A stretch of 63,571 nt of DNA, the filler included, from Reclinomonas americana ATCC 50394 (taxonomy: Eukaryota), in NCBI GenBank assembly GCA_048213135.1. It is 7 parts of 7 records of this genome, joined end to end, with 100 filler letters (N's around TTAATTAATTAA, not from the genome) between each part and the next. Parts side by side here need not be neighbours in the genome. Positions count along the whole stretch, not along the records: positions 1 to 27,380 come from AFZH01019576.1; positions 27,481 to 35,209 come from AFZH01019579.1; positions 35,310 to 46,301 come from AFZH01019581.1; positions 46,402 to 53,421 come from AFZH01019583.1; positions 53,522 to 60,341 come from AFZH01019584.1; 2 more parts are not named here. One strand, given 5' to 3'. Shown piece after piece: positions 1 through 63,571 of this stretch. The position numbers and the translations under genes are program-made. Within the stretch, counting starts at the first letter, position 1, and each line of letters starts with the position of its first letter. The notes under the pieces were generated by a model. It was not told the DNA's origin. It searched no databases and saw nothing but the letters and a program-made list of their open reading frames with translations.

Positions 1-3000
1 TTGCCGCGAGAGTTCATCTTTCCAATTGTCGACTTGGCCATGGGAGAACATCATGTTGTATTCCTCGCCGGTCAGTCACGTTCTCCATCCACTCTTTCTC
101 TCTTAGTGTGTGAGAGGCTTAATTCCGAGTGAGAGGCGCAGACTGTAAGCGCAACGTGTTTGGCATTGGGAATGGATCACGCGGGCAGCTTGGTGTCGGA
201 GGCTTCCCACTCGAGGCCTTTCAGGACGCACAAAGGTTCTCTCTTCTCTCCATTACCCTCTCCTTCTCCTTCTCTCTCTGATCGCTCCGTTGCCTCGCAG
301 AGCATTTCTGCTGGAGCGCATCCGCTTTGTCAAGGTGGCCTGCGGAACGCACCACACAGTGTGTCTGAGCGAGCTCGGTGGTGTGTACAGCTGCGGCGAC
401 AATAGCCGTGGTCAGCTTGGTCATGGGAATTTGGAGGATCTAGGAGTGCTGCGTCCGGTGACCGAGCTGCAGGAGCAGGAAGTGCGCATGACGGCGGTGT
501 ACTGTGGCCCCAAGTTCACCGTGGCTATTGATCGTGCGTCGCTGTCTGTGTGTGTGGCCCAAGTGTTGGTGTTGTCGCTGAAGAGGGTGGCTGGCGGCAG
601 AGAGCGGTATGTTGTGGGGCTTTGGCGACACCGAGTACCGGCATGTGTATGTGGAGGAGCAGACGCCGTCGCACTTGTTGTCGCGACCACGGCGACTCGA
701 TACGAGTCGCTACGTCGAGTCTCCGTTCCTGCAGGTGGCCTTCTCCGAGGCCATGGCCGTGGGTCTCACGGCCGACGGCAATGTGTGGGTGTGGGGCACG
801 AATTCCAAGGGAGGTGTGCTGCCACCCACCCGCTTGTCACAGTGCCGTGATCTGCAACTGGTGCAGCTCGTGGCTGGCGAGTCGCACTTTGTTGGATTGA
901 CCAGTTGTGTGTTCTTGTCGCGTCGCCCATGCTTGCCCTTGCACTCATTGACGACCCGCAGAATCCGGCACGGTGGTGGTGTGGGGCGAGAGCCAGCGTG
1001 GTGCTCTCGGGCTCGAATCGGATCCCGCAGTGCGGCATCCGTCGTACACCAAGCGACCGACGCCCACCGAGGTGGATGGCCTCCCTCACCCCGCCGCCAT
1101 GATTGGCGCCGGTGGCTCAGTCACCTGGGCGCTGCTCTGTGCGTCGCCGTGCCTGTTTAGTTGGCATTTCTTACACACACACACTAACTCCTGTACACAG
1201 CCGACGGAACGTTGTGGTGGTGGGGAGCAGCTGGCGACGGCACACCGTTTACGAATTTCGCCCCCGTGTCGGCCCGGCCACCGCTCGAGTTGTCACCGAT
1301 GGCCGACGTACAAGTGATGCGGACATACGGCTCGTGCATTCTGTTTGCTGTTGGTGCTCCGTTTTCATGTTCATGCACCGCTGCGCGTGATCCGTGGACA
1401 GAAATCAATGTTGCGCACTCGTGTGTGCTTGTGCCTCCCCCGCTGTGCGCTGCGTTGCTCACCGCCCTGCGTAGGATGAGAGTGCCGGAGGGCCGGGTGC
1501 GTCACTCGAAGCAACCCTCGAGCGACTCGGCCTGCCGGACCTGCGCAAGGCCGCAGGAGCCCCGCGCTGGCCCAACATGGAAGACGCTGATGATGACAGC
1601 TGGATGCTGCCACAGGTGCGCTCGATTCGCGTGTGTGTGTGTGTGTGTGTGACTCGGCCTCCACGCGCCACTCACGACTGTGTTGCAGGACGGCACGCCT
1701 GCACCAACTCGCCTGCAGCGCGAGGCACCGTCAGAACCCGTGGATACCGACATGGCCATGACGGAAGATGAGGCGGCGCAGTACCGTTCGCCACATGAGG
1801 TGCGTACCGTGCGTTCGCTGCGGCGACGAGATTGACATTTCCATTCACGAGCTGCTGTGGTGTGCGCGTAGTTTGCACGGCAGCAGCCGTACTCGGACGA
1901 CTTTATGGAGACCGATGACCCTTTTGCTCTCAAGCCGTTCCGATTGCACGAAGAGGGAGCGAGTGGCAGTGCTGCTGCCGCTGTTGGTGCAGGAGGACCT
2001 TTTGCCTCGGCCGCTGCACCGTCGCCGGAAATTCAGCAGCAGCTATTGCAATTACAACAGATGCAGATGCTGGCGGCGCAGTTCTTCCCCCGTGATGCTC
2101 ACGGCCAGCTGATGCCACCACCTGGTATGACGGCCGAGCAGTTCGCCTTGTTCTTCCGGCCACCGGTAATACACGATCCCGTCACCGGTGCACCAGTGCC
2201 ATTGTCGGCGGCCTCGATGCATTCACTCGGCGGCGCGGCCGCACAGTATCCGCAGGTACAGTTCTCCCATATTGTGTGCGGCTGTGATGAATGGATGCGT
2301 GACTTGCACTGTCACAGATGCTCGGCACACCCGGCTTGTCACCCATCCCGCCACACTCGGTTGCGTGCACCAACCGAGCGCATGTGTGTGTGTGTGTGTT
2401 TGCGCGCCACACAGTTTGATGCTCATCTCTCTTTCCACGCAGGCGGCATCGGCGGCATCGGCGGCATCTGCTGTCATGGCGTTGCAGGTTTGGCGCACGA
2501 AGAGTGTGGTGAGAAGCAAACATTGTCAGTCGCCTCACCACTCCGTATCGTAGCAATCGATGATGAACTCGGCCGCCAGTGGATCGCCCGCCGCTGCATT
2601 TGGTGCGATGGACTCGCCTGCCAGTCTCGCTGGCAGTATGGCGGCGGGTGCGACGGGCGCACTGGCACCGCTGCCGGGCGCTCCCTCAATGTCACCTGGA
2701 GCGACGTCGGCAGCCGCGAGTGGTGGCAGTGGCGGCGGTGCTCACGTGCCACCGATGGCGGCAGCGTCGTCACGACAGCATGCCATTGGCGGACACTTCA
2801 TGTCGCTGGCCAGCAGTCGAAGTATTCCGACCGAGGCTGCCGGCGCGTCGATGGCCGGCAGTATGCCCGGCTCGCCGCACTCGGTGGCCAGCGGACCCTT
2901 CAAACCCATCGAATTCGATCCCAACTCGTTGCAGAGTGCCGCCGATCAAGCGTGCGTCACAAACTCTCCTTCGCCTCTTCCTCACTTGCCATTCACACTC

Positions 3001-6000
3001 CGGCCGTATTTGCGTCACAGTGCCGCGGAAGTTGAACTTCGTCGACAGATGGAGGATCACGAAGCGCGCAAGCGCAAGCTTGAGGAGGCTGCAGATCTCG
3101 ACCGCACGGAACAGCAGCAACTGGAGGATCGAAAATGGAAGCGTGAGATGGAGGACATGCAACGAGAGAAGGAGCTCGCTCAGCGTAAGGCCGCTGCCGA
3201 AGAGGAGGCCGCGCGCGCCGATCAAGAACGCAATCGCCTGCGCGATGAGGAGGACAGGAAACTGGCTGCTGCGTTGGAGGAGAAGAAGCGCTTATTAGCT
3301 GCCGAAGATGCGCGGCTGGCCGACGAGTTGCGCAAGAAACGAGAGGCCGAAGAGCAGGCGCTGGCCGCTCGCACGGCGCAAATGAGTGCCGCCGAGGAGG
3401 CGCAACTGCGTGCAGAGATGGCGCGGCGGCGAGAGGAGGAAGACAGACTGGAGCGCGAGCGCCGTGAGCAGCTGAAACGGCAAGCCGAAGAAGAGGAGGC
3501 ACGAGTGCTTGCCGAGGCCGCTCGGCGCCGTGAGGAGGAGGATCGTGCAATCCGTGAAGAGGCGGAGCGGAAACGACAAGAGCTGTTGCAGCGTGAGAAG
3601 GCCGAGGAGGAGGAGCGGCGTCGTGTGCGGGCCGAGCAGGATGCGGCAGAGGAGGCGGAGCGTGCGGCGCGGAGACAGGCCGCCGATGGTGAGTGAGCCT
3701 GTGCCTTTTCGTGTCTTCTGTGTAATGTGTTGTTGACACCCGACGATTGTTTCAACTCACACAGAGGCGGAGGCAACACTGGCACGGGAGCGCGAAGAAA
3801 AGAGGCGATCAGAGGATGCGGCTCTGGAGGCCGAGCGCGCTCGCCGCAAGGCTGAACTTGAGGAGAACGAGCAGCGAACGGAGGAAGAGCGCGCAGCAAA
3901 GCGGGCGCTTGACGACAAAATGGAAGCGGAGGAGCGCGAGCGTCGCAAGAAGCAGCTGGAGGAGGAGGAGAAGGCTACACGCGCGAAACGCGAGAAGGAG
4001 CTGGAGGACGCGCGACTGCGTGAAATCGAGGAGCGGAAGCGGCGACAGGAGCAGGACGAGGCCGAACGAAAGGCCCGCGCCGAGTTGGAGGAGCTGGAGA
4101 AGGCGCAGCGGTCGCAAAAGGCCGAGGAAGATCGCCGTTGCGTTCATGCACCGCCTCGCAGGATGCGTTGCCTGCCTTGTTTACCTCTTGTTTTGCAGTG
4201 GAGAGAGAACGGGAGGAGCGTGCAGAGCGCGCGAGGCGTGTGGCGGAGGATGAGGAGCAGCGGCGAAAGTTACGCGAGGCCAAAGAGGAGAAAACTCGTC
4301 GACTGCTGGAGGGTGCACGCGAACCGTCCAAAGCTGTGGCCTCGATGGCACCACCACCTCCCGGATCGCTGTACATGTGGTTCTTTGGCGAAGACTTGTC
4401 GCTGTCACAGGATGCACGTGCACCTGCGTTGTGCGAGCCGAAACAGCTCATGGGTTCCGACTACAATGTGGTGTTGGCGGCGGCTGGTCCGCGGTTCATG
4501 GCGCTGGTGACGGACTTGGGTCACTTGCTGACGTGGGGACGCGGTGACTGCTCGTGTCTCGGACATGCCACCACGAATGACATTTTGGGACCGGCACGTG
4601 TGCAGTTTGATGGTGTTCCACCGCCGTCGCCACGTAGCTTGGAGCGCTCACAAGACGATGTGTTTGGCGACGAGAGGTTTGGAAAGCGCACGGTGGCGCC
4701 GGTGAACACTTCGCGCGTGCCGCATGTGATTGACGTATCGTGTGGATCGTCACACATTGTGTGCGTGGACAGTAACGGTTATGTGTACTCGTGGGGCAAG
4801 GGTGACAATGGTGAGCTTGGACTCGGGATTGGATCGCTGTTGGTGCCGACTCCGCGTCGAGTGACATTTCCCCCTCTGTCGGGTGTGCGACCGCGCATGA
4901 AAATGGTGGCATGCGGCTGGAATCACACTGTGGTGGTGTCAGATCGCAACGAGGTGTGGACATGGGGTCTCGGCAAGTTTGGTTCTCTCGGCAATGGTGC
5001 CACGCGCAATGCCTACGATCCGCTTCGTATCACTCTCTTTGAGGAGGGCGACGAGGGCGTGATTGTCGACGTTCGTTGCGGCCGCAACCACGTTCTTGTA
5101 CTCACCGGTTTGTCGGTGATCGTGGTCGTATATGGTCACAGCTTTCTCTGAAAAAAAGTGTGTACGTTTGGCAGAGGACGGCCGTGTGTTTGCCTGGGGT
5201 CACAATTCGAACGGCCAGATTGGCCTCTCCGTGCCACCAGGTGGCAATACGCCAGGCCCGCCAGACGGCAGTGGCACACCTGCGCCGCCACCATCTGCAG
5301 TGCGTCTCTCTCTTCGCATCCATGCACTTCGTGTTGACTGACCCTTTTGCACCCACTGCAGGCTGCTACCGCCGCCATGCCAGCGCAGTACAATTCACCC
5401 ATCCAGTTGCACTTTTTCCGCGGCAAGCACGTATGCGGCATTGCTGCGGGATCACAACACTCGGTCGCACTCAACGGTGGAGTGGGCATCGCTTCTCGCC
5501 CCTTGTCGTCGCTCTCTACTCACTGTCGAGTGTCTGCGCGCAGTGTATGGTGACGTGTTTGCGTGGGGCTACGGAAACAGCGGACGTCTTGGTCTCGGTG
5601 ACTCCAAGGACCGCAGCCAACCGACCCCTGTCCCCTTCCCGACTGGTGAGCGCGTCATTCGCGTGTCGTCGGGCCCAAGTGCATTCCACACACTGGCCGT
5701 GAGCGAGTCGGGCCGCGTGTACTCGTGGGGCAATGGTGCATTTGGGCAGCTGGGCCAAGGCGACAGTTTCAATGTCAAGATTCCCGCAGTCGTCGATGCG
5801 CTGCCAGCCAACATTCTCGTCAGCACCTTTGCGTGCGGACAGCGAGTGACGTTTGCGGCACAAAGTTGCGTGCCTTGCATTATCAAATCGACTCTCGTCT
5901 GCAGCTTACCGTGCAATGTACTTTGCAGGTCTGCATGGTGGTCAGCCGAATCCCGCCGCCTCCATGGACACGGGTCGCTCCACGCGACGCACATCGGCCT

Positions 6001-7638
6001 TCCTCCTCGACGATTCGTACTCGTATGCCACCGCACGATCCGTCATGTCGCCGCAGTCGGCCACGACACCTCGTGCGGGAGTCATTGAGAAGGAATTCGA
6101 GTACACGATGAGGAAGCTGGAGGTGAGCGCAGATTGTGTACGGCTGTGGTGATTCTGCAGACATGGTTGCGCTGACTTGTCGATGCGGCAGGAAACACGG
6201 CGTGCGCTGGAGGATGCGCTGACAAAGAACACGGTGCTTGAGCAAGAACACAATCAATTGCACTCTCGCGACCTCGACGAACTGTCGCACAAGGAACTGG
6301 AGCGCATCGAGCAGGTGCACTTTGAGGGACTGGTGGAGGTGGCCAAGAAGAAGGTTTGTGTCGCTGTGCTTCTCTCGTCTTCCCAAAGGGTTGATTCTTA
6401 CGGGGCGTGCAGACGGACAAGTACATGGAGCTCATCAAGCGCAAGGAGGAGGGTCTCAAGGCCGAAGTGGAGGACCGCTACGCCAAGCTGTCGGAGGTGC
6501 TGAAGCAGCGAGAGCGCAAGCTGCACGGCGAATTCAACAAGGCGCGCAAGCTCCACGAGGAACTGAACGTTTTGGTCAAGGACCGGAAGCGCGAGTTGCA
6601 GGTACGGCTCGTTGCCCGTGTCGCCTTTTGCGATTCGACGCATCATCGTTCCCTAACTGTATGCACAGCTTCAAATCGAGCGCCTCGACCGCAAGTACGT
6701 GGCCGACGACGCTGTGGCACGGCAGGAAAAGGAGATTGCCGAACTGCGGCGTGCGATGGTGGAGGTGAGGGCGCCATTGCGGTTGTGCTTTGTGACATGT
6801 CTCTCAACCTGTGTCGCAGATGGAGCCGGAGACGCTGCGAATGGAAAAAGAGGTGGTGGAGAAGCGCAAAGAGAGCAAGCGGCGTGAACGCCTGCTAGTG
6901 CGCATGCAGGATATGTACGCGTACTACCACGAGCGCGTCTCCGAGATGGCCGGCATCAATGCACCAGAGACGCCAGTGCCGACGCAGATGAACAAGTTTG
7001 TCGAATGGTTCCCCAAGCATTTCAAGAAATTCCGCACCCAGTTTCGTGTGCAGTAGTCCTGTTTCCCTCAATGACACGTCCCCTCACCGCCTTTGTGCAC
7101 ACACAGCAAAATGTCGCGCAAGGCCTTTGCCGATTTCAAAGAGTCGGCTCTTGGCAAGATCCGCGAGGCCAAGCAGCGCGCTGCTACCGCAGCCGCTGCA
7201 GCAGCCGAATCCGCACGTAGCGAGAGTCTGCTGTCGCCTGTTTCCGCACCGGATGGCATGGCTTCGCCGCCGCCGCACCCCTCCGGTTCACCTTCGCCCG
7301 TTCCCAGCGGAGCATCGCCTGCCTCGAGTGGGCGCGAGGATCGTCGTCGACGTCGACAGGCCGCCATGTCCATGGACGTGGTGGAAGATGCTGACCGCCT
7401 GACACGCTCCACGGCCAGTCCAAGTCCCGGACCCAACGACAGTGCACGTGACATTGCAGCGTCGCCCGTGCCCATTGCTGGCCGACGCAGTTCATTACCG
7501 CGTTCGTCCTCGGTGGCCGACTCGGCCGGATCACCATCGTCGCCGACCGGAGCGCGGCGTGGTGAGCTGAGCCCGGTGCCGGCAGGATCTAGTCGTCGAG
7601 CACTAATATCACCCAAATCCCCACCGCGGAAAAAGTGA
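1..7638 (+). CDS. Large RCC1-repeat protein (5' partial, multi-exon): N-terminal RCC1 propeller, low-complexity linker, long E/R/K-rich helix, second RCC1 propeller, coiled coil, S/P-rich tail
   Basis: Spliced exons give RCC1 repeats (VACGTHHTVCLSELGGVYSCGDNSRGQLGHG; VSCGSSHIVCVDSNGYVYSWGKGDNGELGLG; VACGWNHTVVVSDRNEVWTWGLGKFGSLGNG; FHTLAVSESGRVYSWGNGAFGQLGQG). GT-AG introns keep the frame. TGA at 7636-7638. Confidence 0.85.
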
Positions 7639-7665
7639 TTTGAGCACTTCATGAATATCGACCTT

Positions 7666-10600
7666 TTAAGTCATGTATTCATACACGACGGGGCCCGGGC
7701 CAGGCCTTCGCTGCAGGTACTCTTTGGTGATGAGCACTGCAATTTGCTCGACCACCTTGGTCGCCGCGGGCAAGAATTGTGATCGAAGCTGTGCAACCGG
7801 TCAAACCCTGCTCAACGCTGTTCAGCATCAACTCTCTGCACGCAACAGTTTCAATCACGGCGAGCACGAGTTCCTTGTGTTCCAACTGGCGTCGTGCTTT
7901 CATCACACGGACAATGGCGGCCTGGATCTGTGCGAGTAACAGCTATCGGTGAGTGCCTCTCACTAGTTTACCATGCATCGGTCGTAAACGCAACAATATA
8001 CTTGCGCCGCTCCTCAGTTCGCTTGTGTACCTCGGCGTTGGCCGAGTCGAAGGCAATCTTGCGCTTGATGGACAGCGTCTGCTTGTCCTTTTTCTTGGAG
8101 GTGTATGCCGAGTTGACAGCGAGGCGATCTTGCAAGCGATTCGCCTGCACCGGTGCCAGAAAACGGTCAGCATGCAGAGAGTGCGCAGCGACACCCGCGG
8201 CAACAAACCCCAGGTGCAGTGTCGACCACCACCAACAACTTGGCTCTGCACAGGAACTTGACGAACATGTTAAAGAGGGTGGCGTCCAACAGGCCACTCT
8301 CCCGAAACACATCGTCCGCACTGTGAACAGGAGGAGAAGGGTCATGAAAAGAGGTGAACTGACACACCAGTTTCTGATATGGGGAGACTCACAGCATCGG
8401 TACGTCCTCTTCGACGCGCTCAAACGGCAGCAGCACGCTCAACAGCTGCGGTGTCATGACAAAGACATATGTCTTGCGCATGTCCAGACGCGGCATGAAG
8501 GCGACTTCCACGGTGCCGCGAGACGACAAGAAGTGCAGCATGCGGCCATTGTGATTTGCCGCGTACATTCGGTCAAACTCATTTCTGCTGTTCTCCATCG
8601 GCACCGAGCACAGGACGCTGCCATGCGCGACAGATTAGCACAAAACGCAATCAGTGGCGACACATAAGTGGGAAGTGCGTACCGTGAGGTTTCCACCTCG
8701 CGTGGCCACAGCGAACGCTCAATGACAATGACGGTGAGATCGACCAGTGCACGACTCTGCAACACAACACGTCAGTGACGCAGGAGACGCAAGTCGCACG
8801 TCACCGCCCAGTACCTTGTCTTTCCGCATGAGTTTCTTCAGCTCGTCTCCTTCTGCCTTGCCGCGAACAACGTCGTGGAACAATTTGCGGATCTTGTCCG
8901 CGAAGCTGGGCCCAAAGGTCATCTGTTGTGCTCATGGGGTCAGCACCTCGTCACACACACACAAAAGGAGCATACGAAAACTGCGTACCGTCAGCTGGTT
9001 CACCACCATCGCCTCGTTGTCCATATTTGCGCCACGTTCCACGATGCGATCGGCCAGTTGTCGGCGATAAAACTCTTCAAACACATCGCGATCGTCGAGG
9101 TGCTCCAGAAACTGGAACGCGGCTGTCACACGTGGAACCACGATCTGTCGCACGCACGGGGATCAGAGACGAGGAAATAGGGAACAACCCCGGAGCAGCC
9201 ACGACCCAACCTCGTACGCTGGATCCTTCTCCCGCGTGCTCAGCTGCAAGTGCATGTAATGCGCCAGGTACTGCGAGGCGGCTGCGCTGAAGCGGCTCAA
9301 AATCTCCTTCAGCATCTCAAGTTCCAACTCTTCGTACTCTGGCCGGCGGAGCGCATCCTTGCACAGTACACGCTGATTCTCGTGGTATTCAAGCAATGCC
9401 TGTCGGCGATATCAGCGGTATGAGAAACTGGAATACCGTGTCCTTCGGGTCTCCGCTTGGTTACACGCACCTCCACAAAGGCTGTTGCTTGTGCTTCGCC
9501 TTCAGCGGCCTCCACGCGCGCCACCACTGCCGGACCCGCCACCTCTTCCAGGAACTGCTGGTACATCTGTTGGGCCATTGCAGCGCCGTTGGGAATACTG
9601 CGGTCCGGTGTGGGACAATGAAAAAATGAGCAGACGAGACTCGAACAACAGGCACGGCACGACATGCACGCACGTCTCCAGCAGACGGACGAGTTCACCG
9701 AGAGGACCGCACTGGCGAGTGTGCATGAGGAAGAAGATGCCCGTGTCCATCTGCGTGCGACGGTGAGTCGCAGTATCATTGGCACAGCACACGACGCACT
9801 GCGGCACCGCAACTGTCTTGAGTGTATCCAAGTGTTGCACCAGCAGCTCATCAATCAGGATGCGGAGCACTTTCGGTACGGTGTCTCTTTGGAAGCTGCG
9901 CGTGGCAAACGTGCTCTCGCTTCTCTGCAGCTTCGACACCCATTCCACGTACCGCACGGCATCGCAGCTGCCCAGCATCTCCTGCGACATGCGTCTGTAC
10001 GAATGCCGTGCATCCTCCAGCATTGGCGTCTGCAGCAGCAGCGAGCACGGAAACGGTGGTGTCAACACGCTGACCAGAACGCCACACAGCACTCGTCACG
10101 GACCTCGAACAGATCCGTGTAAAAACGCACTCCGACCTCGCGCAACATCAACAGCACCTGCTGAAACGAGGTTTGATCGGCGATCTCGCCATTGCGCACC
10201 GCCAGTACTCGAGCCAGCAGCTCCTGCGACAAGGTGCGAGCCAGCTCATCGCCCAACAGCAGCGTCTCAAAGTGATGCAACCCTGCGCATACATAAGCTC
10301 CCTGGCGATAGATCGATCTGCGACAGAGTCAGATAAGAATGCATGCGCACCGAGAGCATAGACGGGCCGACAATCGCGTTGCGTGCGAACCCACTGGTCA
10401 TCCTGCACACCAACCCATCCACATGTTCAGCGCCTGACAACAACCTCAATGCAACCCGGCTGTCTGTCGACCACTTTACCAAGTACAACAATCCGCCTCG
10501 CATGCGCGACAACGAGTCGCGATAGCGCTTCCACATCACTGCCAGTGGCTGCAAATAGCCCGCGCGCTCTGTGGCCAACGACCTCACCACGGCCTCCACT

Positions 10601-10884
10601 TGTTCCTTCAGGAATTGACTCACGGCCTCATACAGCCGCTCGGCTTGTCGATCCACGCACAGCTGTGGTAAAGAGAGAGAGAGGGTGAGTGAGTGACTGA
10701 GTGGAGAGACACACAAGGCAGAGAACAGCGAGAGAGAGAGGAGAGGAGAGAGAGATACCATGTACGATGCACGATACAACTCCTCAAAGAGAACGTCGCA
10801 GCCTTGTTGCTGGAAGATGCGCTCCCACACGGTATGCAGCTTTGCAAAGAGCACCTCTGGCCTCTCTCGGCCACGACCTGCCAT
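7666..10884 (-). CDS. Cullin (divergent, cullin-3-like), multi-exon
   Basis: N-terminal LFEELYRASYM-LCVDRQAERLYEAV, cullin-homology segment FLEHLDDRDVFEEFYRRQLADRIV, neddylation motif IQAAIVRVMKARRQL, C-terminal LITKEYLQR...YEYMT*. Confidence 0.9.
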
Positions 10885-11034
10885 CGCGCTCTCAGGAAAG
10901 ACAACAAACGAAACACGGCCAGAGACACGACAAAATGACGACACGACGTTTCCCTTTTACTCTCTTACTCTCTATTCGTATGCATGCAAGTGTGTTGTGT
11001 GTATATATAGGCCGCGACAGAGACGAGCTCCGCC

Positions 11035-11655
11035 TCACGAGGTCGACTTGAGGAAGTTTCGTGAGCGAATAACGTCGCGATTGTCGAGCTTGAAGAAGCG
11101 CTTCTTCTGCTCCAGCGTCATTTGCTGGAACGAGATCGCCCGCAGCTCCTCCAGAGAGAGCGTCTGCGCCTCCACCAGCGCGCTCAGCCACTCGGGGTAC
11201 TCGTTGGTCGCCTTCACCGTTGGCACTGTGCGCGTCGAGGCAAAGTCGAGGCCTTTCACTGTGCAAAGAAGGAGAGTGAGAGTGGAGGGGGGAGGGAGAG
11301 GGAGAGAAGGGCAAAGGGGGAAGTGAGAGAGTGAGCAAAGAGGGAGACGAGGGAAGCGCACATTCATGCGTACTCTCACTCTCACGCAACTTGGTGCACC
11401 GACAGTCAACGTCTGTGCGCCTCCACTGCCTGCCGCCGCCTGCGAGCCTCCCGCCTCTCCTCCCGCTGCAGCCGCTGCTGCAGGCTTCTTTGCACCTGCG
11501 CCCTTGGGTGCGCCCTTGGCCGCGGGTGCTGCGGCCTTTGCAGCAGGCGCACCAGCAGCAGCAGCAGCAGGCGCCTTCCCGCCAGCTGCAGGCGCCGCGG
11601 CCTTCTCTGCGCGAGCGAGCACAGCAAGAACAGCGCGGCGCACGTGAGAGCTCAT
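11035..11655 (-). CDS. MRPL54: Mitochondrial ribosomal protein mL54 (L37/L54 family), 2 exons
   Basis: Presequence-like MSSHVRRAVLAVLAR, an A/K/G-rich linker, then KGLDFASTRTVPTVKATNEYPEWL and KRFFKLDNRDVIRSRNFLK, matching the EYPEWL and I..NF family motifs. Confidence 0.75.
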   Translation of the reverse strand: MSSHVRRAVLAVLARAEKAAAPAAGGKAPAAAAAGAPAAKAAAPAAKGAPKGAGAKKPAAAAAAGGEAGGSQAAAGSGGAQTLTVGAPSCVRVRVRMNVRFPRLPLCSLSHFPLCPSLPLPPPSTLTLLLCTVKGLDFASTRTVPTVKATNEYPEWLSALVEAQTLSLEELRAISFQQMTLEQKKRFFKLDNRDVIRSRNFLKSTS

Positions 11656-11705
11656 GAGTGCGTGTGAGTGTGTGTACAATGTGGCTCGCACTCTCTGTCA
11701 CGCAA

Positions 11706-14700
11706 ATGGGCAAGGGCGCAAGTGCTGTTCCTGAGGTCTTCCAGCTCGCGGAGACTGGCCAAGTGGCGCAAGTCAGCAAGCGCGTCAAGCGGTTCAAGTG
11801 GACGTTGCGCATCCACATCTTCTCTCCTTTCTCACTCAGCCTCTCTCTGACTGCACCAACAGTGACTTGTGTGCGTTGCGCAATGGTGATGAGCGCACGT
11901 TGTTGCACGTGGCGGCCTTGCATGGGCACGTTCCGTTGCTGGAGTTTCTCATGGAGTGGCATCGTGGTGGTGATCGGAATGCGCTGCTCAATGCGTGCGA
12001 TCGAACGGGGACGACGGCGGTGGCGGCCGCGGTGTGTGCTGGACACGCTGCTGCTGTTCGCTGCTTGCTGCAGGCTGGTGCTGATCCATTCGGTTTGTTG
12101 TCGCCTTCGTCTTTGTGCTCGTTCTGCACGCTCGTTCTCTGATTGCTGTTGTCAGTGGCCGACTTGTCGGAGATGAACTGCTGGCACTGGGCGGCGTACA
12201 CGGGCGCCGCTGACGTGGTGCAGGAGTTGACTCGTGCAGCTGGGCAATCGCCGTTGGCGCTGGAGCGGCTGTCGTTGGCGTCGCGTGATGGGCTCAGTGC
12301 GTTGCATGTGGCGGCCAAGCAGGGCAGTGTGCACTTTCTGGAGGTGCTGTGCGAGGCGTTTGGGGAGGGTGTGAACTTGCGCGATCGGGCGTTTCATAAG
12401 ATGATGACACCCGTCATGTTTGCGGCGTGCCACGGTCGCACACCGTTTCTGCATCGGCTGGTCGAGTTGACGAGGCGGAGAGCCGGCGATGAGGGAGTGC
12501 GGTGAGCGACTTCCACCCGAGACGTGTAATTGTCGCGATGTTGCCTTTTATCCTCACGACAGCCGTACTGCAGGCAAATGTTGTGCGACGAGGATCAGGA
12601 TGGATGGACGGCGTTTCTGTGGGCGTGTGGCGCCAACGAGTTGGAGACGGCGCGCGCAGTGGTGGCCGCCGCGGTGCAAGCCGGCATGTCGGTGGAGAGT
12701 CTGGTGCGTCACAAGGACGGCTCGGGAGCCACGGCCTTGCACTGGTGTTGCGAGCACGGCAACGTGCCGTGCACCATGTACATTTGTCGTGAGCTGTGCG
12801 AGACGATCACCAGTGAGCGGAATGCACTGGCTGACGCTGCGGCCGCTGCTGCTGCTGCTGCCGAGGATGCGGAAGGAGAGAAGGACGGGGAGGATGACGA
12901 CGACGACGACGACGACCATGTCACGAGTGAGCAGGTACGACGCCGTGTGCTGAATGCAGTCGACGTGGATGGCGACACGCCACTTCATGTCGCGTGCAAG
13001 AAGGTTGCGTCGATGACAGGCACAACAAGACTGCTTCTCTGTTTCGTCGCTCACACGAGACGCCATGCAGTGTCAACTTCTCTCTATCCGCGTACTGCTC
13101 TCCTTTGAGGCGGTGCTGGTGGACTCTACCAATGTGGACTCGTCGACACCGCTCATGGCGGCGGCCGAGAAAGGTCTGCCTCGCTGTGCGGTCTCGCTTT
13201 GCTGGACCTGTCTGGTTGAAATAATGTGCCCCATGCACGTAGGATTCTGGGAGGGCTGTCAGCTGCTGCTTGCCAGCGGTCGGTGCTCGCCGTGTCTCGG
13301 AAACGGAGATGGCGAAACTGCGCTGCACATGGCCACACTGGGTGCCGTCACGCAGCAGACGCGACTCGATGCGTCGCCCATCAATCCACTGAAGACCGTG
13401 GCGCTCTTGCTGCGACACGGCGCCGATCCGAACTTGCAAGACTTTGAAGGATTCACGCCGCTGCATTGGTGTGCCTGATTGCGCGCGTGTGCAAGGGAAG
13501 TATTGAGGCTGACAATCCTGTCGAATACAGGGCCGTGTCGATGGACCAGGATGAAATGTGCTCCTCGCTGTGCATGGCCGGCGCGTCGCCATTCATCACC
13601 GATGCTCTCGGTGACACGCCGCTGCACAAGGCCTGCCTCTTTGGTCATTTGTCGTGCGCGCGTGTGATTATGCACCTGCTGGTGATCTCACCACATGCGC
13701 CGCAAAGGGTGCGCGCGTACTTTTTGGTTCAACACATGTCCCTGCTGCTGACCTATTCCCTCTCGCGCGCGCACACAGTTACACGCCGATGTGAAGGAAG
13801 CTGGCATCACGTGTGTGCGCGGCGCAGTGTCGGACTCGGAACAGCCAGTGTCGCTGTCGGTTGGGAGTCACGAGCTCGCGGCATTGTGTGTGGGCGAGGT
13901 GGAGGAAGCAGATGTGCGTCGACGTGTGCTGTGTCGCGCCACGCACGGAGCCTCGCTGGCACGCTGGCTGCCGAGTGTGCTGCCGGCAGTGTGCTTGCTG
14001 CATGATATCGTGAGGCAGCCGAATCAGGAGGGCAAGTCACCGCTGCACATGTGCTCCTTCAAGGTACGGACACTGGTGTTTGGTTTTCGTTGTCATGTAC
14101 TCGTGATGGGCTGAGACTCTCTCGTCACACACAGGCCGGTAAAGATGAGTGGCGATATGGACACCGACTGCGTCCGCGCGAAGTCGAAGATGATGACATG
14201 CCGAAGCTGCACGTCATGTAGTTGTGTGCACGAGCATGAGCACAATTGTTATGTTTGCACAGGCCCTGACCTTTCTATGTTCAGCGAGTTGATGCAAGAG
14301 GTCATTCTCCGCTCCTTTGATGCCGTGTGTGTGCTGCCCGACGGCTGCGGACACATGTACGAGTACGCGTTGCAAGAGGACGGAGAACGGCGGCTGGCCG
14401 TGGATGCCGTGCCGAAGAACTTGACCGGCGTGCCTCACTTGCACGCTCCCTGGTAAGGCATGCGTGCTGGCAGTGAGCGTTCACACCGCCGTGCTCACCT
14501 CTTCTTGCGTGCAATGGTCGTCAGGTCGGTGGTGCTGCCTCTTGTGCTCGCCCGCAAGTCACCAGTGCCTCGACCGTCGTCGGCGGCGGCTGTCGCCGGT
14601 GTGCATTACTTTGGCATTGAGGACGTTGGTGGCTTCTTGGAGGCCTTTGTGTTCGCCTGCTATCTGGATTGCGGACTGCCGCTAGTGTGCGACGCAGCCG

Positions 14701-15535
14701 CTGCTGGTGACGCTGGCGCGGTGCGTTTCTTGCTCGAGCGATGGCATTCGCTCACTGGCGAAGTACGTGCTCGCACGCTGGCCGTGCGACCAAACAGCGA
14801 GCAGGTGACCCCGCTGCACTTTGCGTGTGCCTCGGGGCTGCCGCAACTGCTCGACAAACTGGTGGAGGAGACCGACACCAGTGACGATGGAGGTACACGC
14901 GCTCCCGTTCCTGCTCTCGTAGTGTCGTCCATTGCGCTGACACATCGCAGTGTCGTTGGATATTGGTGTGGCCGACCATCGCGGCTGCACTCCGCTGCAT
15001 GTGGCCTGCATCACCGGGCATGTGGATTGCGCTCGCCGGTGCGTGCAGTACGGCACTGCCGTCGACACACAGGACAAGCACGGACGCACACCGCTCTGCT
15101 ATGCAGCCGACGCCGGGCACGAGTTGTGTGTGTACTACCTGGTGAAGGGTTTGTTTACTACAACTTGTTGTTGTTGTTGTCTGTTTGTCCTTGTCGACGG
15201 AACTCACATGGTGTCGCGCAGAGGCACGAGCCAATGTGCAGCTGGCCGACATGGATGGCATGTCGCCGCTGCACTTTGCGTGTGGTGGTCTGCACAAACG
15301 GTGTGCACGAGTGCTGCTCGATTTCGGTGCCGATCCGGAGACAGTGGATGCAGAAGGCCTGACGCCGCTGGCGCATGTACGGAGAGGTGGCGATGGTGAT
15401 GACGAAGAAGAAGAAGAGGAGGAGGAAGTAGAACAAAGGGAGGATGCAGGTGCAGAGAGGCATGCGGCCGAGTCGTTTGTGGCTGCCTATCAACAGTGGC
15501 TGGCCAAGAGAAGAGCAGCGTCATCAAGGGAATGA
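11706..15535 (+). CDS. Multi-ankyrin-repeat protein, multi-exon
   Basis: Many ankyrin repeats after splicing: ERTLLHVAALHGH, DGLSALHVAAKQG, DGDTPLHVACKK, GETALHMAT, GFTPLHW, GDTPLHKACLFGH, GCTPLHVACITGH, GRTPLCYAADAGH, GMSPLHFACGG. TGA at 15533-15535. Confidence 0.85.
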
Positions 15536-15644
15536 ACGATCGATGATTAAAGCAGCAAAACATTGATCTTTACAAAGTACAACAAGCAAAACAACTAACT
15601 ATTCTTCTGTCTAAGCAGCTGCAAGGTTTCCATGCACGCTGCGT

Positions 15645-18600
15645 CTAAATGAGCCGCATCCAGCCGACGGGCGACATGAAAAACACGGCAGCCGTCTTCG
15701 GCGGCACGTGCAGCGGCGTCTCGGAGCCCAACATGAGATGCACCGTGGTGTCCTCGTCGTCGTTGCGGCAAAACATGAGCTGACCCTCGCGGGCACGGGC
15801 GCCCGTGAAACCCACAAACACCGACACCGTGCCAGTGGCGCTCGGCTGGCTGTCGCTGCGCACAACGACAATGCCCACATCGGTGACGGACACAGTGCCG
15901 GCGTCGGCATCCACCACCACCGGTGTCAGGCTCAGTTGACCGACCGACAGCGAGTTCACCAACAGCGCATCCTTCGAGGCATCTATCGTGCCACTCGACG
16001 AATGCAACCGCGGGTGAGTGTCGGCCGAGCCGCCTGCCATCTCCAAGCGCGAGCCACCGGCGACATCGCTGCCGACCTGCATGGTGGTCGAAGCCACCAA
16101 ATCTCCGCCAACGTGCACGCCACCGGGGCACGAAATGTCGCCCGACGCCATGCGACACTGCCCATCGGTGACGACGGAGGCCTCCACCGTCGCGGCCTTC
16201 ACCGTGCCGCGCGTTGTGAGGTCGCTGTTCTGCAGACTCACGCGGCCACTGGACGAGGCCAGCACCGGATCCTCTCCCGACGTCTCCACCGACAGCGACG
16301 CACGGTCGCCGTTGATGCGCAAATGCTGCAGGAACACAACGTGAGTCGGAGACACAATATGTCGTCGACGGCGAACGGCACGCCACCACTCACCGAGCCA
16401 GCCAGTTCGCCACTGGTGTGCACACCACCACTGCATCCACTGATGGTGCTTCCGTGAATGGTGCACGCCGCGCTGCCGTCCTTGGTGGTGGTGCTGAACG
16501 AGGCGGCCACCACCGACGAACCCGAGCGGATCGCCGTGTCCGTAAAGTCGACCACGCGCGTCGACGAGCGCACAGTCGGGTTCTCGCCGGAGCCGTCGAG
16601 AATGATCGACGAAAGACTCGAGGCCGCAATCTCCTGCGCCTCCATCACGCCCTGCGTGATAATGTCGCCCGTGCATCCGTCAATTGCGCCGTGCGCAATG
16701 GAGCAACGACCGTCGGTCAGCGTGGTCGCCTCGACGCCCACCGCCGTCAGATTGCGCGACAGCACCAAATGCGCGTCGGCCTCGATCGTGCCCGAGCTGG
16801 AGCGGAAAGACGGATGCTCGCCATGGGCTTCCACATTCAGCTCCGCCGACAGACCGCGGATCTGGTGCAGGCAAGTCAGCACGACGCGAAAAGAAAAAAG
16901 AGAAACAGCACTCGCAACCAACCAAGAGACTGAGTGCTTGAGCGGGGCCGTCGACCACCAGGTTGTTGCGCACGCTCTCCACCGAGAAGCCGCTGTTGTC
17001 GTGGACAGAGTTGACCACCAGACCTCCGTTGCTGGGGCCACTCGACAGGTTGCTGGCCAGCACGCACCCGATCAGCACACCGCCCTCCATGCGGCACACG
17101 CCGTCGGTGATGGCCGGTGCCGAGATTTCTGTGGAGGTGCATGAGCGTGAGTTTTCGTGTTTGTGACGCACAATCAAGAGGTGCTGCGCTTGCATACCTC
17201 CGTCGGCGCGAATGTTCTTCTCCGCCGCAATGCTGCCGGAGGAGATCACATTGCCGGCGACACGAACGTCGGACCCGACCCGGATGCCAGCACGGATGTT
17301 GGCCTCGGAGGCCTCAATGGCGCCTATCGACTGCACCGACTGCACCGTCAGCGAGCCGACGACGGACAGGTTGCCTTCGTTCGACACACCCACTCGGCCT
17401 GCACAACAGATATGAGAAAGGCTGCCGATCAAGAACTACTACAACAATAACCAGAATGAATGACGACGCACCATTGCCAAACATGGCCGTACCGTCGGAG
17501 GCAATGTAGTTGCCAGCCTTGGGTCCACCGACACGCATCTCGCTGGCCGCCATCATCGACGGCGAGGTGACACACGAGCCCTCAATCTTGCTCGAGCCGA
17601 CCTGCATGCTCAGCTGATCCGACACAAACACATTGTCGACAATCGAGCCGCCGTTCACGCCGCTGCCAAAGCGCAGCTTCTCCACGTGCAGCGTGCCGAT
17701 GCGAGCTTCGCTGGCAAACACGCCATCGGTGGCTGTCACCGACAGCATGCCGTCGGCAAACGAGGCCGACGGCGCCGTCACCGCACCGTTGAGATCGAGC
17801 CCGAGGAGGCCACTCAGGCGACCATTCTGCAACAATGCCTGTCCGTCGGTGATGGACTGACCGCGCACCTCACCAGACACATTCATCGGGCTGGTGATGC
17901 GCAGCGGCTCGCCGGTCGCCGATTGAATGCCACCAGTGGACACCGACAGCTGCTGGAGGATAGTTCGGCCCGCACCCACCATGTCGCCGTTGACAATCAT
18001 GGTGGTGACCTCGGCTGCTGGGCACGTCATGGTGCCGACTTCGTCGACGGCAAACTGATTGCCGGAGCCGAACATGCCAATGGGGGCGCGCACTGAGCGC
18101 CGCGCAGCAATCTCCTCGGCAACCACACTGCCGCTCTGCATCACCGTGATGCCGTCGGTGATCAGCGGGCTGGTCATCGACTCCGACGCGTTAATAACCG
18201 GTGCCGTGACGGCGCTCTCCAGCTGCAAGTCGTTGGTGACGAGCTTGTCAAAGTTGCCGAAATTGGCGTACACACCGCCATCGTCGCGCAGCTGCACGGT
18301 GCCGTTGGCGAACGAACCGCGCGCGGCAGTCAGCGTCTCCGTGGCGCGCACTTCCGTCACATCCAGCTTGCCGTGGGCCAGACGCGCACTGCCGTCTGTC
18401 AGCTCCGCAGCGTGCACTGTGCCCTCGGTGACGAGTGTGTCGCCGCCGAGCGAAATCGAGGCCGTCAGCGAGCGCAGCGAACCGTCGCCAATCACCACTG
18501 AGCGGAGCGACGCAACACCCGACGTGGTAACGTGCACCGCATTGACGCTGCCGACGGTGGCCTGCGCCGCTGTCAAGCCACTGGTGTCGACGCTGACCGT

Positions 18601-21168
18601 GCCGTTTGCAAACGTCGCCGCCGCGGCATCGAGGTGGTCGCTCACTCGCACCGACGGCGTCTCGAGCGACTCGGTCAGCAGCGCGGCACGGCACTGCATG
18701 CCGCCAATGCTGTCCATGGTGCACCCGTCCGGGCCGCCGACAATGACTGAGGCGGCGGTCAGCACGGTGCTGGCGCGCAGTGTCGGCGACGAGACCGAGT
18801 TGGGCGAAATTGTGGTGCTGTCGTTGGTCGGCGCCGTCACGGACGACGAACCGGTGGCATCGGTTGTTGAAAACGCATCGTCAGCGGCGGCAGCGGCAGC
18901 GGCAGCGATCGATGCATTGCTGTCCACCACTCGCAGCATGCTGAACGACGCCATGCCCGAACTGCGCAGCTCGTGGGCCGTCACAATACCAAACTGGGCA
19001 TCTTCGCACACCACGTTGCCGTTGTCCAGCACGGCGCATCGACCGTCGGCAAACGACGCCGAGCCCTTAACAGAGAGTGTGGACGAGACGTCCAGCTGCG
19101 GTGTCGAGATGCGGCCGCTGGCAATGTTCGTGCCCTGACCGTCGGTCAGCGACGAAATCGTTGCCGACGACGCCAACACGCTGTGATCCAAACAAGGATG
19201 AGAAAATCGTGGGAACAGGGATGTTTGGTTGCGCACATACACACCCGTTGAACAAGGCAGAGAGGCAGTCTTCGCCGCCGAAACCAGTGTCACACACGCA
19301 CTGCGGCTGCCCGGTCACCGAGTTGGCGATGCAGTGGCGATTGGTGCCACAGTCCACCATGCAGACGCTGCAGCGGCCATCACTACCCTTGCTCCATCCA
19401 GTGGGACAGCGGAGCTGATGGGAAAAGTGAGCGACGGTGGATTCTGAGAAGGAGAGAGCAACGACGGAAGACCACTAACCAGGTTGCACGATGGGCCCTC
19501 CCAATTGGCGTCGCACAAGCAGTTGCCGGCGGCGTCGCAGTTGCCATGGTCCGAGCACGTCTCACTCCGGCTGCATCCACACTGCGGGCCGCCGAATTCC
19601 GCGGCGCAGGTGCACGAGCCATTCAAGCACTTGTTGGGAGCTCCACCGCTGTTGTGAGGAGAGAAGAGAGATGAGAAGTTTGGCGTGGATGCTCCCTACT
19701 AGCAGCAGCAGTCACTCACCACTGAGCCTCCGAAATGCACGCCACACACTTGTTCGGCGACGCTGGATCGCACATGGTTCCCGTCGGGCTGCACGCAGCA
19801 AGAGAGAGAGATATCAGCAACTATTTTTCTTCTCACGCGCGACGGGAGGTGGCCTTACCAGTTCGCTTGCACGCACTCGCAGTTGGTGCCGCCAAAGCCC
19901 GGCAGGCACACGCAGCGGTTGCTCATCGGCTCGCACGGCGCACCATTCGCGCACTGGCAGTCGACCGTGGTGCACGTGCTTCCCTTCCAGCCAGTGAAAC
20001 AGATGCACTGGCCATTCGAGGCGCACATGCCGTTGCTGTTGCACGTCTCCAGATCGGAGCACTCGCAGAAGCGACCATTGAAGCCTGCGAGAGTGATGGT
20101 GAGACGAACACGTCCACAGCTGCAGAACTGAGCACGAGACGACAATGTACCAGGATTGCAGACGCACACATTGCTGACACAGGAGCCCGACGAGGAGCCA
20201 CCGCTGTGACAGCAGGATAAGTACGCAAACAAAAAAAGAGACCACAGAGAGACCACGCACCAGGCCACATCGTTGGTGCAGTCCACCGACGCAGTAGGCG
20301 ACGATTCACCGACTGTTCCACTCGACGATGACGACGACGATGAGGACGACGATGAGCTTCCGCCAGCAGCAGAAGCTGGCGGTGCCGGCGGCACACCATT
20401 CAACCATCGCGAGCAGTCCACGCCAGTCCACCCTGCATCGCACGAGCAGGCGCCCGACGCGTCGCACGAACCGTGATCGTTGCACGACTCGAGTCGTGAG
20501 CACTCGCAGTTCACACCTCCACGATCTGCAATCCGCATGAGCAACACACCGCACACACACTCTCATTGCGTCCACACTCACCAGCCGCGCAAATGCACTT
20601 GCCACCGACGCACATGCCTCCATCCGATCCACCACTGTCACCAAATAAGCAGATTGTATCACTGAAGGCGATCGCAAGGAGCATAGACGCAACCACTGCG
20701 CGCTGGTGGTGCAGACAGGCGGTGTGTCGCCACTCCACTTGGCACACGAGAGGCCCGCCCAACCCGCGTCGCACACGCACGATCCATCGGCCGCGCACGA
20801 TCCGTGTCCATTGCACGACTCGTCCCGAGTGCACTCACAAAACTCTCCACCACTCCCTGCACCGCCACAGCATGAGTACATGCAAGAGAGAGAGAGAGAG
20901 AGAGTGGAGGTGTGTGTGCGCGTCTCTCTCACCTGGGAAACACGCGCAGGCGCCATTGATGCACTTGCCGGATCCATTGCACTGTTGACTGTCAACACAA
21001 GCCGCAGCGGCCTCCTGCACCGCAGCTGCCACTAACACCAATGCTACTACCACGAGCAGCAGCAGCAGTGTGCTGCCAAAGCCTCTTGTCACTGAAAAGA
21101 AGAAGTTGTCCCGAGTTTGGTAAGTCTCTCTGTCAATGGTGGAGAAAAGAATGAAGATGCACTCAACT
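15645..21168 (-). CDS. Secreted protein: signal peptide, about a dozen tenascin-type EGF repeats, about 1100 aa of beta-rich fibre-like repeats, and a C-terminal globular domain
   Basis: Signal MTRGFGSTLLLLLVVVALVLVAAAVQEAAAA. EGF repeats such as CNGHGSCAADGSCVCDAGWAGLSC and CSDHGNCDAAGNCLCDANWEGPSC are spliced in frame to [LIV]TDG/SFA[DN]G repeats. Ends ...VFFMSPVGWMRLI TAG. The ATG appears to be split by intron 21092-21167. Confidence 0.8.
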
Positions 21169-21345
21169 CTTTCCGCTTGTCGCTCGCTGTCTCTGTCTCT
21201 CTTGCTGGTATGCGCGTGTGTGTGTGTGTTGAGTTGTCTTGTATCCGAGACGCAAGAGATGAGCGCGTCTGGGCTCCGCGGTGTTGAAAAACAAAATCGT
21301 AATACCGGCTTCGAACATCAGACACAGCAAATGTGTCCCGAGTAA

Positions 21346-24300
21346 TCAATCGGAACCCTCGGCTGCCACCTGGGCAAAGCTCAGCGGATGTACCAGTGGT
21401 GGCCGCAGGTGGGCGACCAGATGCGCGCCGAGTTGCACCAGAACCTCCACAGTGCCGGGGGCAAGCTGCGAAACCAGGCACTTGAGTGGAACATGTGCAA
21501 GACAAAAGCCGTCTGTGTGCGCGTCCTTGCACGTACCTCGGGTGCGGTGCGACGCAGCTCGTCGCAGGCCGCCAGCATGGCATCCTGGAGCCGGAACGCC
21601 GGCAGCACCCCGGTTTCCAGCAGTGCCGTCCAGAAATCGGCAAAACCGACGGTCAGTGGCGGCGACAAGTGCCGCATGGTGCGCTCGCCCAGCAGTGCAC
21701 GCCACACAAGGTGCATGCGAGTGCGCAGCAGCTGTTGCGCTGCTCCAAAGAGTATCGACAGCGATTTGCTGTCCATGCTTTTGCCCTCCTGCCGCTCGCG
21801 CACCAAAAACGACGGAAACACGCACGTCCACACCGCCGTCACCACCTGATGCGCGATCTCATCCAGGTCGGCCATGGGCAAGTGAAGGTCGTGCATCATC
21901 GATGCAATGGCCGCAAACTTGTCGACGAGCACCTCCGCCGACTGGCGGCGACGCAGAGCGGCCACTTGCACGGCCAATTCATGTCGCACGCCGAGACGTG
22001 AGGTGGCCGAGGGCCACTCCAATGTCACCTCCTTGACCGGTGGCACAGCTGGCAGAGGGTCTTCGACAGCCGCAGCCAGCTCCTCGGCATCCGCGGCACG
22101 CAGCTTGGCCGCAGTTGTGAGCGACCGACGGAACTGTGTACAGTTAGCACTGCTGCAGAGCACAAGAGGTCACCCACAACATCTCCTCACCTTCGTCCAA
22201 TGGTGCGAGAGTGACGAGCGAAGCAGCAACTGAATGTCGGCTTCCAGACTTCCCGTGATGTACTGTTCACACGACTGTGTCGTCAACTTCACGGCCAGGT
22301 CACGAGCGGCGGCATTGTAATCTTGCACACATGTGAGACTAAAGAAAACATCACTCGAGGACAACACTGCGTCGCACACCTGGAGGCACCAAGTTCTGCA
22401 TCAACAGTGCAATCTGCTGCCGGCACTGTGCCACTGCGCACTCCGTGACCGGGCCCAGCGCCAATGCAGTGGCATGTCGCACCATGTCGCCCATCATGTC
22501 ACCGGCACCTGCCGACTGCGCGACGTCACACACCAAGGATCAGAATCATGGAGGCTCCTCGCTTGTCGCACCCACACACACACACACACACACTCACAGT
22601 CGCTGCAACACAATCGGATGCAGCCGCAGCCGGCTGCACGAGGAACAAGCGACATGTGGCCTGCACGTGCGACATTTGAGCGCGGTGACTCGGGAAGAAA
22701 CAACCTACGCGACTGCGGCGTGCCACTGACCTCGACCGCGGGCGGCAGCAGCTGTGCGCAGCTGTGCCGTCGGGCATTGTCTGCCACTCGACGCACAAGA
22801 AAATTGGCCAGCTGCTTCAGTTGTGGATTGGCGTCGAAAAATGCGTCGTGCAGCTGCGGGCCAGCAGCGTCGTCGGCACTGCTCGCCCCCACGACCACAG
22901 GCTGCCACAACGAAAAAATGAAAATGAGAGGCACGAACCAAGCAAAGGGCACAATTCTTTTGGTGTGTGCATACCTTGACCAGCACGGGAACGACCTTGC
23001 GGATGCTTGGCGAACCCATCGTGCCCGGCGACTGGCACTTGACGCCACCAAGCCGCGCACTGTCGTACGCCGAACTGAACACCTGCCGGACAGCATCACA
23101 GTCGTCCGACATGGTCACTAGCGTGTCGCCTCCGTCGAGGAGGCCGAGCGATGCAGCTGCATCGGCATCCTGCATGCGTGGTGTGTGTGTGTGTGTGAGT
23201 GTGTGCATGGTGAGAGCCGACAACGCCACCACCTCGCACTGAGCTCCTCACGAACCGTTCGCCACACAGCCATGGACTCCACGGCAGCTGCGCTTGCTTC
23301 ACTGGCAACTGTGGCCAGCAGATCCGGCACCAAGCTCCACTCCAGAGCCTCTTCCACCACCGCACGCAGACCGCTGCTCAAGATTCGTGCGTCAAGTGGC
23401 GCATCCTCGCGCTGCACGAGTTCGGCGCACTGCTTGCGAATGTGCAGCAGCAGGATCCACGCTTGTCGAATCGGTTCGAGTCTGTGGTGCGCAGTCAGTC
23501 GCAAGAGAGAGACGTAGAGGGAAAGAGAGGAGACGATGGGAAGGAGAGAGGGGAAACGAAGAAAGGCGAAGAGAAGGAGAGAGGCGAAGAGAAGGAGAGA
23601 GAGGAGACGAAGAGAAGGAAAGAGAGAGGAGACTAAGAGATGAGAGAGAGGGAGACGAAGATAAGGAGAGAGGGAGACGAAGAGAGGAGAGAAAGACGAA
23701 GAGAGGGAGAGAGGAAGACGAAGAATGTTGACAGCGGGAGTGACAGTAGCGAGAGAGAAAGCACATCAACGAGAAAAGGAGAAAGCGAGAGGATGAATGT
23801 TGACAATGGGAGCGACAGAAGCGAGAGAGAGAAAGCACATTAAAGACAAGGGAGAAAGCGAGACGAAGAATGTTGACAGCGGGAGTGACAGAAGCGAGAG
23901 AGAAAGCACATCAACGAGAAAAAGAGAAAGCACATCAACGAAAAAAGGAGAAAGCGAGGGGATGAATGTTGACAATGGGAGAGACGGAGCGAGAGAGAGA
24001 GAGAGAGTGAAAGTACACGAAGAGAAAGAGAGAAAGCGAGACGAAGCATCTTGACAACGAGAACTGGCGAAACCGAGAAAGGGGGAGAGTGCATGTACCA
24101 AAGAACGAGAGTGCAGAAAGCATGAGGACATGGATGCGCAACTCCAAGGCCGTAGCCGATCGAATCGACGAGCGGAAGAGTGGCATCATCCAGGTGACAT
24201 GCGCCGGCAGTTGATGCAGTGCGGCGGCTCGACGGAGAATCGAGACCAGAGCCAATTTGTCGGCAACGTGTCTGTCGCACACAGCATTCAGTTACGTCAA

Positions 24301-26591
24301 CGCACTCAGTTCTGCAGTGTATGTGCACTCACACACCTCAGCAGCACTTCGTTGGTGGTCGACAGCTGAATGTCCACCTCCTCACCGCAGTACGGCGAAA
24401 ACACGAAGCGACCGAGAAACTGGAGGCACAAAAGCATGCACATGAGAATGGTTCTGCCACAAGTGTCATGAAAAATCACGACACACCTGCGCCAGTATAC
24501 TGGCACGCATGACTGAATCCAACACAGGAATCGACACATCCATCATGGCGTTGACCAGCTCACCCAGTGCCTGAAGCACAGCCTCGATGATCTGGAGATC
24601 ACAGAAATCGTGAGCGACAGCAGCGATCGACGATGCACAGCACCACCACCACGACATGACCTCGCCCGTCAGCAACGGATTGTTGGCCACCTCCACAAAC
24701 TTGCTAAAGAAGGACTCGGGACCGGTGACAATGGCAGGCAGTCCGCCATCGGCCAATGCCGACCGCGGAATCATAGTCCCGCCCACCGTCGACGACGCGC
24801 TGACACGGTGACCACACGGCTGCGCGCAACCATGTCACTGAAGAGAATGCCGTCACACATACGATGATAAGGTGGAACGTACCAGCGGCTGGTCGGAAGC
24901 CAGGGCGGCCAGACCACGCACTCGCCGATTCAGCTCGCGCAACTTGACACCCTGGTGCCAGTCCACGGACTGGAGCTTGGCGACAAACACACGCGCGAAT
25001 GGTGCACACAAATCTGGTCTGAGCAGCGCAACCACGCGTTCCATCTGCATTGCACGATCAGCGCAGGCGCAAGCACAATGGAGCATCGCCAGTACGCAAC
25101 ATCAGTCTGCAAATCACGAACGGCACGCTTGGCAGCCTTGGATAATAGCTGAAAGAAGGCGTCGTTCAGCTTCTCCGCGCCAGCAACTCGCTCCGGCAAC
25201 AGCAATAGCGGCGAAGAGGCCGACGACGCTGACGAGGATGGTGACGGCACCGTGGAAGCGGACGACGACGACGGCCCATGAGGCATGCGGAGAGCCGACG
25301 ATCCGAACACGGCCGCCGACGATCCGTTGCTGCGCAGTGCCGATACACGCGATCGCACCCGGCTGGCACTCTCGCGCAACTGATCTGTCACATCAGGCGC
25401 CAGTGCGGTCACGCTGTGACACAGGAGTGAGAATGCATAGCGAGTGCAACAACCGACAGCGAGGCACCAACATTGTGTTTCCCGCAATGGCCTCGGTCAC
25501 AGCCGGCATGAGAGCCGACACGCACGGAACGAGGCGCCGCAGAGTGGCGGCCACAAACGCGAGAACTTCATCGGCCGACAGGAAGCAGCTGCCGATCGAG
25601 GTGCCGGAGCGCGGTGGACTGGCCCGATAACAACAGTGAGCGATGCATACTCCATTCCCCCCGCCGACAACACCACCACACACGCAACTCGGCCGCTCGC
25701 AACAGCAGCGAGCCCAACAAGTGCAGCTCCACCATCAAACTGGGAGCGTGACCGGCGACCAACACCACGGCATGCAGCGCCGCCATGCTGTTGACAAACT
25801 CGCACTGATCCTCCGGCAGCGCCGCCACACGACCAAACAACTCGAACGGGTTCACAGCCGTGCCCCGTGGCGAGCTCGGCAGAGTCGGCGTTGTCACTGA
25901 CAACGCGCATGTGAGTCTCTCCATTCCAGAAAAGATCACGTGGCGCCTCGATCCTCACCAGGCCCGCTGACAAGTCGAGGCTCCACGCGAGCCGCTTTTC
26001 GTGGCGGTCGTCGCTTCCCACTGGCATCGTCCATCGAAGATGACGCAGGGGTGGCAGCAGCAGCAGCAGCAGAGGAAGAAGAAGACGAGTGACCGCTGGG
26101 CGGCATGAGCGGTCGATCGAGAATGCTGCCGAGAGCGTCGCGTTTCGCCGAGGCCGACAGTGGTCGTCGATTCGTCGATGATGATGACGAGGAAGGAGGA
26201 TGAGGCATACCATGCATGCGTGATGGCACGGAGGAGGCAGCAGAAGAAGTCGTTGTCGAAGAAGACGATGATGATTGACTGTGCTGTTGATGTTGATGAT
26301 GATGATGATGAAGGGCTGCGTGTGGCAACGGAAGCAGTCGACGTAGAGAGGCGCGCACGGCGTTGAGGTAGTCGAGGGCGAACTGTAGGGCCAGTGCATC
26401 GCCAGCGGCCTGTGCGTTGGAAGAGGAGGTGGGAGAGTGAGTGAGTGCGTCAGGTCCTTTCTGTGTGAGTGTGTATGTCGCACCATGCGGGCGAGCTGTG
26501 TGGCGGCCTCATCGCGTATGCGGGTGCCCTGCTCGGAGCGGTCGAATAGTAGTGCGCGGGTGAAGTGCAGTGGGGTCTCAGCAGAGTGCAT
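21346..26591 (-). CDS. CDAN1: Codanin-1 homologue, multi-exon
   Basis: Ordered codanin-like blocks recognised from memory of the family: FALDYLNAVR, ARVEPRLV, GHAPSLMVELHLLGSLL, FLSADEVLAFVAATL, EKLNDAFFQLL, FARVFVAKL, KLRELNRRV, ESFFSKFV, FLGRFVFSPY, RKVVPV, QLHDAFFDANPQLKQLANFLVRRVADNA. Confidence 0.7.
23505..24110. repeat. Purine-rich intronic minisatellite in CDAN1 (repeated GAATGTTGACA...GAGAGAAAGCACAT units)
   Basis: GAATGTTGACA recurs near 23722, 23795, 23868 and 23965, in two alternating variants, within a GA-rich intron of about 600 nt. Confidence 0.7.
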
Positions 26592-26641
26592 GGTGGAAGG
26601 TGAAGAGGACAGAGGAGGACAACTAGTTCCTTTGTTCATTC

Positions 26642-27380
26642 TCATGTTACAACGCCCATGACACCGCGAATGCTCTCGATCCACTCATGCATCTCGACCT
26701 CGTACTCCGCCACCACGTAGTACGTGCGCGAGGGAGTGACCAACTGCACTGACACATCAGCAAACACCACACCAACGTGTCTCCCACAAGCACCACTGAC
26801 CTCGAAACACCACTGCTTGTGGATGGCGGGATTGGTGCACGGGTGGACGTGTCGCAGCGAGAGCATGTTGATGGTACCGCGTGGCTTGGTGGCCTGCCGT
26901 ATCGCGCGATTCAGCACCACTAGCAATGCGATACCAGAGATAGAAAAGACGCAACGAGCTCCGTCTTGAAGTAGCACAGTGTCAGTGTGGTGGAGTCGAG
27001 CACAAACCACCGCCGCCGCCAGCTCTTCACGATGCGACCTTGCTTGACGAGCCAGCCCATTTTCAGCACCGGCACGGCGGTTCGTCGCTTGCCCCACAGC
27101 GCACTGCCGCTGCGCAGACTGGCCTTCAAGTGTGTGTCCATGCGACGCGCCGCCTCTGCCGCTGCTTGTGGCGACTCTGCCAAGTAGAAATCATGTGAGC
27201 CGACCGCAGACTCCATACACACTTACAGGGTTGCACCCAACTCTGCAGCAGGAACAGCGACTTGCGTCTCAGTTCCTCGGCGTCGGCATACTTGCCAAGC
27301 TCTCGTTGCACCGTGGCCAGCCGCGACAGAATCTCTCCGTACTCGGGATGCTCCTCGCCACCGTGGTGACTGAGCATGGC
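26642..27380 (-). CDS. TPR (kinesin-light-chain-like) plus C-terminal PH domain protein, 5' truncated by gap
   Basis: HGGEEHPEYGEILSRLATVQRELGKYADAEELRRKSL (TPR), then LKMGWLVKQGRIVKSWRRRWFVL...PRGTINM...FELVTPSRTYYVVAEYEVEMHEWIESIR (PH). Confidence 0.85.
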
Positions 27381-27480
27381 NNNNNNNNNNNNNNNNNNNN
27401 NNNNNNNNNNNNNNNNNNNNNNNNTTAATTAATTAANNNNNNNNNNNNNNNNNNNNNNNNNNNNNNNNNNNNNNNNNNNN
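27381..27480. other. Artificial contig-join spacer
   Basis: N run, TTAATTAATTAA (stops in all six frames), N run; 100 nt in total. Confidence 0.97.
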
Positions 27481-27740
27481 TCCGTCTCCCTCGTCTTCTT
27501 CTCGTTCTCTCTCTCTTCTTCTCTCTCTCTCTCTCCTCCTCTCCTCCTCCTCCTCCTCCTCCTCCTCCTCCTCCTCTCCTCCTCCTCCTCCTCCTCCTCC
27601 TCTCTCTCTCTCTCTCCTCCTCCTCCTCCTCCTCCTCCTCCTCCTCCTCCTCCTCCTCCTCCTCCTCCTCCTCCTCCTCCTCCTCCTCCTCCTCCTCCTC
27701 CTCTTCCGTGTGCTCCTCGCCCTCCTCCTCCTCCCCCTCC
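27481..27740. repeat. (CCT)n/(CT)n microsatellite, intronic
   Basis: Long CCT and CT runs directly upstream of the AG acceptor near 27753. Confidence 0.9.
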
Positions 27741-27753
27741 GTCTCCTTCCGCA

Positions 27754-30216
27754 GCATTTCGACGATGAAATCGGTGGCCGGTGACGCCGAGTTTATTGTG
27801 CTGTTGCGTTCCTCTTTCTTTGCTTCCCCCCTCTTCCCGCTGCGTCATGCTCATGCAATGCAACGCGCAGTTCCGGTGACCTGTCGGCCCATCACCAGCT
27901 CTCCCTCGACGATGTGCACACAGCGGCGCAGGCAGTCACCTCGTGGCTCCGCTCGGCGTTCCCCTCGACTCCGTTGTTCATGATCATGGGTGCGCGTGAA
28001 TGGGCCCATGTCAGTTTGGTTTCCCTTCTTTCTCCGCTGACAATCAACACGCGCAGGCAACGATGACTTTTTCCCGAACTACCAGTTCCTCAACAGCTCC
28101 GCGCAGGTCAGCAGGCGGCACGTGCCCTCTCTCTCACACTCTATTCGTGCTCACTCATGTTTCGTGCAGTTTGCCTCCTTCTGGCAACTGTGGAGCAATA
28201 TTCTGCCGCCGTCTGCCATGACGACATTTTTGCTGGGCGGTTACTACTCGGCGCCGCTCAAGCCAGGTCTCCGCCTGCTGGCCATGAACACCATCGTGTA
28301 TGCGCCCCGGCACGACTTGGTGAGCGCACCACGCAGACTAAGGAGAAGAGAAAGACACAGAGAAAGGGAAGGGAAAGAGGAAAAGAAGGAGGGGTGTACA
28401 ACGAGGAAAGAGAGAACGGAGAAATGGATCAAGTGACAAAGAGAGGAGAGCGAGGTTGTGGGAGATGAAAGAAAGGGAAAAGAGAGGAAAGGCAGGGAGA
28501 GAAAGAGGAGTCGCACTACTTCCGTTCTTGCTCGTCTTCTCTTTCTCTCATTCCATCGCTGTACCCTCTCCCTCCTTCTCCCCCATCCCTCTTTTCCCCT
28601 CCATTCTTCTCTCTCTCTCTCCTGGTTAACAGCGAGGAAAGAGAGAACGGAGAAAGGGAGATTTGTGAGATCAAGAGACGAAGAGAGGAGAGCGAGGTTG
28701 TGGGAGATGAAAGAAAGGGAAAAGAGAGGACAAGGCAGGGAGAGAAAGAGGAGTCGCACTTCCTCCGTTCATCCTTGCAATTCTCTTTCTCTCTTTTCTC
28801 TGTCGCTTTATTTTGCTCTCTCACATTTTCTCCCTCGCATTCTCCCTCCCGTTCTCCCTCCTGTTCTCTCGTCTTTCTCTCTTTCTCCCTCTTCCTCTCC
28901 CTCTCCACCCTCCCTCCCTCTCACCCTCTCTTTCTCCCTTTCCCCTTTCTCCCCCTTCCACTCCCGCACAGCCAACACCACTGCCCGAGGACCCCATGGG
29001 CCAGTTCGCCTGGTTACGCAACGAGCTCATTAACGCGCGCTCCAATGGCGAAAAGTTGCGTGCCGTGTGTCTCAGCTGTGGTCGTTGTTTGTGACTCACA
29101 CGCTCTCTTCCCAGAGTGTACATTATGATGCACGTGGCTCCCGGAGGTCTGTTCCCTCCATCCCCGTCTCCACCCTCCCATTTCTCACATTGTATCTGTG
29201 CACAGGAAACGCCTACGACGACTCCACGCTGTTGCGTCCTCGTTTCTTCCCCCTAGTCACTGTCTCCGCTCACAAACGCCGTCGTCACAGGTGGCGCACT
29301 CCATATGTCCTCACCTTCCAAGACATCATGACCCAATTCTCCGACGTGGTGGTCACCATTCTCTGCGGCCACACGCACATGGACGAGTTCCGACTGGTCA
29401 CCAAGAGCGGTGCGTTTCCTCCTTTGTCGCACCCTCTCCTACATCGCCCTCACACTCTGCGCGGCACAGGCACCACCACTCCCATTGTGCCGGCCATCAT
29501 CAGCCCCAGCGTCTCCACCTCCAACGGCAACAACCCGGGTTTCCGTGTGGTGCAACGCGACCCGCAGACCCACGCCCTCCTAGACTACCAGCAGTACGTG
29601 TTCGGCATCTACGAGGCCGACGTGTTGGTGCGTCGCGCGACGCTCTTGTCTCTGTTCTCCTTGCCCCTCTTCTCCTTGTTCCTAGAAGAGAAGCAAGGAG
29701 AAAGGAGGAAGAGAGGAGATTGGAAGGGAGAAGAGGAGCAAGAGAAAGGAGAACAGTCTGCAAGGGAAAGAGGGAATTCGAACGGGAGAAGAGTGGGAAG
29801 AGTCTCCTTGCCCCTCTTCCCCTTGTTCCCTCTTCCCCTTGCACCTCTTCCCCTTGCACCTCGCCTTCTCCCCTTACCTCTTCTCCTTGCCCCTCTTCCC
29901 CTTGCGCCTCGCCTTCTCCCTTCTCCTCTTCTCCTTGCCCCTCTTCCGCCTCCTCAAACCACTTTTGCCTTCGCAGAACCAACCCGCCTGGCAACTCTCA
30001 TACACCTTCAGCAGCGAGTACAACCTGCCAAGCATGTCGGCCTCGTCGTACGCCTCGCTCTCGCGACAACTCGCCTCCAACAACGCCGTGTACGCCACCT
30101 GGTTCAAGAACTACCAATCGCTATACTTCCTCAAGCGCTGGCAGTACCTGTGCACCTCGCAGGCCTTCGACAATGACTCGTTTGCAAAGTGCATTGCCAA
30201 TGGTGGAGAAGAGTAG
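27754..30216 (+). CDS. Acid sphingomyelinase-like (SMPDL3/Ppn1-type) metallophosphoesterase, 5' partial
   Basis: FIVLSGDLSAH, IMGNDDFFPNY, GGYYSAPLKPGLRLLAMNTIVY, DPMGQFAWLRNEL, YIMMHVAPG, LCGHTHMDEFRL, NNPGFRV, LLDYQQY, WQLSYTFSSEYNL. Confidence 0.88.
28398..28770. repeat. Intronic direct duplication (about 130-nt purine-rich unit, 2 copies)
   Basis: CGAGGAAAGAGAGAACGGAGAAA...GAGAGCGAGGTTGTGGGAGATGAAAGAAAGGGAAAAGAGAGG...GAGGAGTCGCACT occurs near 28400 and again near 28632. Confidence 0.85.
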
Positions 30217-30471
30217 TAAAATCAGTGAATGGGGAGGAGCAAAGGGGGATAGGCGAAGGTGAAGGGGGGCAGGAAGAGTGGTAAATCAATGAATGGAGAG
30301 GAACAAAGGGGAGAGAGAAGGGAAAGCAAAGGGGGAGGAGCAAAGGGGAAAGGCGAAGGTGAAGGCGGGCAGGAAGGCGAAGTAGGCGACAATCAGTCAT
30401 GTCCCTTCGTCCTCTCGCGTGTGTGTGGGAGTTGTGTGTGAGGAGGCACCACTGCCTTGACACAGTGAGTC

Positions 30472-30718
30472 ATGGCACAGATGCAGAAGAAGCCACTGGC
30501 CCTTGTGTGCCACTTGTGTGGACGCGAGTATGGTGAGAGAGTGACACAGAGAGAGAGAGAGAGAGTGCCTTGTTTCTCACACTTGTGTCACCCGCGCTCA
30601 CACTCTCTGTGTGTGTGTTGTGTGTGCATGAAGGCTCCAAGTCACTGCCGATTCACATTCCTCAGTGTGAGGAGAAGGTGTGTGCCAGTGTGTGTGTGTG
30701 ACTTTGTGTGTGTCTTTG

Positions 30719-30765
<47 letters not shown>

Positions 30766-33700
30766 TGTGTGCATATGTGTGTTTGTGTGCATGTGTGATT
30801 CGTTTTTTTCTCAATCATCATGTGTCAGTGGTGGAAAACGCAAGAGGTTCTGCCAAAGGCGTTGCGTAAAGGTCCGCCTCCGCCTCCTGATGTCGAGGTT
30901 CCAACGTCGACAAAGGTGCACTTTGTGTGTGTGTGTGAAGGGCGACTTCTTGTCTTCTTGTGATTGACCTGGCATTCTGGTGTGCAGGATGGTGCTGCTG
31001 TGGAGGCCTACAACCAGGCAGCGTGGTCGATCTCACAGGTGAAGTGTGTGTGGGAGAGTGAGAGAGAGAGAGAGAGAGAACATCTTGTCTCTCTTGTATG
31101 TGTCGTGCAGTCTGTCTCCCTCCTCTCTCTCTCTCTGTCTATCTGTCTGTGTATGTGAGAGAGAGAGAGACAGAGTGAGTCAGTTCGACACAGGCTGCCT
31201 TGCGTGTCTTGTTGTTCTTCACACCTTCCTCCACGTGCATGTGGGAATCAGGTAGGCAGTGTGGCACCGGCTTCCCTGTCTCTCTTGCATGCATTTCGTG
31301 CTGTCTGTCTTCATGCCTTCTTCCATGTCTCGCTCCCTTTCTCTCTGCGTGTCGGTGAGAGTCAGTGCGCCACAGCCTGCCTTGTCTCTCTTGTCTCTCA
31401 TGTGTGTCGCGTTGTTCACACCTTCTTCCGTGTGTGTGGGTATGAGAGAGAAAGCAAGCTATCGTGTCGCCTGCGTCTGTCGTGCAGTCTGTCTTCATGC
31501 CTTCTTCCATGTCTCGCTCTCTTTCTCTCTGTGTGTGTGGGTGGTAGAGAGAGTCAGTGCGCCACAGGCTGCCTTGTTTCTCTTGCCTCTCATTTGTGTC
31601 GCGTTGTTCTTCACACCTTCCACGTGCATGTGGGAATCAGGGAATCAGTGACCCGTACTTCCTTGTCTCTTGTGTATCTCGCTCCCTTTCTCTCTGTGTG
31701 TGGGAGATAGTCAGTGTGTGACACAAGCTTCCCTTGCTCACCTGTCTCTTTTGTCTCAATCCCTTCCCTCTTTGCCGCAGACCGCACTCTCACAATGCCC
31801 CTACTGCAATCGCCGATTCAAACCCGACAGCTTGCTGGTGCACTTTAACTCGTGCAACAAGGTTTGGTGTTAATAATTGTCGTCGTCGTCGTCGTTTCTT
31901 TCGGACTCGTCTGAGCGCCCCCGCTGCGCAGAAGGGAGACGCGGATCCGTACGCGGCGCCGAAAGCCGGTCGTCCGCGGATGCTTGTCTGCTATGTTGCG
32001 TCCCGTTTTTTGTTGTTTTTATTGCGCACTCGCCAATTGATGTTGTCTCACCAACCCGTTGCACTGCAGATCTGCGGTCAGCAGTATGGCACGGCGTCGC
32101 TGCCGATCCATCAGCGTCAGTGCATTCAGAGGTTGCTTCTGAAGCCTCTCTCTTCTTCTTCCCCCTCCCCCCTTCTTCGTCGCTCATCTCCACTTCATGA
32201 AATCAGGTGGGAGATGGAACAGGCAAAGCTGCCGAAGAGCGAGCGCAAACCGCTCCCACAGCCGCCACAGAATGTGCCGTTGAGTGCATCGGGTGCCGTG
32301 GATTTCGATTCGTTCAACGATGCGGCATTCGAGGCCTACAATGCGTGAGTTGCCTGTCGTCTGCGTCTGCGCTTCGTATCCATTAGTACTCACACTGCGG
32401 TGTGCGCCAGCAATCTCGCCGAGTGCCCGAACTGCGGTCGCACGTTTGCTCCCGATCGCCTCGAGGTGCACTTGCGCAGTTGCAAGCCCGGCAAGCCTCT
32501 CAAGCCGCGCAGCACGGGAGTGCGCTCGTCCATGTCGAGCTCGTTGCGACCGGGCACCGCAGGCGGCAGTGGTGGCGATGAAGGCGGCGCGTCGTCGTCC
32601 GGCTCTTCCTTCCCTCCACGTCCGGCGACGCGCGGAGGCGCCAGTGCGGCTGGTAAGTGGGTAAATGGGAGAGACTGTGAGTCGACGCAACACTCAACTG
32701 ACATGTGGGCACAGAGCGTGGCAGCGATGACGAGGATGATGGTATGTGTGTGTGCTTTATTGAGGGTGTGTTCCTCTGGCAAGTGTCTCACCCGTCTTGT
32801 GCGCACAGGACCTGCGCCGCCAAAGGGTTTGCCATTCAGTTGATCTCTCTCTCCTTGACCACTGCCAGCCTCTCATACGATTGTGTTGGCGCACAGTGTC
32901 CTACAAGATCCCGGACGGCGCCGGCGAAGAGGACGCGGCCGACGATGATCGCGTGCCCTGCTCGTTCGTTGTTTTCGATCACGTGCACTGCCTGCACATT
33001 GACCGCATTCCCCTCACACTCTCTATGCCATCTTGCTCAGAAAATGTGGCCGTCGTTTTGCCGGCGACCGCATCGATGTGCACGAGTCGTCCTGCAAGGT
33101 TACTGCATGTGGTTGTCGGCTGGCGTAGCGCACATCACCATCTGCTGACACTCAGCGGTGCAGGGTTCTAGTGCCGCCAAGCCCACTGCAGCCACACGCC
33201 GCATGGCGTATGATCCGCGCGCAGCTGCCGAGGCTGCCAAGAGTGCTCGTTGCGTAATCTCACACGCACTTTACATCCTATGTGGGGGTTAACATGATGG
33301 GATGATCCACAGCCAAGGCCGCCGACGAGCCGCGCAAGCCTCTGCGTGAGCGCTTGGTTGGCATGGCCGATAAGCTGGCCGACGAGCGCGTGGAGTGCGG
33401 TGGATGTGGGCGAAAGTTCGCACCCGATCGCATTCAGCGACACGAGGAGGGCTGTCTGCAGCGCGAGCCCAAGGTCTAACACATCGCTTGCTTCGTCACG
33501 CGACTTGACTCCGCCTGACCTCGGTGAGATGCTCTCCATGTAGAATCGCAACTACCAGCCGGGCGGCACCGGTGAACCACCGTTGGCCAACTCGACGCTG
33601 CGTCGATCGGCTCCTGGCCTGGGCTCTTCCTCTGCCCGTCCGGGCACGGTGCGTTGTGCCTATCTCTCTTTTTATCGACTGCCAACTTCCTTCATTCTTC

Positions 33701-34353
33701 TGACGTGCACGTGATGTGACACAGAGTGGCGGTGCCGGCTTTGGTGACGACATGCGCGCCAGTGGCATGTCGGCGCGTCGACCAGGCACGTCAGCAGGCG
33801 CGCCTCCACCTCCACCGCAGGCGTCGAATCGCAGCCCTGTCAAGCGCCAGGCTGGATCACCGCAACGCGGTCCCACAGGTGCTCCCCGCGCCTCCACTGG
33901 CACACTGCCATCGGCTGCCGCCGGTCGAGCTGGAGGGTGAGTGCTGGTGTGTGTGCGCAAGCTGCGTGTGTGAGAGAGTCACTCATCGGGCTGCCTACGC
34001 AGGAACCCGCCCATTCCAGCGCACTTGCGGCCTCCCTCCATGCGAGGTATGTATATTTGCTCGCATTTCATTTCCGTGCTACGTGCTCATTTGCTTTGCT
34101 CGCAGGCGAGAGCGACGCGCTCGGCGAGCCCGTGCCATCAGAGGCGCCGCCGGTGGCTGGTCGACGAGCCGGCAAAGGCTTTGGCTTTTGCGTCGAATGT
34201 GGCACGGTTAGCATCCCACACACACATGATCTCGGCCGTTTCTGCGTTTCTTTCTCATCGCTGTGTGTGTGTGTGTCACAGGCGTATCCAGTGGCCACCG
34301 CCAAGTTCTGCATGGAATGCGGCACTGCCAATCCACGCATGTCCGTGGCCTGA
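30472..34353 (+). CDS. Multi C2HC-type zinc-finger protein (ZC2HC1/ZNF474-like) with C-terminal double zinc ribbon
   Basis: [125 protein letters not shown]. Confidence 0.85.
31170..31740. repeat. Intronic tandem repeat (about 185-nt unit, about 3 degenerate copies)
   Basis: GAGTCAGT..GC.ACAG.CTGCCTTG...TTCACACCTTC recurs near 31177, 31359 and 31551. Confidence 0.75.
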
Positions 34354-34811
34354 ACACGGCCGCGAGGAGAAGAAGGAGAGGAGAAGGGGGGAAGGGAGAA
34401 TAGGAAAATGTACAACGTCGCGTCCGCAACCTCATTTAATCGTTCGTTTTTTTATCGTGTGGAGAGAAGTCACATGAGTGTTGCGTCGTCGATCTCAACA
34501 CCCCTGGTGTCTGTCTCACACACACACGCACTTTCCATCCCTTCCACTGCACTTGTGCCTCTCCCTCATCTGTGTGTGTGCGCGTGCGTGTTGTCTCTCT
34601 AGTCTCTCTCACTCGTGTGTCACTGATGAACGCACACACGTAGTCTCTCTCTCTCACACACACACACTCACACAACACACACTTTCTTAATGTCATGATC
34701 AACGCCACTCACCTTGCTCTCCCTCACATTGTGTCATGTCGTTTGGTTGCCTCTTTTACTCACTCACTCACTCACTCACTCACTCACTCTCTCTCTCAAT
34801 GAACGCGTACA

Positions 34812-35192
34812 GATCGGTGGACCTGTCACTTCAGCATACTTGCGCAAGTATCGCGAACTGCGCGGCACGCTGGAGAGCATGCGAGTGCGTTTGTGTGAAT
34901 GAGCACTGAGGCAACGCACAAACAGTGCTCACTCACGTCACTCTCTCTCTCTCTCCTTCCCTTTCTCTTGTGTGTGTGTGTGACAGGAGCCTTTGATTTC
35001 TGCGCGACTGCCGGGCCTCATTTGCGCCCAGTTGTCTGCCGACCCCGATGTGAGTCACCTCGCTCGCTCGCACACTCACTCGCGGAGATGGTGATCACTC
35101 ACACCACTCTCCTCCACGCCACTGCACAGGTGCTGGATGAGTCGGGCAACATTGACGTCAAGCTCGAGTTCGGTGTGCAAGATGCGAGTCAG
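34812..35192 (+). CDS. Unidentified multi-exon gene fragment, cut by gap
   Basis: Short GT-AG-bounded exons give IGGPVTSAYLRKYRELRGTLESMR-EPLISARLPGLICAQLSADPD-VLDESGNIDVKLEFGVQDASQ. No family recognised. Confidence 0.4.
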
Positions 35193-35209
35193 GTATTGAA
35201 AGAGAGAGA

Positions 35210-35309
35210 NNNNNNNNNNNNNNNNNNNNNNNNNNNNNNNNNNNNNNNNNNNNTTAATTAATTAANNNNNNNNNNNNNNNNNNNNNNNNNNNNNNNNNNN
35301 NNNNNNNNN
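35210..35309. other. Artificial contig-join spacer
   Basis: N-TTAATTAATTAA-N. Confidence 0.97.
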
Positions 35310-35705
35310 CAACGCAACGAGATCCACAGCCGGCCGCCAGTCAACCATGGTCTATTGGCCAGCGAGTGAGCGAAACGAGGAGGGGGTGGGAACTGTATCG
35401 TTGCACTCACCGATCGTGACGCCGGTCGGAGAATAGAGTTGAGATCGAACAGTCGCTTCTCCCAGTCCTCGACGGGCGAGAGCAGTGGCATCAGTGTGGC
35501 TGGGGTGAAGCCACCGAGGGCGTAGCGCACGAGGGGGGCCACAACGTCATCACCGGCACCCGTGTCGACGTCAACACTGCCACCGGTCTCGGATGTCTTG
35601 CGTCGCTTACGACCGTGGCCCGGCGTCACATCAACGATTGCCGACTTGCCCTTGCCAGCCGGCGAGGAGGAAGCTCGTTTGCGTTGCGCTGCACGTGCAG
35701 ACATG
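35310..35705 (-). CDS. N-terminus of an unidentified, probably nuclear protein (3' truncated)
   Basis: MSARAAQRKRASSSPAGKGK...GRKRRKTS (NLS-like)...EDWEKRLFDLNSILRPASRS, followed by GTGAGT and GTTGCG donors. Confidence 0.5.
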
Positions 35706-36420
35706 ATTCTCGATGAGGGAAGGACGGAGGAAAGGTGCTCTCCGAGATCGAAGGAAAAAAGAAAGATGCGCGAGACAAGTCGATTGATTGACGTCAGCAG
35801 CGCATCTCGTGATCTGTGTGCCGACGTAAGCAGCGACGACGGGAGCACTGGCTGCTTCAACTGCTGCAATGCACTGCTGCACCTGCCGATGCGCTGTGCC
35901 ATGGTTCGCGTGCACTCGACGGCGCGGGCCAAATATTCGATCGCGCCGGATTCGATCGCGAATCCGCCGGGTCGCAATTGTCGCCTGCGAAAAGCGCCAT
36001 GCGAATCCTGTCGCTGGTGTGATGCACTGCTGTGCGTGTGGGGCGATCGACTCCCGCGCTTGAAGAGGAAGGACACGTGTTCGAACCGGCGATCGCTGCG
36101 ATCGATCCACAGCATTCCCGAGGCAAAGCCATCGCGATCGCTTTCTTCGGTGCGCTCGGAAGCATCGCACATTGCACATGCTTGCTGAGCAGAGACAGCA
36201 TCGTCAGGAATGTCATGCGCATGCATCGATCGCGACTCGCGATCGAAGACATGTACTGCATCGACGTCGACTTCCGCGCGCTCGCTCCTCGTGATCGACA
36301 GCTCGAAGCACAGGCATTCGCCATTACAGACCCGCAATCAGCCTACAGAAGCATCCGCTCAACGTGAGCACGCGAAGTTTGTCTTTCATGCATGGAGGAC
36401 ACGTTTTCATCGTAGCACAC

Positions 36421-37797
36421 ATGGCAAGCGCCGAGAACCTGGTCGTGTTTCTCAGTCCCGACGCCACGCTGGTGTCATCCTTTGTGCACAGTGTGTGGTC
36501 AAGCGACGATCAGCACGCACAGCGTGGCTCACACGAGGCCAACCTGGGCGCTGAATGCTCTCACAGTTGAGTGAGAACTTCCTCGCTCTCTCTTTCCCTC
36601 CTCTTCCCTCCTCTCTCACACACACGCATGCAGGTGTGCGTCTCTTCCCGCTGCTCACCAAGTACTACAAGACGGCAGTGCATGTGGCCTCGGTGCATGC
36701 CCCACAAGGAGTGATTGCTCCCTCCGATCCTCTGCATTCCGCTCGACCGCAAGCTGTGGTCTTTGTCGGCCATGTGGAGGTTGGCACTCTCCCTCTCTCT
36801 CTCTCATGCACCTCACTCACTGCATTCTCTCTCTTGCTGTGCAGCACGCTGCATTGCACGAGTCACTCTCGCGCATGGGTGAGCTGCTGGAGCACTGGGA
36901 CCCTGCGGTGCGTGTGTGTGCCTATCACACACGAGTGGAGGAGTCGGTGGTTGTCGAGGAGGCACGCAAGGTTGGTTCTCTGCAGTGGCCATGTGTGCTG
37001 GAGCTTGCTCTCATCGTTCGACGATGCTGTGCAGCGAGAGCACGAGAGCCGAGTGCATGCCATCTCCGAGTGGTGTCTCGACTCGGCGGTGGAGTTTATC
37101 GACATGAATGAGGAGGTGGCGGAGGACGATGAGGAAGAGGAGGAGGGTGGTGTTGGTGGTGCGTCTGGAATGCAGACAGCTGCGCTTCTACCGTCGTCGC
37201 ACTCACGTGTGTGGGGTGTGTGTGCAGCTGGGCGTGAGCAAGGCGCGACGGGCTTTGGTCGTGTGCTGGAGGTGCTGCAGTGTCACGTGTGGCAGCCACT
37301 TGCGTTTGGCGAGCAGAGTGTGGCGGCCTCCTCGGCATCTTCGGCTTCGGGATCGGGAAGCGGTGCCACGAGTACCACCACCGCGACTGCGGCACCGGCA
37401 GAGGCCTGCAGCGGTGCGGCCGCGGCTGGTGAACCCGACAGCACGCGTGCTTCCAGTTGCGCGTGAGCTTGCATCGCTTCTTGCTTTCCTTGTTTGCTCT
37501 CTGAACACATGCAACGCAGAGCCGGCGGCCGTGGCTCCACCGTCACTGATGGGCAACCTGATCGCCGACCTGGCCTCTCTGGAGACGGAGGAAGGGGCCG
37601 ACAATTTCGATCGCACATTCGCCGAGTTGATCATGCGCGCACAGCAGGTGCGCAGCTCTTCCAGCAAGCTCTCCGACGAGGCACGACGACAGCAGGCCTC
37701 GGCACTCGCGCTGCAGATGGCCGCCCTGTTCCATCTCGACGACGACGACGATGAAGAGGAGAGGGGAGGGCGAAGCGGTGACGACGAAGACGATTAG
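36421..37797 (+). CDS. AAGAB: Alpha- and gamma-adaptin-binding protein p34
   Basis: LLTKYYKTAV, EWCLDSAVEFIDM, GFGRVLEVLQCHVW, FDRTFAELIMRAQQVRSSSSKLSDEARRQQASALAL plus an acidic tail. Confidence 0.8.
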
Positions 37798-37851
37798 TAA
37801 ACGACGTAGAGAGAGCCTCACAAAAATTCACTATCCCCCCGACACGGTGCA

Positions 37852-39327
37852 TCACACCCGGTCGTCGAGGGCGTGATGGGTCTCGGCGGCACCGTCAAAC
37901 ACATGCTCAATGCCACGCATGCGCTCGGTGCCGACCAGCTGCGTGCTGAGTTCCCACAACCGTTCCACCAACTTGGCGTCGTTTGCCTGCTGTTTGCACG
38001 ACTTGACGCGGCAGTCTTCGAGGTACACACCATTCTCCGCCTCCTGCAACACTCGTGAGAAGGAGATATCTCGCGCCAAAGGGAAGGCACAACAACAACA
38101 GAAACACACCATGCGCGGATTGGTGGCCGCGTACAGCGACGTCCGTGCACCCTCGGCGGTGTTGCGCATGCAGCACTTGGTGCAACACACTGTGGCGGTG
38201 GGCGAAGCCATGTCAGCTCGGCACAATCCTTCACTCTTGCGAGAAACACACTCACCGATACACCGCCACATGCAGTTGTAGTCTCGTGAGATATCCGAGT
38301 CGACGTACCCGGGATGCAGTGATGTCGACGAGATCAGCTCGTCGCCCGGACGCAGACCGCGTCGCAGCGCAGCCGCCAGCTGATTGCTGAACGCCACCTG
38401 GAAGAGCTTGGAGTTGCCGTAGAACTTGAACTTGTCGTAGGATTTCTCTCCGTGCAGATTCTCAAAGTCAATGGTGTCGTCGCCGAGAAAGTGCGCATAC
38501 GACGCCACATGCACGATGCGCACACGCTCCCCGCCACGAGCCGTCGGTCGCATCACTCGCTCCAGCAGCTGCAACGTGAGCAGCCAGTGACCGAGATAGT
38601 TGACCTGCGTGCGCAAGTGAAATGAGTGGCCGCTCGAGCCCAGTGACTGCGCGAATGTGCGCCGCACCTGGAACATGGACTCGTACCCGTCGGCAGTCAG
38701 CTCCTTCGGGCGCAGTGCCAGACCGGCGTTGTTGACCAGAATGTGCAGCCGGTTGAACCTGCGTCGAGAGAAACTGTCGCCTCAGCCACTGCCGCACTCG
38801 CCTCCTCTCTCCACCACCACTGCTCACCGTGCACAAAACGCCTCCACGAACGCCATGACCGAGTCCAGTGAACTCAAATCCAACTGCATGAACTCAATGC
38901 CCTGATTGCCAGTCTCTGCAACTCACCACCGTCACAAACACACACATAGCAGACAAAGAGAGGCAGAGTAAAGGTGGGAACCTTCTCGCAGCAGTGCCAC
39001 CACTGGTGCCGTGCGCTGCTCACTGCGACATGCCAAAATCTGCAGGAGAGTGTGAGAGAGCAATCCTGCATGTGCCTGCAGTGCGAGAACACAATGCCAT
39101 GCGCACCACATGCTGCGCCTTCATGTTGGCGATCTCGCGTGCAGTCTCCAGGCCAATGCCAGTGTTGGAACCTGCATGTGAGTGCGCATGTGTGCGTGTG
39201 AGAGAGAGAGGGAGTGAGAGACACACACACAAGCTCCGCTGGGGTCGCGACCTGTGATAATCACGGTTTTGCCTGTCAGGTCGACAGAGCCGTCGAACGG
39301 CAGACCTCCGCAGCAGCAGTTGCCCAT
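37852..39327 (-). CDS. Retinol-dehydrogenase/WWOX-like short-chain dehydrogenase
   Basis: VIITGSNTGIGLETAREIA, LDLSSLDSV, ILVNNAG, GYESMFQVNYLGHWLLT, YGNSK, LHPGYVDSDI. N-terminal MGNCCC is a candidate acylation motif. Confidence 0.92.
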
Positions 39328-39389
39328 GCTTTCTTCCGCACAAAGTAAACGATGGAAATTTTGTGAGTGAGTGTTTTTCATTCTCCTCT

Positions 39390-42126
39390 CTAGCAGCACG
39401 CCTCAAAGTCTGGCAGCGGGAACAGTGCCAGCTGCATTCTTCGCACGGCCAGCGACACTCGGTACTCCAAGTCGGCATCGCGGCAGTTGATTTCCTTGTT
39501 GCGCAGATCCACTTCCACCTCTTCGCCATCGGCCGTCACCACAAACAACATCTCGTCGAGCGAGAGCTCGGTCGGGCCAAACTGCTCGCCCAGCATGCGC
39601 TGCATCGATCGCAGCGCAAACACGTCGTATGGCATCTCCGATGGTCGCAGCACTGCAACACAGATATCAGTCCATGCGTCGTCACCCTTCGCCTCAGCCC
39701 CGCTCACCCTTCTCCTCGGCCATGACCGCCTCCGGTTCCAGCTCAATGGCCAGTGCGTGTACCAACACCACATCAGTGACGAAATCAAGCACCGCATTGG
39801 ATCCCCACTGCAATCGCAGCTGCGTCGCCGACAACCTCACAACCTCCACACCCTCCGCAACCACTACCATGGTCAGCTCGCCCATCATTTCGTCGCGCAC
39901 ATTCTCAAACAGCTGCCGCAGCTTGGCCACCAGCAGCCCGAAATCACCGGTAAACGGCACCGTCATGCGTTGACTGTCCGGGGAGCGACTGCGTGAGAAC
40001 AGAATGCAGTGGCCGCAGAGCGATACGCACGGAGAAGATGCACCTGAAAGAGGCCGGCGCCAACGAGGTGAATGTGGCGAGGTCGCCCGGATGCAGGAAC
40101 AGATTGCCAAAGTGTTTCCGCACCAGCAGACCGCTGAGTAATGCACCACCCTCCGGCAGCTCCTCGGCCAGCATACCCACTGTTTTCACCACCTCCTCGC
40201 CGCGGAAGGGAATGGCGACGGTGGCGCAATTCTCTGGCGTGTACACAAACATGTTGCGATCGGCAAAGGTGGTCTCCAGCTCCTGCTTCAACTGACGCAT
40301 ATTCGTCACGTCGCCGTGGACGAGGATCTGCAACGAGGCGGTGTGAGATGGCAGTGAAGAAACAGCGGGGGTGGAGGGGGCGAAGAAGAAACACGCAACG
40401 ACAGTCTTGGTGTTCATCGACGCCAAAAAGTTCTTGGTCTGCCGGCAATCCGAGTGCGCCGAAAACGAAACGTACTCCACCGTCATGCGCAGTGGCACTC
40501 GCATGCCGGTCGACAATTCAATGTCGGGTGGATTGCTCTTGATGGTGGCCGCCAGCGTGCCTTCCACATTGTAGCCGGTCAACACGGTGCCGTTGGTGCC
40601 GTTCTGGCACCATCTCTCGAACAGTTCGCGCGATGGCCCGTTCTGCATTCGCGAGTCAGAGAGAGGAGAGGAGCACCACTCCACTATGCCACACACACCT
40701 GCAACATGCCAGGTGAGGCAAGCACCACACACGGACCCGTGTCGTCCATTTGCGCAATCGACTTGACGGTGCGGATGTAGCGGAAGTCGAACGGGTTGTG
40801 TACCTCGAACTGACTGCGCACGCGCTCGTTCATCATGTTGATGTACGTCTGGAACACCTTCATGCACTTGATGGCCATGGATGACGCATAGTAGATGGGA
40901 ATGTCGTGCAACTCGGGATGCCGGTGCCAGAAATCTGCCAGCAATCGTCGGGGGAGGTGAGCGACAAGTCTCTCTTCCCTCCTCTCCTCCTCCTCCTCTT
41001 CGTCGTCTCCGCTCTCTCACACACCTTCTAGAATCAACAGCAACTCCTGCGCACGTCCGAGTGCAAACACAGGCAGCAGACAGCGGCCACCACGTCGCAC
41101 CACATCGTACACATACTGAATGAACTTGTCCTCGCGGTCCTTGCGCGGTTCGTGCATCTGCGTGCCATACGTGCTCTCCACAATCAGAATGTCGGGCGAG
41201 ACGGTCGGCGTCTCCGCACCCATCAAGTGTCGATCGGCATCGCGTGAAAAGTCGCCCGTGTACAGCACCTGCATGCGTGTGAGCACAAATGCACACACTG
41301 ATGTACGCTTCTTCGTGCACACGCCACCTTGACGCCTGCAATCTCCACCATAAACATGGCAGCACCGAGCACGTGCCCGGCATTGTAGCACCAGAACTTG
41401 ATGCCATTGTGCTCACGCTCCTGGTGGTAGTCGAGCACCTCGCACTGATCGAGCGACTTTTTCACATCCTCCTCGTCGTACAGCATATCCTCGGGCGCCG
41501 CCGAGATGCGGATCGAGTCCAGCAGCACCAGCCGCGAGATGGCCATGGTCGGATGCGTCATAAACACCTTGCCGCGAAAGTTGGTCTTGGTGACAAAGTA
41601 CGGCAGCGCGCCGCAATGGTCCATATGGAAGCTGCCTCACCGCAGATCATCAGCACGCCGCACGGTGAAAGAAGGCAATGAGCAATGCAGTGGCGCAACT
41701 GTGTGACCAGCACCAAGTCCACCGACTGGCAATCGATGGTGTCAAAGTACGGCAACGAGTCAAGCCCGACTCGTCCCGGATGAATGCCGCAATCAAACTG
41801 TGATTGCATATGAGGAAATGCATTGCAGAGTGAGGCCAGAGAGTGTGCGTGTGTGTGCGTACCATCACAGTCTTTCCCTTGAACTTGACAAGCACGGCCG
41901 AGCGACCGACCTCATTGCCAGAGCCGAGCGGGGTGATTTCCAACAGTGGCGATGTCTCATCGACACCCGACGAGGCCGAGGAGGAGGAAGAAGACGCAGT
42001 GCCCAGCGACGATGCGGCATAGGCGGCGGTGGCGGAGCCGATGCGCGGACCGCCTTGTGCAAAGCGCGTATTGGCGCTGATCACGGTGGCGCCGGGTGGA
42101 GGCAGTGCGGTCGCGCGACTGGTCAT
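39390..42126 (-). CDS. CPSF3: Cleavage and polyadenylation specificity factor 73 kDa endonuclease
   Basis: [111 protein letters not shown]. Confidence 0.95.
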
Positions 42127-42604
42127 TTTGTTTTGGTGATTGATTTTGTGCAGGACAGCGCACGGAGGGATAAGGGAAGTGTGGTACGCTGTGTATGATG
42201 TGCGGTGCAAGCTGGGATATTCGGCGGTCGTTGTGCGTGTGCTTGTGCAGCGCGAATTAGATCGCGAATTATACATGTCGACGTCGACGTTTGCATAGAC
42301 AGCTGCACAGCCGCGCGGATTCAACTGCCGGTGTATATATGGCTCACAGCTGCTCCTACTCAACAGCGTCCACCTGCAACTTTAGTCACGCGTTGTGGTG
42401 TTGGAGAGCCGACGTCGACGTTCTTTTGAGCCCGAGGTCACTCTTTCCCCTCTCCCCTCTCTCGTCGCTGCTGTTGTCTGAGCGGCAAGGCCAACAGTAC
42501 ACCGTTGATCGACGAGCGCGCGCGACAATCGACAAAGAGAGAGAGAAAGAGAAAACGAAGACTGGTGGGACAACCTCTCTTGGCGCCAAATCGCACTGAG
42601 CTCG

Positions 42605-45600
42605 ATGCAGAGTGGCAAGGGCAAGGCGTACAGGGCGGCTGTGCCACTAAAGCCACGCACTCCTGCGCAACGGTATGTGTGCGTTAAAGAGAGAGTGCGT
42701 GTGTGTCTACTCACGCTGAGTGTGTGTGCCACAGTGCGGCGCTGTCACAAGGTGTGCTCGATGAGGACGGTGGATCGACGGCATCATCAGCCAATGGCGG
42801 TGTGCCGATGGTCAATTCGATCGCCTCTGCGCAAAAGGTGTGTGTGTGTGTAAGAGAGAGAGAGAGATCATTCATTGATCGCTGCTCACCTGCGTTGTTC
42901 TCAGTCGCAGTCATCTGCCGCTGGGCCGCCTGTTGTCGCTGCTGATGTGCTATCGCGTCAGGTACTCACTCATTCGCGTACTTGTGTGTTGGAGCGTGAG
43001 TGTTCATTCGTGTGTGTGTGCTGCGACAGCTGCTCGGCGAGCAGGCCATGGGCGCCACGAGGCAAAAGATCAATGTGGACAGCCCGGTGAAGAAGGTCAT
43101 TGGGGACATGGTGGCCGCGCGACGACGTGAGTGTGGCAAGCGATGTTGTTTCTTCCCCGTTCGTCGTTGACTAACTCGCGCAGAGATGGCTGGCGATGCG
43201 GATGACCACGGTGGCGTGCCAGCGGTGTGTGTCTCTCTCTCCCTCTCTATGCTGCTCCCAGTCTCGTGCTGATTGATCATCGCTGTTCGAACGCAGCCGC
43301 GACACGCCTGGGGCGATACCGATTCACCGTCGATGATGCAGGCGGTGCCGCCGATCCGCACGCCGGCTGATCGCCACGCCATCCACACGCCGTTGGCGTC
43401 GGCACCGGCCGTGTCGACCCCGTCCACTGCCAATGTGGCAAAGACGCTCGATTTCTTCCAGGGTGCGTGTGTGTGTGTGTTTGTACGAATGTGTATTGCT
43501 GCTGCTGACAAGCGTCTGCCAAACCCACAGAGACGCCCTCGAACGGAGCCCACGCTGCGCAACGAAAGGCCAAGACCGACGCACTCAGCAGTCCGGAGCG
43601 AGTGGCTGCTGCCGAGTTCCCTTCGTTTGCCGCTGGTGCGCCAGAGCCGACTGAAAAGACAACGCCGCGCAGCGAATCGGCCAAGAGGAAACGAGGTGCG
43701 CGTTCATCAGAGGGTGGATCGTGTCCACGGATTGTATATTCATCTCCCTCGTACTGTGGCAGCCGTCAAGCATGTGCAGTCGCGTTTCATGAGCGGCGCC
43801 AAGACGCCAACACAAGGCGAAAAGGAGGCCGCTCGGCCCACACGGCCCACCTCGGCTCCACGATCTCGACCGACGTCGGCGGCCCCGACTCCCGAACAAC
43901 ATCGGTGTGTGTGTCTCTCCGGTGTTATTTGGATCCATCCCTTGCATCTGCTCATGACACGCTGCGATAATCAGGAGACCAATATCAGCTCAGCGTGCAC
44001 GTCCGTCATCGTTGCGTTTGCGGACGTAGAAGATGGAAGAAGGGTCATCGGTCGTCGTTAACTGTGTCTCGTTCGCAGTGCGGCGCCACCAGCCACAGCA
44101 GCGCCATCGTCTGCATTGGCGCAGGCGCGCAAGGGCACTGCCGCACTGAATACCATCCGCCAGCTGGAACGACAGCAGGAGATGCTGGAGGCCAAGGCCC
44201 GAGCGGAGCAAGAGTTCTTTGAGAGGTGCGTGCCAGAATGCCGATCTGACTTCTGTTTTCTTTATGAGGTGCCTCACGTCGTATGACAGTCGAGCACAAG
44301 CTGCCGCCGCTGCCGCAGAGGGAGACAGCGTGCCCGGTTCCACAACAAAGAACGGTGTGCCTGCTGACACATTTTTTGTTCGACACCATGATCGTGACCA
44401 ACTTGTGTTGTGCTTCCAGGAGCACGCATCACAAGACATTTCAATCCACCGGGAACTGCGCCCAGTGAAGAATCAAGTTGCGTTTGTCTCTTTCCCAATG
44501 CACGTACATCTGTCGTCGCTCATCGCATCGTGCAGCGCCTGGGCGAATCAAAATGCGAGTGGTCTCCTCCAAGTTCCAACAGCCGGCCGCCGCCGCCGCA
44601 TCACAGACGCCGCGCGACAGCGCCAAGAAGCCGACACCACGCGACCGACCCACTACACCGACGAATCGACGACCTGCTGCGCCAGCCACCAGCTCGGCCG
44701 TCAAGGGTCGTCAGCCAGTGGTGACGGCGGGTGGAGCGGGAACTGCCGCACCATCATCAGCGAGTCGACCAGGTAAAGAGGGGGGCAGAGGGAGAACATC
44801 TCCATCACGCATCTCACTCACCCGCCTCGCCACAGTCACCATTACACGCGGCGAATTGCCGTCGGCCGCCGCTCTGTTGCGCCCCTTTCCATCACTCTGA
44901 TTTTTGTGATGATCATGTGTGTCTCACATATTACCGCGCAGTGCTGGTCGTGGAGCACCGCCGAAAAAAGCCGCACCACCCTCAGTTGCCGCGCACCCCG
45001 GCGGCAACCTGCCAAGTGGCATGACTCCGGCGATGCATGCGGCTCTTTTGCAGACACGCCTGCTGCACTGGCACTTTGTCAATGCACGGGCGGCGCAGGC
45101 GTTTGAGGCACAGGAGGATCGGGCGATGGTCTGTGTCTATGCCTGGATTTGTATGTGAGCGTTTGTGTGCTCACCACAGGCTGGCGCAGGAGGCACTGTA
45201 CAGCATGTGGTTGTTGATTGATCAACGGCGGTCCGACTTGCAGCAGCATGTGTTGACACTGGAGAAGGAGAAGCACATTGTGGCGCTGGAGGACTCGCTG
45301 CGGCATGTGCGTCGGCATTCTCTCGTTTGATCTTGCGGTATCTGCGTCATCATCCGTGATGTGACGTTGCTTTTGGGGGGCGCAGCACGAGTACCTGGCC
45401 ACTGCCGAGGCCGGCACCATCATGGATCAGTACGCCGATGCACACAGCAGGTTATCGCAGGCACTGACGGGCACCACTCATCGTCTCCCGTTGCATCGGT
45501 GAGACAACTCATTCTCCCTCAATAATCCCGCGTCGCTCACCTCCACCACAGCGTGACGGTCGACGAGACGCAGCTGCTGCAGAGTCTCACCAATGTGGCC

Positions 45601-45858
45601 AGCACACTGTCGGCGCTGGCTGCCGAGACCGACACGGAGGCGGCGGCCATTGGCGAGCTGGCAGACACGTTGCGTGCGCTGGAGACGGGAATCATGGAGG
45701 AGTGTGCGTCACTGGGCAAGGCACACGGCGGTGTGCTGGCACTGCGATCGGCGCAAAACATGGAAATGAGCCTGCAGGTGCAACACATACAGCAGCTCCG
45801 CGAACTGGCAATCATGGATGCAGCAGCAGCGGCGGCGGCGGCGAATGGCGACGCATGA
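42605..45858 (+). CDS. HAUS8: QWRF-domain / augmin subunit 8-like microtubule-associated protein
   Basis: Long S/P/R-rich N-terminus with VQSRFMS, then LLQTRLLHWHFVNARAAQAFEAQEDRAMEALYSMW (QWRF-type motif) and LSQALTGTTHRLPL. Orthology to HAUS8 is inferred. Confidence 0.7.
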
Positions 45859-45947
45859 GAGCGATATCGATCGACGCGATTGTGTGCGTTTTATAAAAAA
45901 AGAAGAAAGGCATGGCGACGAGTGGGGCAGGAACATTGGATCGCCGA

Positions 45948-46301
45948 TTACCGCGATCCGAGAATGGCCCGGGCACGCGATTGCAGCTCATCGAGCTCAC
46001 TGCGCACACGGAACTCATCGTCGTACCGCCGTCGCAACTCGTCCAACTCGTTCGCCTGTCGCGCAATCAGCCGCTCCAGCTCCATACTGCAACAACAAAC
46101 AACATATGGCCACACATGAATACAACCTGCGCGGTGCACGGAGAAAAAACACCTCAAGCACAACACAAACCGTGTACGCTGCGCCACACTCTGCTTGCTG
46201 CGCAGCTCATTCACCACCTCATGCAGATGCGTATTCTCCGACTCGGCCTCCGAGAAGCTGGCAACACACATCGCCAGTGAGAGGCACACACACTGGTACG
46301 C
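45948..46301 (-). CDS. C-terminal coiled-coil exons of an unidentified gene (5' truncated)
   Basis: ASFSEAESENTHLHEVVNELRSKQ...MELERLIARQANELDELRRRYDDEFRVRSELDELQSRARAILGSR*. Confidence 0.55.
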   Translation of the reverse strand, partial: AYQCVCLSLAMCVASFSEAESENTHLHEVVNELRSKQSVAQRTRFVLCLRCFFSVHRAGCIHVWPYVVCCCSMELERLIARQANELDELRRRYDDEFRVRSELDELQSRARAILGSR

Positions 46302-46401
46302 NNNNNNNNNNNNNNNNNNNNNNNNNNNNNNNNNNNNNNNNNNNNTTAATTAATTAANNNNNNNNNNNNNNNNNNNNNNNNNNNNNNNNNNNNNNNNNNN
46401 N
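46302..46401. other. Artificial contig-join spacer
   Basis: N-TTAATTAATTAA-N. Confidence 0.97.
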
Positions 46402-46589
46402 GAGAGAGAGAGAGAGAGTGACACACACCGACAGAAATCAATGCTGATCCGCCACCAGCCGCGCATGTTTCGCGCCTCGCTTTCACTGAGTGAGTTGCCG
46501 GAGGCTCTTCCCATGTCGCTTGGAGGGAGACCCGTCACTGGCACAAAGGCGACGATCTCGCCAAGGATCTCTGGCGGCAAACGGGGCAT
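46402..46589 (-). CDS. First exon of an F-box-like protein (3' truncated)
   Basis: MPRLPPEILGEIVAFV matches the F-box start LP.E.L..I..F and is followed by a GT donor. Confidence 0.45.
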
Positions 46590-46804
46590 TGCAATGTTTT
46601 GGTCCCGCTGCGCCTTGTTGCGACGTTCAGTGACTGGCAAGGAGTTGATGCTTGGTAGGTTGCAAGACTCGCACACTATGGGAGAAATCCAGAGAAAAGA
46701 GTCACGGCGCCCCACTGTCTGCTTGCAGATCGACGTCAGTATCGCGAAACATGTACATGCTTCACAGAGACAAGGACAACACTGCAGCTGACCAAGCGCG
46801 GCTA

Positions 46805-47725
46805 CTATTCCGGGAGGTTGCTTGGGCTGGACGGCGCCGGCCTCGAAGGCAAGCGACTGTCTGGATGACGAACAGGAGGCCGACCAAACAGCGGCTCAAA
46901 AGGCTCAATGTCGTCGTCTGGATCCGGCGAAGCATCCAACCCCTCTAACTCAAGCCGACGTGCTTGCGCAGTTGCCAGCAACACCAGTTCCAATGCCTGA
47001 ACCAGCTCGCTGAACTGCGCCAGCTGTAAGGAGTGCACGGGTGTAGACGGGGCTGGTGAAGTTGGAGTAGCGACGGTCGGCCGCACTTGCAATTGCGCGT
47101 GCTCCCGGACCGCATCCAGTGAGGCTGACGAGCGCACTTGCAGCGTGCGCTGTGCAAGCAGCCGCACATAGGCGAGCTCCTTCTTGAATTCTTCTTCGAA
47201 CGCACGAGAGTCACTCAGTGCCTCCTCCGGATCCTCGCGTCGATATCGATGGTTCTCAGCCAGAATGAGACTCACACGACGCATAACTTCTGCCTCCACG
47301 TCTTCCCCAAGCAGAGCCATCAGCTTTTGCTTTTGCTGAGCATCAAGCTGCTGCCGCTGGGGAAGTCACACAGCAGCGAGTAAGTCACACAATCGACAGG
47401 CGCCGGCGATCACGAGTCATTTTAAATTTAAATTTGTGTGCCACATGCGCACATGTACAGCTAGCAGGCCCACCTGAAAGGGATTCGGCGCTCGACCCGG
47501 GGCTGGAATGTGAGCAGAGCGCCCGTCAGAAGACGAACCCAGCGACATTGCGAGCGTTGTGGGGGATTAAGGACAAAGTTTGCTTGCCTGCATGCACATT
47601 TACAGCTGTCCTTCCACTTCGTGGTGGAAAGACGTTTTATAGTTGGACCATTGTCCATATGGTGTCCGTACGGTGAACCCGAGAGCTCGAAGACGGCCGG
47701 CGCCGGACAGATCGGCTGTCGCCAT
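46805..47725 (-). CDS. Orphan helical protein (5' exons uncertain)
   Basis: Coding-like ORF 46805-47357 (RQQLDAQQKQKLMALLGEDVEAEVMRRVSLIL...) preceded by an AG acceptor. A candidate first exon reads MATADLSGAGRLRALGF. Confidence 0.4.
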
Positions 47726-47809
47726 TGCGACGTGCGACGTTGGATATCTGAGATTTCGCGAGCACTGTCTTTATACGAACACGCACCCGCAGCTCGTCCG
47801 AAGCGAGTG

Positions 47810-50800
47810 ATGGGCGTCGGTGAGTTGGCTCTTGTTTATATGCATGTGTGTGTGTGTGCGTGTGTTCTCCGCAGCAGCGCTCACGGCCGTTCCCAGCACG
47901 AACGCGACTCCCTTTGGCCACTCTGGCCCTATTGTTGCTGGTGGCTCTCGTCACTCTTCCTGTGCTTGTGCTCTCTGCACGCACCAAGAGGTACAAGTTT
48001 TTCCTGCGCAAAAGAGTGTGTGTCTGTGTGCATGCTCATCGTCATCTCGCTAGTCACCACCAGCAACTAAGAGGAGATTCGCCACCTCTCGGTGCGTTCG
48101 TGGTGTGGCAAGAACCAGTTGTATTGTTGAATCGCCTCACTCTCCCCGTGTGTATTACAGACGCGGATCTTGAAAGCGCATTGTCGGAGGTGTTTGCAAG
48201 CGCACAGGCGGTGGACATTGGCTCAACACCAACGATGTCGCTGCAGGTGTGAAAGTCCCTCCCTCTCTCACACGCACACACTCAGCTGACGCTGTGTGAG
48301 GCAGATCATTGTGAATCGCGAGGAGGCGGCGTTTGTGTTGCGCAACGTGGCCACCAAGGCCTTCAGTTGGAAGTGGTATGTGAGTTCGTCGCGCGCCCTC
48401 TGCTCTCTGTGACACTCAGCGTTCCTTCTGCGCGAGGCAGGTTTGGCGCACTGAATGTGTTCGAGAGTGTGGGCCAGACGGCAGCCGGCATGCCGCTGGT
48501 CACCGCTGTCAGTGGTTCGTGCGAGCCACTGCCGGAGGGTGACGAGAAGAGCTGGGAGATGTCCATGATGGCTCGCGGTTGCGCCATTCAGCTCGTCACA
48601 CCGCAAGTTTCCCTCACCAGTTCTCTCGAGTGGCTGTCGGTGCGTTGGTGCGAGGTGAAGGACGGCAATCGTCATCACAAGTCGGCTGACAACTCGCTCC
48701 AGATCTTCAACTTTGTGAACAGTGTGCTGGCGACAGTGGAAAAGAAACGCAGCTCTCTGGCCAGTCATTCACAGCGATTGAGCAATCCTCCCAGTGTGCA
48801 AAGTTGCGTCGTTGTCGATTGTGCTCAACGTGGACGGCGTGGTGACCCCCTGCGTCAGATATCGTGGAGTACCAGAACGGCAGCCTCGACCAAGTTGTGC
48901 AAGATAAGAGTATTAAGAGGCCGCAGCGGCAGATGCTGGCCAAAGCCAGGGCGCGAACCAGCGGCGCTCCACAGGACCAGCCGTTGGCAGTACAGGTTTG
49001 GTTGCATTGTGTTCCAGCGTGGCCTGCCTTCTTCGTTTCATGTGTGTGTGTGTCGTGCAGCACCGAATCGCAATGTCTGCGAGCTTTGAGCCATACGTCT
49101 TCTTCCCGTGGGTGATGTGCTCGTCGACCACAGGCGCCGTGAAATGCGCCGATCGTGAGTTTCCGACTGGCGGTGGTGAAGTCGGCGTTCTCCTTCGCAA
49201 TGCCCAATTCCAGGTGCGTGCCGCCATATTCCGCATGCAGAGCAGCAGCTCAACAACTCAGTTGTGATTTTGTGCACCAGTTTTCGTTTCCCATGCAGCT
49301 GGTGCAACTCGTGGACCAAGCGTGAGTACCATCGAGCAGTCTTCAAATAGTCGCCTGGGCACTGATTTTGCGACTTCCGTTGCAGAGAGGTGGCCAGTGC
49401 GTGGTGGCATCAGGTGCCGGAGAGTGTCTCGCCAACGAAGGTCTGTGTTGGAACGTTGTCTCATCTTCTCCACCGATAAATGACCCGTCACATGTGTGTG
49501 CTGTGGTGCAGATGGCACTGTTTCATGGCGACATCCCGACCGCGTTCCTGGATAATCCGACAAGCAGTCAAAGTGACGCGAACCTTCGCAGTGCAGCGGT
49601 GAAGCGGCTCCTCGCCAGCATGGGGTTGGCCGATAACTTGGCGAGTGACAAAGTTGCGTTTCGTCATCATGTCACGAGTGCCACTCCACAACTACTTACT
49701 CTGCATCGCGTCTCCAGGGTGTGGGTCAAAATTACCTCTGGTTATATCGTTGCCTTCTCTCATGTGCAGTACAACCTCTCGTGCAGACCTGCAAGCTCTG
49801 TGGGTGGCCCTCGGTGCTTCGGCCTGCAACCTGGGTGAGCATATGTGTTTTCCCCATTGCCACTGAGACACTTAGCTGAGACACTCTGCTGCGCCTAGCG
49901 TTCCACATCCACAACTACAAGTACCTGCGCAGCAGTGCCCTGGGAAAACAATTGCTTTTTGACTGGCAAGCGTCGTACAAGAAGGGCGACTGGCTGAAGA
50001 TCGGCATCGCACAAGGCGACCCAACCGCTCAGTTCCTGCTCAGCGTGCGCTTCCGTGATCTGCTGACGGAGGTGGCGGCCAAGTCGGCCGAGCTGAGTAC
50101 ACTGGCGCCCGGTCCGAATAGCGCCATGTGGACGGCGCTGACGCGCGTCAGCAAGAGATATCTCGGCGGTCTCGTCGGTGGCAACACCAAGCTCGACGAG
50201 GCCGACCTGGAGCGTATTGCCGAGGCATTCGTGGGCAGCAGCACGAGTTGCGTTTTTCACTCGCTGCGTTGCACGTGCATGTGTATTTGTGTCGCTCACG
50301 ATTTATTACGTGCGCACAGACGGGATGCACACGTTGGTGGTTTCGGAGATGAAAAAGACAAACGAGGTTGGTGTTGCATTTTCGTTTTCCGCGTTTTTCT
50401 CAGCTGACGCACTGTGTGGTGGCCGTGGTGCTGCGTGTAGGGCGCCGCCGACATGCTGCAAAAGATGTTGAACTTCCGTGGCCATTTGCGGCCACTGGTC
50501 AAGGGCATTTTGGCGGAGGTGTTGCCGCAGGTGTTTGGCGGCACCGAGAGTTGAGTGCCACGGAGTGCTTGTGGTGGTGGTGGTGGTAGTGGTGGTGGTG
50601 GTGGTGGCTCATGCGAGGCGCACAGGTGATACGGCCAAGATGTTCCGCACCACGACCGAGGAGTCGGCGGTGATGAAACTCGACGGCAAGCTGGCGGTCA
50701 TGGTCGTGGACCAACAGTTGCGCGATGTGTGCTTTTTTTCGTGTGTGTGCGGTGTATTCTCACTGGCTCGTGTGGCAGGCCCTCTGCGGACTTGGTGAAC

Positions 50801-50976
50801 AGGGGCCAGAAGCGGGAGAACGTGTACCTGGAGGCAAAGGTAATGGCCGACATGCAGCGAAGATATCAACTGCTGGCCATGGGCAAGGCGGTGGAATGAA
50901 TGAGGAAGTACGGCGAATCTTGGGTAAATACCCAGCAGTCGAACAAAGGGCTGGTCGCCAGGCGTGGGATTCGTAG
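47810..50976 (+). CDS. Large secreted or membrane-anchored orphan, possibly BPI/LBP (TULIP)-like; start unresolved
   Basis: Hydrophobic N-terminal LPLATLALLLLVALVTLPVLVLSA and about 15 GT-AG introns joining coding-like exons with alternating beta strands and long helices. The fold is a guess. Confidence 0.45.
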
Positions 50977-51472
50977 CATATTCGCTCGTAGCACTCGGTA
51001 GCACCATTCACTGTGAGCGTGAGCGATTAACAACAGCCCACGGTGACCACCAGAAAGTCGGCCACACAATATGCACTGCAAGCAATCACAAGAATAATCG
51101 CATCTTCTGCACATCAGTCTATCACACATCACGCTGTGGCGCTATCGGCGCTTGCAGTGCTCAGTCCGAGCCGGTGGCGCTCTGAAGGCATGCAGTGGAC
51201 AAGAAACCAAAATTGTCACCGACGAAATCCTTGCCGGTCGAACCGGCGCCGGTCTCTCACGTGCACTACACTCCAGTATTGACGCAAACACCCACTGTCT
51301 CTCTGTCTCTCTCCCTCTCTCCCGTCATGGCGTTGTCGTGCACAGCTGCTGGAGCTGCTCGTGGATATGCGCATCTGCAGCGAGGCGAACGATGACATCG
51401 CGTGCACCTTGGCATCCGTCGCATGTCCGAATTTGTTCTTCTTCACACTGTGGTTGGCGAGAGCAGGCAACC

Positions 51473-52962
51473 ATGTCGACGTCAGCAGCGAGTTCCGTTC
51501 AAGACACTGTCAAGTCCTCCATCAATTCACTCGGCAAGTTTATTCCCGTGCTGACGGTGTCTGTGGAGCTTGCCTGCGGGCAGTTCATCCGCAGCGGCTA
51601 CGACAGGCCGACTTATGACTGCAGTGGCCAGGGGCAGGGAGCAGTTTATACCCTGCTGTTTTCGCTGCTGATCACTGTGTCGGTCCTCGGCTTGTTGCTG
51701 GAGGAGATGAGCGGCTTCGTCTTTCAGCCGCACCGACTTTGCCGCAATGTTACCACCGGCCGCAGGTGGCCCACTGTGTATCACCCTCACGCATTCTGCT
51801 CATGGGTATGGTGGGCTACTTACTTCACTTGGCGACTGGCCGCTGTGGGCGTGTGGCTGGTAACCGTGGAGGACGCAATCGTGGTGTGCCTGCATACTCA
51901 CGGCGGTAGTATGATGGACACCGACGGATCCGGACGACCCAGCGCATCATACCACACGCTCTCACTTGTGCTGGCCGTGATTCTGTTCACCATGACTGGC
52001 GTCGGCGTGGCAGTGGAGGGAGCCATGATTATGTGGGGTAAGTGCACATCACAGCGCAGTGCACTGCTGCACCTCTGTGCACACTGCACAAATATATTCT
52101 CAAAATTTTATTTGTTGTGTGCGCATGCCAAATACAGCAACCAGTAACAAGGCGCAACAGTCGAAGTATTGTCTGTCGCAAGCTCGACTTGCGTTGCACC
52201 AGCTGCAGAGGACAGTGGACAGCTACCGCATCAACGTCGACGACTAAACGGGCCGTGGAGAGGCACACTTTGCACTGCTGCAAGACAGCAAGCACGTCTT
52301 TACGTGGGTGCTTGTTCGGGTCATTCACCTCTCCCGGAATATCGCATATGCCTGCGTGGCCAAGGCTCCTGCTCCGAGTGCTACACGGGCGCTGGGTTCT
52401 GTCAGTCAGATCATTGCCGAACCTCTGCTGGTGCGTGCGCAGATGAGAAGATCAATTTCCGAAATTTTTGTCTTATCATACTGCATATTTGCAGATGCTG
52501 TGCGAGGACCGACTGAGCGTGGCGCTTGAGGGACCAGAAACGGTCAAGGGCGTACGCATTCCACACGTGACGATGCCAAGTGACACCGCGGATCCACATC
52601 CGGAGGCAACAACTGTGCTGGACACGATGGCGCATCGTGAGCGACAGGAACGGATTGGGTACTCCGATGACGACATCGAGCCAGTTGTGGTGGATGCCTA
52701 TGGCGTCCACAACGAAGACTTGATTCTCTGGACGAAACAGGCGGCCTCTACCCTGCGTCTGGTCCTCGCCGGAATCACCGAGGTCCGCCAGCTGGACTCG
52801 GAAATGGATATTGACAAACTCATTGTCCAGTTTGTGGATCAGTTATCAATGTTTGCCCGCGGAGACTACTACAACAAGATCGGACTGCTGAACATCATCG
52901 AGACGATCAGCATCGCCTGCACGCTGGTATACGAGAAATCGTACCGCGTCCTTCTCAACTGA
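51473..52962 (+). pseudogene. Multi-pass membrane orphan with an in-frame TAA (possible pseudogene)
   Basis: About 3-4 hydrophobic segments (e.g. AVYTLLFSLLITVSVLGLLL, LSLVLAVILFTMTGVGVAV). Intron 52038-52137, TAA at 52245-52247 with the same frame open afterwards, intron near 52431-52494, helical C-terminal exon ending at 52962. Confidence 0.4.
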
Positions 52963-53284
52963 AACCGCGGGCATCAACACAGAGTTCGTGCAGCACCCGT
53001 CCTCCTTTGGCGACATTTTCATGCGACCCTTCTTGCTTGCAGTGCTTACTTAGGAAGTGAATGTACACACACTGCAAATACTCGATTCAATATCAAGCAG
53101 TATCAATATGATCGCGACTTCTCGCAATGTACATGTGGTCTGCAAAACCTTCTTCACCCCAACCCTGCGCAACTGCCATGTAGCACTTCGTCGATGCCAT
53201 GCTCCTTCGAATGATACTCTCCCCCACCTTGGACATGTTGGAAGCGTCGTCATGCTGCCAGTATTGGTGTCCTCAACCGCCATT

Positions 53285-53421
53285 TTAGTCGAGTGTCATG
53301 ATGCGACGCAGCGCCGGCGGTGGCGCTGCTGCTGGTGGCACGGGAGGGCGACGCACCATCCCACCCTCCGCTTCCTCGTCGCTCTCTGGCTCCTCATCCC
53401 CCGCCTCATCACTGTCTGGAG
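53285..53421 (-). CDS. Acidic/proline-rich C-terminal end of an unidentified gene
   Basis: PDSDEAGDEEPESDEEAEGGMVRRPPVPPAAAPPPALRRIMTLD*, open from the gap. Confidence 0.3.
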
Positions 53422-53521
53422 NNNNNNNNNNNNNNNNNNNNNNNNNNNNNNNNNNNNNNNNNNNNTTAATTAATTAANNNNNNNNNNNNNNNNNNNNNNN
53501 NNNNNNNNNNNNNNNNNNNNN
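53422..53521. other. Artificial contig-join spacer
   Basis: N-TTAATTAATTAA-N. Confidence 0.97.
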
Positions 53522-53538
53522 ACACGCACACAGACTCA

Positions 53539-53585
<47 letters not shown>

Positions 53586-53651
53586 CCCCTCTCCCTCCAC
53601 AACATCTCACTTTCACACACGCACACACACGCACACTCACAGTCAACGTCC

Positions 53652-56446
53652 ATGACGGATGGAACGAGGCAGCCGCAGCAGTGGCCGCCGAGCACCCTCA
53701 CCGACCTCCAGAGACTCACTCCTACACAGCGTCACCGTCGCCTCCACCGAAAGCGAGTCAGGGCGGCGTTGCGTTTCTTGTCCACACCCTTTGCATCATG
53801 ACTCTCCTCCCAAATCATCGTCTCTCTTTTCACTACAGCTCCCTGCTGCTGCTGCTGCTGCTGCGGAAGGGCGACGAGCAGTGCTGCTGGCACCGGGTCA
53901 GGCAGATGGCGCACTACTGGATGTGTACGATCGCGACGCGGTGTTTAGTGTCGCCCCCGCCGCCGCACCGGCACCACCCGCCATCTCAGCCGGTGAGCGA
54001 ACCTTGCATTCATGTGTCTTGTTGCTTCAATGATCCACTCATGCCGGCCTGGCAAGTGCGTGAGGTGCAGTACCAGGTGCTGCTGTCGGAGCAGCAAAAG
54101 ATCATTAGCCGCTTTAAGGCCGACAACGAGAAGCTGAAGAGCAGCAACTTTGATCTCGAGCGCGAGCTGCGCGACCTCGAGCTGGAGCTGGAGGAGGCGC
54201 AGAATGCCAACGCTGGCAATGTGGAGTTTGTGCGCAACATGGAGACGTGGATGGTGAACAATCGCGGCGTGGAGCGCAACGAGGAGGGGTTCCGCAAACG
54301 GAGGCGGCAACAAAAGGCTCTGGCACTCGGCGCTCGCTTCCAGGACGACGAAGATCTCGACAAGGTACGCTCCCCCTCCCTGTTGTCGATGACCTTGATT
54401 GCCCCTCTCATCGCTCCACAGACCCTCGTGGTGAAAGTCTCGTGCTGGAAGGGCTTCAAGGCCGGCATGCGCGGTCTGTGGGGCAAAATCAAGCCCGTGC
54501 TCGTGCCGTTTGCTGCCGATGTGGAATTCCTGTACGCTCGTTACGGCCGCGCCGTCGGCACCTACTTTCAGTTCCTCCGCTGGTTGGCGCTGACGGCCCT
54601 GTACTTGGGTCTCGCGGTCGGCATCTTCACCACACTGCACGCGCTGTCGCAGTCCGGGTTCACATGGGGCGACTCGGTGACGCCGCACTTCCTGCTGTAC
54701 TCGTCGTACTCGTCGGATGAGACGCAGGCGTACGCTCTCTTACTGGTCACGGTGATTGTGTACAATGTCGGTATGTTTATTCAACGTGCCGTGCAAGAGG
54801 AGCGCGTACGCCGCGAGGGCGAACTGGAGCGGGCCGAACAGCGCCGCATGCAGTACAGTCGACTGACGCTGAATCTGTGGGACCATACGGTGCGGTCGGC
54901 GCGCGCAGCCGAGGACTTTAGGCTGTCGATCGCCGAGGCCATTAATATTCTCGAAGCCGATCGCACGCGTGAGCAACGCATGAAGGGGCGCTCAGCGACA
55001 GAGCGTACCGGCCTGATTATGCGCCGTGTTACTGGCTCGTTCCTGGTGGCCGTGTTGGTGGCCGGCACGTGGCTCATTCTCATCTACATGAACGTGGCGA
55101 CGGACACGCTGCAAGCGCGGTTCACGGGTGTGCTGAACACGATTGCCAAGCTGGCCATTCCGTTCTCTGTCGTGCTGCTGACCGGCATCATGCCGGAGGT
55201 GGTGGCTGCCATTACGCGCTTCGAAAAGTGGGACAACCCGGAGACGCACCTCAAGTGGCTGATTGGCCGTTTCTTCCTCATCAAGTACTTTACGTTCTTG
55301 CTACTGTTGCTGCAAAACTACCAGCTCCTGACGGGCTTCACCATTCAACTGTTTGGCATCACTTCCTCGGTGACAACCACGCGCTCGTGTAAGGCCGACG
55401 CTGTCGGTGTCAATTTCACCAACCTGCTGGTGGTGGCCTGGGTCAGCAACAAGATCATGTGGGGCATCAAACTGGGCCTCTATTACCTCAAGCGTGCCAT
55501 CAAGTGCGTCTCTATATTTTCTCGTTTGCCTGTCGCCGAGATCTGTTTTTCACACCCGTGCACTGCAGATCGACGCCAGTGCCGAAAAAGGAGTTTGCCG
55601 TGGCCTTCCAGATCATCAACGTGCTCAACATTCAGTCGTACATCTGGGTCGTCATTCCGTTTGCGCCGAGTGTGTGCATTCTCGGCGCAGTGATGCTCCT
55701 CCTCGACTTCAAGTTCCAAAAGTTCCTCATGCAAGGGCTACTCAAGAAGCCGTCGGGTGCGTGCTGGTCATGTGTGGCGAATTTGGAGGCCAGAGAACCT
55801 TATCCTTCTTTTCACCACAGATGTGTTTGCGGCCTCCGGCACCGGTCCGTTCTTCATGCTGCTGCACTCGGTGGCCGGCGTCACCACCATTGCCACGTAC
55901 ATTTGGTTCCTCAACGTGCACATCAACACGGACTGCGGTCCACTCACGACCACCACGTTTGCTGCGGTGTGTTTGTGCTTGTCCGCGCGTATGTGTGTGT
56001 GTGTGTGTGTGTGTGTTCTTGCTGCCGCAGAATAGCGCGTCCTCACGGATCGCCAACACACAGTATCTGCAATCGTCGGCCTCCGACAACAACATCACTC
56101 GCGTGCTCTTCCAAGTGGCCACCTCGCCCATTTTCTTGTGGGCACTGGTGGCTGTGTTCTTCACCGCCTTTGCCAAGCGAGCGTTCTTCATGTCGGCACT
56201 GAAGGGCTACCTGGCGCACCAGCGCAAGCGACACAAGCGCGAGCAGCAGGATTTGCTGTTGAAGCTGAAAAAGGTCGGACTGCGCATGCACGTGACTGGT
56301 TGCTGCGGCTGTTGTTGCTCACGTCGTCACCCCACAGGCCCGCGACCTCATCGCCCGGTTGCAGGACAACGACGATCAAGGCTCGCCGACCGGCTCACCA
56401 CGGCGCGGAGGTGGTGGCCATCAAAGAACCGAGAGTCGTTGCGTGA
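53652..56446 (+). CDS. Transmembrane channel-like (TMC) family protein
   Basis: RYGRAVGTYFQFLRWL, LWDHTV, ITRFEKWD, CKADAVG (at the CWET.VG position), EFAVAFQIINVLNIQSYIWVVIPFAP, DCGPL, multiple TM helices. Confidence 0.85.
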
Positions 56447-56660
56447 TCAATCCCTTTCTTGTTGTCGCTCTCCACTGTTGCTCATTCGCTGCCCCAGAGA
56501 TCGACACGGAAAGATGATGATTAATACAAAGGAGGTTAACAGTTTGTTTTTACGCCCTGCAGCATCGCACCGCGCGGAACACTCGTACAAAAGAGCCATC
56601 AATAATGTCCCATTCGCTCACTTGTCCGCTTCATCTTTCTATCTGTCTTCTGCTGTCACG

Positions 56661-57630
56661 ATGGGGTGCAAGAGCTCATCAGCCAAAGTCGCTGAGCCAC
56701 GGTTCGCCTCCGTGAGCCAAACACCATCGGTGAATGATCAAGTTGCGTGCCCACACACTCGCAAAAGAGTGCCCGTTACACACTCTCTCTCGCATGATCA
56801 TTCACTCTTGCGCACACGCAGAGTTCTCAAGCACGCAAGACAAGTGCAGCTGCAGAGAGCCTCAACTCACTCATCGCGCGACTCGACAGCGCAGTTGATG
56901 GGTCGCATGGTGCGTCACATGCACACAGTGTCTCTCTCTCTCTTTCTCTCTGTCTTTGTGCCTTCCTCATGTGTGCGCATGCAGGTGTGAGCGACTCAGA
57001 GCTGAAGCGTGCCAAGGACCTCATCCGCGCCTTTTGTGGGACTCCGCGCTACATTGCCTTGCGCGACACCTCCTTCTCCAAGGCCGACACGAACAAGTCG
57101 GGGGCGGTCGATGCCCGCGAGATTCACGTGTTCCTCGTGGACTTGTATCAGAGTTGAGTGAGTTGTAGGTGTGTCTGTTGAGGAGCAGTGTCTTATGCAG
57201 CGAGAGCAGGGCATGTTGCGGATGTTCCCGAGTGGCGACGTCACCATTTTCACCCTCCGACGCGCGCGGATGCAGACAAGCTGGTGAAGGGTGAGCGAGC
57301 TGAAGAGCAAGAGTGGGCTACTGTGCATCAGTGAGCTGAGCTGTGACTGTGCAGCACTCGACAAGGACCACAATGGGTCGATTGATATCACCGAATACGA
57401 CGGTGAAGCGGCTGCTTTTCGTGCCTGTGCATGTGCTTGTCTCACTGTTTTGTTACTGGCGTGCAGTGCTGTTCCAACACTCGCTGCTGCACACGCTCTG
57501 TCTGCAGCTGAAGACAGGCAAGTGCACCGTGGACGATCTGGAACGAGCACTGGCTCCGGCGCCTGATGCTGCTGCCGTCGCTGCCGCTGCATCTGTACCC
57601 ACCGAAGCAGCTGAAGCAGCTTCTGATTGA
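56661..57630 (+). CDS. N-acylated EF-hand calcium-binding protein
   Basis: MGCKSS (myristoylation/palmitoylation-like); EF loops DTNKSGAVDARE and DKDHNGSIDITE. Confidence 0.8.
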
Positions 57631-57680
57631 AGAGACTCTCTCCAAGGCCATATCATTTCTTCTGCTTTTTACACGACGAG

Positions 57681-58678
57681 CTATGAGGGGGTACGCGGGG
57701 GCGGCGCCATGACAGAGGTGGTGACGGAGGGCGGTGGTGGCCGAGGTGCATTGCTGACAAGGCGCCGAGGGGCGCGGAAGAGGACGCCGAGGCGATCGAG
57801 GCCGCGCGCCACGACCGACAATCGCACGTGGATGACACCACGCGGAGAGGTGACGATGCTGCGCGCAGGGCAGACGGTGAGGGAGCAAGCATGACGACGA
57901 CGACGACGACGACGACGACAACAATCGCGAAACACACCGCTGGCCACGACTCGTGCCCAGCGCCGCCACCTCCTCGTTGCGCAGCTGCGGTTCCCCTCCC
58001 AGCAACATCCGCCGCAGCCGCTCTGCAATACCACCACCGCCGGGCATCACCGGTCGCCAGGTGGCACATTCCAGCTCATAGTTTCCCGCCTGCGTCGGCA
58101 GCGGCAAGCATCCATACGCCTGAAACAAGTGCCGCCCCAGCAGATCCTCCGAGTACACTCTGAACAGCAGGCGCGGCCAGTGCTCCACCGTCTGCGTCGC
58201 AAAGTGCCACTCCAGCGGGTGCTCCCACGTAAAGAATGATGTATCCTGCACACAAAAACGCACCTGTTGAGCAGCTGCGTGGAGGCAGAAGAGAAGGAGG
58301 ACAGCGGCTGACCTGAGGCAGATCAGTCTGCGTCACTCCCTCGCGATCGCCCTCCACCAACTGCCACCTCTCATCGTCCTCCACCACCTCGCGCGAGACA
58401 ACCACCATCTCCTTGGTGCTTCCCTCCCCGCGCTTGCTCTTCTGCTGCTGTTGTTCCTCTTCTTGTTCTTCCACCTCTTCACCCTCCTCAGGTCTCTTCT
58501 TCAGCTGCTGCCTCCTGCTCTCCTTCTCCTCCTCACGACGCAGCCACTCGTCCTCCGCAGCCACGTGCTCCCCAGGGAAGATCAGCTGCCACTCACACCA
58601 CAGTGCGCGGCACTGTGAGAAGCCACTGCAGCCGACTACACGCCCCATCATCCACACTTCACAGGCGGCCTCGCCCAT
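57681..58678 (-). CDS. B9D2: B9 domain protein 2 (ciliary transition zone)
   Basis: EVWMMGRVVGCSGF...LWCEWQL, WQLVEGDREGVTQTDLP, WEHPLEWHFAT..EHWPRL, DLLGRHLFQAYGCLPLPTQAG.YELECATWRP, LLGGEPQLRN. Confidence 0.85.
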
Positions 58679-58885
58679 CTCTCAACAACTCGATTGATAT
58701 GAGGGTGTTTTTCGGTGTCCTGCGCTGAACGTCAATGTGCAAAAGGTGGGAGGCAGCGTGCGCGAGGTGCGTTGGGGCTGTTGTGGCCACACAGCGTGGA
58801 CAGCGCGCGATCAGGAAGGCAACGGAGTAGGCACGACGGACAGCGTGTCCTGTCGCATCTTGTTTTTCTCACTCACTCCGTCTCC

Positions 58886-60078
58886 ATGCGCCACGGTGGC
58901 GTTGTCATTGCCGTGCTTGTCATACAGGTAAGTGTGCCTCTCACACAGAGAGCCCACACTCTCAGATACACTCATACCAACATGATACACGATTGGTTTT
59001 TGTCTATTTCTCCTCCTCTCCTTTGCTTCTCTTTGCTCACCCTTTCCCTCAGGCATGCGTGTTGCTCGCAAGCGGTTTCCCGTTTGAACCCGATGGCGTG
59101 GTCAACCCGCCTCTGCACGATCAGCGATACCGCTACGCAGAGTACACGAGAGAGCGACCAGTGCGTGGGCTTGCCTCTGCTCATCTCTCTGGCTTTCTCT
59201 GAGCACAGTTGCGCGCGCAGTTCTTTCAGTGGTGGTACTTCAACGTAAAGGACACGCAGACGCAGCGGTACTGGGCGTTTGCGTATGGGAACTCGCAGCC
59301 GGCCAAGCATGTGTCGACTGTGCGACAGGGATCGTACATGATGGCGGCGGTGGTGGACCATGCGGGGGGTGATCGGTGGACCAAGTATGAGCACTTTGAC
59401 AGTGTCGGGCAAGGTCAGGACCCGGCGTGGCAGATTGGGGGCGACTATGACTTGCATGTGTCGGGCGGCGACTCAGCCTTCTCCATGACGGCCGTCGATG
59501 AGAACACGTATCGTATTACGGGCTCGATGAAGACGGTTTGTATACGTCGGTGGATGGCGTGTGAGTGTCCATGCTCATGTGGTTGTTGTTGCACGCAGCC
59601 GAGTGCGTCGTGGATGACGCCGAATGCGACCTTGGCGGAGATGGAGGTCTCGTGGGATTTCACGTTGCATCGCGTGTACGGGTGGTTCGGGCAGCAGGAT
59701 CTGGACTTCTTGCTCAAGGCCTCTGGGCTCATTGGTGAGGCGTGCCGAGGAGGGCGGGGGAGGAGAAGTGTGCACGTACTCACATGAGACTGACTGCAGG
59801 GTGGAACACGTACACACACGATGCAGAGGTGGAGGGAACGGTGAGTGTTTCGGGGTGTTTTTTTCCTTGCGTGTGAGGATTTGCATGTGCTGACTGTGCG
59901 TCAAGATCACGTACGGCGGGAGGACCGTGCAAGTGGAGCGGTCGAGTCGCTACCGAGGTGAGATTGCAGACGTGCCTGGGAGAGGAGTGGTTGTGGCTCA
60001 TGAGAATGCGCAGCATATGGCGACATGAACTGGGGTGACTTTTTCCCGACCGGCGAGCCGTCGACCAAGTACAACTGG
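58886..60078 (+). CDS. Secreted tocopherol-cyclase/AttH-like protein (3' truncated by gap)
   Basis: Signal-like MRHGGVVIAVLVIQACVLLASG; FFQWWYFNVKD, VSWDFTL, GWNTYTHDAEVEGTITYGGR, YGDMNWGDFFP...YNW, comparable to the FEGWYF and Y.EKNWG.SFP..W motifs of tocopherol cyclase. Confidence 0.7.
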
Positions 60079-60341
60079 GTGAGTGGGCGGAAAGAGGGGA
60101 AGGGAAGGGGGAAGGGTGACAGGATCTCGGCCTCTCAGCTTGCTCTTCTCTCTGTGGTCTTCCTCGTGGACGTGGCGGCACTCTGCTCTCTCTTTCTCTC
60201 CTGTCTCTCTCTCTCTCACACACACACTCTCTCTGGTAAAGTGGTATGTCCTTTTGTGGAACTTTCTCTGCGGCAGCTCATCTTCCCCTTGTGACACACC
60301 TTCCTCCACTTTGTCATGATCTCCTTCTCTCTCTCTCTCTC

Positions 60342-60441
60342 NNNNNNNNNNNNNNNNNNNNNNNNNNNNNNNNNNNNNNNNNNNNTTAATTAATTAANNN
60401 NNNNNNNNNNNNNNNNNNNNNNNNNNNNNNNNNNNNNNNNN
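60342..60441. other. Artificial contig-join spacer
   Basis: N-TTAATTAATTAA-N. Confidence 0.97.
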
Positions 60442-62357
60442 CGTGGCGTCCGCGCGCCCTTCATGTTGGCTACTCTTTCTGTGATTCCGACATTCGTGTG
60501 TGTGTTTCTGCCTTTGCCGATGATCGTCACGTGGTGGTGTCTTCCGTTCGTGAGGCGCAGCTGGTCCTGGATCTGTCCAAGCGTTTGGCCGAGTGGTCTG
60601 GCATTGCCGACAACCCGCAGAAGTCATTGGTGCTGGCTCTGCGTGCTCGGAACAAGCCGACTGGTCCGATGCAGGCGCAGAAGTTTGTGGCGGAGGAGTT
60701 CGATCCCGAGCTCGCGATGGCTGGCACTGCGTTGCGATCCATGTCATCTGTCACTGAGTGCGATCGTTGGCTTGGCTACCCGTTCTACTCACCGACTCGC
60801 ACAAGTGAGGCGAAGAAGCAAGTGGCGGAGATGCTGGAGAAGCAGCTCTTCACTCCGATCAAGGCCATCAAGCAGTCGTCGCTGTTGCCGCTCCAGAAGG
60901 TGGATGCCGTTCGTCGCTTCGTCCTCCCCAAAGCCACCTTTGTCATTTCGGCCGTGGAGCTTCAGCCGGAAGTGCTCGCCACAATCGACTGCAAGATCCG
61001 CGACAGCATCAGACTCTGCCTTGGCCTCGCCAACGACTCCGGCACACCCTTCCTCTACACTCCGCTGTCGAAAGGTGGTCTCGGCCTGTACTCTGTGGTG
61101 GAACGAGCGGCCTCTCTGTTGATCAACTCGGCGGTGAAACTGTTGACACACCGCCGTCCGCTGACTCGCCGTGTGGCGGAGCACATGCTCCACTGCTCGG
61201 TGAAGGCGGCCGGTGGTCGTGTTGACGACTTCTCGCCGTTGCCGACTGCTGGTTTGGTGGCCAAGTACCGGCAGACGAACGAGGTCACAGACGTCAATTG
61301 CCAGCAGCTGCCAGTTGCCACGCCACAGCGGTATTTCTCTGTGTGTTTGTCTCCTGTTGCTCCTCCGGCTGGTGCTGCTGCTGTTGCTCCTGGTGCAGGT
61401 ACTCGGTTCCAAGTGGCCACTGATCCGAATGCTCCTCGCCGCGCTGTTCGCTCCAATCTGATGGGTGTTGCTCTTGGGCACGCTCTGAAGTTGGGTGTCA
61501 GTGTGGAAGTGCATGCGGCTGCTGCTGTTGGTCAGCCTCCGCTGGTGGTCGGACGGCTGGCTGACGGTGGTGTTGTGTTTCCCTTTGCCTCTCGCTTTTT
61601 GCGTGCGATGTCACATTTCTATTCCAAGCGCCACATTGTGAGCTGGAAGGCCTTGCAGAAGTGTGGTGCCTTTGTCGACTTTCTGCAGAAGGCTGCTGCT
61701 GGAACCCATGACGTGGTGGCTCAGGGCAACAGCATCACCGAGAAGGAGCAGCGCTTCCTTTGCAAGATGCGGACCAACTCCGTCATGCTCAACAACAAGG
61801 CGGCGGTCTTCATCGGCAACCCTGGTGGCCCCGCGTCGCTGTGCCCACTCTGTGGCAAGGAGTCGGAGTCGCTCGGTCACTTGCTCAACGGCTGTGAAAA
61901 GCTGAATTCATGAAGGGCCTGTGGACGACGCGTCACGACAATGTGCTTGACGTCCTTCATGCGGCTTTGGTGCGGCGCCCCAAGGTGGACGGTGTGGCGT
62001 GCCAGCTGGTGCGCGAGCGTGTCGACGCCGACTTGCTGCCCGCGGCAGTGGACTTTGCCGACCACGCCAACTTGGCCAGGCTCAAGCCGGACCTCACCCT
62101 GGTTCACACCAGAGAGGGGACTGGTGAGATCTGCTCGGTCCAGGTGGTGGAGCTGACGTGCCCCTTCGCCAACAAAGACTCGGTCAAGTCTGCTGTCAAC
62201 GGCAAGAAGGCCAAGTACGAGTCGTTGGTCAAGGCCATCAAGCAGAAGGTCGGCGATCAGGCCAAGGTCGAGCTGGTGGTGCTCCCTGTGACCTCGATTG
62301 GCACGGCATCGGCCTTGGTGTCGACTGGCCTCCGTCGTCTCGGCGTGCGCAACGTTC
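60442..62357 (+). mobile_element. Non-LTR retrotransposon fragment of the restriction-like endonuclease class (R2/NeSL/CRE-type): RT C-terminus, CCHC knuckle, RLE; frameshifted near 61905
   Basis: Intronless. AFADD, WLGYPF, LPLQKVDAVRRFVLPK, FLYTPLSKGGLGL, CPLCGKESESLGHLLNGC, RHDNVL, KPDL, VELTCP, KKAKY. Confidence 0.9.
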
Positions 62358-62457
62358 NNNNNNNNNNNNNNNNNNNNNNNNNNNNNNNNNNNNNNNNNNN
62401 NTTAATTAATTAANNNNNNNNNNNNNNNNNNNNNNNNNNNNNNNNNNNNNNNNNNNN
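62358..62457. other. Artificial contig-join spacer
   Basis: N-TTAATTAATTAA-N. Confidence 0.97.
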
Positions 62458-63414
62458 GCGTGCGATATCGATCGCGCACCTAAGTTAACCATGCCCTCGT
62501 CCCTGCAGGACGCACAGCACTCCGGGCGCCCTGTACCGACTGGCTTGCGGAAACCAAATGTGGCTGAGGTTGCTCCACACCTCCTACACGACGGTCTCTT
62601 CGCGATCGAACGCGAATTCGGTGCAGCAGACAGCACCGCAGCCGGCACAGCAGTAACCGTGGACGCGGCCGGCGCCGGAGTCGATGATACGTGGCAATGA
62701 TCATCGCCCTCGTCCACGGTCAGCGACAACCGTTGCGCGCCTTCGTCATGGTCAGCAACAGCGAGGTCGTCTCTGCTGCGGCTGGCCAGGGGTCCGCCAG
62801 GGACGGGCCCGGGCGCCACCTCTGGAGCAATGTAACCTCGAGTCGCACTATTCCACGACGTTGGTGTCGTGGAAGTCACAGCGGTGCTAACAGTGGGTAC
62901 GAACAGTCCGGACGCCACAGGCTGCATGCATATTCGCAGTTGACGATAGTTCGCCTTGCGCGGCAGCGCCGTCGACGCCGGGCGTGGTGGTACCGGTGGT
63001 GCCGTTAACAAAGCCGGCGTTGACGAACGTGACGTGCCATGGACTGCAGATTCGTGATCTTGATCGAAATCGATTTCTGGCCATGGCTGCGCCAGCAGCG
63101 CGATGGGTGGAGACGACGGTCGAGGCCGAGGTTGTGCATCTGTGCGCCATTGCCGATGAGACCAAGGAGGCGTACAGATACGTTGGCGGGCTTTCAATGA
63201 AAACCTTCAAAAACTCACCAACTGTGCCTTCAAGCCCCGTGAACTCAGTCGCTGGCATCACGGGGATACCATCACGATCGACCGTTAACAACTGCAGTCG
63301 TCGTCGAATTCGTGGCGTCGATTCGTTGAAGGTTTCGTCGTACAATCCGTCCGACATCCTTGCAATTGGTCTGCACATGTCGCATACTGTCAGTGAACAC
63401 GTGCTACTCATCAA
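62458..63414 (-). CDS. Fragment with an EsV-1-7-like cysteine-rich motif (two overlapping frames; 3' truncated)
   Basis: CRRCGATSATFGFRKPVGTGRPECCASCRDEGMVNL fits the C..C...A.FG...C..(H/C)...GMV pattern. An upstream ORF, 62887-63414, lies in another frame. Confidence 0.5.
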
Positions 63415-63571
63415 CGATCATGCATGACACGCGTCACAGCAAAACCCACCTTGCGATCGATTGTTACAATTGGGAGAGCAAACAACAGTCAACACAGACG
63501 GTGCCAGCGGGAAGAGTGGTGTAGTGGTGCCTGTGTACACACACACAGCAACAGTAGTCAGCACCGACGTT

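Follow-up and report, generated by a model that had tools for sequence, protein, structure and literature searches.

GTTGCG as the start of an abundant and separate class of predicted introns in Reclinomonas americana, possibly read one base out of register

GTTGCG sites in a ~63 kb stretch of DNA from Reclinomonas americana ATCC 50394 (the whole stretch, 63,571 nt including filler, is referred to here as the window) are real, abundant, predicted intron starts, and they form a separate class with flanking-base rules of their own. The interpretation we favour, for which we consider the chances about evenly balanced, is that these are ordinary major-type (GT-AG) introns whose 5′ splice site is recognised in a register displaced by one base.

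Gene models and data sets

The window is intron-rich, and its junctions were predicted from the sequence by a purpose-built exon/intron parser in which a 3-periodic Markov coding model was combined with capped signals and exons had to be at least 15 nt long. The full parser includes a donor model, whereas the donor-blind parser accepts any GT as a donor. The full set consists of 189 introns and the common set of the 148 introns on which the runs with and without the donor model agree exactly; 41 of 190 full-model introns were not exactly recovered in the donor-blind run. Most predicted introns come from the parser alone, a GT start and an AG end were imposed by it on all 29 class and variant introns listed below, and its errors include the fusion of adjoining genes and, probably, the acceptor assigned to the donor at 13004. 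A parser based only on codon usage was dropped because it gave too few genes or ragged borders, as was free re-training of long signal models, in which the number of introns climbed to about 500. The gene content of the window (B9, TMC, codanin-like, teneurin-like EGF and mitochondrial L37) suggests a flagellated eukaryote with mitochondria.

Abundance of GTTGCG donors

The initial annotation of this DNA had listed 29 unusual donors, and the string given for each is present at all 29 positions. They comprise 25 GTTGCG sites (21 GTTGCGT, three GTTGCGC and one GTTGCGA) and four variants, namely GTTGAGT at 57153 and at 21167 on the minus strand, GTTGTGT at 904 and GTTTCGT at 7041. As predicted donors they fared unequally. 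Eighteen of the 25 GTTGCG sites were used by the full parser and a further two (1410 and 37456) by the donor-blind parser only, and five (29055, 49653, 53768, 16918 and 35318) were used by neither, 35318 lying next to a run of N. Of the variants, both parsers took 904 and 57153 as donors, the full parser alone took 7041, and 21167 was left unused by either. Newly predicted were eight GTTGCG donors (9813 and 20693 on the minus strand; 11804, 29231, 33249, 44876, 50717 and 56438 on the plus strand) and one GTTGAGT donor (50550, plus strand). The predicted introns of the class and its variants are listed here with the evidence for each.

904..961, plus strand: GTTGTGT variant, RCC1-repeat gene; both parsers, repeat spacing, RCC1 profile
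2360..2442, plus strand: GTTGCGT; full parser only, donor-blind parser uses in-phase GT 24 nt downstream
4137..4198, plus strand: GTTGCGT; both parsers
5865..5928, plus strand: GTTGCGT; both parsers
7789..7846, minus strand: GTTGCGT, cullin gene; both parsers, 1iuy_A alignment
7928..7994, minus strand: GTTGCGT, cullin gene; both parsers, downstream exon at IQAAIVR
9751..9813, minus strand: GTTGCGG, cullin gene; both parsers, absent from initial annotation
11259..11390, minus strand: GTTGCGT, mitochondrial ribosomal L37-like gene; full parser only, Pfam L37 match starts at downstream exon
11804..11862, plus strand: GTTGCGC, ankyrin gene; both parsers
13004..13070, plus strand: GTTGCGT, ankyrin gene; donor from both parsers, acceptor from repeat length
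20635..20693, minus strand: GTTGCGT, EGF-repeat gene; full parser only
25045..25100, minus strand: GTTGCGT; both parsers
25619..25688, minus strand: GTTGCGT; full parser only, donor-blind parser uses in-phase GT 9 nt downstream
26894..26955, minus strand: GTTGCGT, PH-domain gene; both parsers, PH profile
27803..27870, plus strand: GTTGCGT, SMPDL-like gene; both parsers
29231..29290, plus strand: GTTGCGT, SMPDL-like gene (SMPDL3A match); both parsers
31995..32069, plus strand: GTTGCGT; both parsers
33249..33312, plus strand: GTTGCGT; full parser only
40328..40399, minus strand: GTTGCGT, CPSF3 gene; both parsers, CPSF3 profile, RMMBL
41632..41699, minus strand: GTTGCGC, CPSF3 gene; both parsers, CPSF3 profile
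44477..44535, plus strand: GTTGCGT; full parser only, donor-blind parser uses in-phase GT 12 nt upstream
44876..44941, plus strand: GTTGCGC; both parsers
48803..48858, plus strand: GTTGCGT; full parser only, donor-blind parser uses in-phase GT 9 nt upstream
50247..50319, plus strand: GTTGCGT; both parsers
50550..50625, plus strand: GTTGAGT variant; both parsers
50717..50778, plus strand: GTTGCGC; both parsers
56438..56562, plus strand: GTTGCGT, TMC-domain gene; full parser only
56742..56821, plus strand: GTTGCGT, TMC-domain gene; full parser only, donor-blind parser uses GT 5 nt downstream
57153..57275, plus strand: GTTGAGT variant, acceptor uncertain; donor from both parsers, in-frame TGA excludes GTGAGT

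GTTGCGT is present in 33 copies on the two strands of the window, against 8.2 expected from base composition, and it starts 21 of the 189 predicted introns, making it the commonest donor heptamer, which outnumbers each of the ordinary ones. GTTGCG was also the commonest donor hexamer in the donor-blind run, accounting for 19 of 199 donors as against 88 of the 8247 GT sites (1.07 %) in the background (binomial p=8.9e-13). Its share of introns is 10.8 % in the common set (16/148) and 13.8 % in the full set (26/189), within the 10–15 % that had been estimated by rough count. If the donor positions were independent, only 0.47 of the 148 common-set introns should begin this way, and the earlier view that GTTGCG represents a class by itself, as opposed to the fringe of a degenerate consensus, is borne out.

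It might be argued that the class is an artefact of the gene models, the true donors being ordinary GTs nearby or the motif simply a coding or compositional word. Nine of the 26 GTTGCG donors were not used by the donor-blind parser, which in the six cases inspected took a GT 5–24 nt away (in phase in five of the six), and the five annotated sites that neither parser used point in the same direction. However, 16 class introns were recovered without any donor model, the junctions in the CPSF3 and cullin genes are fixed by homology and that in the RCC1 gene by repeat spacing (see below), and copies of GTTGCGT lie at predicted intron starts in 21 of 33 cases, with only three of the 33 antisense to a gene when counted from the list of copies. 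The dependence on T at +7 is also strict: the corresponding figures are 6/36 for GTTGCGC, 1/9 for GTTGCGG and 0/10 for GTTGCGA, and the 28 GTTGCG donors used by either parser have T in 21, C in six, G in one and A in none at this position. Hence, we regard an artefact as very improbable.

Flanking bases of the class

The clearest rule concerns the last base of the exon. G was found at −1 in only three of 26 class donors compared to 114 of the 163 remaining donors in the full set (p=1.7e-8), and in the common set in none of 16 compared to 91 of 132. The scarcity of exon-final G had been noted before (G in 3/25 and A in 11/25) and recurs here with near-identical proportions (A in 10/26). It is specific to the class, as other donors with T at +3 retain the −1 G in 22 of 29 cases. 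The −1 composition of the class (A10 C6 G3 T7) resembles that found at −2 in GTNNGT donors (A21 C19 G16 T20), and the need for T at +7 mirrors that for T at +6 in GTGCGN donors. The flanks are, in short, those of a shifted register, with G lost from −1 and positions +3 to +7 copying the usual +2 to +6.

A class-specific loss of the −1 G is predicted by a one-base shift, and it agrees with the original proposal that U1 pairs one nucleotide further downstream, unlike a bulged-U register with normal pairing at −1. In the bulged-U register, G at +1 and U at +2 would pair normally, the U at +3 (or +2) would bulge, and GCGU would pair as +3 to +6. The extra base is nearly always a T beside a T (T 25, A 1, C 0, G 3), which would permit a degenerate bulge, and such a register has been validated in human, with 68 sites predicted (PMC4856993). 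However, the −1 G should then pair with C9 of U1 and stay near 70 %, and the class does not retain it (3/26, against the 22/29 in other donors with T at +3); the energy calculated for the bulged register (+2.2 kcal/mol, see below) is also worse than that for the shifted one. We therefore consider the bulged-U register improbable.

The base that varies between otherwise equivalent donors also behaves differently in the class. C occupies this position in 21 of 25 class donors but in 21 of 48 canonical donors (p=0.001), and in the common set in 11 of 15 compared to 15 of 38 (p=0.035). At the equivalent +4 position of the 48 GTG[N]GT donors, C was found 21 times, T 15 times, A 12 times and G not at all. 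GTTGAGT is about ten times rarer as a donor than GTTGCGT (two against 21). Were the class produced by a simple shift, GTTGAGT and GTTGTGT should follow the proportions of GTGAGT and GTGTGT, which they do not. The preference for C at +5, for which a simple shift gives no reason, points to U1 as the place where a change could be looked for.

Intron bodies

Beyond the donor, class introns resemble the other introns of the window, whose ordinary donors are G/GTGCGT, GTGAGT and GTGTGT. The median length is 65 nt in the class and 66 nt in the others, and a [GA]CAG acceptor is present in 23 of 26 and 132 of 163, respectively. Of the 26 class introns, 20 have a branch-site-like YTNAY motif (CTCAC, CTCAT, CTGAC and the like), as do 122 of the 163 others, at a median position relative to the 3′ end of −18 and −19, respectively, and CTCAC is the commonest word in both. 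With GT/AG ends, preserved frame and colinearity at the junctions compared, and this branch-like motif, the class has the features of U2-type GT-AG introns.

A sharply defined 5′ motif common to many introns might instead mark a separate intron type, either minor-spliceosome (U12-type) introns or mobile, introner-like copies carrying the motif with them. The U12-type donor consensus is unlike GTTGCGT, and the acceptors, the branch-like words, their distance from the 3′ end and the intron lengths are those of the other introns. Nor is there sequence shared along the length of class introns: ungapped identity at +8 to +35 was 0.269 between members of the class, 0.265 among the remaining introns and 0.261 across the two groups, and blastn among introns matched only simple GT repeats. 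A separate intron type is thus extremely unlikely.

Homology across junctions

The CPSF3 gene provides the most complete comparison. When the spliced protein is aligned to a profile of 60 CPSF3 homologues (956 bits), no gap occurs at any of the eight junctions, among them those at 41699 and 40399. The junction at 41699 falls inside VTH/FHMDH, reproducing an earlier check by motif. Exon 40400–40642 stops at position 34 of 63 in the RMMBL profile, at residue 80 of 81. When the unspliced ORF was used as the query, one match was obtained. The two top matches in the CPSF3 search were rejected as close relatives because their high scores come from internal duplications. No CPSF3 homologue exceeded ~53 % identity over its length and, thus, none was a relative usable for comparison of introns.

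In the cullin gene, the exon downstream of the intron at 7994 opens exactly at IQAAIVR, as had been reported from the motif, and its match to cullin chains starts at residue 1. This exon (7847–7927, 27 residues) aligns over residues 1–24 to residues 27–50 of 1iuy_A, and residue 1 of the exon following the intron at 7846 corresponds to residue 54, the alignment being colinear and gap-free. The exon upstream of the intron at 7994 (7995–8144) had no useful match in PDB, and other cullin exons reached only 13–27 bits there. Together, the CPSF3 and cullin alignments support cutting before the GT at the predicted donors 41699, 40399 and 7846.

Repeats provide a second measure. In the RCC1 gene the His-to-Trp spacing across the junction at 904 is 13, the same as in three uninterrupted repeats of the protein, and the RCC1 profile match begins at residue 2 of the exon after the intron. 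The ankyrin repeat interrupted at 13004 would have 34 residues with an acceptor at 13070 but 21 with that chosen by the parser (13109), which is probably wrong, and we prefer 13070. Here the piece upstream ends at position 11–12 of the Ank profile and the next repeat starts from residue 23 of the piece downstream, both with weak E-values. The repeat period thus backs a cut before the GT at 904 and, weakly, at 13004.

For the GTTGAGT donor at 57153, it had been pointed out that use of the GTGAGT just downstream would leave an in-frame TGA. This is indeed so, since the exon ends in phase 1, in a frame backed by an EF-hand match, and the TGA would be brought into the exon. The spacing of the EF-hand makes the 3′ end of this intron doubtful.

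In the PH-domain gene, the exon before the intron at 26955 ends at PH profile position 35 and the third exon covers positions 78–103. No useful PDB matches were found for the exons around 27803 in the SMPDL-like gene (27483–27800 and 27872–27988). A representative search with exon 49901–50245 found no orthologue, giving four weak multi-stretch matches. The gene that includes this exon holds four class donors (48803, 50247, 50717 and the GTTGAGT at 50550) in addition to the unconfirmed 49653.

Pairing with U1

In the shifted reading that we favour, the string recognised in most donors would be G/GTGCGT (−1 to +6) and its counterpart in the class /GTTGCGT, so placed that the first G of the intron would stand where the last G of the exon normally sits. 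The T at +2 would be the sole mismatch, TGCGT would retain its usual partners, and cleavage would still precede the one GT available, its position presumably being settled later by U6, U5 and Prp8. We infer that the partner is the 5′ end of U1 in this shifted register and that one spliceosome serves both classes. Such a reading would also require the pairing of U6 to shift or to be dispensable.

The standard U1 5′ end carries ACUUACCUG. With a standard 11-nt end in place of the host's own U1, and with U1C and other proteins left out, GUUGCGU is calculated to pair at +0.1 kcal/mol when shifted and at +2.2 kcal/mol when bulged, while GTTGAGT, though far rarer as a donor, pairs at −4.3 and −2.2 kcal/mol, respectively. 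On the same end the best duplex averages −1.3 kcal/mol for the 21 GTTGCGT sites, −5.1 for GTGCGT and −9.6 for GTGAGT, and the best duplex is in the shifted register for only one of the 21. Hence, shifted pairing to the standard end was neither stable nor preferred.

As no stable duplex with standard U1 forms in either register, an altered or second U1 has to be weighed, and we consider it rather unlikely. One version would be a sole U1 with G and C in place of the two pseudouridines of other U1s (5′ ...ACGCACC...), to which GGUGCGU would be a perfect site and GUUGCGU a shifted site with one mismatch; the other would be a separate U1 variant (5′ ...ACGCAAC...) that pairs perfectly with GUUGCGU. 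On a hypothetical GC-adapted end the class, in shifted register, would reach −7.8 kcal/mol, compared to −12.8 for GTGCGT, whereas with the standard end the class binds most weakly of all donor groups. The excess of C at the variable position (21/25 against 21/48) is the opposite of the compensation expected on standard U1, and the order at +4 (C, T, A and no G among 48) is perhaps more readily explained by a G than by a pseudouridine facing this position. Against this, few RNA sequences are as highly conserved as the 5′ end of U1, a preference for GTGCGT is possible in GC-rich genomes with a normal U1, the energies omit U1C and other proteins, and the sample is one of 63 kb. Taken further, this lineage would have altered the RNA that reads its 5′ splice sites (a GC-bearing U1 or a second U1) such that two dialects, G/GUGCGU and /GUUGCGU, are routine and the GU, as opposed to the register of U1, decides where the cut falls, a scenario to which we give a rather low probability.

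A search of the window for snRNA genes using Rfam found no family at gathering score and, at E<=1, microRNA, snoRNA, sRNA and UTR-element families only, mostly stacked on three stretches, with no snRNA.

Comparison with known systems

Donors of the GTGCGT type were reportedly described by Irimia and Roy in 2008 from GC-rich, short-intron genomes, e.g. Ostreococcus. The window resembles such genomes in its ordinary GTGCGT-type donors, its median intron length of 65–66 nt and its strong 3′ signal, but differs in the diversity of its donors and in having a one-base-longer class that outnumbers each ordinary heptamer. Roca et al. are said to have described the bulge +2/+3 register of human 5′ splice sites in Genes Dev in 2012.

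According to PMC4856993, U1 has been proven to pair in shifted as well as in bulged register at rare sites in human, the shifted (+1) register of atypical human 5′ splice sites being attributed there to Roca & Krainer (2009, Nat Struct Mol Biol 16:176). The same paper gives 68 predicted sites, 54 after curation, for the bulge +2/+3 register among 201,541 human 5′ splice sites (Tan et al. 2016, PMC4856993), and 1.5 % of human sites for the validated noncanonical registers combined. A human shifted model site, ACA/GUCAAGUAUA, is listed with a predicted −6.5 kcal/mol and measured values of −6.8 and −7.6 kcal/mol.

As far as this account of the human sites goes, the class shares with the shifted register an intron start of GU plus a further base, after which the sequence matches U1 with a downstream offset of one position, a cut that remains at the GU, and an exonic −1 base without its usual role. 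It differs in that the human cases are rare and need long downstream pairing, whereas here a single heptamer is the commonest donor, and in having C where standard U1 would need A, which leaves the calculated energy at only +0.1 kcal/mol. The human bulge +2/+3 sites, as described there, likewise have GUU followed by the normal +3 to +6 string, but the class makes up 11–14 % of predicted introns and has lost the −1 G rule, which a bulge does not predict. Searches for GTTGCGT or GTTGCG as a splice donor, judged by titles and the openings of abstracts, returned primers and unrelated papers only.

Implications

What is a rare mode of splice-site reading in human looks like a routine signal here, for about one intron in nine. 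Gene finders that score positions −3 to +6 independently would misplace roughly that fraction of the introns in this organism. If the shifted reading is true, evolution has not kept U1 and the cut site in a constant register, and these introns would be a natural system in which to ask what sets the cut, U1 or U6, U5 and Prp8.

Window make-up and intron prediction

The window is eukaryotic, 63,571 bases long with a G+C content of ~58 %, and dense in genes with very many short introns. It is interrupted by six identical 100-base spacers (44 N, TTAATTAATTAA, 44 N) that carry a stop in each of the six frames, which leaves seven pieces of ~27.4, 7.7, 11.0, 7.0, 6.8, 1.9 and 1.1 kb. The spacers look like contig joins and, hence, adjoining pieces are perhaps not neighbours in the genome.

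Spacers (window coordinates)
27381-27480
35210-35309
46302-46401
53422-53521
60342-60441
62358-62457

Introns were predicted with an exon-chaining parser that scores coding sequence with a 3-periodic Markov model, weighs intron length by a prior, and models acceptors with a 17-position matrix and donors with a capped first-order model (the full model); it accepts GT donors only and merges neighbouring genes. Codon usage alone as the basis for parsing was rejected because the borders were ragged, as was free re-training of long signal models, which escalated to ~500 introns. The full model yielded 190 introns (189 free of N) in 27 gene models, and a donor-blind run, with the donor model off and any GT usable, yielded 199. 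The N-free introns identical in both runs (148) are called the common set. Some of the introns with 'other' donors in the parser set are certainly false.

The median length of the 189 N-free introns is 65-66 bases, and a CTCAC/CTCAT/CTGAC-like word lies ~18-19 bases from their 3′ ends. Their lengths fall in a very narrow range, mostly 55-80 bases, and each kb of coding sequence is interrupted by ~4.8 of them. The 3′ splice signal, [GA]CAG, is unusually strict (C at -3 in 88 % and G/A at -4 in 90 %, n=189), and the branch-like word, in most cases CTCAC or CTCAT, has a C and not a purine before the presumed branch A.

Genes found include those for a ciliary B9 protein, a TMC-domain protein, teneurin-like EGF repeats, mitochondrial ribosomal L37, a divergent cullin, CPSF3 and an SMPDL3-like phosphodiesterase. 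The C-terminus of codanin-1 was matched as well, though weakly. CPSF3 (39400-42126, minus strand) is complete and well conserved, and its nearest homologues in protein collections share just ~50 % identity over the full length. The cullin (7666-10884, minus strand) is very divergent, its exons each reaching 13-27 bits in comparison with human cullins. Reclinomonas americana appears to be without a close relative that is both sequenced and annotated. Rfam found no snRNA in the window, whether at gathering score or with the limit relaxed to E<=1. Weak Rfam matches far under gathering scores, mostly to plant microRNA families but also to Hsp83 3′UTR and snoR125, pile up at 28343-28900, 29640-29900 and 31049-31148, a region with long TC/GA and GT repeat runs, and were taken as repeat artefacts in or beside the SMPDL-like gene rather than RNA genes.

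Abundance of GTTGCG donors

The initial annotation had listed 25 candidate introns beginning GTTGCG, mostly GTTGCGT, i.e. GTGCGT with one extra T (here, class donors), and four variants. The motif is present at 29 of 29 coordinates: 21 GTTGCGT, three GTTGCGC, one GTTGCGA, two GTTGAGT, one GTTGTGT and one GTTTCGT. On both strands together there are 33 copies of GTTGCGT, compared with 8.2 expected from base composition, and by our count just three of the 33 are antisense to a gene.

The abundance of these donors was confirmed when the parser had no knowledge of donor sequence. GTTGCG was the top hexamer in the donor-blind run (19 of 199 introns, followed by GTGCGT with 17, GTGTGT with 15 and GTGAGT with 10), though it makes up only 88 of the 8,247 GT sites in the window (binomial p=8.9e-13). 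A degenerate consensus with independent positions fails as an account, as the product of single-position frequencies predicts 0.47 GTTGCG donors in the common set and 16 of 148 (10.8 %) were seen. The full set includes 26 class donors among 189, and GTTGCGT (21) is the top heptamer, twice as frequent as the next. Use depends on the ending: predicted introns start at 21/33 copies of GTTGCGT, 6/36 of GTTGCGC, 1/9 of GTTGCGG and 0/10 of GTTGCGA.

The full model used 18 of the 25 GTTGCG sites originally listed and the donor-blind run alone a further two, while five (29055, 49653, 53768, 16918 and 35318, the last adjoining an N run) were used by neither. Nine of the 26 class donors have a GTTGCG site that was unused in the donor-blind run; in the six of these that were inspected, that run takes another GT 5-24 bases off, in phase in five of the six.

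A gene of 16 exons at 47810-50899 (plus strand) has four class donors, at 48803, 50247, 50717 and 50550 (GTTGAGT), and a GTTGCGT at 49653 that is unconfirmed as a donor. It contains no Pfam domain, and a search of 1.84 billion representatives detected no homologue.

Location of the cut

For CPSF3, nine predicted exons (42126 to 39400) were joined and the protein was compared with a profile built from 60 of 120 homologues. The score was 956 bits, the alignment ran from position 11 to 685 of the 688-position profile with a gap at none of the eight exon junctions, and the cut before the GT at TH/FHMDH was thereby reproduced. Single-exon Pfam searches agree, with Beta-Casp positions 12-86 in one exon and 88-120 in the exon after it.

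CPSF3 junctions at class donors, gap-free against the homologue profile
41699, minus strand, VTH/FHMDH, GTTGCGC
40399, minus strand, TKTV/ILVHG, GTTGCGT

In the cullin, exon 7847-7927 encodes 27 residues, of which 1-24 align to residues 27-50 of 1iuy_A, and residue 1 of the exon after the 7846 intron aligns to residue 54; hence, there is exact colinearity over this GTTGCGT intron. The cut claimed at IQAAIVR (7994) stands on its downstream side, where the exon begins exactly at that sequence, but the upstream exon found no match in the PDB search and the junction is therefore fixed from one side only. For the SMPDL junction at 27803, PDB searches returned no usable match.

Repeat period was informative elsewhere. 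In an RCC1 gene the His-to-Trp spacing across the GTTGTGT intron at 904 is 13, as in three uninterrupted repeats of the protein. The ankyrin donor at 13004 gives a 34-residue repeat with an acceptor at 13070 and 21 residues with the acceptor chosen by the parser, 13109 (E-values are weak), and the latter is probably wrong. A predicted 15-base exon at 57276-57290 (plus strand; within 57153-57402) is flanked by two EF-hand loops with a spacing of 29 residues. As the loop-to-loop spacing of typical EF-hand pairs is ~36 residues, the GTTGAGT intron at 57153 has probably been given a wrong 3′ end.

Distinctive features of the class donors

As originally noted, G is rare at -1, the last exon base (3/26 class donors versus 114/163 others, Fisher p=1.7e-8; in the common set 0/16 versus 91/132, p=5e-8), and A is found in 10/26. 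This loss is not due to T at +3 as such, since 22 of 29 non-class donors with +3 T (GTTTGT and similar) keep -1 G. Instead, the -1 base of the class (A10 C6 G3 T7) resembles position -2 of GTNNGT donors (A21 C19 G16 T20). A competing explanation, in which U1 binds with a U bulged out and the -1:C9 pair is kept, predicts a normal -1 G, yet only those three are seen. When donors are written as GT+N+RNGT, the inserted base is T in 25 cases and G in three, with a single A and no C, and T at +7 is required about as strongly as +6 T in GTGCGN donors.

Intron length, acceptor and branch-like motif are equal in class and other introns, which speaks against introns of the minor-spliceosome type. That the class might consist of mobile 'introners' is likewise spoken against, as the class introns have no sequence in common outside the motif (at +8 to +35, identity was 0.269 among them and 0.265 within the rest) and blastn matches among them were GT repeats only.

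Recognition of the class donors

Among ordinary donors, GGTGCGT (-1 to +6) is the commonest, with 14 cases in the full set, and it differs from GTTGCGT at +1 to +7 of the class at one position. In the simplest reading, class donors would be bound by the same factor as GGTGCGT, one base deeper in the intron, and cleavage would still occur before the sole GT. Such a shifted register has been shown for rare human sites (Roca & Krainer 2009, as cited in PMC4856993 and PMC9311317).

Duplex energies were calculated with ViennaRNA, a protein-free model, using the 11-base standard U1 5′ end as printed in the cited papers. For GUUGCGU, the shifted register came out at +0.1 kcal/mol and the bulged one at +2.2; over the 21 GTTGCGT sites, the best duplexes averaged -1.3, versus -5.1 for GTGCGT, -6.0 for GTGTGT and -9.6 for GTGAGT. 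GTTGAGT reaches -4.3 in the shifted register, and the value reported in PMC4856993 for a human model shifted site is -6.5 predicted, with -6.8 and -7.6 measured. Hence, shifted-register pairing to the standard U1 5′ end that is both sufficient and better was not found. The variable base is C in 21/25 class donors versus 21/48 GTG[N]GT donors (p=0.001; common set 11/15 versus 15/38, p=0.035), also a poor fit to standard U1, as A at +5 would be expected to compensate in a weakened site. Because the weak duplexes and the C excess misfit standard U1, we give the shifted-register reading about an even chance.

In GTG[N]GT donors across the window, +4 is never G (0/48; C 21, T 15, A 12), an order reversed relative to the human one, which hints that the recognising RNA may have a base other than (pseudo)uridine opposite +4. 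The weak standard-U1 duplexes, the C excess and the absence of +4 G would all follow if the partner had G opposite that position, and a hypothetical U1 end with G-C replacing two U gives -7.8 for the class in the shifted register and -12.8 for GTGCGT. The interpretation first put forward is partly supported, in that the class is real and has the register signature, while a changed snRNA would be plausible. Drawn from 63 kb of sequence and from an energy model that ignores proteins, this reasoning makes an altered or additional U1, as first suggested, a live and testable idea, though a rather unlikely one.

By the estimate of Tan et al. (2016, PMC4856993), validated noncanonical U1 registers together make up 1.5 % of 201,541 human 5′ splice sites, and the +2/+3 bulge register has 68 predicted sites (54 after curation). 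By contrast, one heptamer here opens 11 % of predicted introns and, unlike the rare human shifted sites described there, outnumbers each ordinary heptamer. Full-text literature searches with the motif and splicing terms listed nothing relevant; sequence logos in genome papers would escape such searches, and an earlier description is possible. The class behaves as human shifted-register sites do in those accounts, but its standard-U1 pairing in that register is too weak. It would be a variant of known shifted-register behaviour.

Follow-up and report, generated by a model that had tools for sequence, protein, structure and literature searches.

A putative EGF-bearing gene of Reclinomonas americana with a predicted trimeric beta-repeat fibre

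Triple beta-helix fibres with a C-terminal receptor-binding knob are known from phages and viruses, among them the long and short tail fibres of T4 and the K1F endosialidase. The protein encoded by the locus described here resembles them in its predicted parallel intertwined homotrimer with small-residue beta repeats and a globular C-terminal domain, in its N-terminal attachment end, and in its C-terminal language-model features, which are closest to those of phage protein clusters. It differs in that no sequence match to a PHROG, Pfam phage domain, phage genome or IMG/VR contig was obtained, in that no intramolecular-chaperone (Peptidase_S74) domain was found, and in that its gene is a nuclear, intron-bearing one of a eukaryote, which also encodes a secretory leader and EGF modules.

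Among eukaryotes, TLP-12 glycofibril proteins have been described from alveolates (Amoebophrya and others) in the CryoSeek preprint (bioRxiv 10.1101/2025.09.30.679562), in which cryo-EM resolved a triple beta-helix with strands alternating A/b1-B/b2-C/b1. Compared with the account given there, the protein studied here would likewise be a protist extracellular fibre of three parallel chains with a triple beta-helix of six-residue sides (predicted here), Ser/Gly/Thr-rich and probably glycosylated. However, TLP-12 is described as ~1,263 strict GSxxSx7 dodecapeptides over ~20,000 residues with a C-terminal ICA domain, whereas here G[ST]xx[ST] occurs 4 times, never spaced by 12 residues, and degenerate ~80-aa units are combined with an EGF region and another head domain, with no ICA domain found. 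In the sarcoglycans, the beta, gamma and delta chains co-fold into a heterotrimeric triple beta-helix. An extracellular eukaryotic triple beta-helix with a disulfide-rich module (PMC12871233) is common to both, by prediction in our case, but the three chains of the sarcoglycan heterotrimer are type II membrane proteins of ~290 aa whose Cys-rich part is C-terminal. MYRF, as described in PMC3742443 and PMC8326128, also carries a phage-type trimerising beta-helix within a eukaryotic protein, but as a short stalk with a self-cleaving ICA domain (not detected here) in an ER membrane transcription factor. Teneurins are reported to have arisen by fusion of EGF repeats to a large prokaryote-derived beta structure in a unicellular ancestor (PMC3278476), and EGF_Teneurin is the best Pfam match of the EGF modules here; unlike in teneurins and tenascins, Pfam finds no YD/RHS shell, NHL, FN3 or fibrinogen domain, and neither the large intracellular domain nor the transmembrane helix that teneurins have was seen.

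The locus lies on the minus strand of the window, i.e., the whole analysed stretch of 63,571 nucleotides (filler included). In silico, joining 15 exons from 21318 to 15645 gives a 4560-nt CDS (1519 codons) that contains one stop. P0001 and P0002 denote the first 569 aa and the last 226 aa of the fibre region, respectively. The features, all on the minus strand, are as follows.

21306..21318, minus: putative exon 1, ATG and 4 codons (MFEA), donor GTATTA, in phase with the acceptor at 21092
20933..21091, minus: exon 2, hydrophobic leader (LLLLLVVVALVLVAAAV; Kyte-Doolittle) and beginning of the first EGF module
19245..20856, minus: exons 3-10, Cys-rich EGF modules of tenascin/teneurin type (Pfam and exon joins)
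20856-20739, 20634-20582, 20525-20261 and 20203-20151, minus: exons 3, 4, 5 and 6
20084-19859, 19788-19720, 19648-19480 and 19414-19245, minus: exons 7, 8, 9 and 10
20323..20356, minus: run of 13 Ser within the EGF part (Tandem Repeats Finder: period 12, 2.8 copies)
17472..19180, minus: exon 11, encoding P0001 with type-A repeat units (TDG ... F-A-D/N-G)
18940..19179, minus: type-A unit 1 (alignment A2; BLAST E 2.8e-5 to unit 3)
18775..18906, minus: run of 8 Ala, then a Ser/Thr-rich stretch (translation)
18205..18447, minus: type-A unit 2 (alignment A2)
17650..17907, minus: type-A unit 3 (alignment A2), overlapping the only stretch with a sub-threshold Sarcoglycan_1 match
17198..17398, minus: exon 12, 66 aa with a six-residue rhythm (IRVGSD/VRVAGN/VISSGS/IAAEKN/IRADGE; translation)
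16923..17128, minus: exon 13, TDG motif and C-x9-C pair; the donor GTTGGT at 16922 is uncertain
16394..16861, minus: exon 14, type-B units 1 and 2 (motif 2, TDG, Cys pair; alignment A1)
16325-15645, minus: exon 15, whole span, encoding P0002
15915..16325, minus: type-B units 3 and 4, the first 137 aa of exon 15, predicted intertwined triple-stranded beta structure
15648..15914, minus: C-terminal head domain, ~89 aa, predicted all-beta (AREGQLMF...VGWMRLI)
15645..15647, minus: stop codon TAG

Kyte-Doolittle windows above 1.8 were confined to residues 4-38 of the 1519-aa protein and no hydrophobic segment followed, in agreement with the earlier note, which had seen no obvious TM anchor. The signal peptide claimed there corresponds to the hydrophobic leader of exon 2, which by sequence may be either a signal peptide or a signal anchor. 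The N-terminal 432 aa contain 64 Cys (14.8%), and the tenascin-type EGF repeats reported earlier were recovered with EGF_Teneurin at 36.9, 28.7 and 27.8 bits on three exon ORFs (cut-off 24.3); EGF_2 and EGF_laminin likewise exceeded their Pfam cut-offs. The 13-Ser run, encoded by a 12-nt tandem repeat, is probably an O-glycosylated linker.

The post-EGF region comprises 1087 aa of small-residue repeats, close to the "about 1100 aa" given before, and all of the motif strings quoted earlier were present (9/9 for motif 1, 5/5 for motif 2). TDG occurs 8 times and C-x8/9-C pairs 6 times (0.63 and 0.37 in shuffles, respectively; neither count was reached in 20000 shuffles). Internal units match one another with BLAST E-values as low as 6e-8, and ~80-aa units could be aligned in both halves, four in the C-terminal (type B) and three in the N-terminal (type A). 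A profile HMM built from A1 scored 112.8 and 97.9 bits on the type-B units of exon 14, which are themselves rows of A1. Since type-A and type-B units have only the TDG motif in common (hhalign: 17 columns, probability 28.6), the N-terminal half may fold differently. Over the whole fibre, hydrophobic residues showed weak positive autocorrelation at lags 5-6 (z 2.6 and 1.7), with negative values at lags 3-4 (z -4.5 and -3.9). Nine N-x-S/T sequons lie within the fibre, and the stretch of 8 Ala and Ser/Thr-rich sequence is likely a flexible or glycosylated break in it. The head domain matched no Pfam, PHROG or NCBIfam family.

Homotrimer formation was predicted with ESMFold2 from three copies of P0002 without alignment (3 runs, 3 controls). 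The ipSAE was 0.90 in each of the 3 runs and 0.00 in the best of the 3 controls, with a pLDDT of 89-90 (partner's pLDDT at least 89), 830-839 contacts and a between-run contact agreement of at least 97%. The inter-chain interface was nearly continuous over P0002 residues 4-135, and in 25/25 listed lowest-error pairs residue i of copy 2 touched residues i+3 to i+8 of copy 3 (mean 5.6), the stagger expected for ~6-residue parallel strands of three chains alternating in one sheet. On account of these offsets a triple beta-helix was inferred, and the register shift fits such a helix ending in a ~90-aa head. Contacts between the head domains were sparse and patchy (residues 149-154, 173-187 and 212-226), as in a globular trimeric knob; the ~90-aa end domain of the earlier note is an all-beta head of ~89 aa in the trimer model. 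With high confidence, the C-terminal 226 aa are predicted to make up an intertwined homotrimer that carries a globular domain at its end, a fibre of phage/virus type in architecture; the homotrimer prediction proposed earlier covers these 226 of 1087 fibre residues, by one language-model predictor. In calibration, the mark was reached by 21/30 solved pairs of one chain and 0/23 single chains from microbes, and by 17/29 and 0/30, respectively, from eukaryotes; of the eukaryotic pairs without an older solved relative, 1/7 reached it, such that the behaviour of ESMFold2 on such targets is poorly known, and calibration was performed with two copies, so that three copies extend beyond it. Sequence searches gave no solved relative, which argues that the prediction is not a memory of one. 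AF2 monomer folds without alignment reached pLDDTs of 36.6 and 38.2, which is compatible with an obligate oligomer and equally with the missing alignment.

The repeats might instead form a monomeric beta-solenoid or beta-helix adhesin of filamentous-haemagglutinin, bactofilin or Pmp type, with the trimer as a language-model artefact of repetitive strands. ESM Atlas clusters whose members carry Bactofilin (24-28%), Fil_haemagg (32%) or PelX_Ig lay near P0001, at 0.83-0.85, the hexad-like rhythm of exon 12 recalls single-chain triangular beta-helices, and models of this kind often put chains side by side, the calibration counting for two copies. However, Atlas scores below 0.9 are leads only and recognition of P0001 was low (1146), no Pfam beta-helix family matched, all 3 controls scored 0.00, none of the single-chain calibration proteins reached the mark, and a near-continuous interface over 130 residues with a constant register shift is unlike monomers folded side by side. 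A monomeric solenoid is hence considered unlikely.

An EGF-bearing extracellular protein of ~1519 aa with a parallel three-chain fibre and a distal knob is the best explanation, which we hold to be somewhat likelier right than wrong; among the rare triple-beta-helix fibres of eukaryotes it would most likely be a new sequence family, and its fibre part is an in silico reading. In this model, the protein would be the product of one nuclear gene, in a eukaryote that is GC-rich and bears introns, and its hydrophobic leader would direct ER entry and then be cleaved off or stay on as a short type II anchor. The proximal, flexible part would consist of ~400 aa of EGF modules of tenascin/teneurin type, rich in disulfides, together with the Ser-rich linker. 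It would be followed by the 1087-aa fibre part made of two classes of degenerate ~80-aa units, in which C-x9-C pairs and an 'h-R-S-S-S-G' motif occur alongside the turn motifs TDG and F-A-D/N-G. Three chains would pair in parallel, with the ~90-aa C-terminal head trimerising and fixing the register, and the repeats would coil around one shared axis into a triple beta-helix, each side ~six residues long. Provided that all of the region adopts this fold, the protein would be a rigid rod measuring some tens of nm (at most ~65 nm) and tipped by the knob, and it would likely serve as a spike or adhesin, at the surface or secreted, holding the knob away from the cell. We infer that the trimer continues throughout the repeats, as well as how long the rod is, cleavage of the leader and the function.

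Compatible with this fold is an origin by capture from a tail fibre or spike of a phage or large DNA virus, grafted onto a eukaryotic EGF gene; this would correspond to the domesticated, intron-bearing viral-type fibre on an EGF stalk of the earlier note, of which the intron-bearing fusion gene stood, whereas database relatives pointing to a virus were not obtained. The intertwined trimer with C-terminal knob is a hallmark of phage and viral fibres, and in the Atlas feature search the first match of P0002 (0.95; 172/256 features common) was an 88-member cluster recorded as 100% viruses, with Uroviricota for the 7 members of known phylum; two clusters at 0.90 carried the fibre/depolymerase C-terminal families Phage_phiTE_241_C on 39% and Phage_depo_C on 12% of members, respectively. 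P0001 gave weaker viral leads (0.88; recognition 1146, below the mark of 2300). Precedents are given by MYRF with its phage tailspike domain (as described in PMC3742443 and PMC8326128) and by teneurins, reported to have arisen from a bacterial YD-repeat toxin (PMC3278476). The nearness of the C-terminus to phage proteins is a lead and not a test, as feature similarity may reflect a common fold class alone. By alignment, 15 queries against PHROGs brought up no tail-fibre family, the best match (E 0.031) being an unrelated virion protein. With E up to 10, Pfam yielded neither phage fibre families nor Peptidase_S74/ICA, and none of 50,697 phage records was matched by tblastn with E up to 1. IMG/VR gave 0 loci in 3 scans and phmmer against 1,835,955,588 protein representatives 0 hits, such that no homologue was found in any database searched. 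The viral fibre resemblance stated earlier holds for the predicted trimeric architecture, but the likeness of motifs and end domain was not reproduced by any alignment. The locus matches the host genome in codon use and introns: the fibre part has 4 spliceosomal introns, a GC3 of 0.80 and synonymous codon fractions correlating with those of the EGF part at r=0.88, because of which any viral transfer would have to be old. These comparisons do not support a viral or phage origin of the fibre, to which we assign a small chance.

The gene model could also be wrong, with the EGF and repeat parts belonging to separate genes or the locus decaying or unexpressed. Its structure is an in silico prediction for a locus without a match to any database protein, and the EGF-to-fibre junction is carried by one predicted 64-nt intron (19244-19181). 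The start codon and one donor site are likewise putative: exon 1 measures merely 13 nt, and its ATG at 21318, 62 nt downstream of the stop of the same-strand upstream ORF, is the only one between that stop (21381) and exon 2, alternative phase-1 donors in the upstream ORF requiring introns of at least 390 nt. No start lies at 21168, where the gene had been taken to begin. On the other hand, all 14 introns are GT..AG and of uniform size (13 of 56-104 nt, the first of 214 nt), and their removal restores the 4560-nt frame without internal stop, in which EGF repeats and repeat region are joined in frame as first proposed. Retention would shift the frame for 11/14 introns, while introns 5, 6 and 12 are multiples of three and keep it open. 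GC by codon position is 0.58/0.57/0.78 in the CDS versus 0.52 in introns, and GC3 and codon use agree among the EGF part, the fibre part and neighbouring genes. The fibre's 1087 codons run without stops or frameshifts; in exon 11 (GC3 0.79), each of the five alternative frames is broken by 4-24 stops. Upstream of the fibre ORF there is neither an ATG nor a separate leader, and its first Met lies well inside exon 11; it bears paired Cys and N-glycosylation sequons typical of secretory proteins. This supports one intron-bearing eukaryotic gene joining leader, EGF modules and long beta-repeat region, which we take to be real; an erroneous model appears quite improbable.

Just as improbable is a distant relative of the sarcoglycan extracellular domain in homotrimeric form: Sarcoglycan_1 (PF04790; profile positions 47-153 of 259) was the only Pfam family at E <0.1 for P0001 or exon-based sub-windows of the repeat region (E 0.021-0.074), sarcoglycans are described as a triple beta-helix with disulfide-bonded C-terminal loops (PMC12871233) and the leader could be a sarcoglycan-like type II anchor, but the scores of 12.8-14.5 bits are far under the 32.5-bit gathering cut-off, the three matches from one overlapping stretch are a single observation, with ~20 queries scanned so that one match at E ~0.02-0.05 is not unexpected, profiles A1 and A2 matched no PDB sarcoglycan chain at E up to 10, the Foldseek rows 8yt8_G and 9c3c_g (E 3.3-5.9, probability 0.01) come from an unusable model (pLDDT 36.6) and are no evidence, and the Cys-rich part is N-terminal here versus C-terminal in sarcoglycans.

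Apart from these fibres, the mastigoneme proteins of stramenopiles (PnMas, Ocm/SIG type), which form part of extracellular flagellar hairs, have a signal peptide, 3-4 EGF-like domains and no TM, similar to the protein here, but measure ~64 kDa with no fibre-repeat region in the description given, the comparison being one of descriptions alone (PMC12223298). A further point in common is that the window contains a ciliary B9 gene, suggesting that the organism bears cilia or flagella.

The gene was modelled by joining 15 minus-strand exons in silico, which yielded a CDS of 4560 nt with 1519 codons and a terminal TAG as its sole stop. The N-terminal 432 amino acids (aa) form the EGF part and the following 1087 aa the fibre region. 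The exons are:

21318-21306, minus strand, exon 1 (inferred, 13 nt), holding the proposed ATG at 21318
21091-20933, minus strand, exon 2
20856-20739, minus strand, exon 3
20634-20582, minus strand, exon 4
20525-20261, minus strand, exon 5
20203-20151, minus strand, exon 6
20084-19859, minus strand, exon 7
19788-19720, minus strand, exon 8
19648-19480, minus strand, exon 9
19414-19245, minus strand, exon 10
19180-17472, minus strand, exon 11 (the big fibre exon)
17398-17198, minus strand, exon 12
17128-16923, minus strand, exon 13
16861-16394, minus strand, exon 14
16325-15645, minus strand, exon 15

All introns were bounded by GT..AG (14 of 14), with lengths of 56-104 nt in 13 and 214 nt in the first, and a weak donor (GTTGGT) was located at 16922. 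Retention of 11 of the 14 introns shifted the frame; introns 5, 6, and 12 (20204-20260, 20085-20150, and 17129-17197, minus strand) were multiples of three and contained no in-frame stop. GC at codon positions 1, 2, and 3 was 0.58, 0.57, and 0.78 vs. 0.52 in introns, and exon 11 was a single open frame with 4-24 stops in each of the other five frames. The gene with EGF and repeat parts described in the earlier note was thus confirmed by the open frame, the EGF matches, the motifs, the excess of repeats, and the sole N-terminal hydrophobic segment. The gene end proposed there (21168) had to be moved, as there was no start at this position and a single ATG, at 21318, was present from the upstream stop (21381) to exon 2. 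On the same strand, an upstream ORF (21384-22169, minus strand; 262 aa, GC3 0.75) with a helical-repeat look and no Pfam family stopped 62 nt ahead of the proposed ATG, so that either the genes are very tightly packed or the ORF represents 5′ exons of the fibre gene. The latter is unlikely, since an intron of at least 390 nt would be needed vs. 56-104 nt elsewhere; if the ORF did belong to the gene, a type II membrane protein would result.

The DNA of the fibre gene was GC-rich (about 0.59-0.63) and eukaryotic, and the window is ordinary nuclear DNA. Besides a PH domain, a zf-C2HC domain, and an SDR, the following features were recorded around the gene:

149-6085, plus strand, large RCC1-repeat gene with many repeats over several exon ORFs
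9505-10956, minus strand, cullin
11038-11697, minus strand, mitochondrial ribosomal protein L37
12530-15535, plus strand, multi-exon ankyrin-repeat gene converging on the 3′ end of the fibre gene
39393-41461, minus strand, CPSF73
55393-56199, plus strand, ORF with a TMC channel-like domain (E-value 4.2e-6)
57445-58332, minus strand, ciliary basal-body B9-C2 gene (E-value 7.9e-26)

The B9-C2 gene makes cilia or flagella probable for this organism. Neither Rfam families nor tRNAs were found in the window search. The ankyrin-repeat gene terminated in a poly-Glu tract encoded by a 21-nt tandem repeat (15404-15444).

Cysteine made up 14.8% of the N-terminal 432 aa. The Pfam family EGF_Teneurin was matched on three exon ORFs with 36.9, 28.7, and 27.8 bits (gathering cut-off 24.3), which identified EGF modules of tenascin/teneurin type and bore out the tenascin-type repeats of the earlier note, and on a fourth exon ORF with 13.7 bits, i.e., under the cut-off; EGF_2 reached 23.1 and 25.3 bits (cut-off 22.1). 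The EGF modules resemble those of teneurins in type; however, the fibre gene is not a teneurin by Pfam, as no family of the YD/RHS shell and no NHL/beta-propeller family was matched on any exon at E-values up to 1-10. Nor did the type II TM segment with an intracellular domain of teneurins show up, the hydrophobic stretch at residues 4-38 being the only one. The EGF part also contained a Ser13 linker. Residues 4-38 were the sole hydrophobic segment of the 1519-aa protein, in agreement with the proposed absence of a later transmembrane (TM) anchor; judged by its sequence, this segment could itself be a signal anchor.

The fibre region was rich in small residues (S 13.6, G 11.6, A 11.0, V 10.9, and T 8.7% over 1087 aa) and held every motif string quoted previously. 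TDG occurred 8 times vs. 0.63 expected and C-x8/9-C 6 times vs. 0.37 expected, counts reached in 0 of 20000 shuffles each. Repeat units were about 80 aa long: four type-B units in the C-terminal half carried motif 2, TDG, and a Cys pair (alignment A1), and three type-A units in the N-terminal half carried TDG and F-A-D/N-G (alignment A2). The A1 profile HMM scored 62-113 bits on the four type-B units, which are its own rows, and the two types had the TDG motif alone in common (hhalign, 17 columns, probability 28.6). An Ala8/Ser-Thr stretch and nine N-x-S/T sequons were present in the region, and one Cys in the C-terminal head. Over the whole fibre, hydrophobic residues recurred at lags 5-6 (z 2.6, 1.7) and avoided lags 3-4 (z −4.5, −3.9), a rhythm that agrees weakly with triple beta-helix geometry.

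Three copies of the last 226 aa (exon 15; query P0002) were predicted with ESMFold2 as one complex with an ipSAE of 0.90 in 3 of 3 runs vs. 0.00 as the best of 3 for the controls (contact agreement of at least 97%, pLDDT 89-90, 830-839 contacts); ipSAE is the model’s own confidence and not a measurement, and its calibration was done on two copies rather than three. Among the microbial calibration proteins, 21 of 30 same-chain pairs and 0 of 23 single chains attained the mark; among the eukaryotic ones, 17 of 29 same-chain pairs (only 1 of 7 where no older relative had been solved) and 0 of 30 single chains did so. The inter-chain interface was near-continuous at residues 4-135 and patchy at 149-154, 173-187, and 212-226, as would fit a shaft of intertwined chains that ends in a globular, trimeric head of about 90 aa. 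In all 25 of the lowest-error pairs listed, residue i of copy 2 was paired with residues i+3 to i+8 of copy 3 (mean 5.6), so that in the model the chains run in parallel, offset from each other by one short strand. In silico, the last 226 aa thus agree with phage and viral trimeric fibres in forming an intertwined, parallel homotrimer that is capped by a globular C-terminal domain. The main structural claim depends on this one prediction, which covers 226 of the 1087 fibre residues. The same stagger geometry is found in the cryo-EM structure of the TLP-12 fibril, in which the six-residue sides of a triangular triple beta-helix alternate between chains A, B, and C (10.1101/2025.09.30.679562). 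From the model we infer a triple beta-helix for the last 226 aa, which probably continues across most of the 1087-aa region. With the rise given for TLP-12 in that report (14 nm per 216 residues per chain; 10.1101/2025.09.30.679562), the rod could be up to about 65 nm long if the whole fibre region were so folded. AF2 without alignment gave unusable models for the monomer of 226 aa (pLDDT 36.6) and for a 101-aa head alone (pLDDT 38.2), and Foldseek with the unusable pLDDT-36.6 monomer returned 0 of 95 rows at an E-value ≤ 0.001 against the PDB (best E-value 2.3). Its rows for sarcoglycan (8yt8_G, 9c3c_g), the phage 7-7-1 fibre, T4 gp34, and the Bd2133 fibre (E-values 3.3-5.9, probability 0.01-0.02) were rejected.

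Protein-level searches were performed with the 569-aa translation of exon 11 (P0001), P0002, and the unit alignments. Phmmer of P0001 against 1,835,955,588 representatives gave 0 matches at an E-value ≤ 0.001. In word-seeded searches, P0002 yielded 1378 candidates from the 5.8-billion collection (lengths 124-396), none at an E-value ≤ 0.1, and the A1 profile had no match among 8000 candidates scored (lengths 143-2000). No match was obtained for four queries in NCBIfam. Against PDB sequences, P0002 and A1 had no match, P0001 had one chance match (E-value 0.63), and A2 had three unrelated ones (E-values 0.08-2). Within the window, tblastn for paralogues returned only the fibre gene itself, and 0 of 80 pattern matches of P0001 in JGI metagenome contigs were confirmed. 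A CPSF73 exon (39393-41461, minus strand) found only one relative among 8000 candidates scored from the 5.8-billion collection (42% identity over 34% of the query), and the lineage of this genome thus seems poorly sampled in, or absent from, protein collections, which tempers the lack of relatives. The lack of a relative in 1.84 billion representatives would in turn mean that whole structural families are hidden in under-sampled eukaryotes. No description of such a protein was found in the literature searched, with the possibly relevant supplements of the CryoSeek preprint (Fig. S5, candidate lists) lying outside that search.

Intertwined triple-beta-helix fibres are a standard receptor-binding device of phages, and the architecture predicted here resembles that of a phage tail fibre, yet without any phage family match in PHROGs. 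To our knowledge, eukaryotic cases are very few, namely sarcoglycans, MYRF, and, imaged only recently, the TLP-12 fibrils of alveolates; these are the nearest in kind, and the fibre protein lacks the defining sequence features of each. Endosialidase, MYRF, and TLP-12 have an intramolecular chaperone (ICA) domain, whereas none was detected here, Peptidase_S74 being without a Pfam match on the last 91, 135, or 226 aa at E-values up to 10. TLP-12 is built of tandem GSxxSx7 dodecapeptides; in contrast, the fibre region had 4 G[ST]xx[ST] sites in 1087 aa, none of them 12 apart, and no Gly autocorrelation at lag 12. In the parts of the source consulted, stramenopile mastigoneme proteins are described with a signal peptide, 3-4 EGF-like domains, and no TM segment (PMC12223298). 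The leader, the EGF modules, and the lack of a later TM segment recur in the fibre protein, a likeness of architecture only, and a fibre region is described for no mastigoneme protein in those parts (PMC12223298).

As an unlikely alternative, the fibre part may be eukaryotic kin of the sarcoglycans, whose beta, gamma, and delta chains form a triple beta-helix (PMC12871233). This reading draws on Sarcoglycan_1 (PF04790), the sole Pfam match of the repeat region, which was always confined to one stretch and, at 12.8-14.5 bits (E-value 0.021-0.074), did not reach the gathering cut-off of 32.5. Sarcoglycans are type II membrane proteins with a C-terminal Cys-rich head; the N-terminal hydrophobic segment here could likewise be a signal anchor, but the Cys-rich part is N-terminal and the C-terminal head has one Cys. 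Descent from viral fibres, as suggested in the earlier note, was pointed to solely by an ESM Atlas feature search, the hits of which are leads without alignment confirmation. For the C-terminal exon, the first match was a cluster recorded as viral (Uroviricota; 0.95, 172 of 256 features, recognition 2341), and two clusters at 0.90 carried Phage_phiTE_241_C on 39% and Phage_depo_C on 12% of members; the big exon gave weaker, mixed matches (viral, bactofilin, and Fil_haemagg clusters; 0.88, recognition 1146). These leads may reflect a shared fold class. No homologue from a known fibre family of phages or viruses emerged from PHROGs (15 queries, best E-value 0.031 to an unrelated virion protein), from tblastn searches of 50,697 phage records (none at an E-value ≤ 1), or from IMG/VR, where 5, 34, and 10 pattern matches of P0002, the head domain, and query P0003 led to 0 loci, although one passed local tblastn. 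We regard it as improbable that the protein founds a new class of eukaryotic spikes, i.e., an ICA-independent homotrimeric triple beta-helix with its own knob, captured long ago from a virus or phage onto an EGF stalk and used for seizing prey or substrate or as a virus decoy. The fibre part is neither contamination nor a recent insertion, given its 4 spliceosomal introns and its match to host genes in GC3 (0.80 vs. 0.72 in the EGF part and 0.62-0.79 in three neighbouring genes) and codon use (synonymous codon fractions, fibre vs. EGF part, r = 0.88).

For the working of the protein, we lean towards the following scheme. The leader would direct the chain into the ER, where the EGF modules would fold with disulfides; the C-terminal heads of three chains would then meet and set the register, and the repeats would wind into a parallel triple beta-helix, with TDG and FA(D/N)G motifs as putative turns and C-x9-C pairs as stapled excursions. 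The nine sequons, the Ser13 linker, and the Ala8/Ser-Thr stretch hint at glycosylation and at hinges. The three chains would thereby make up a rod that carries its knob at the distal end and three EGF arms at the proximal one. It would either be secreted, with the EGF part as its point of binding, or stay attached through an N-terminal anchor left uncleaved, and it would have a possible role in adhesion or recognition at a distance. By joining such a fibre to an EGF stalk and a new knob, a secreted protist protein would broaden the short eukaryotic list, because the chaperone domain of the other eukaryotic homotrimers is absent here. The 226 aa, trimeric in silico, would offer a compact, expressible model for chaperone-free fibre assembly, and the gene a handle on the make-up of protist surface hairs or spikes.

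Several minor observations were made at the locus. Retention of intron 5, 6, or 12 would give longer in-frame isoforms, the intron 12 peptide being His/Arg/Lys-rich and unlike the fibre. A 359-aa antisense ORF (18059-19138, plus strand; third-position GC 0.80) was rejected as a gene candidate, being a by-product of the GC3-rich sense codons, and several similar antisense ORFs overlapped the locus. Microsatellites were located in intron 1 ((CA)n, 21215-21235) and intron 2 ((CT)n, 20880-20925).
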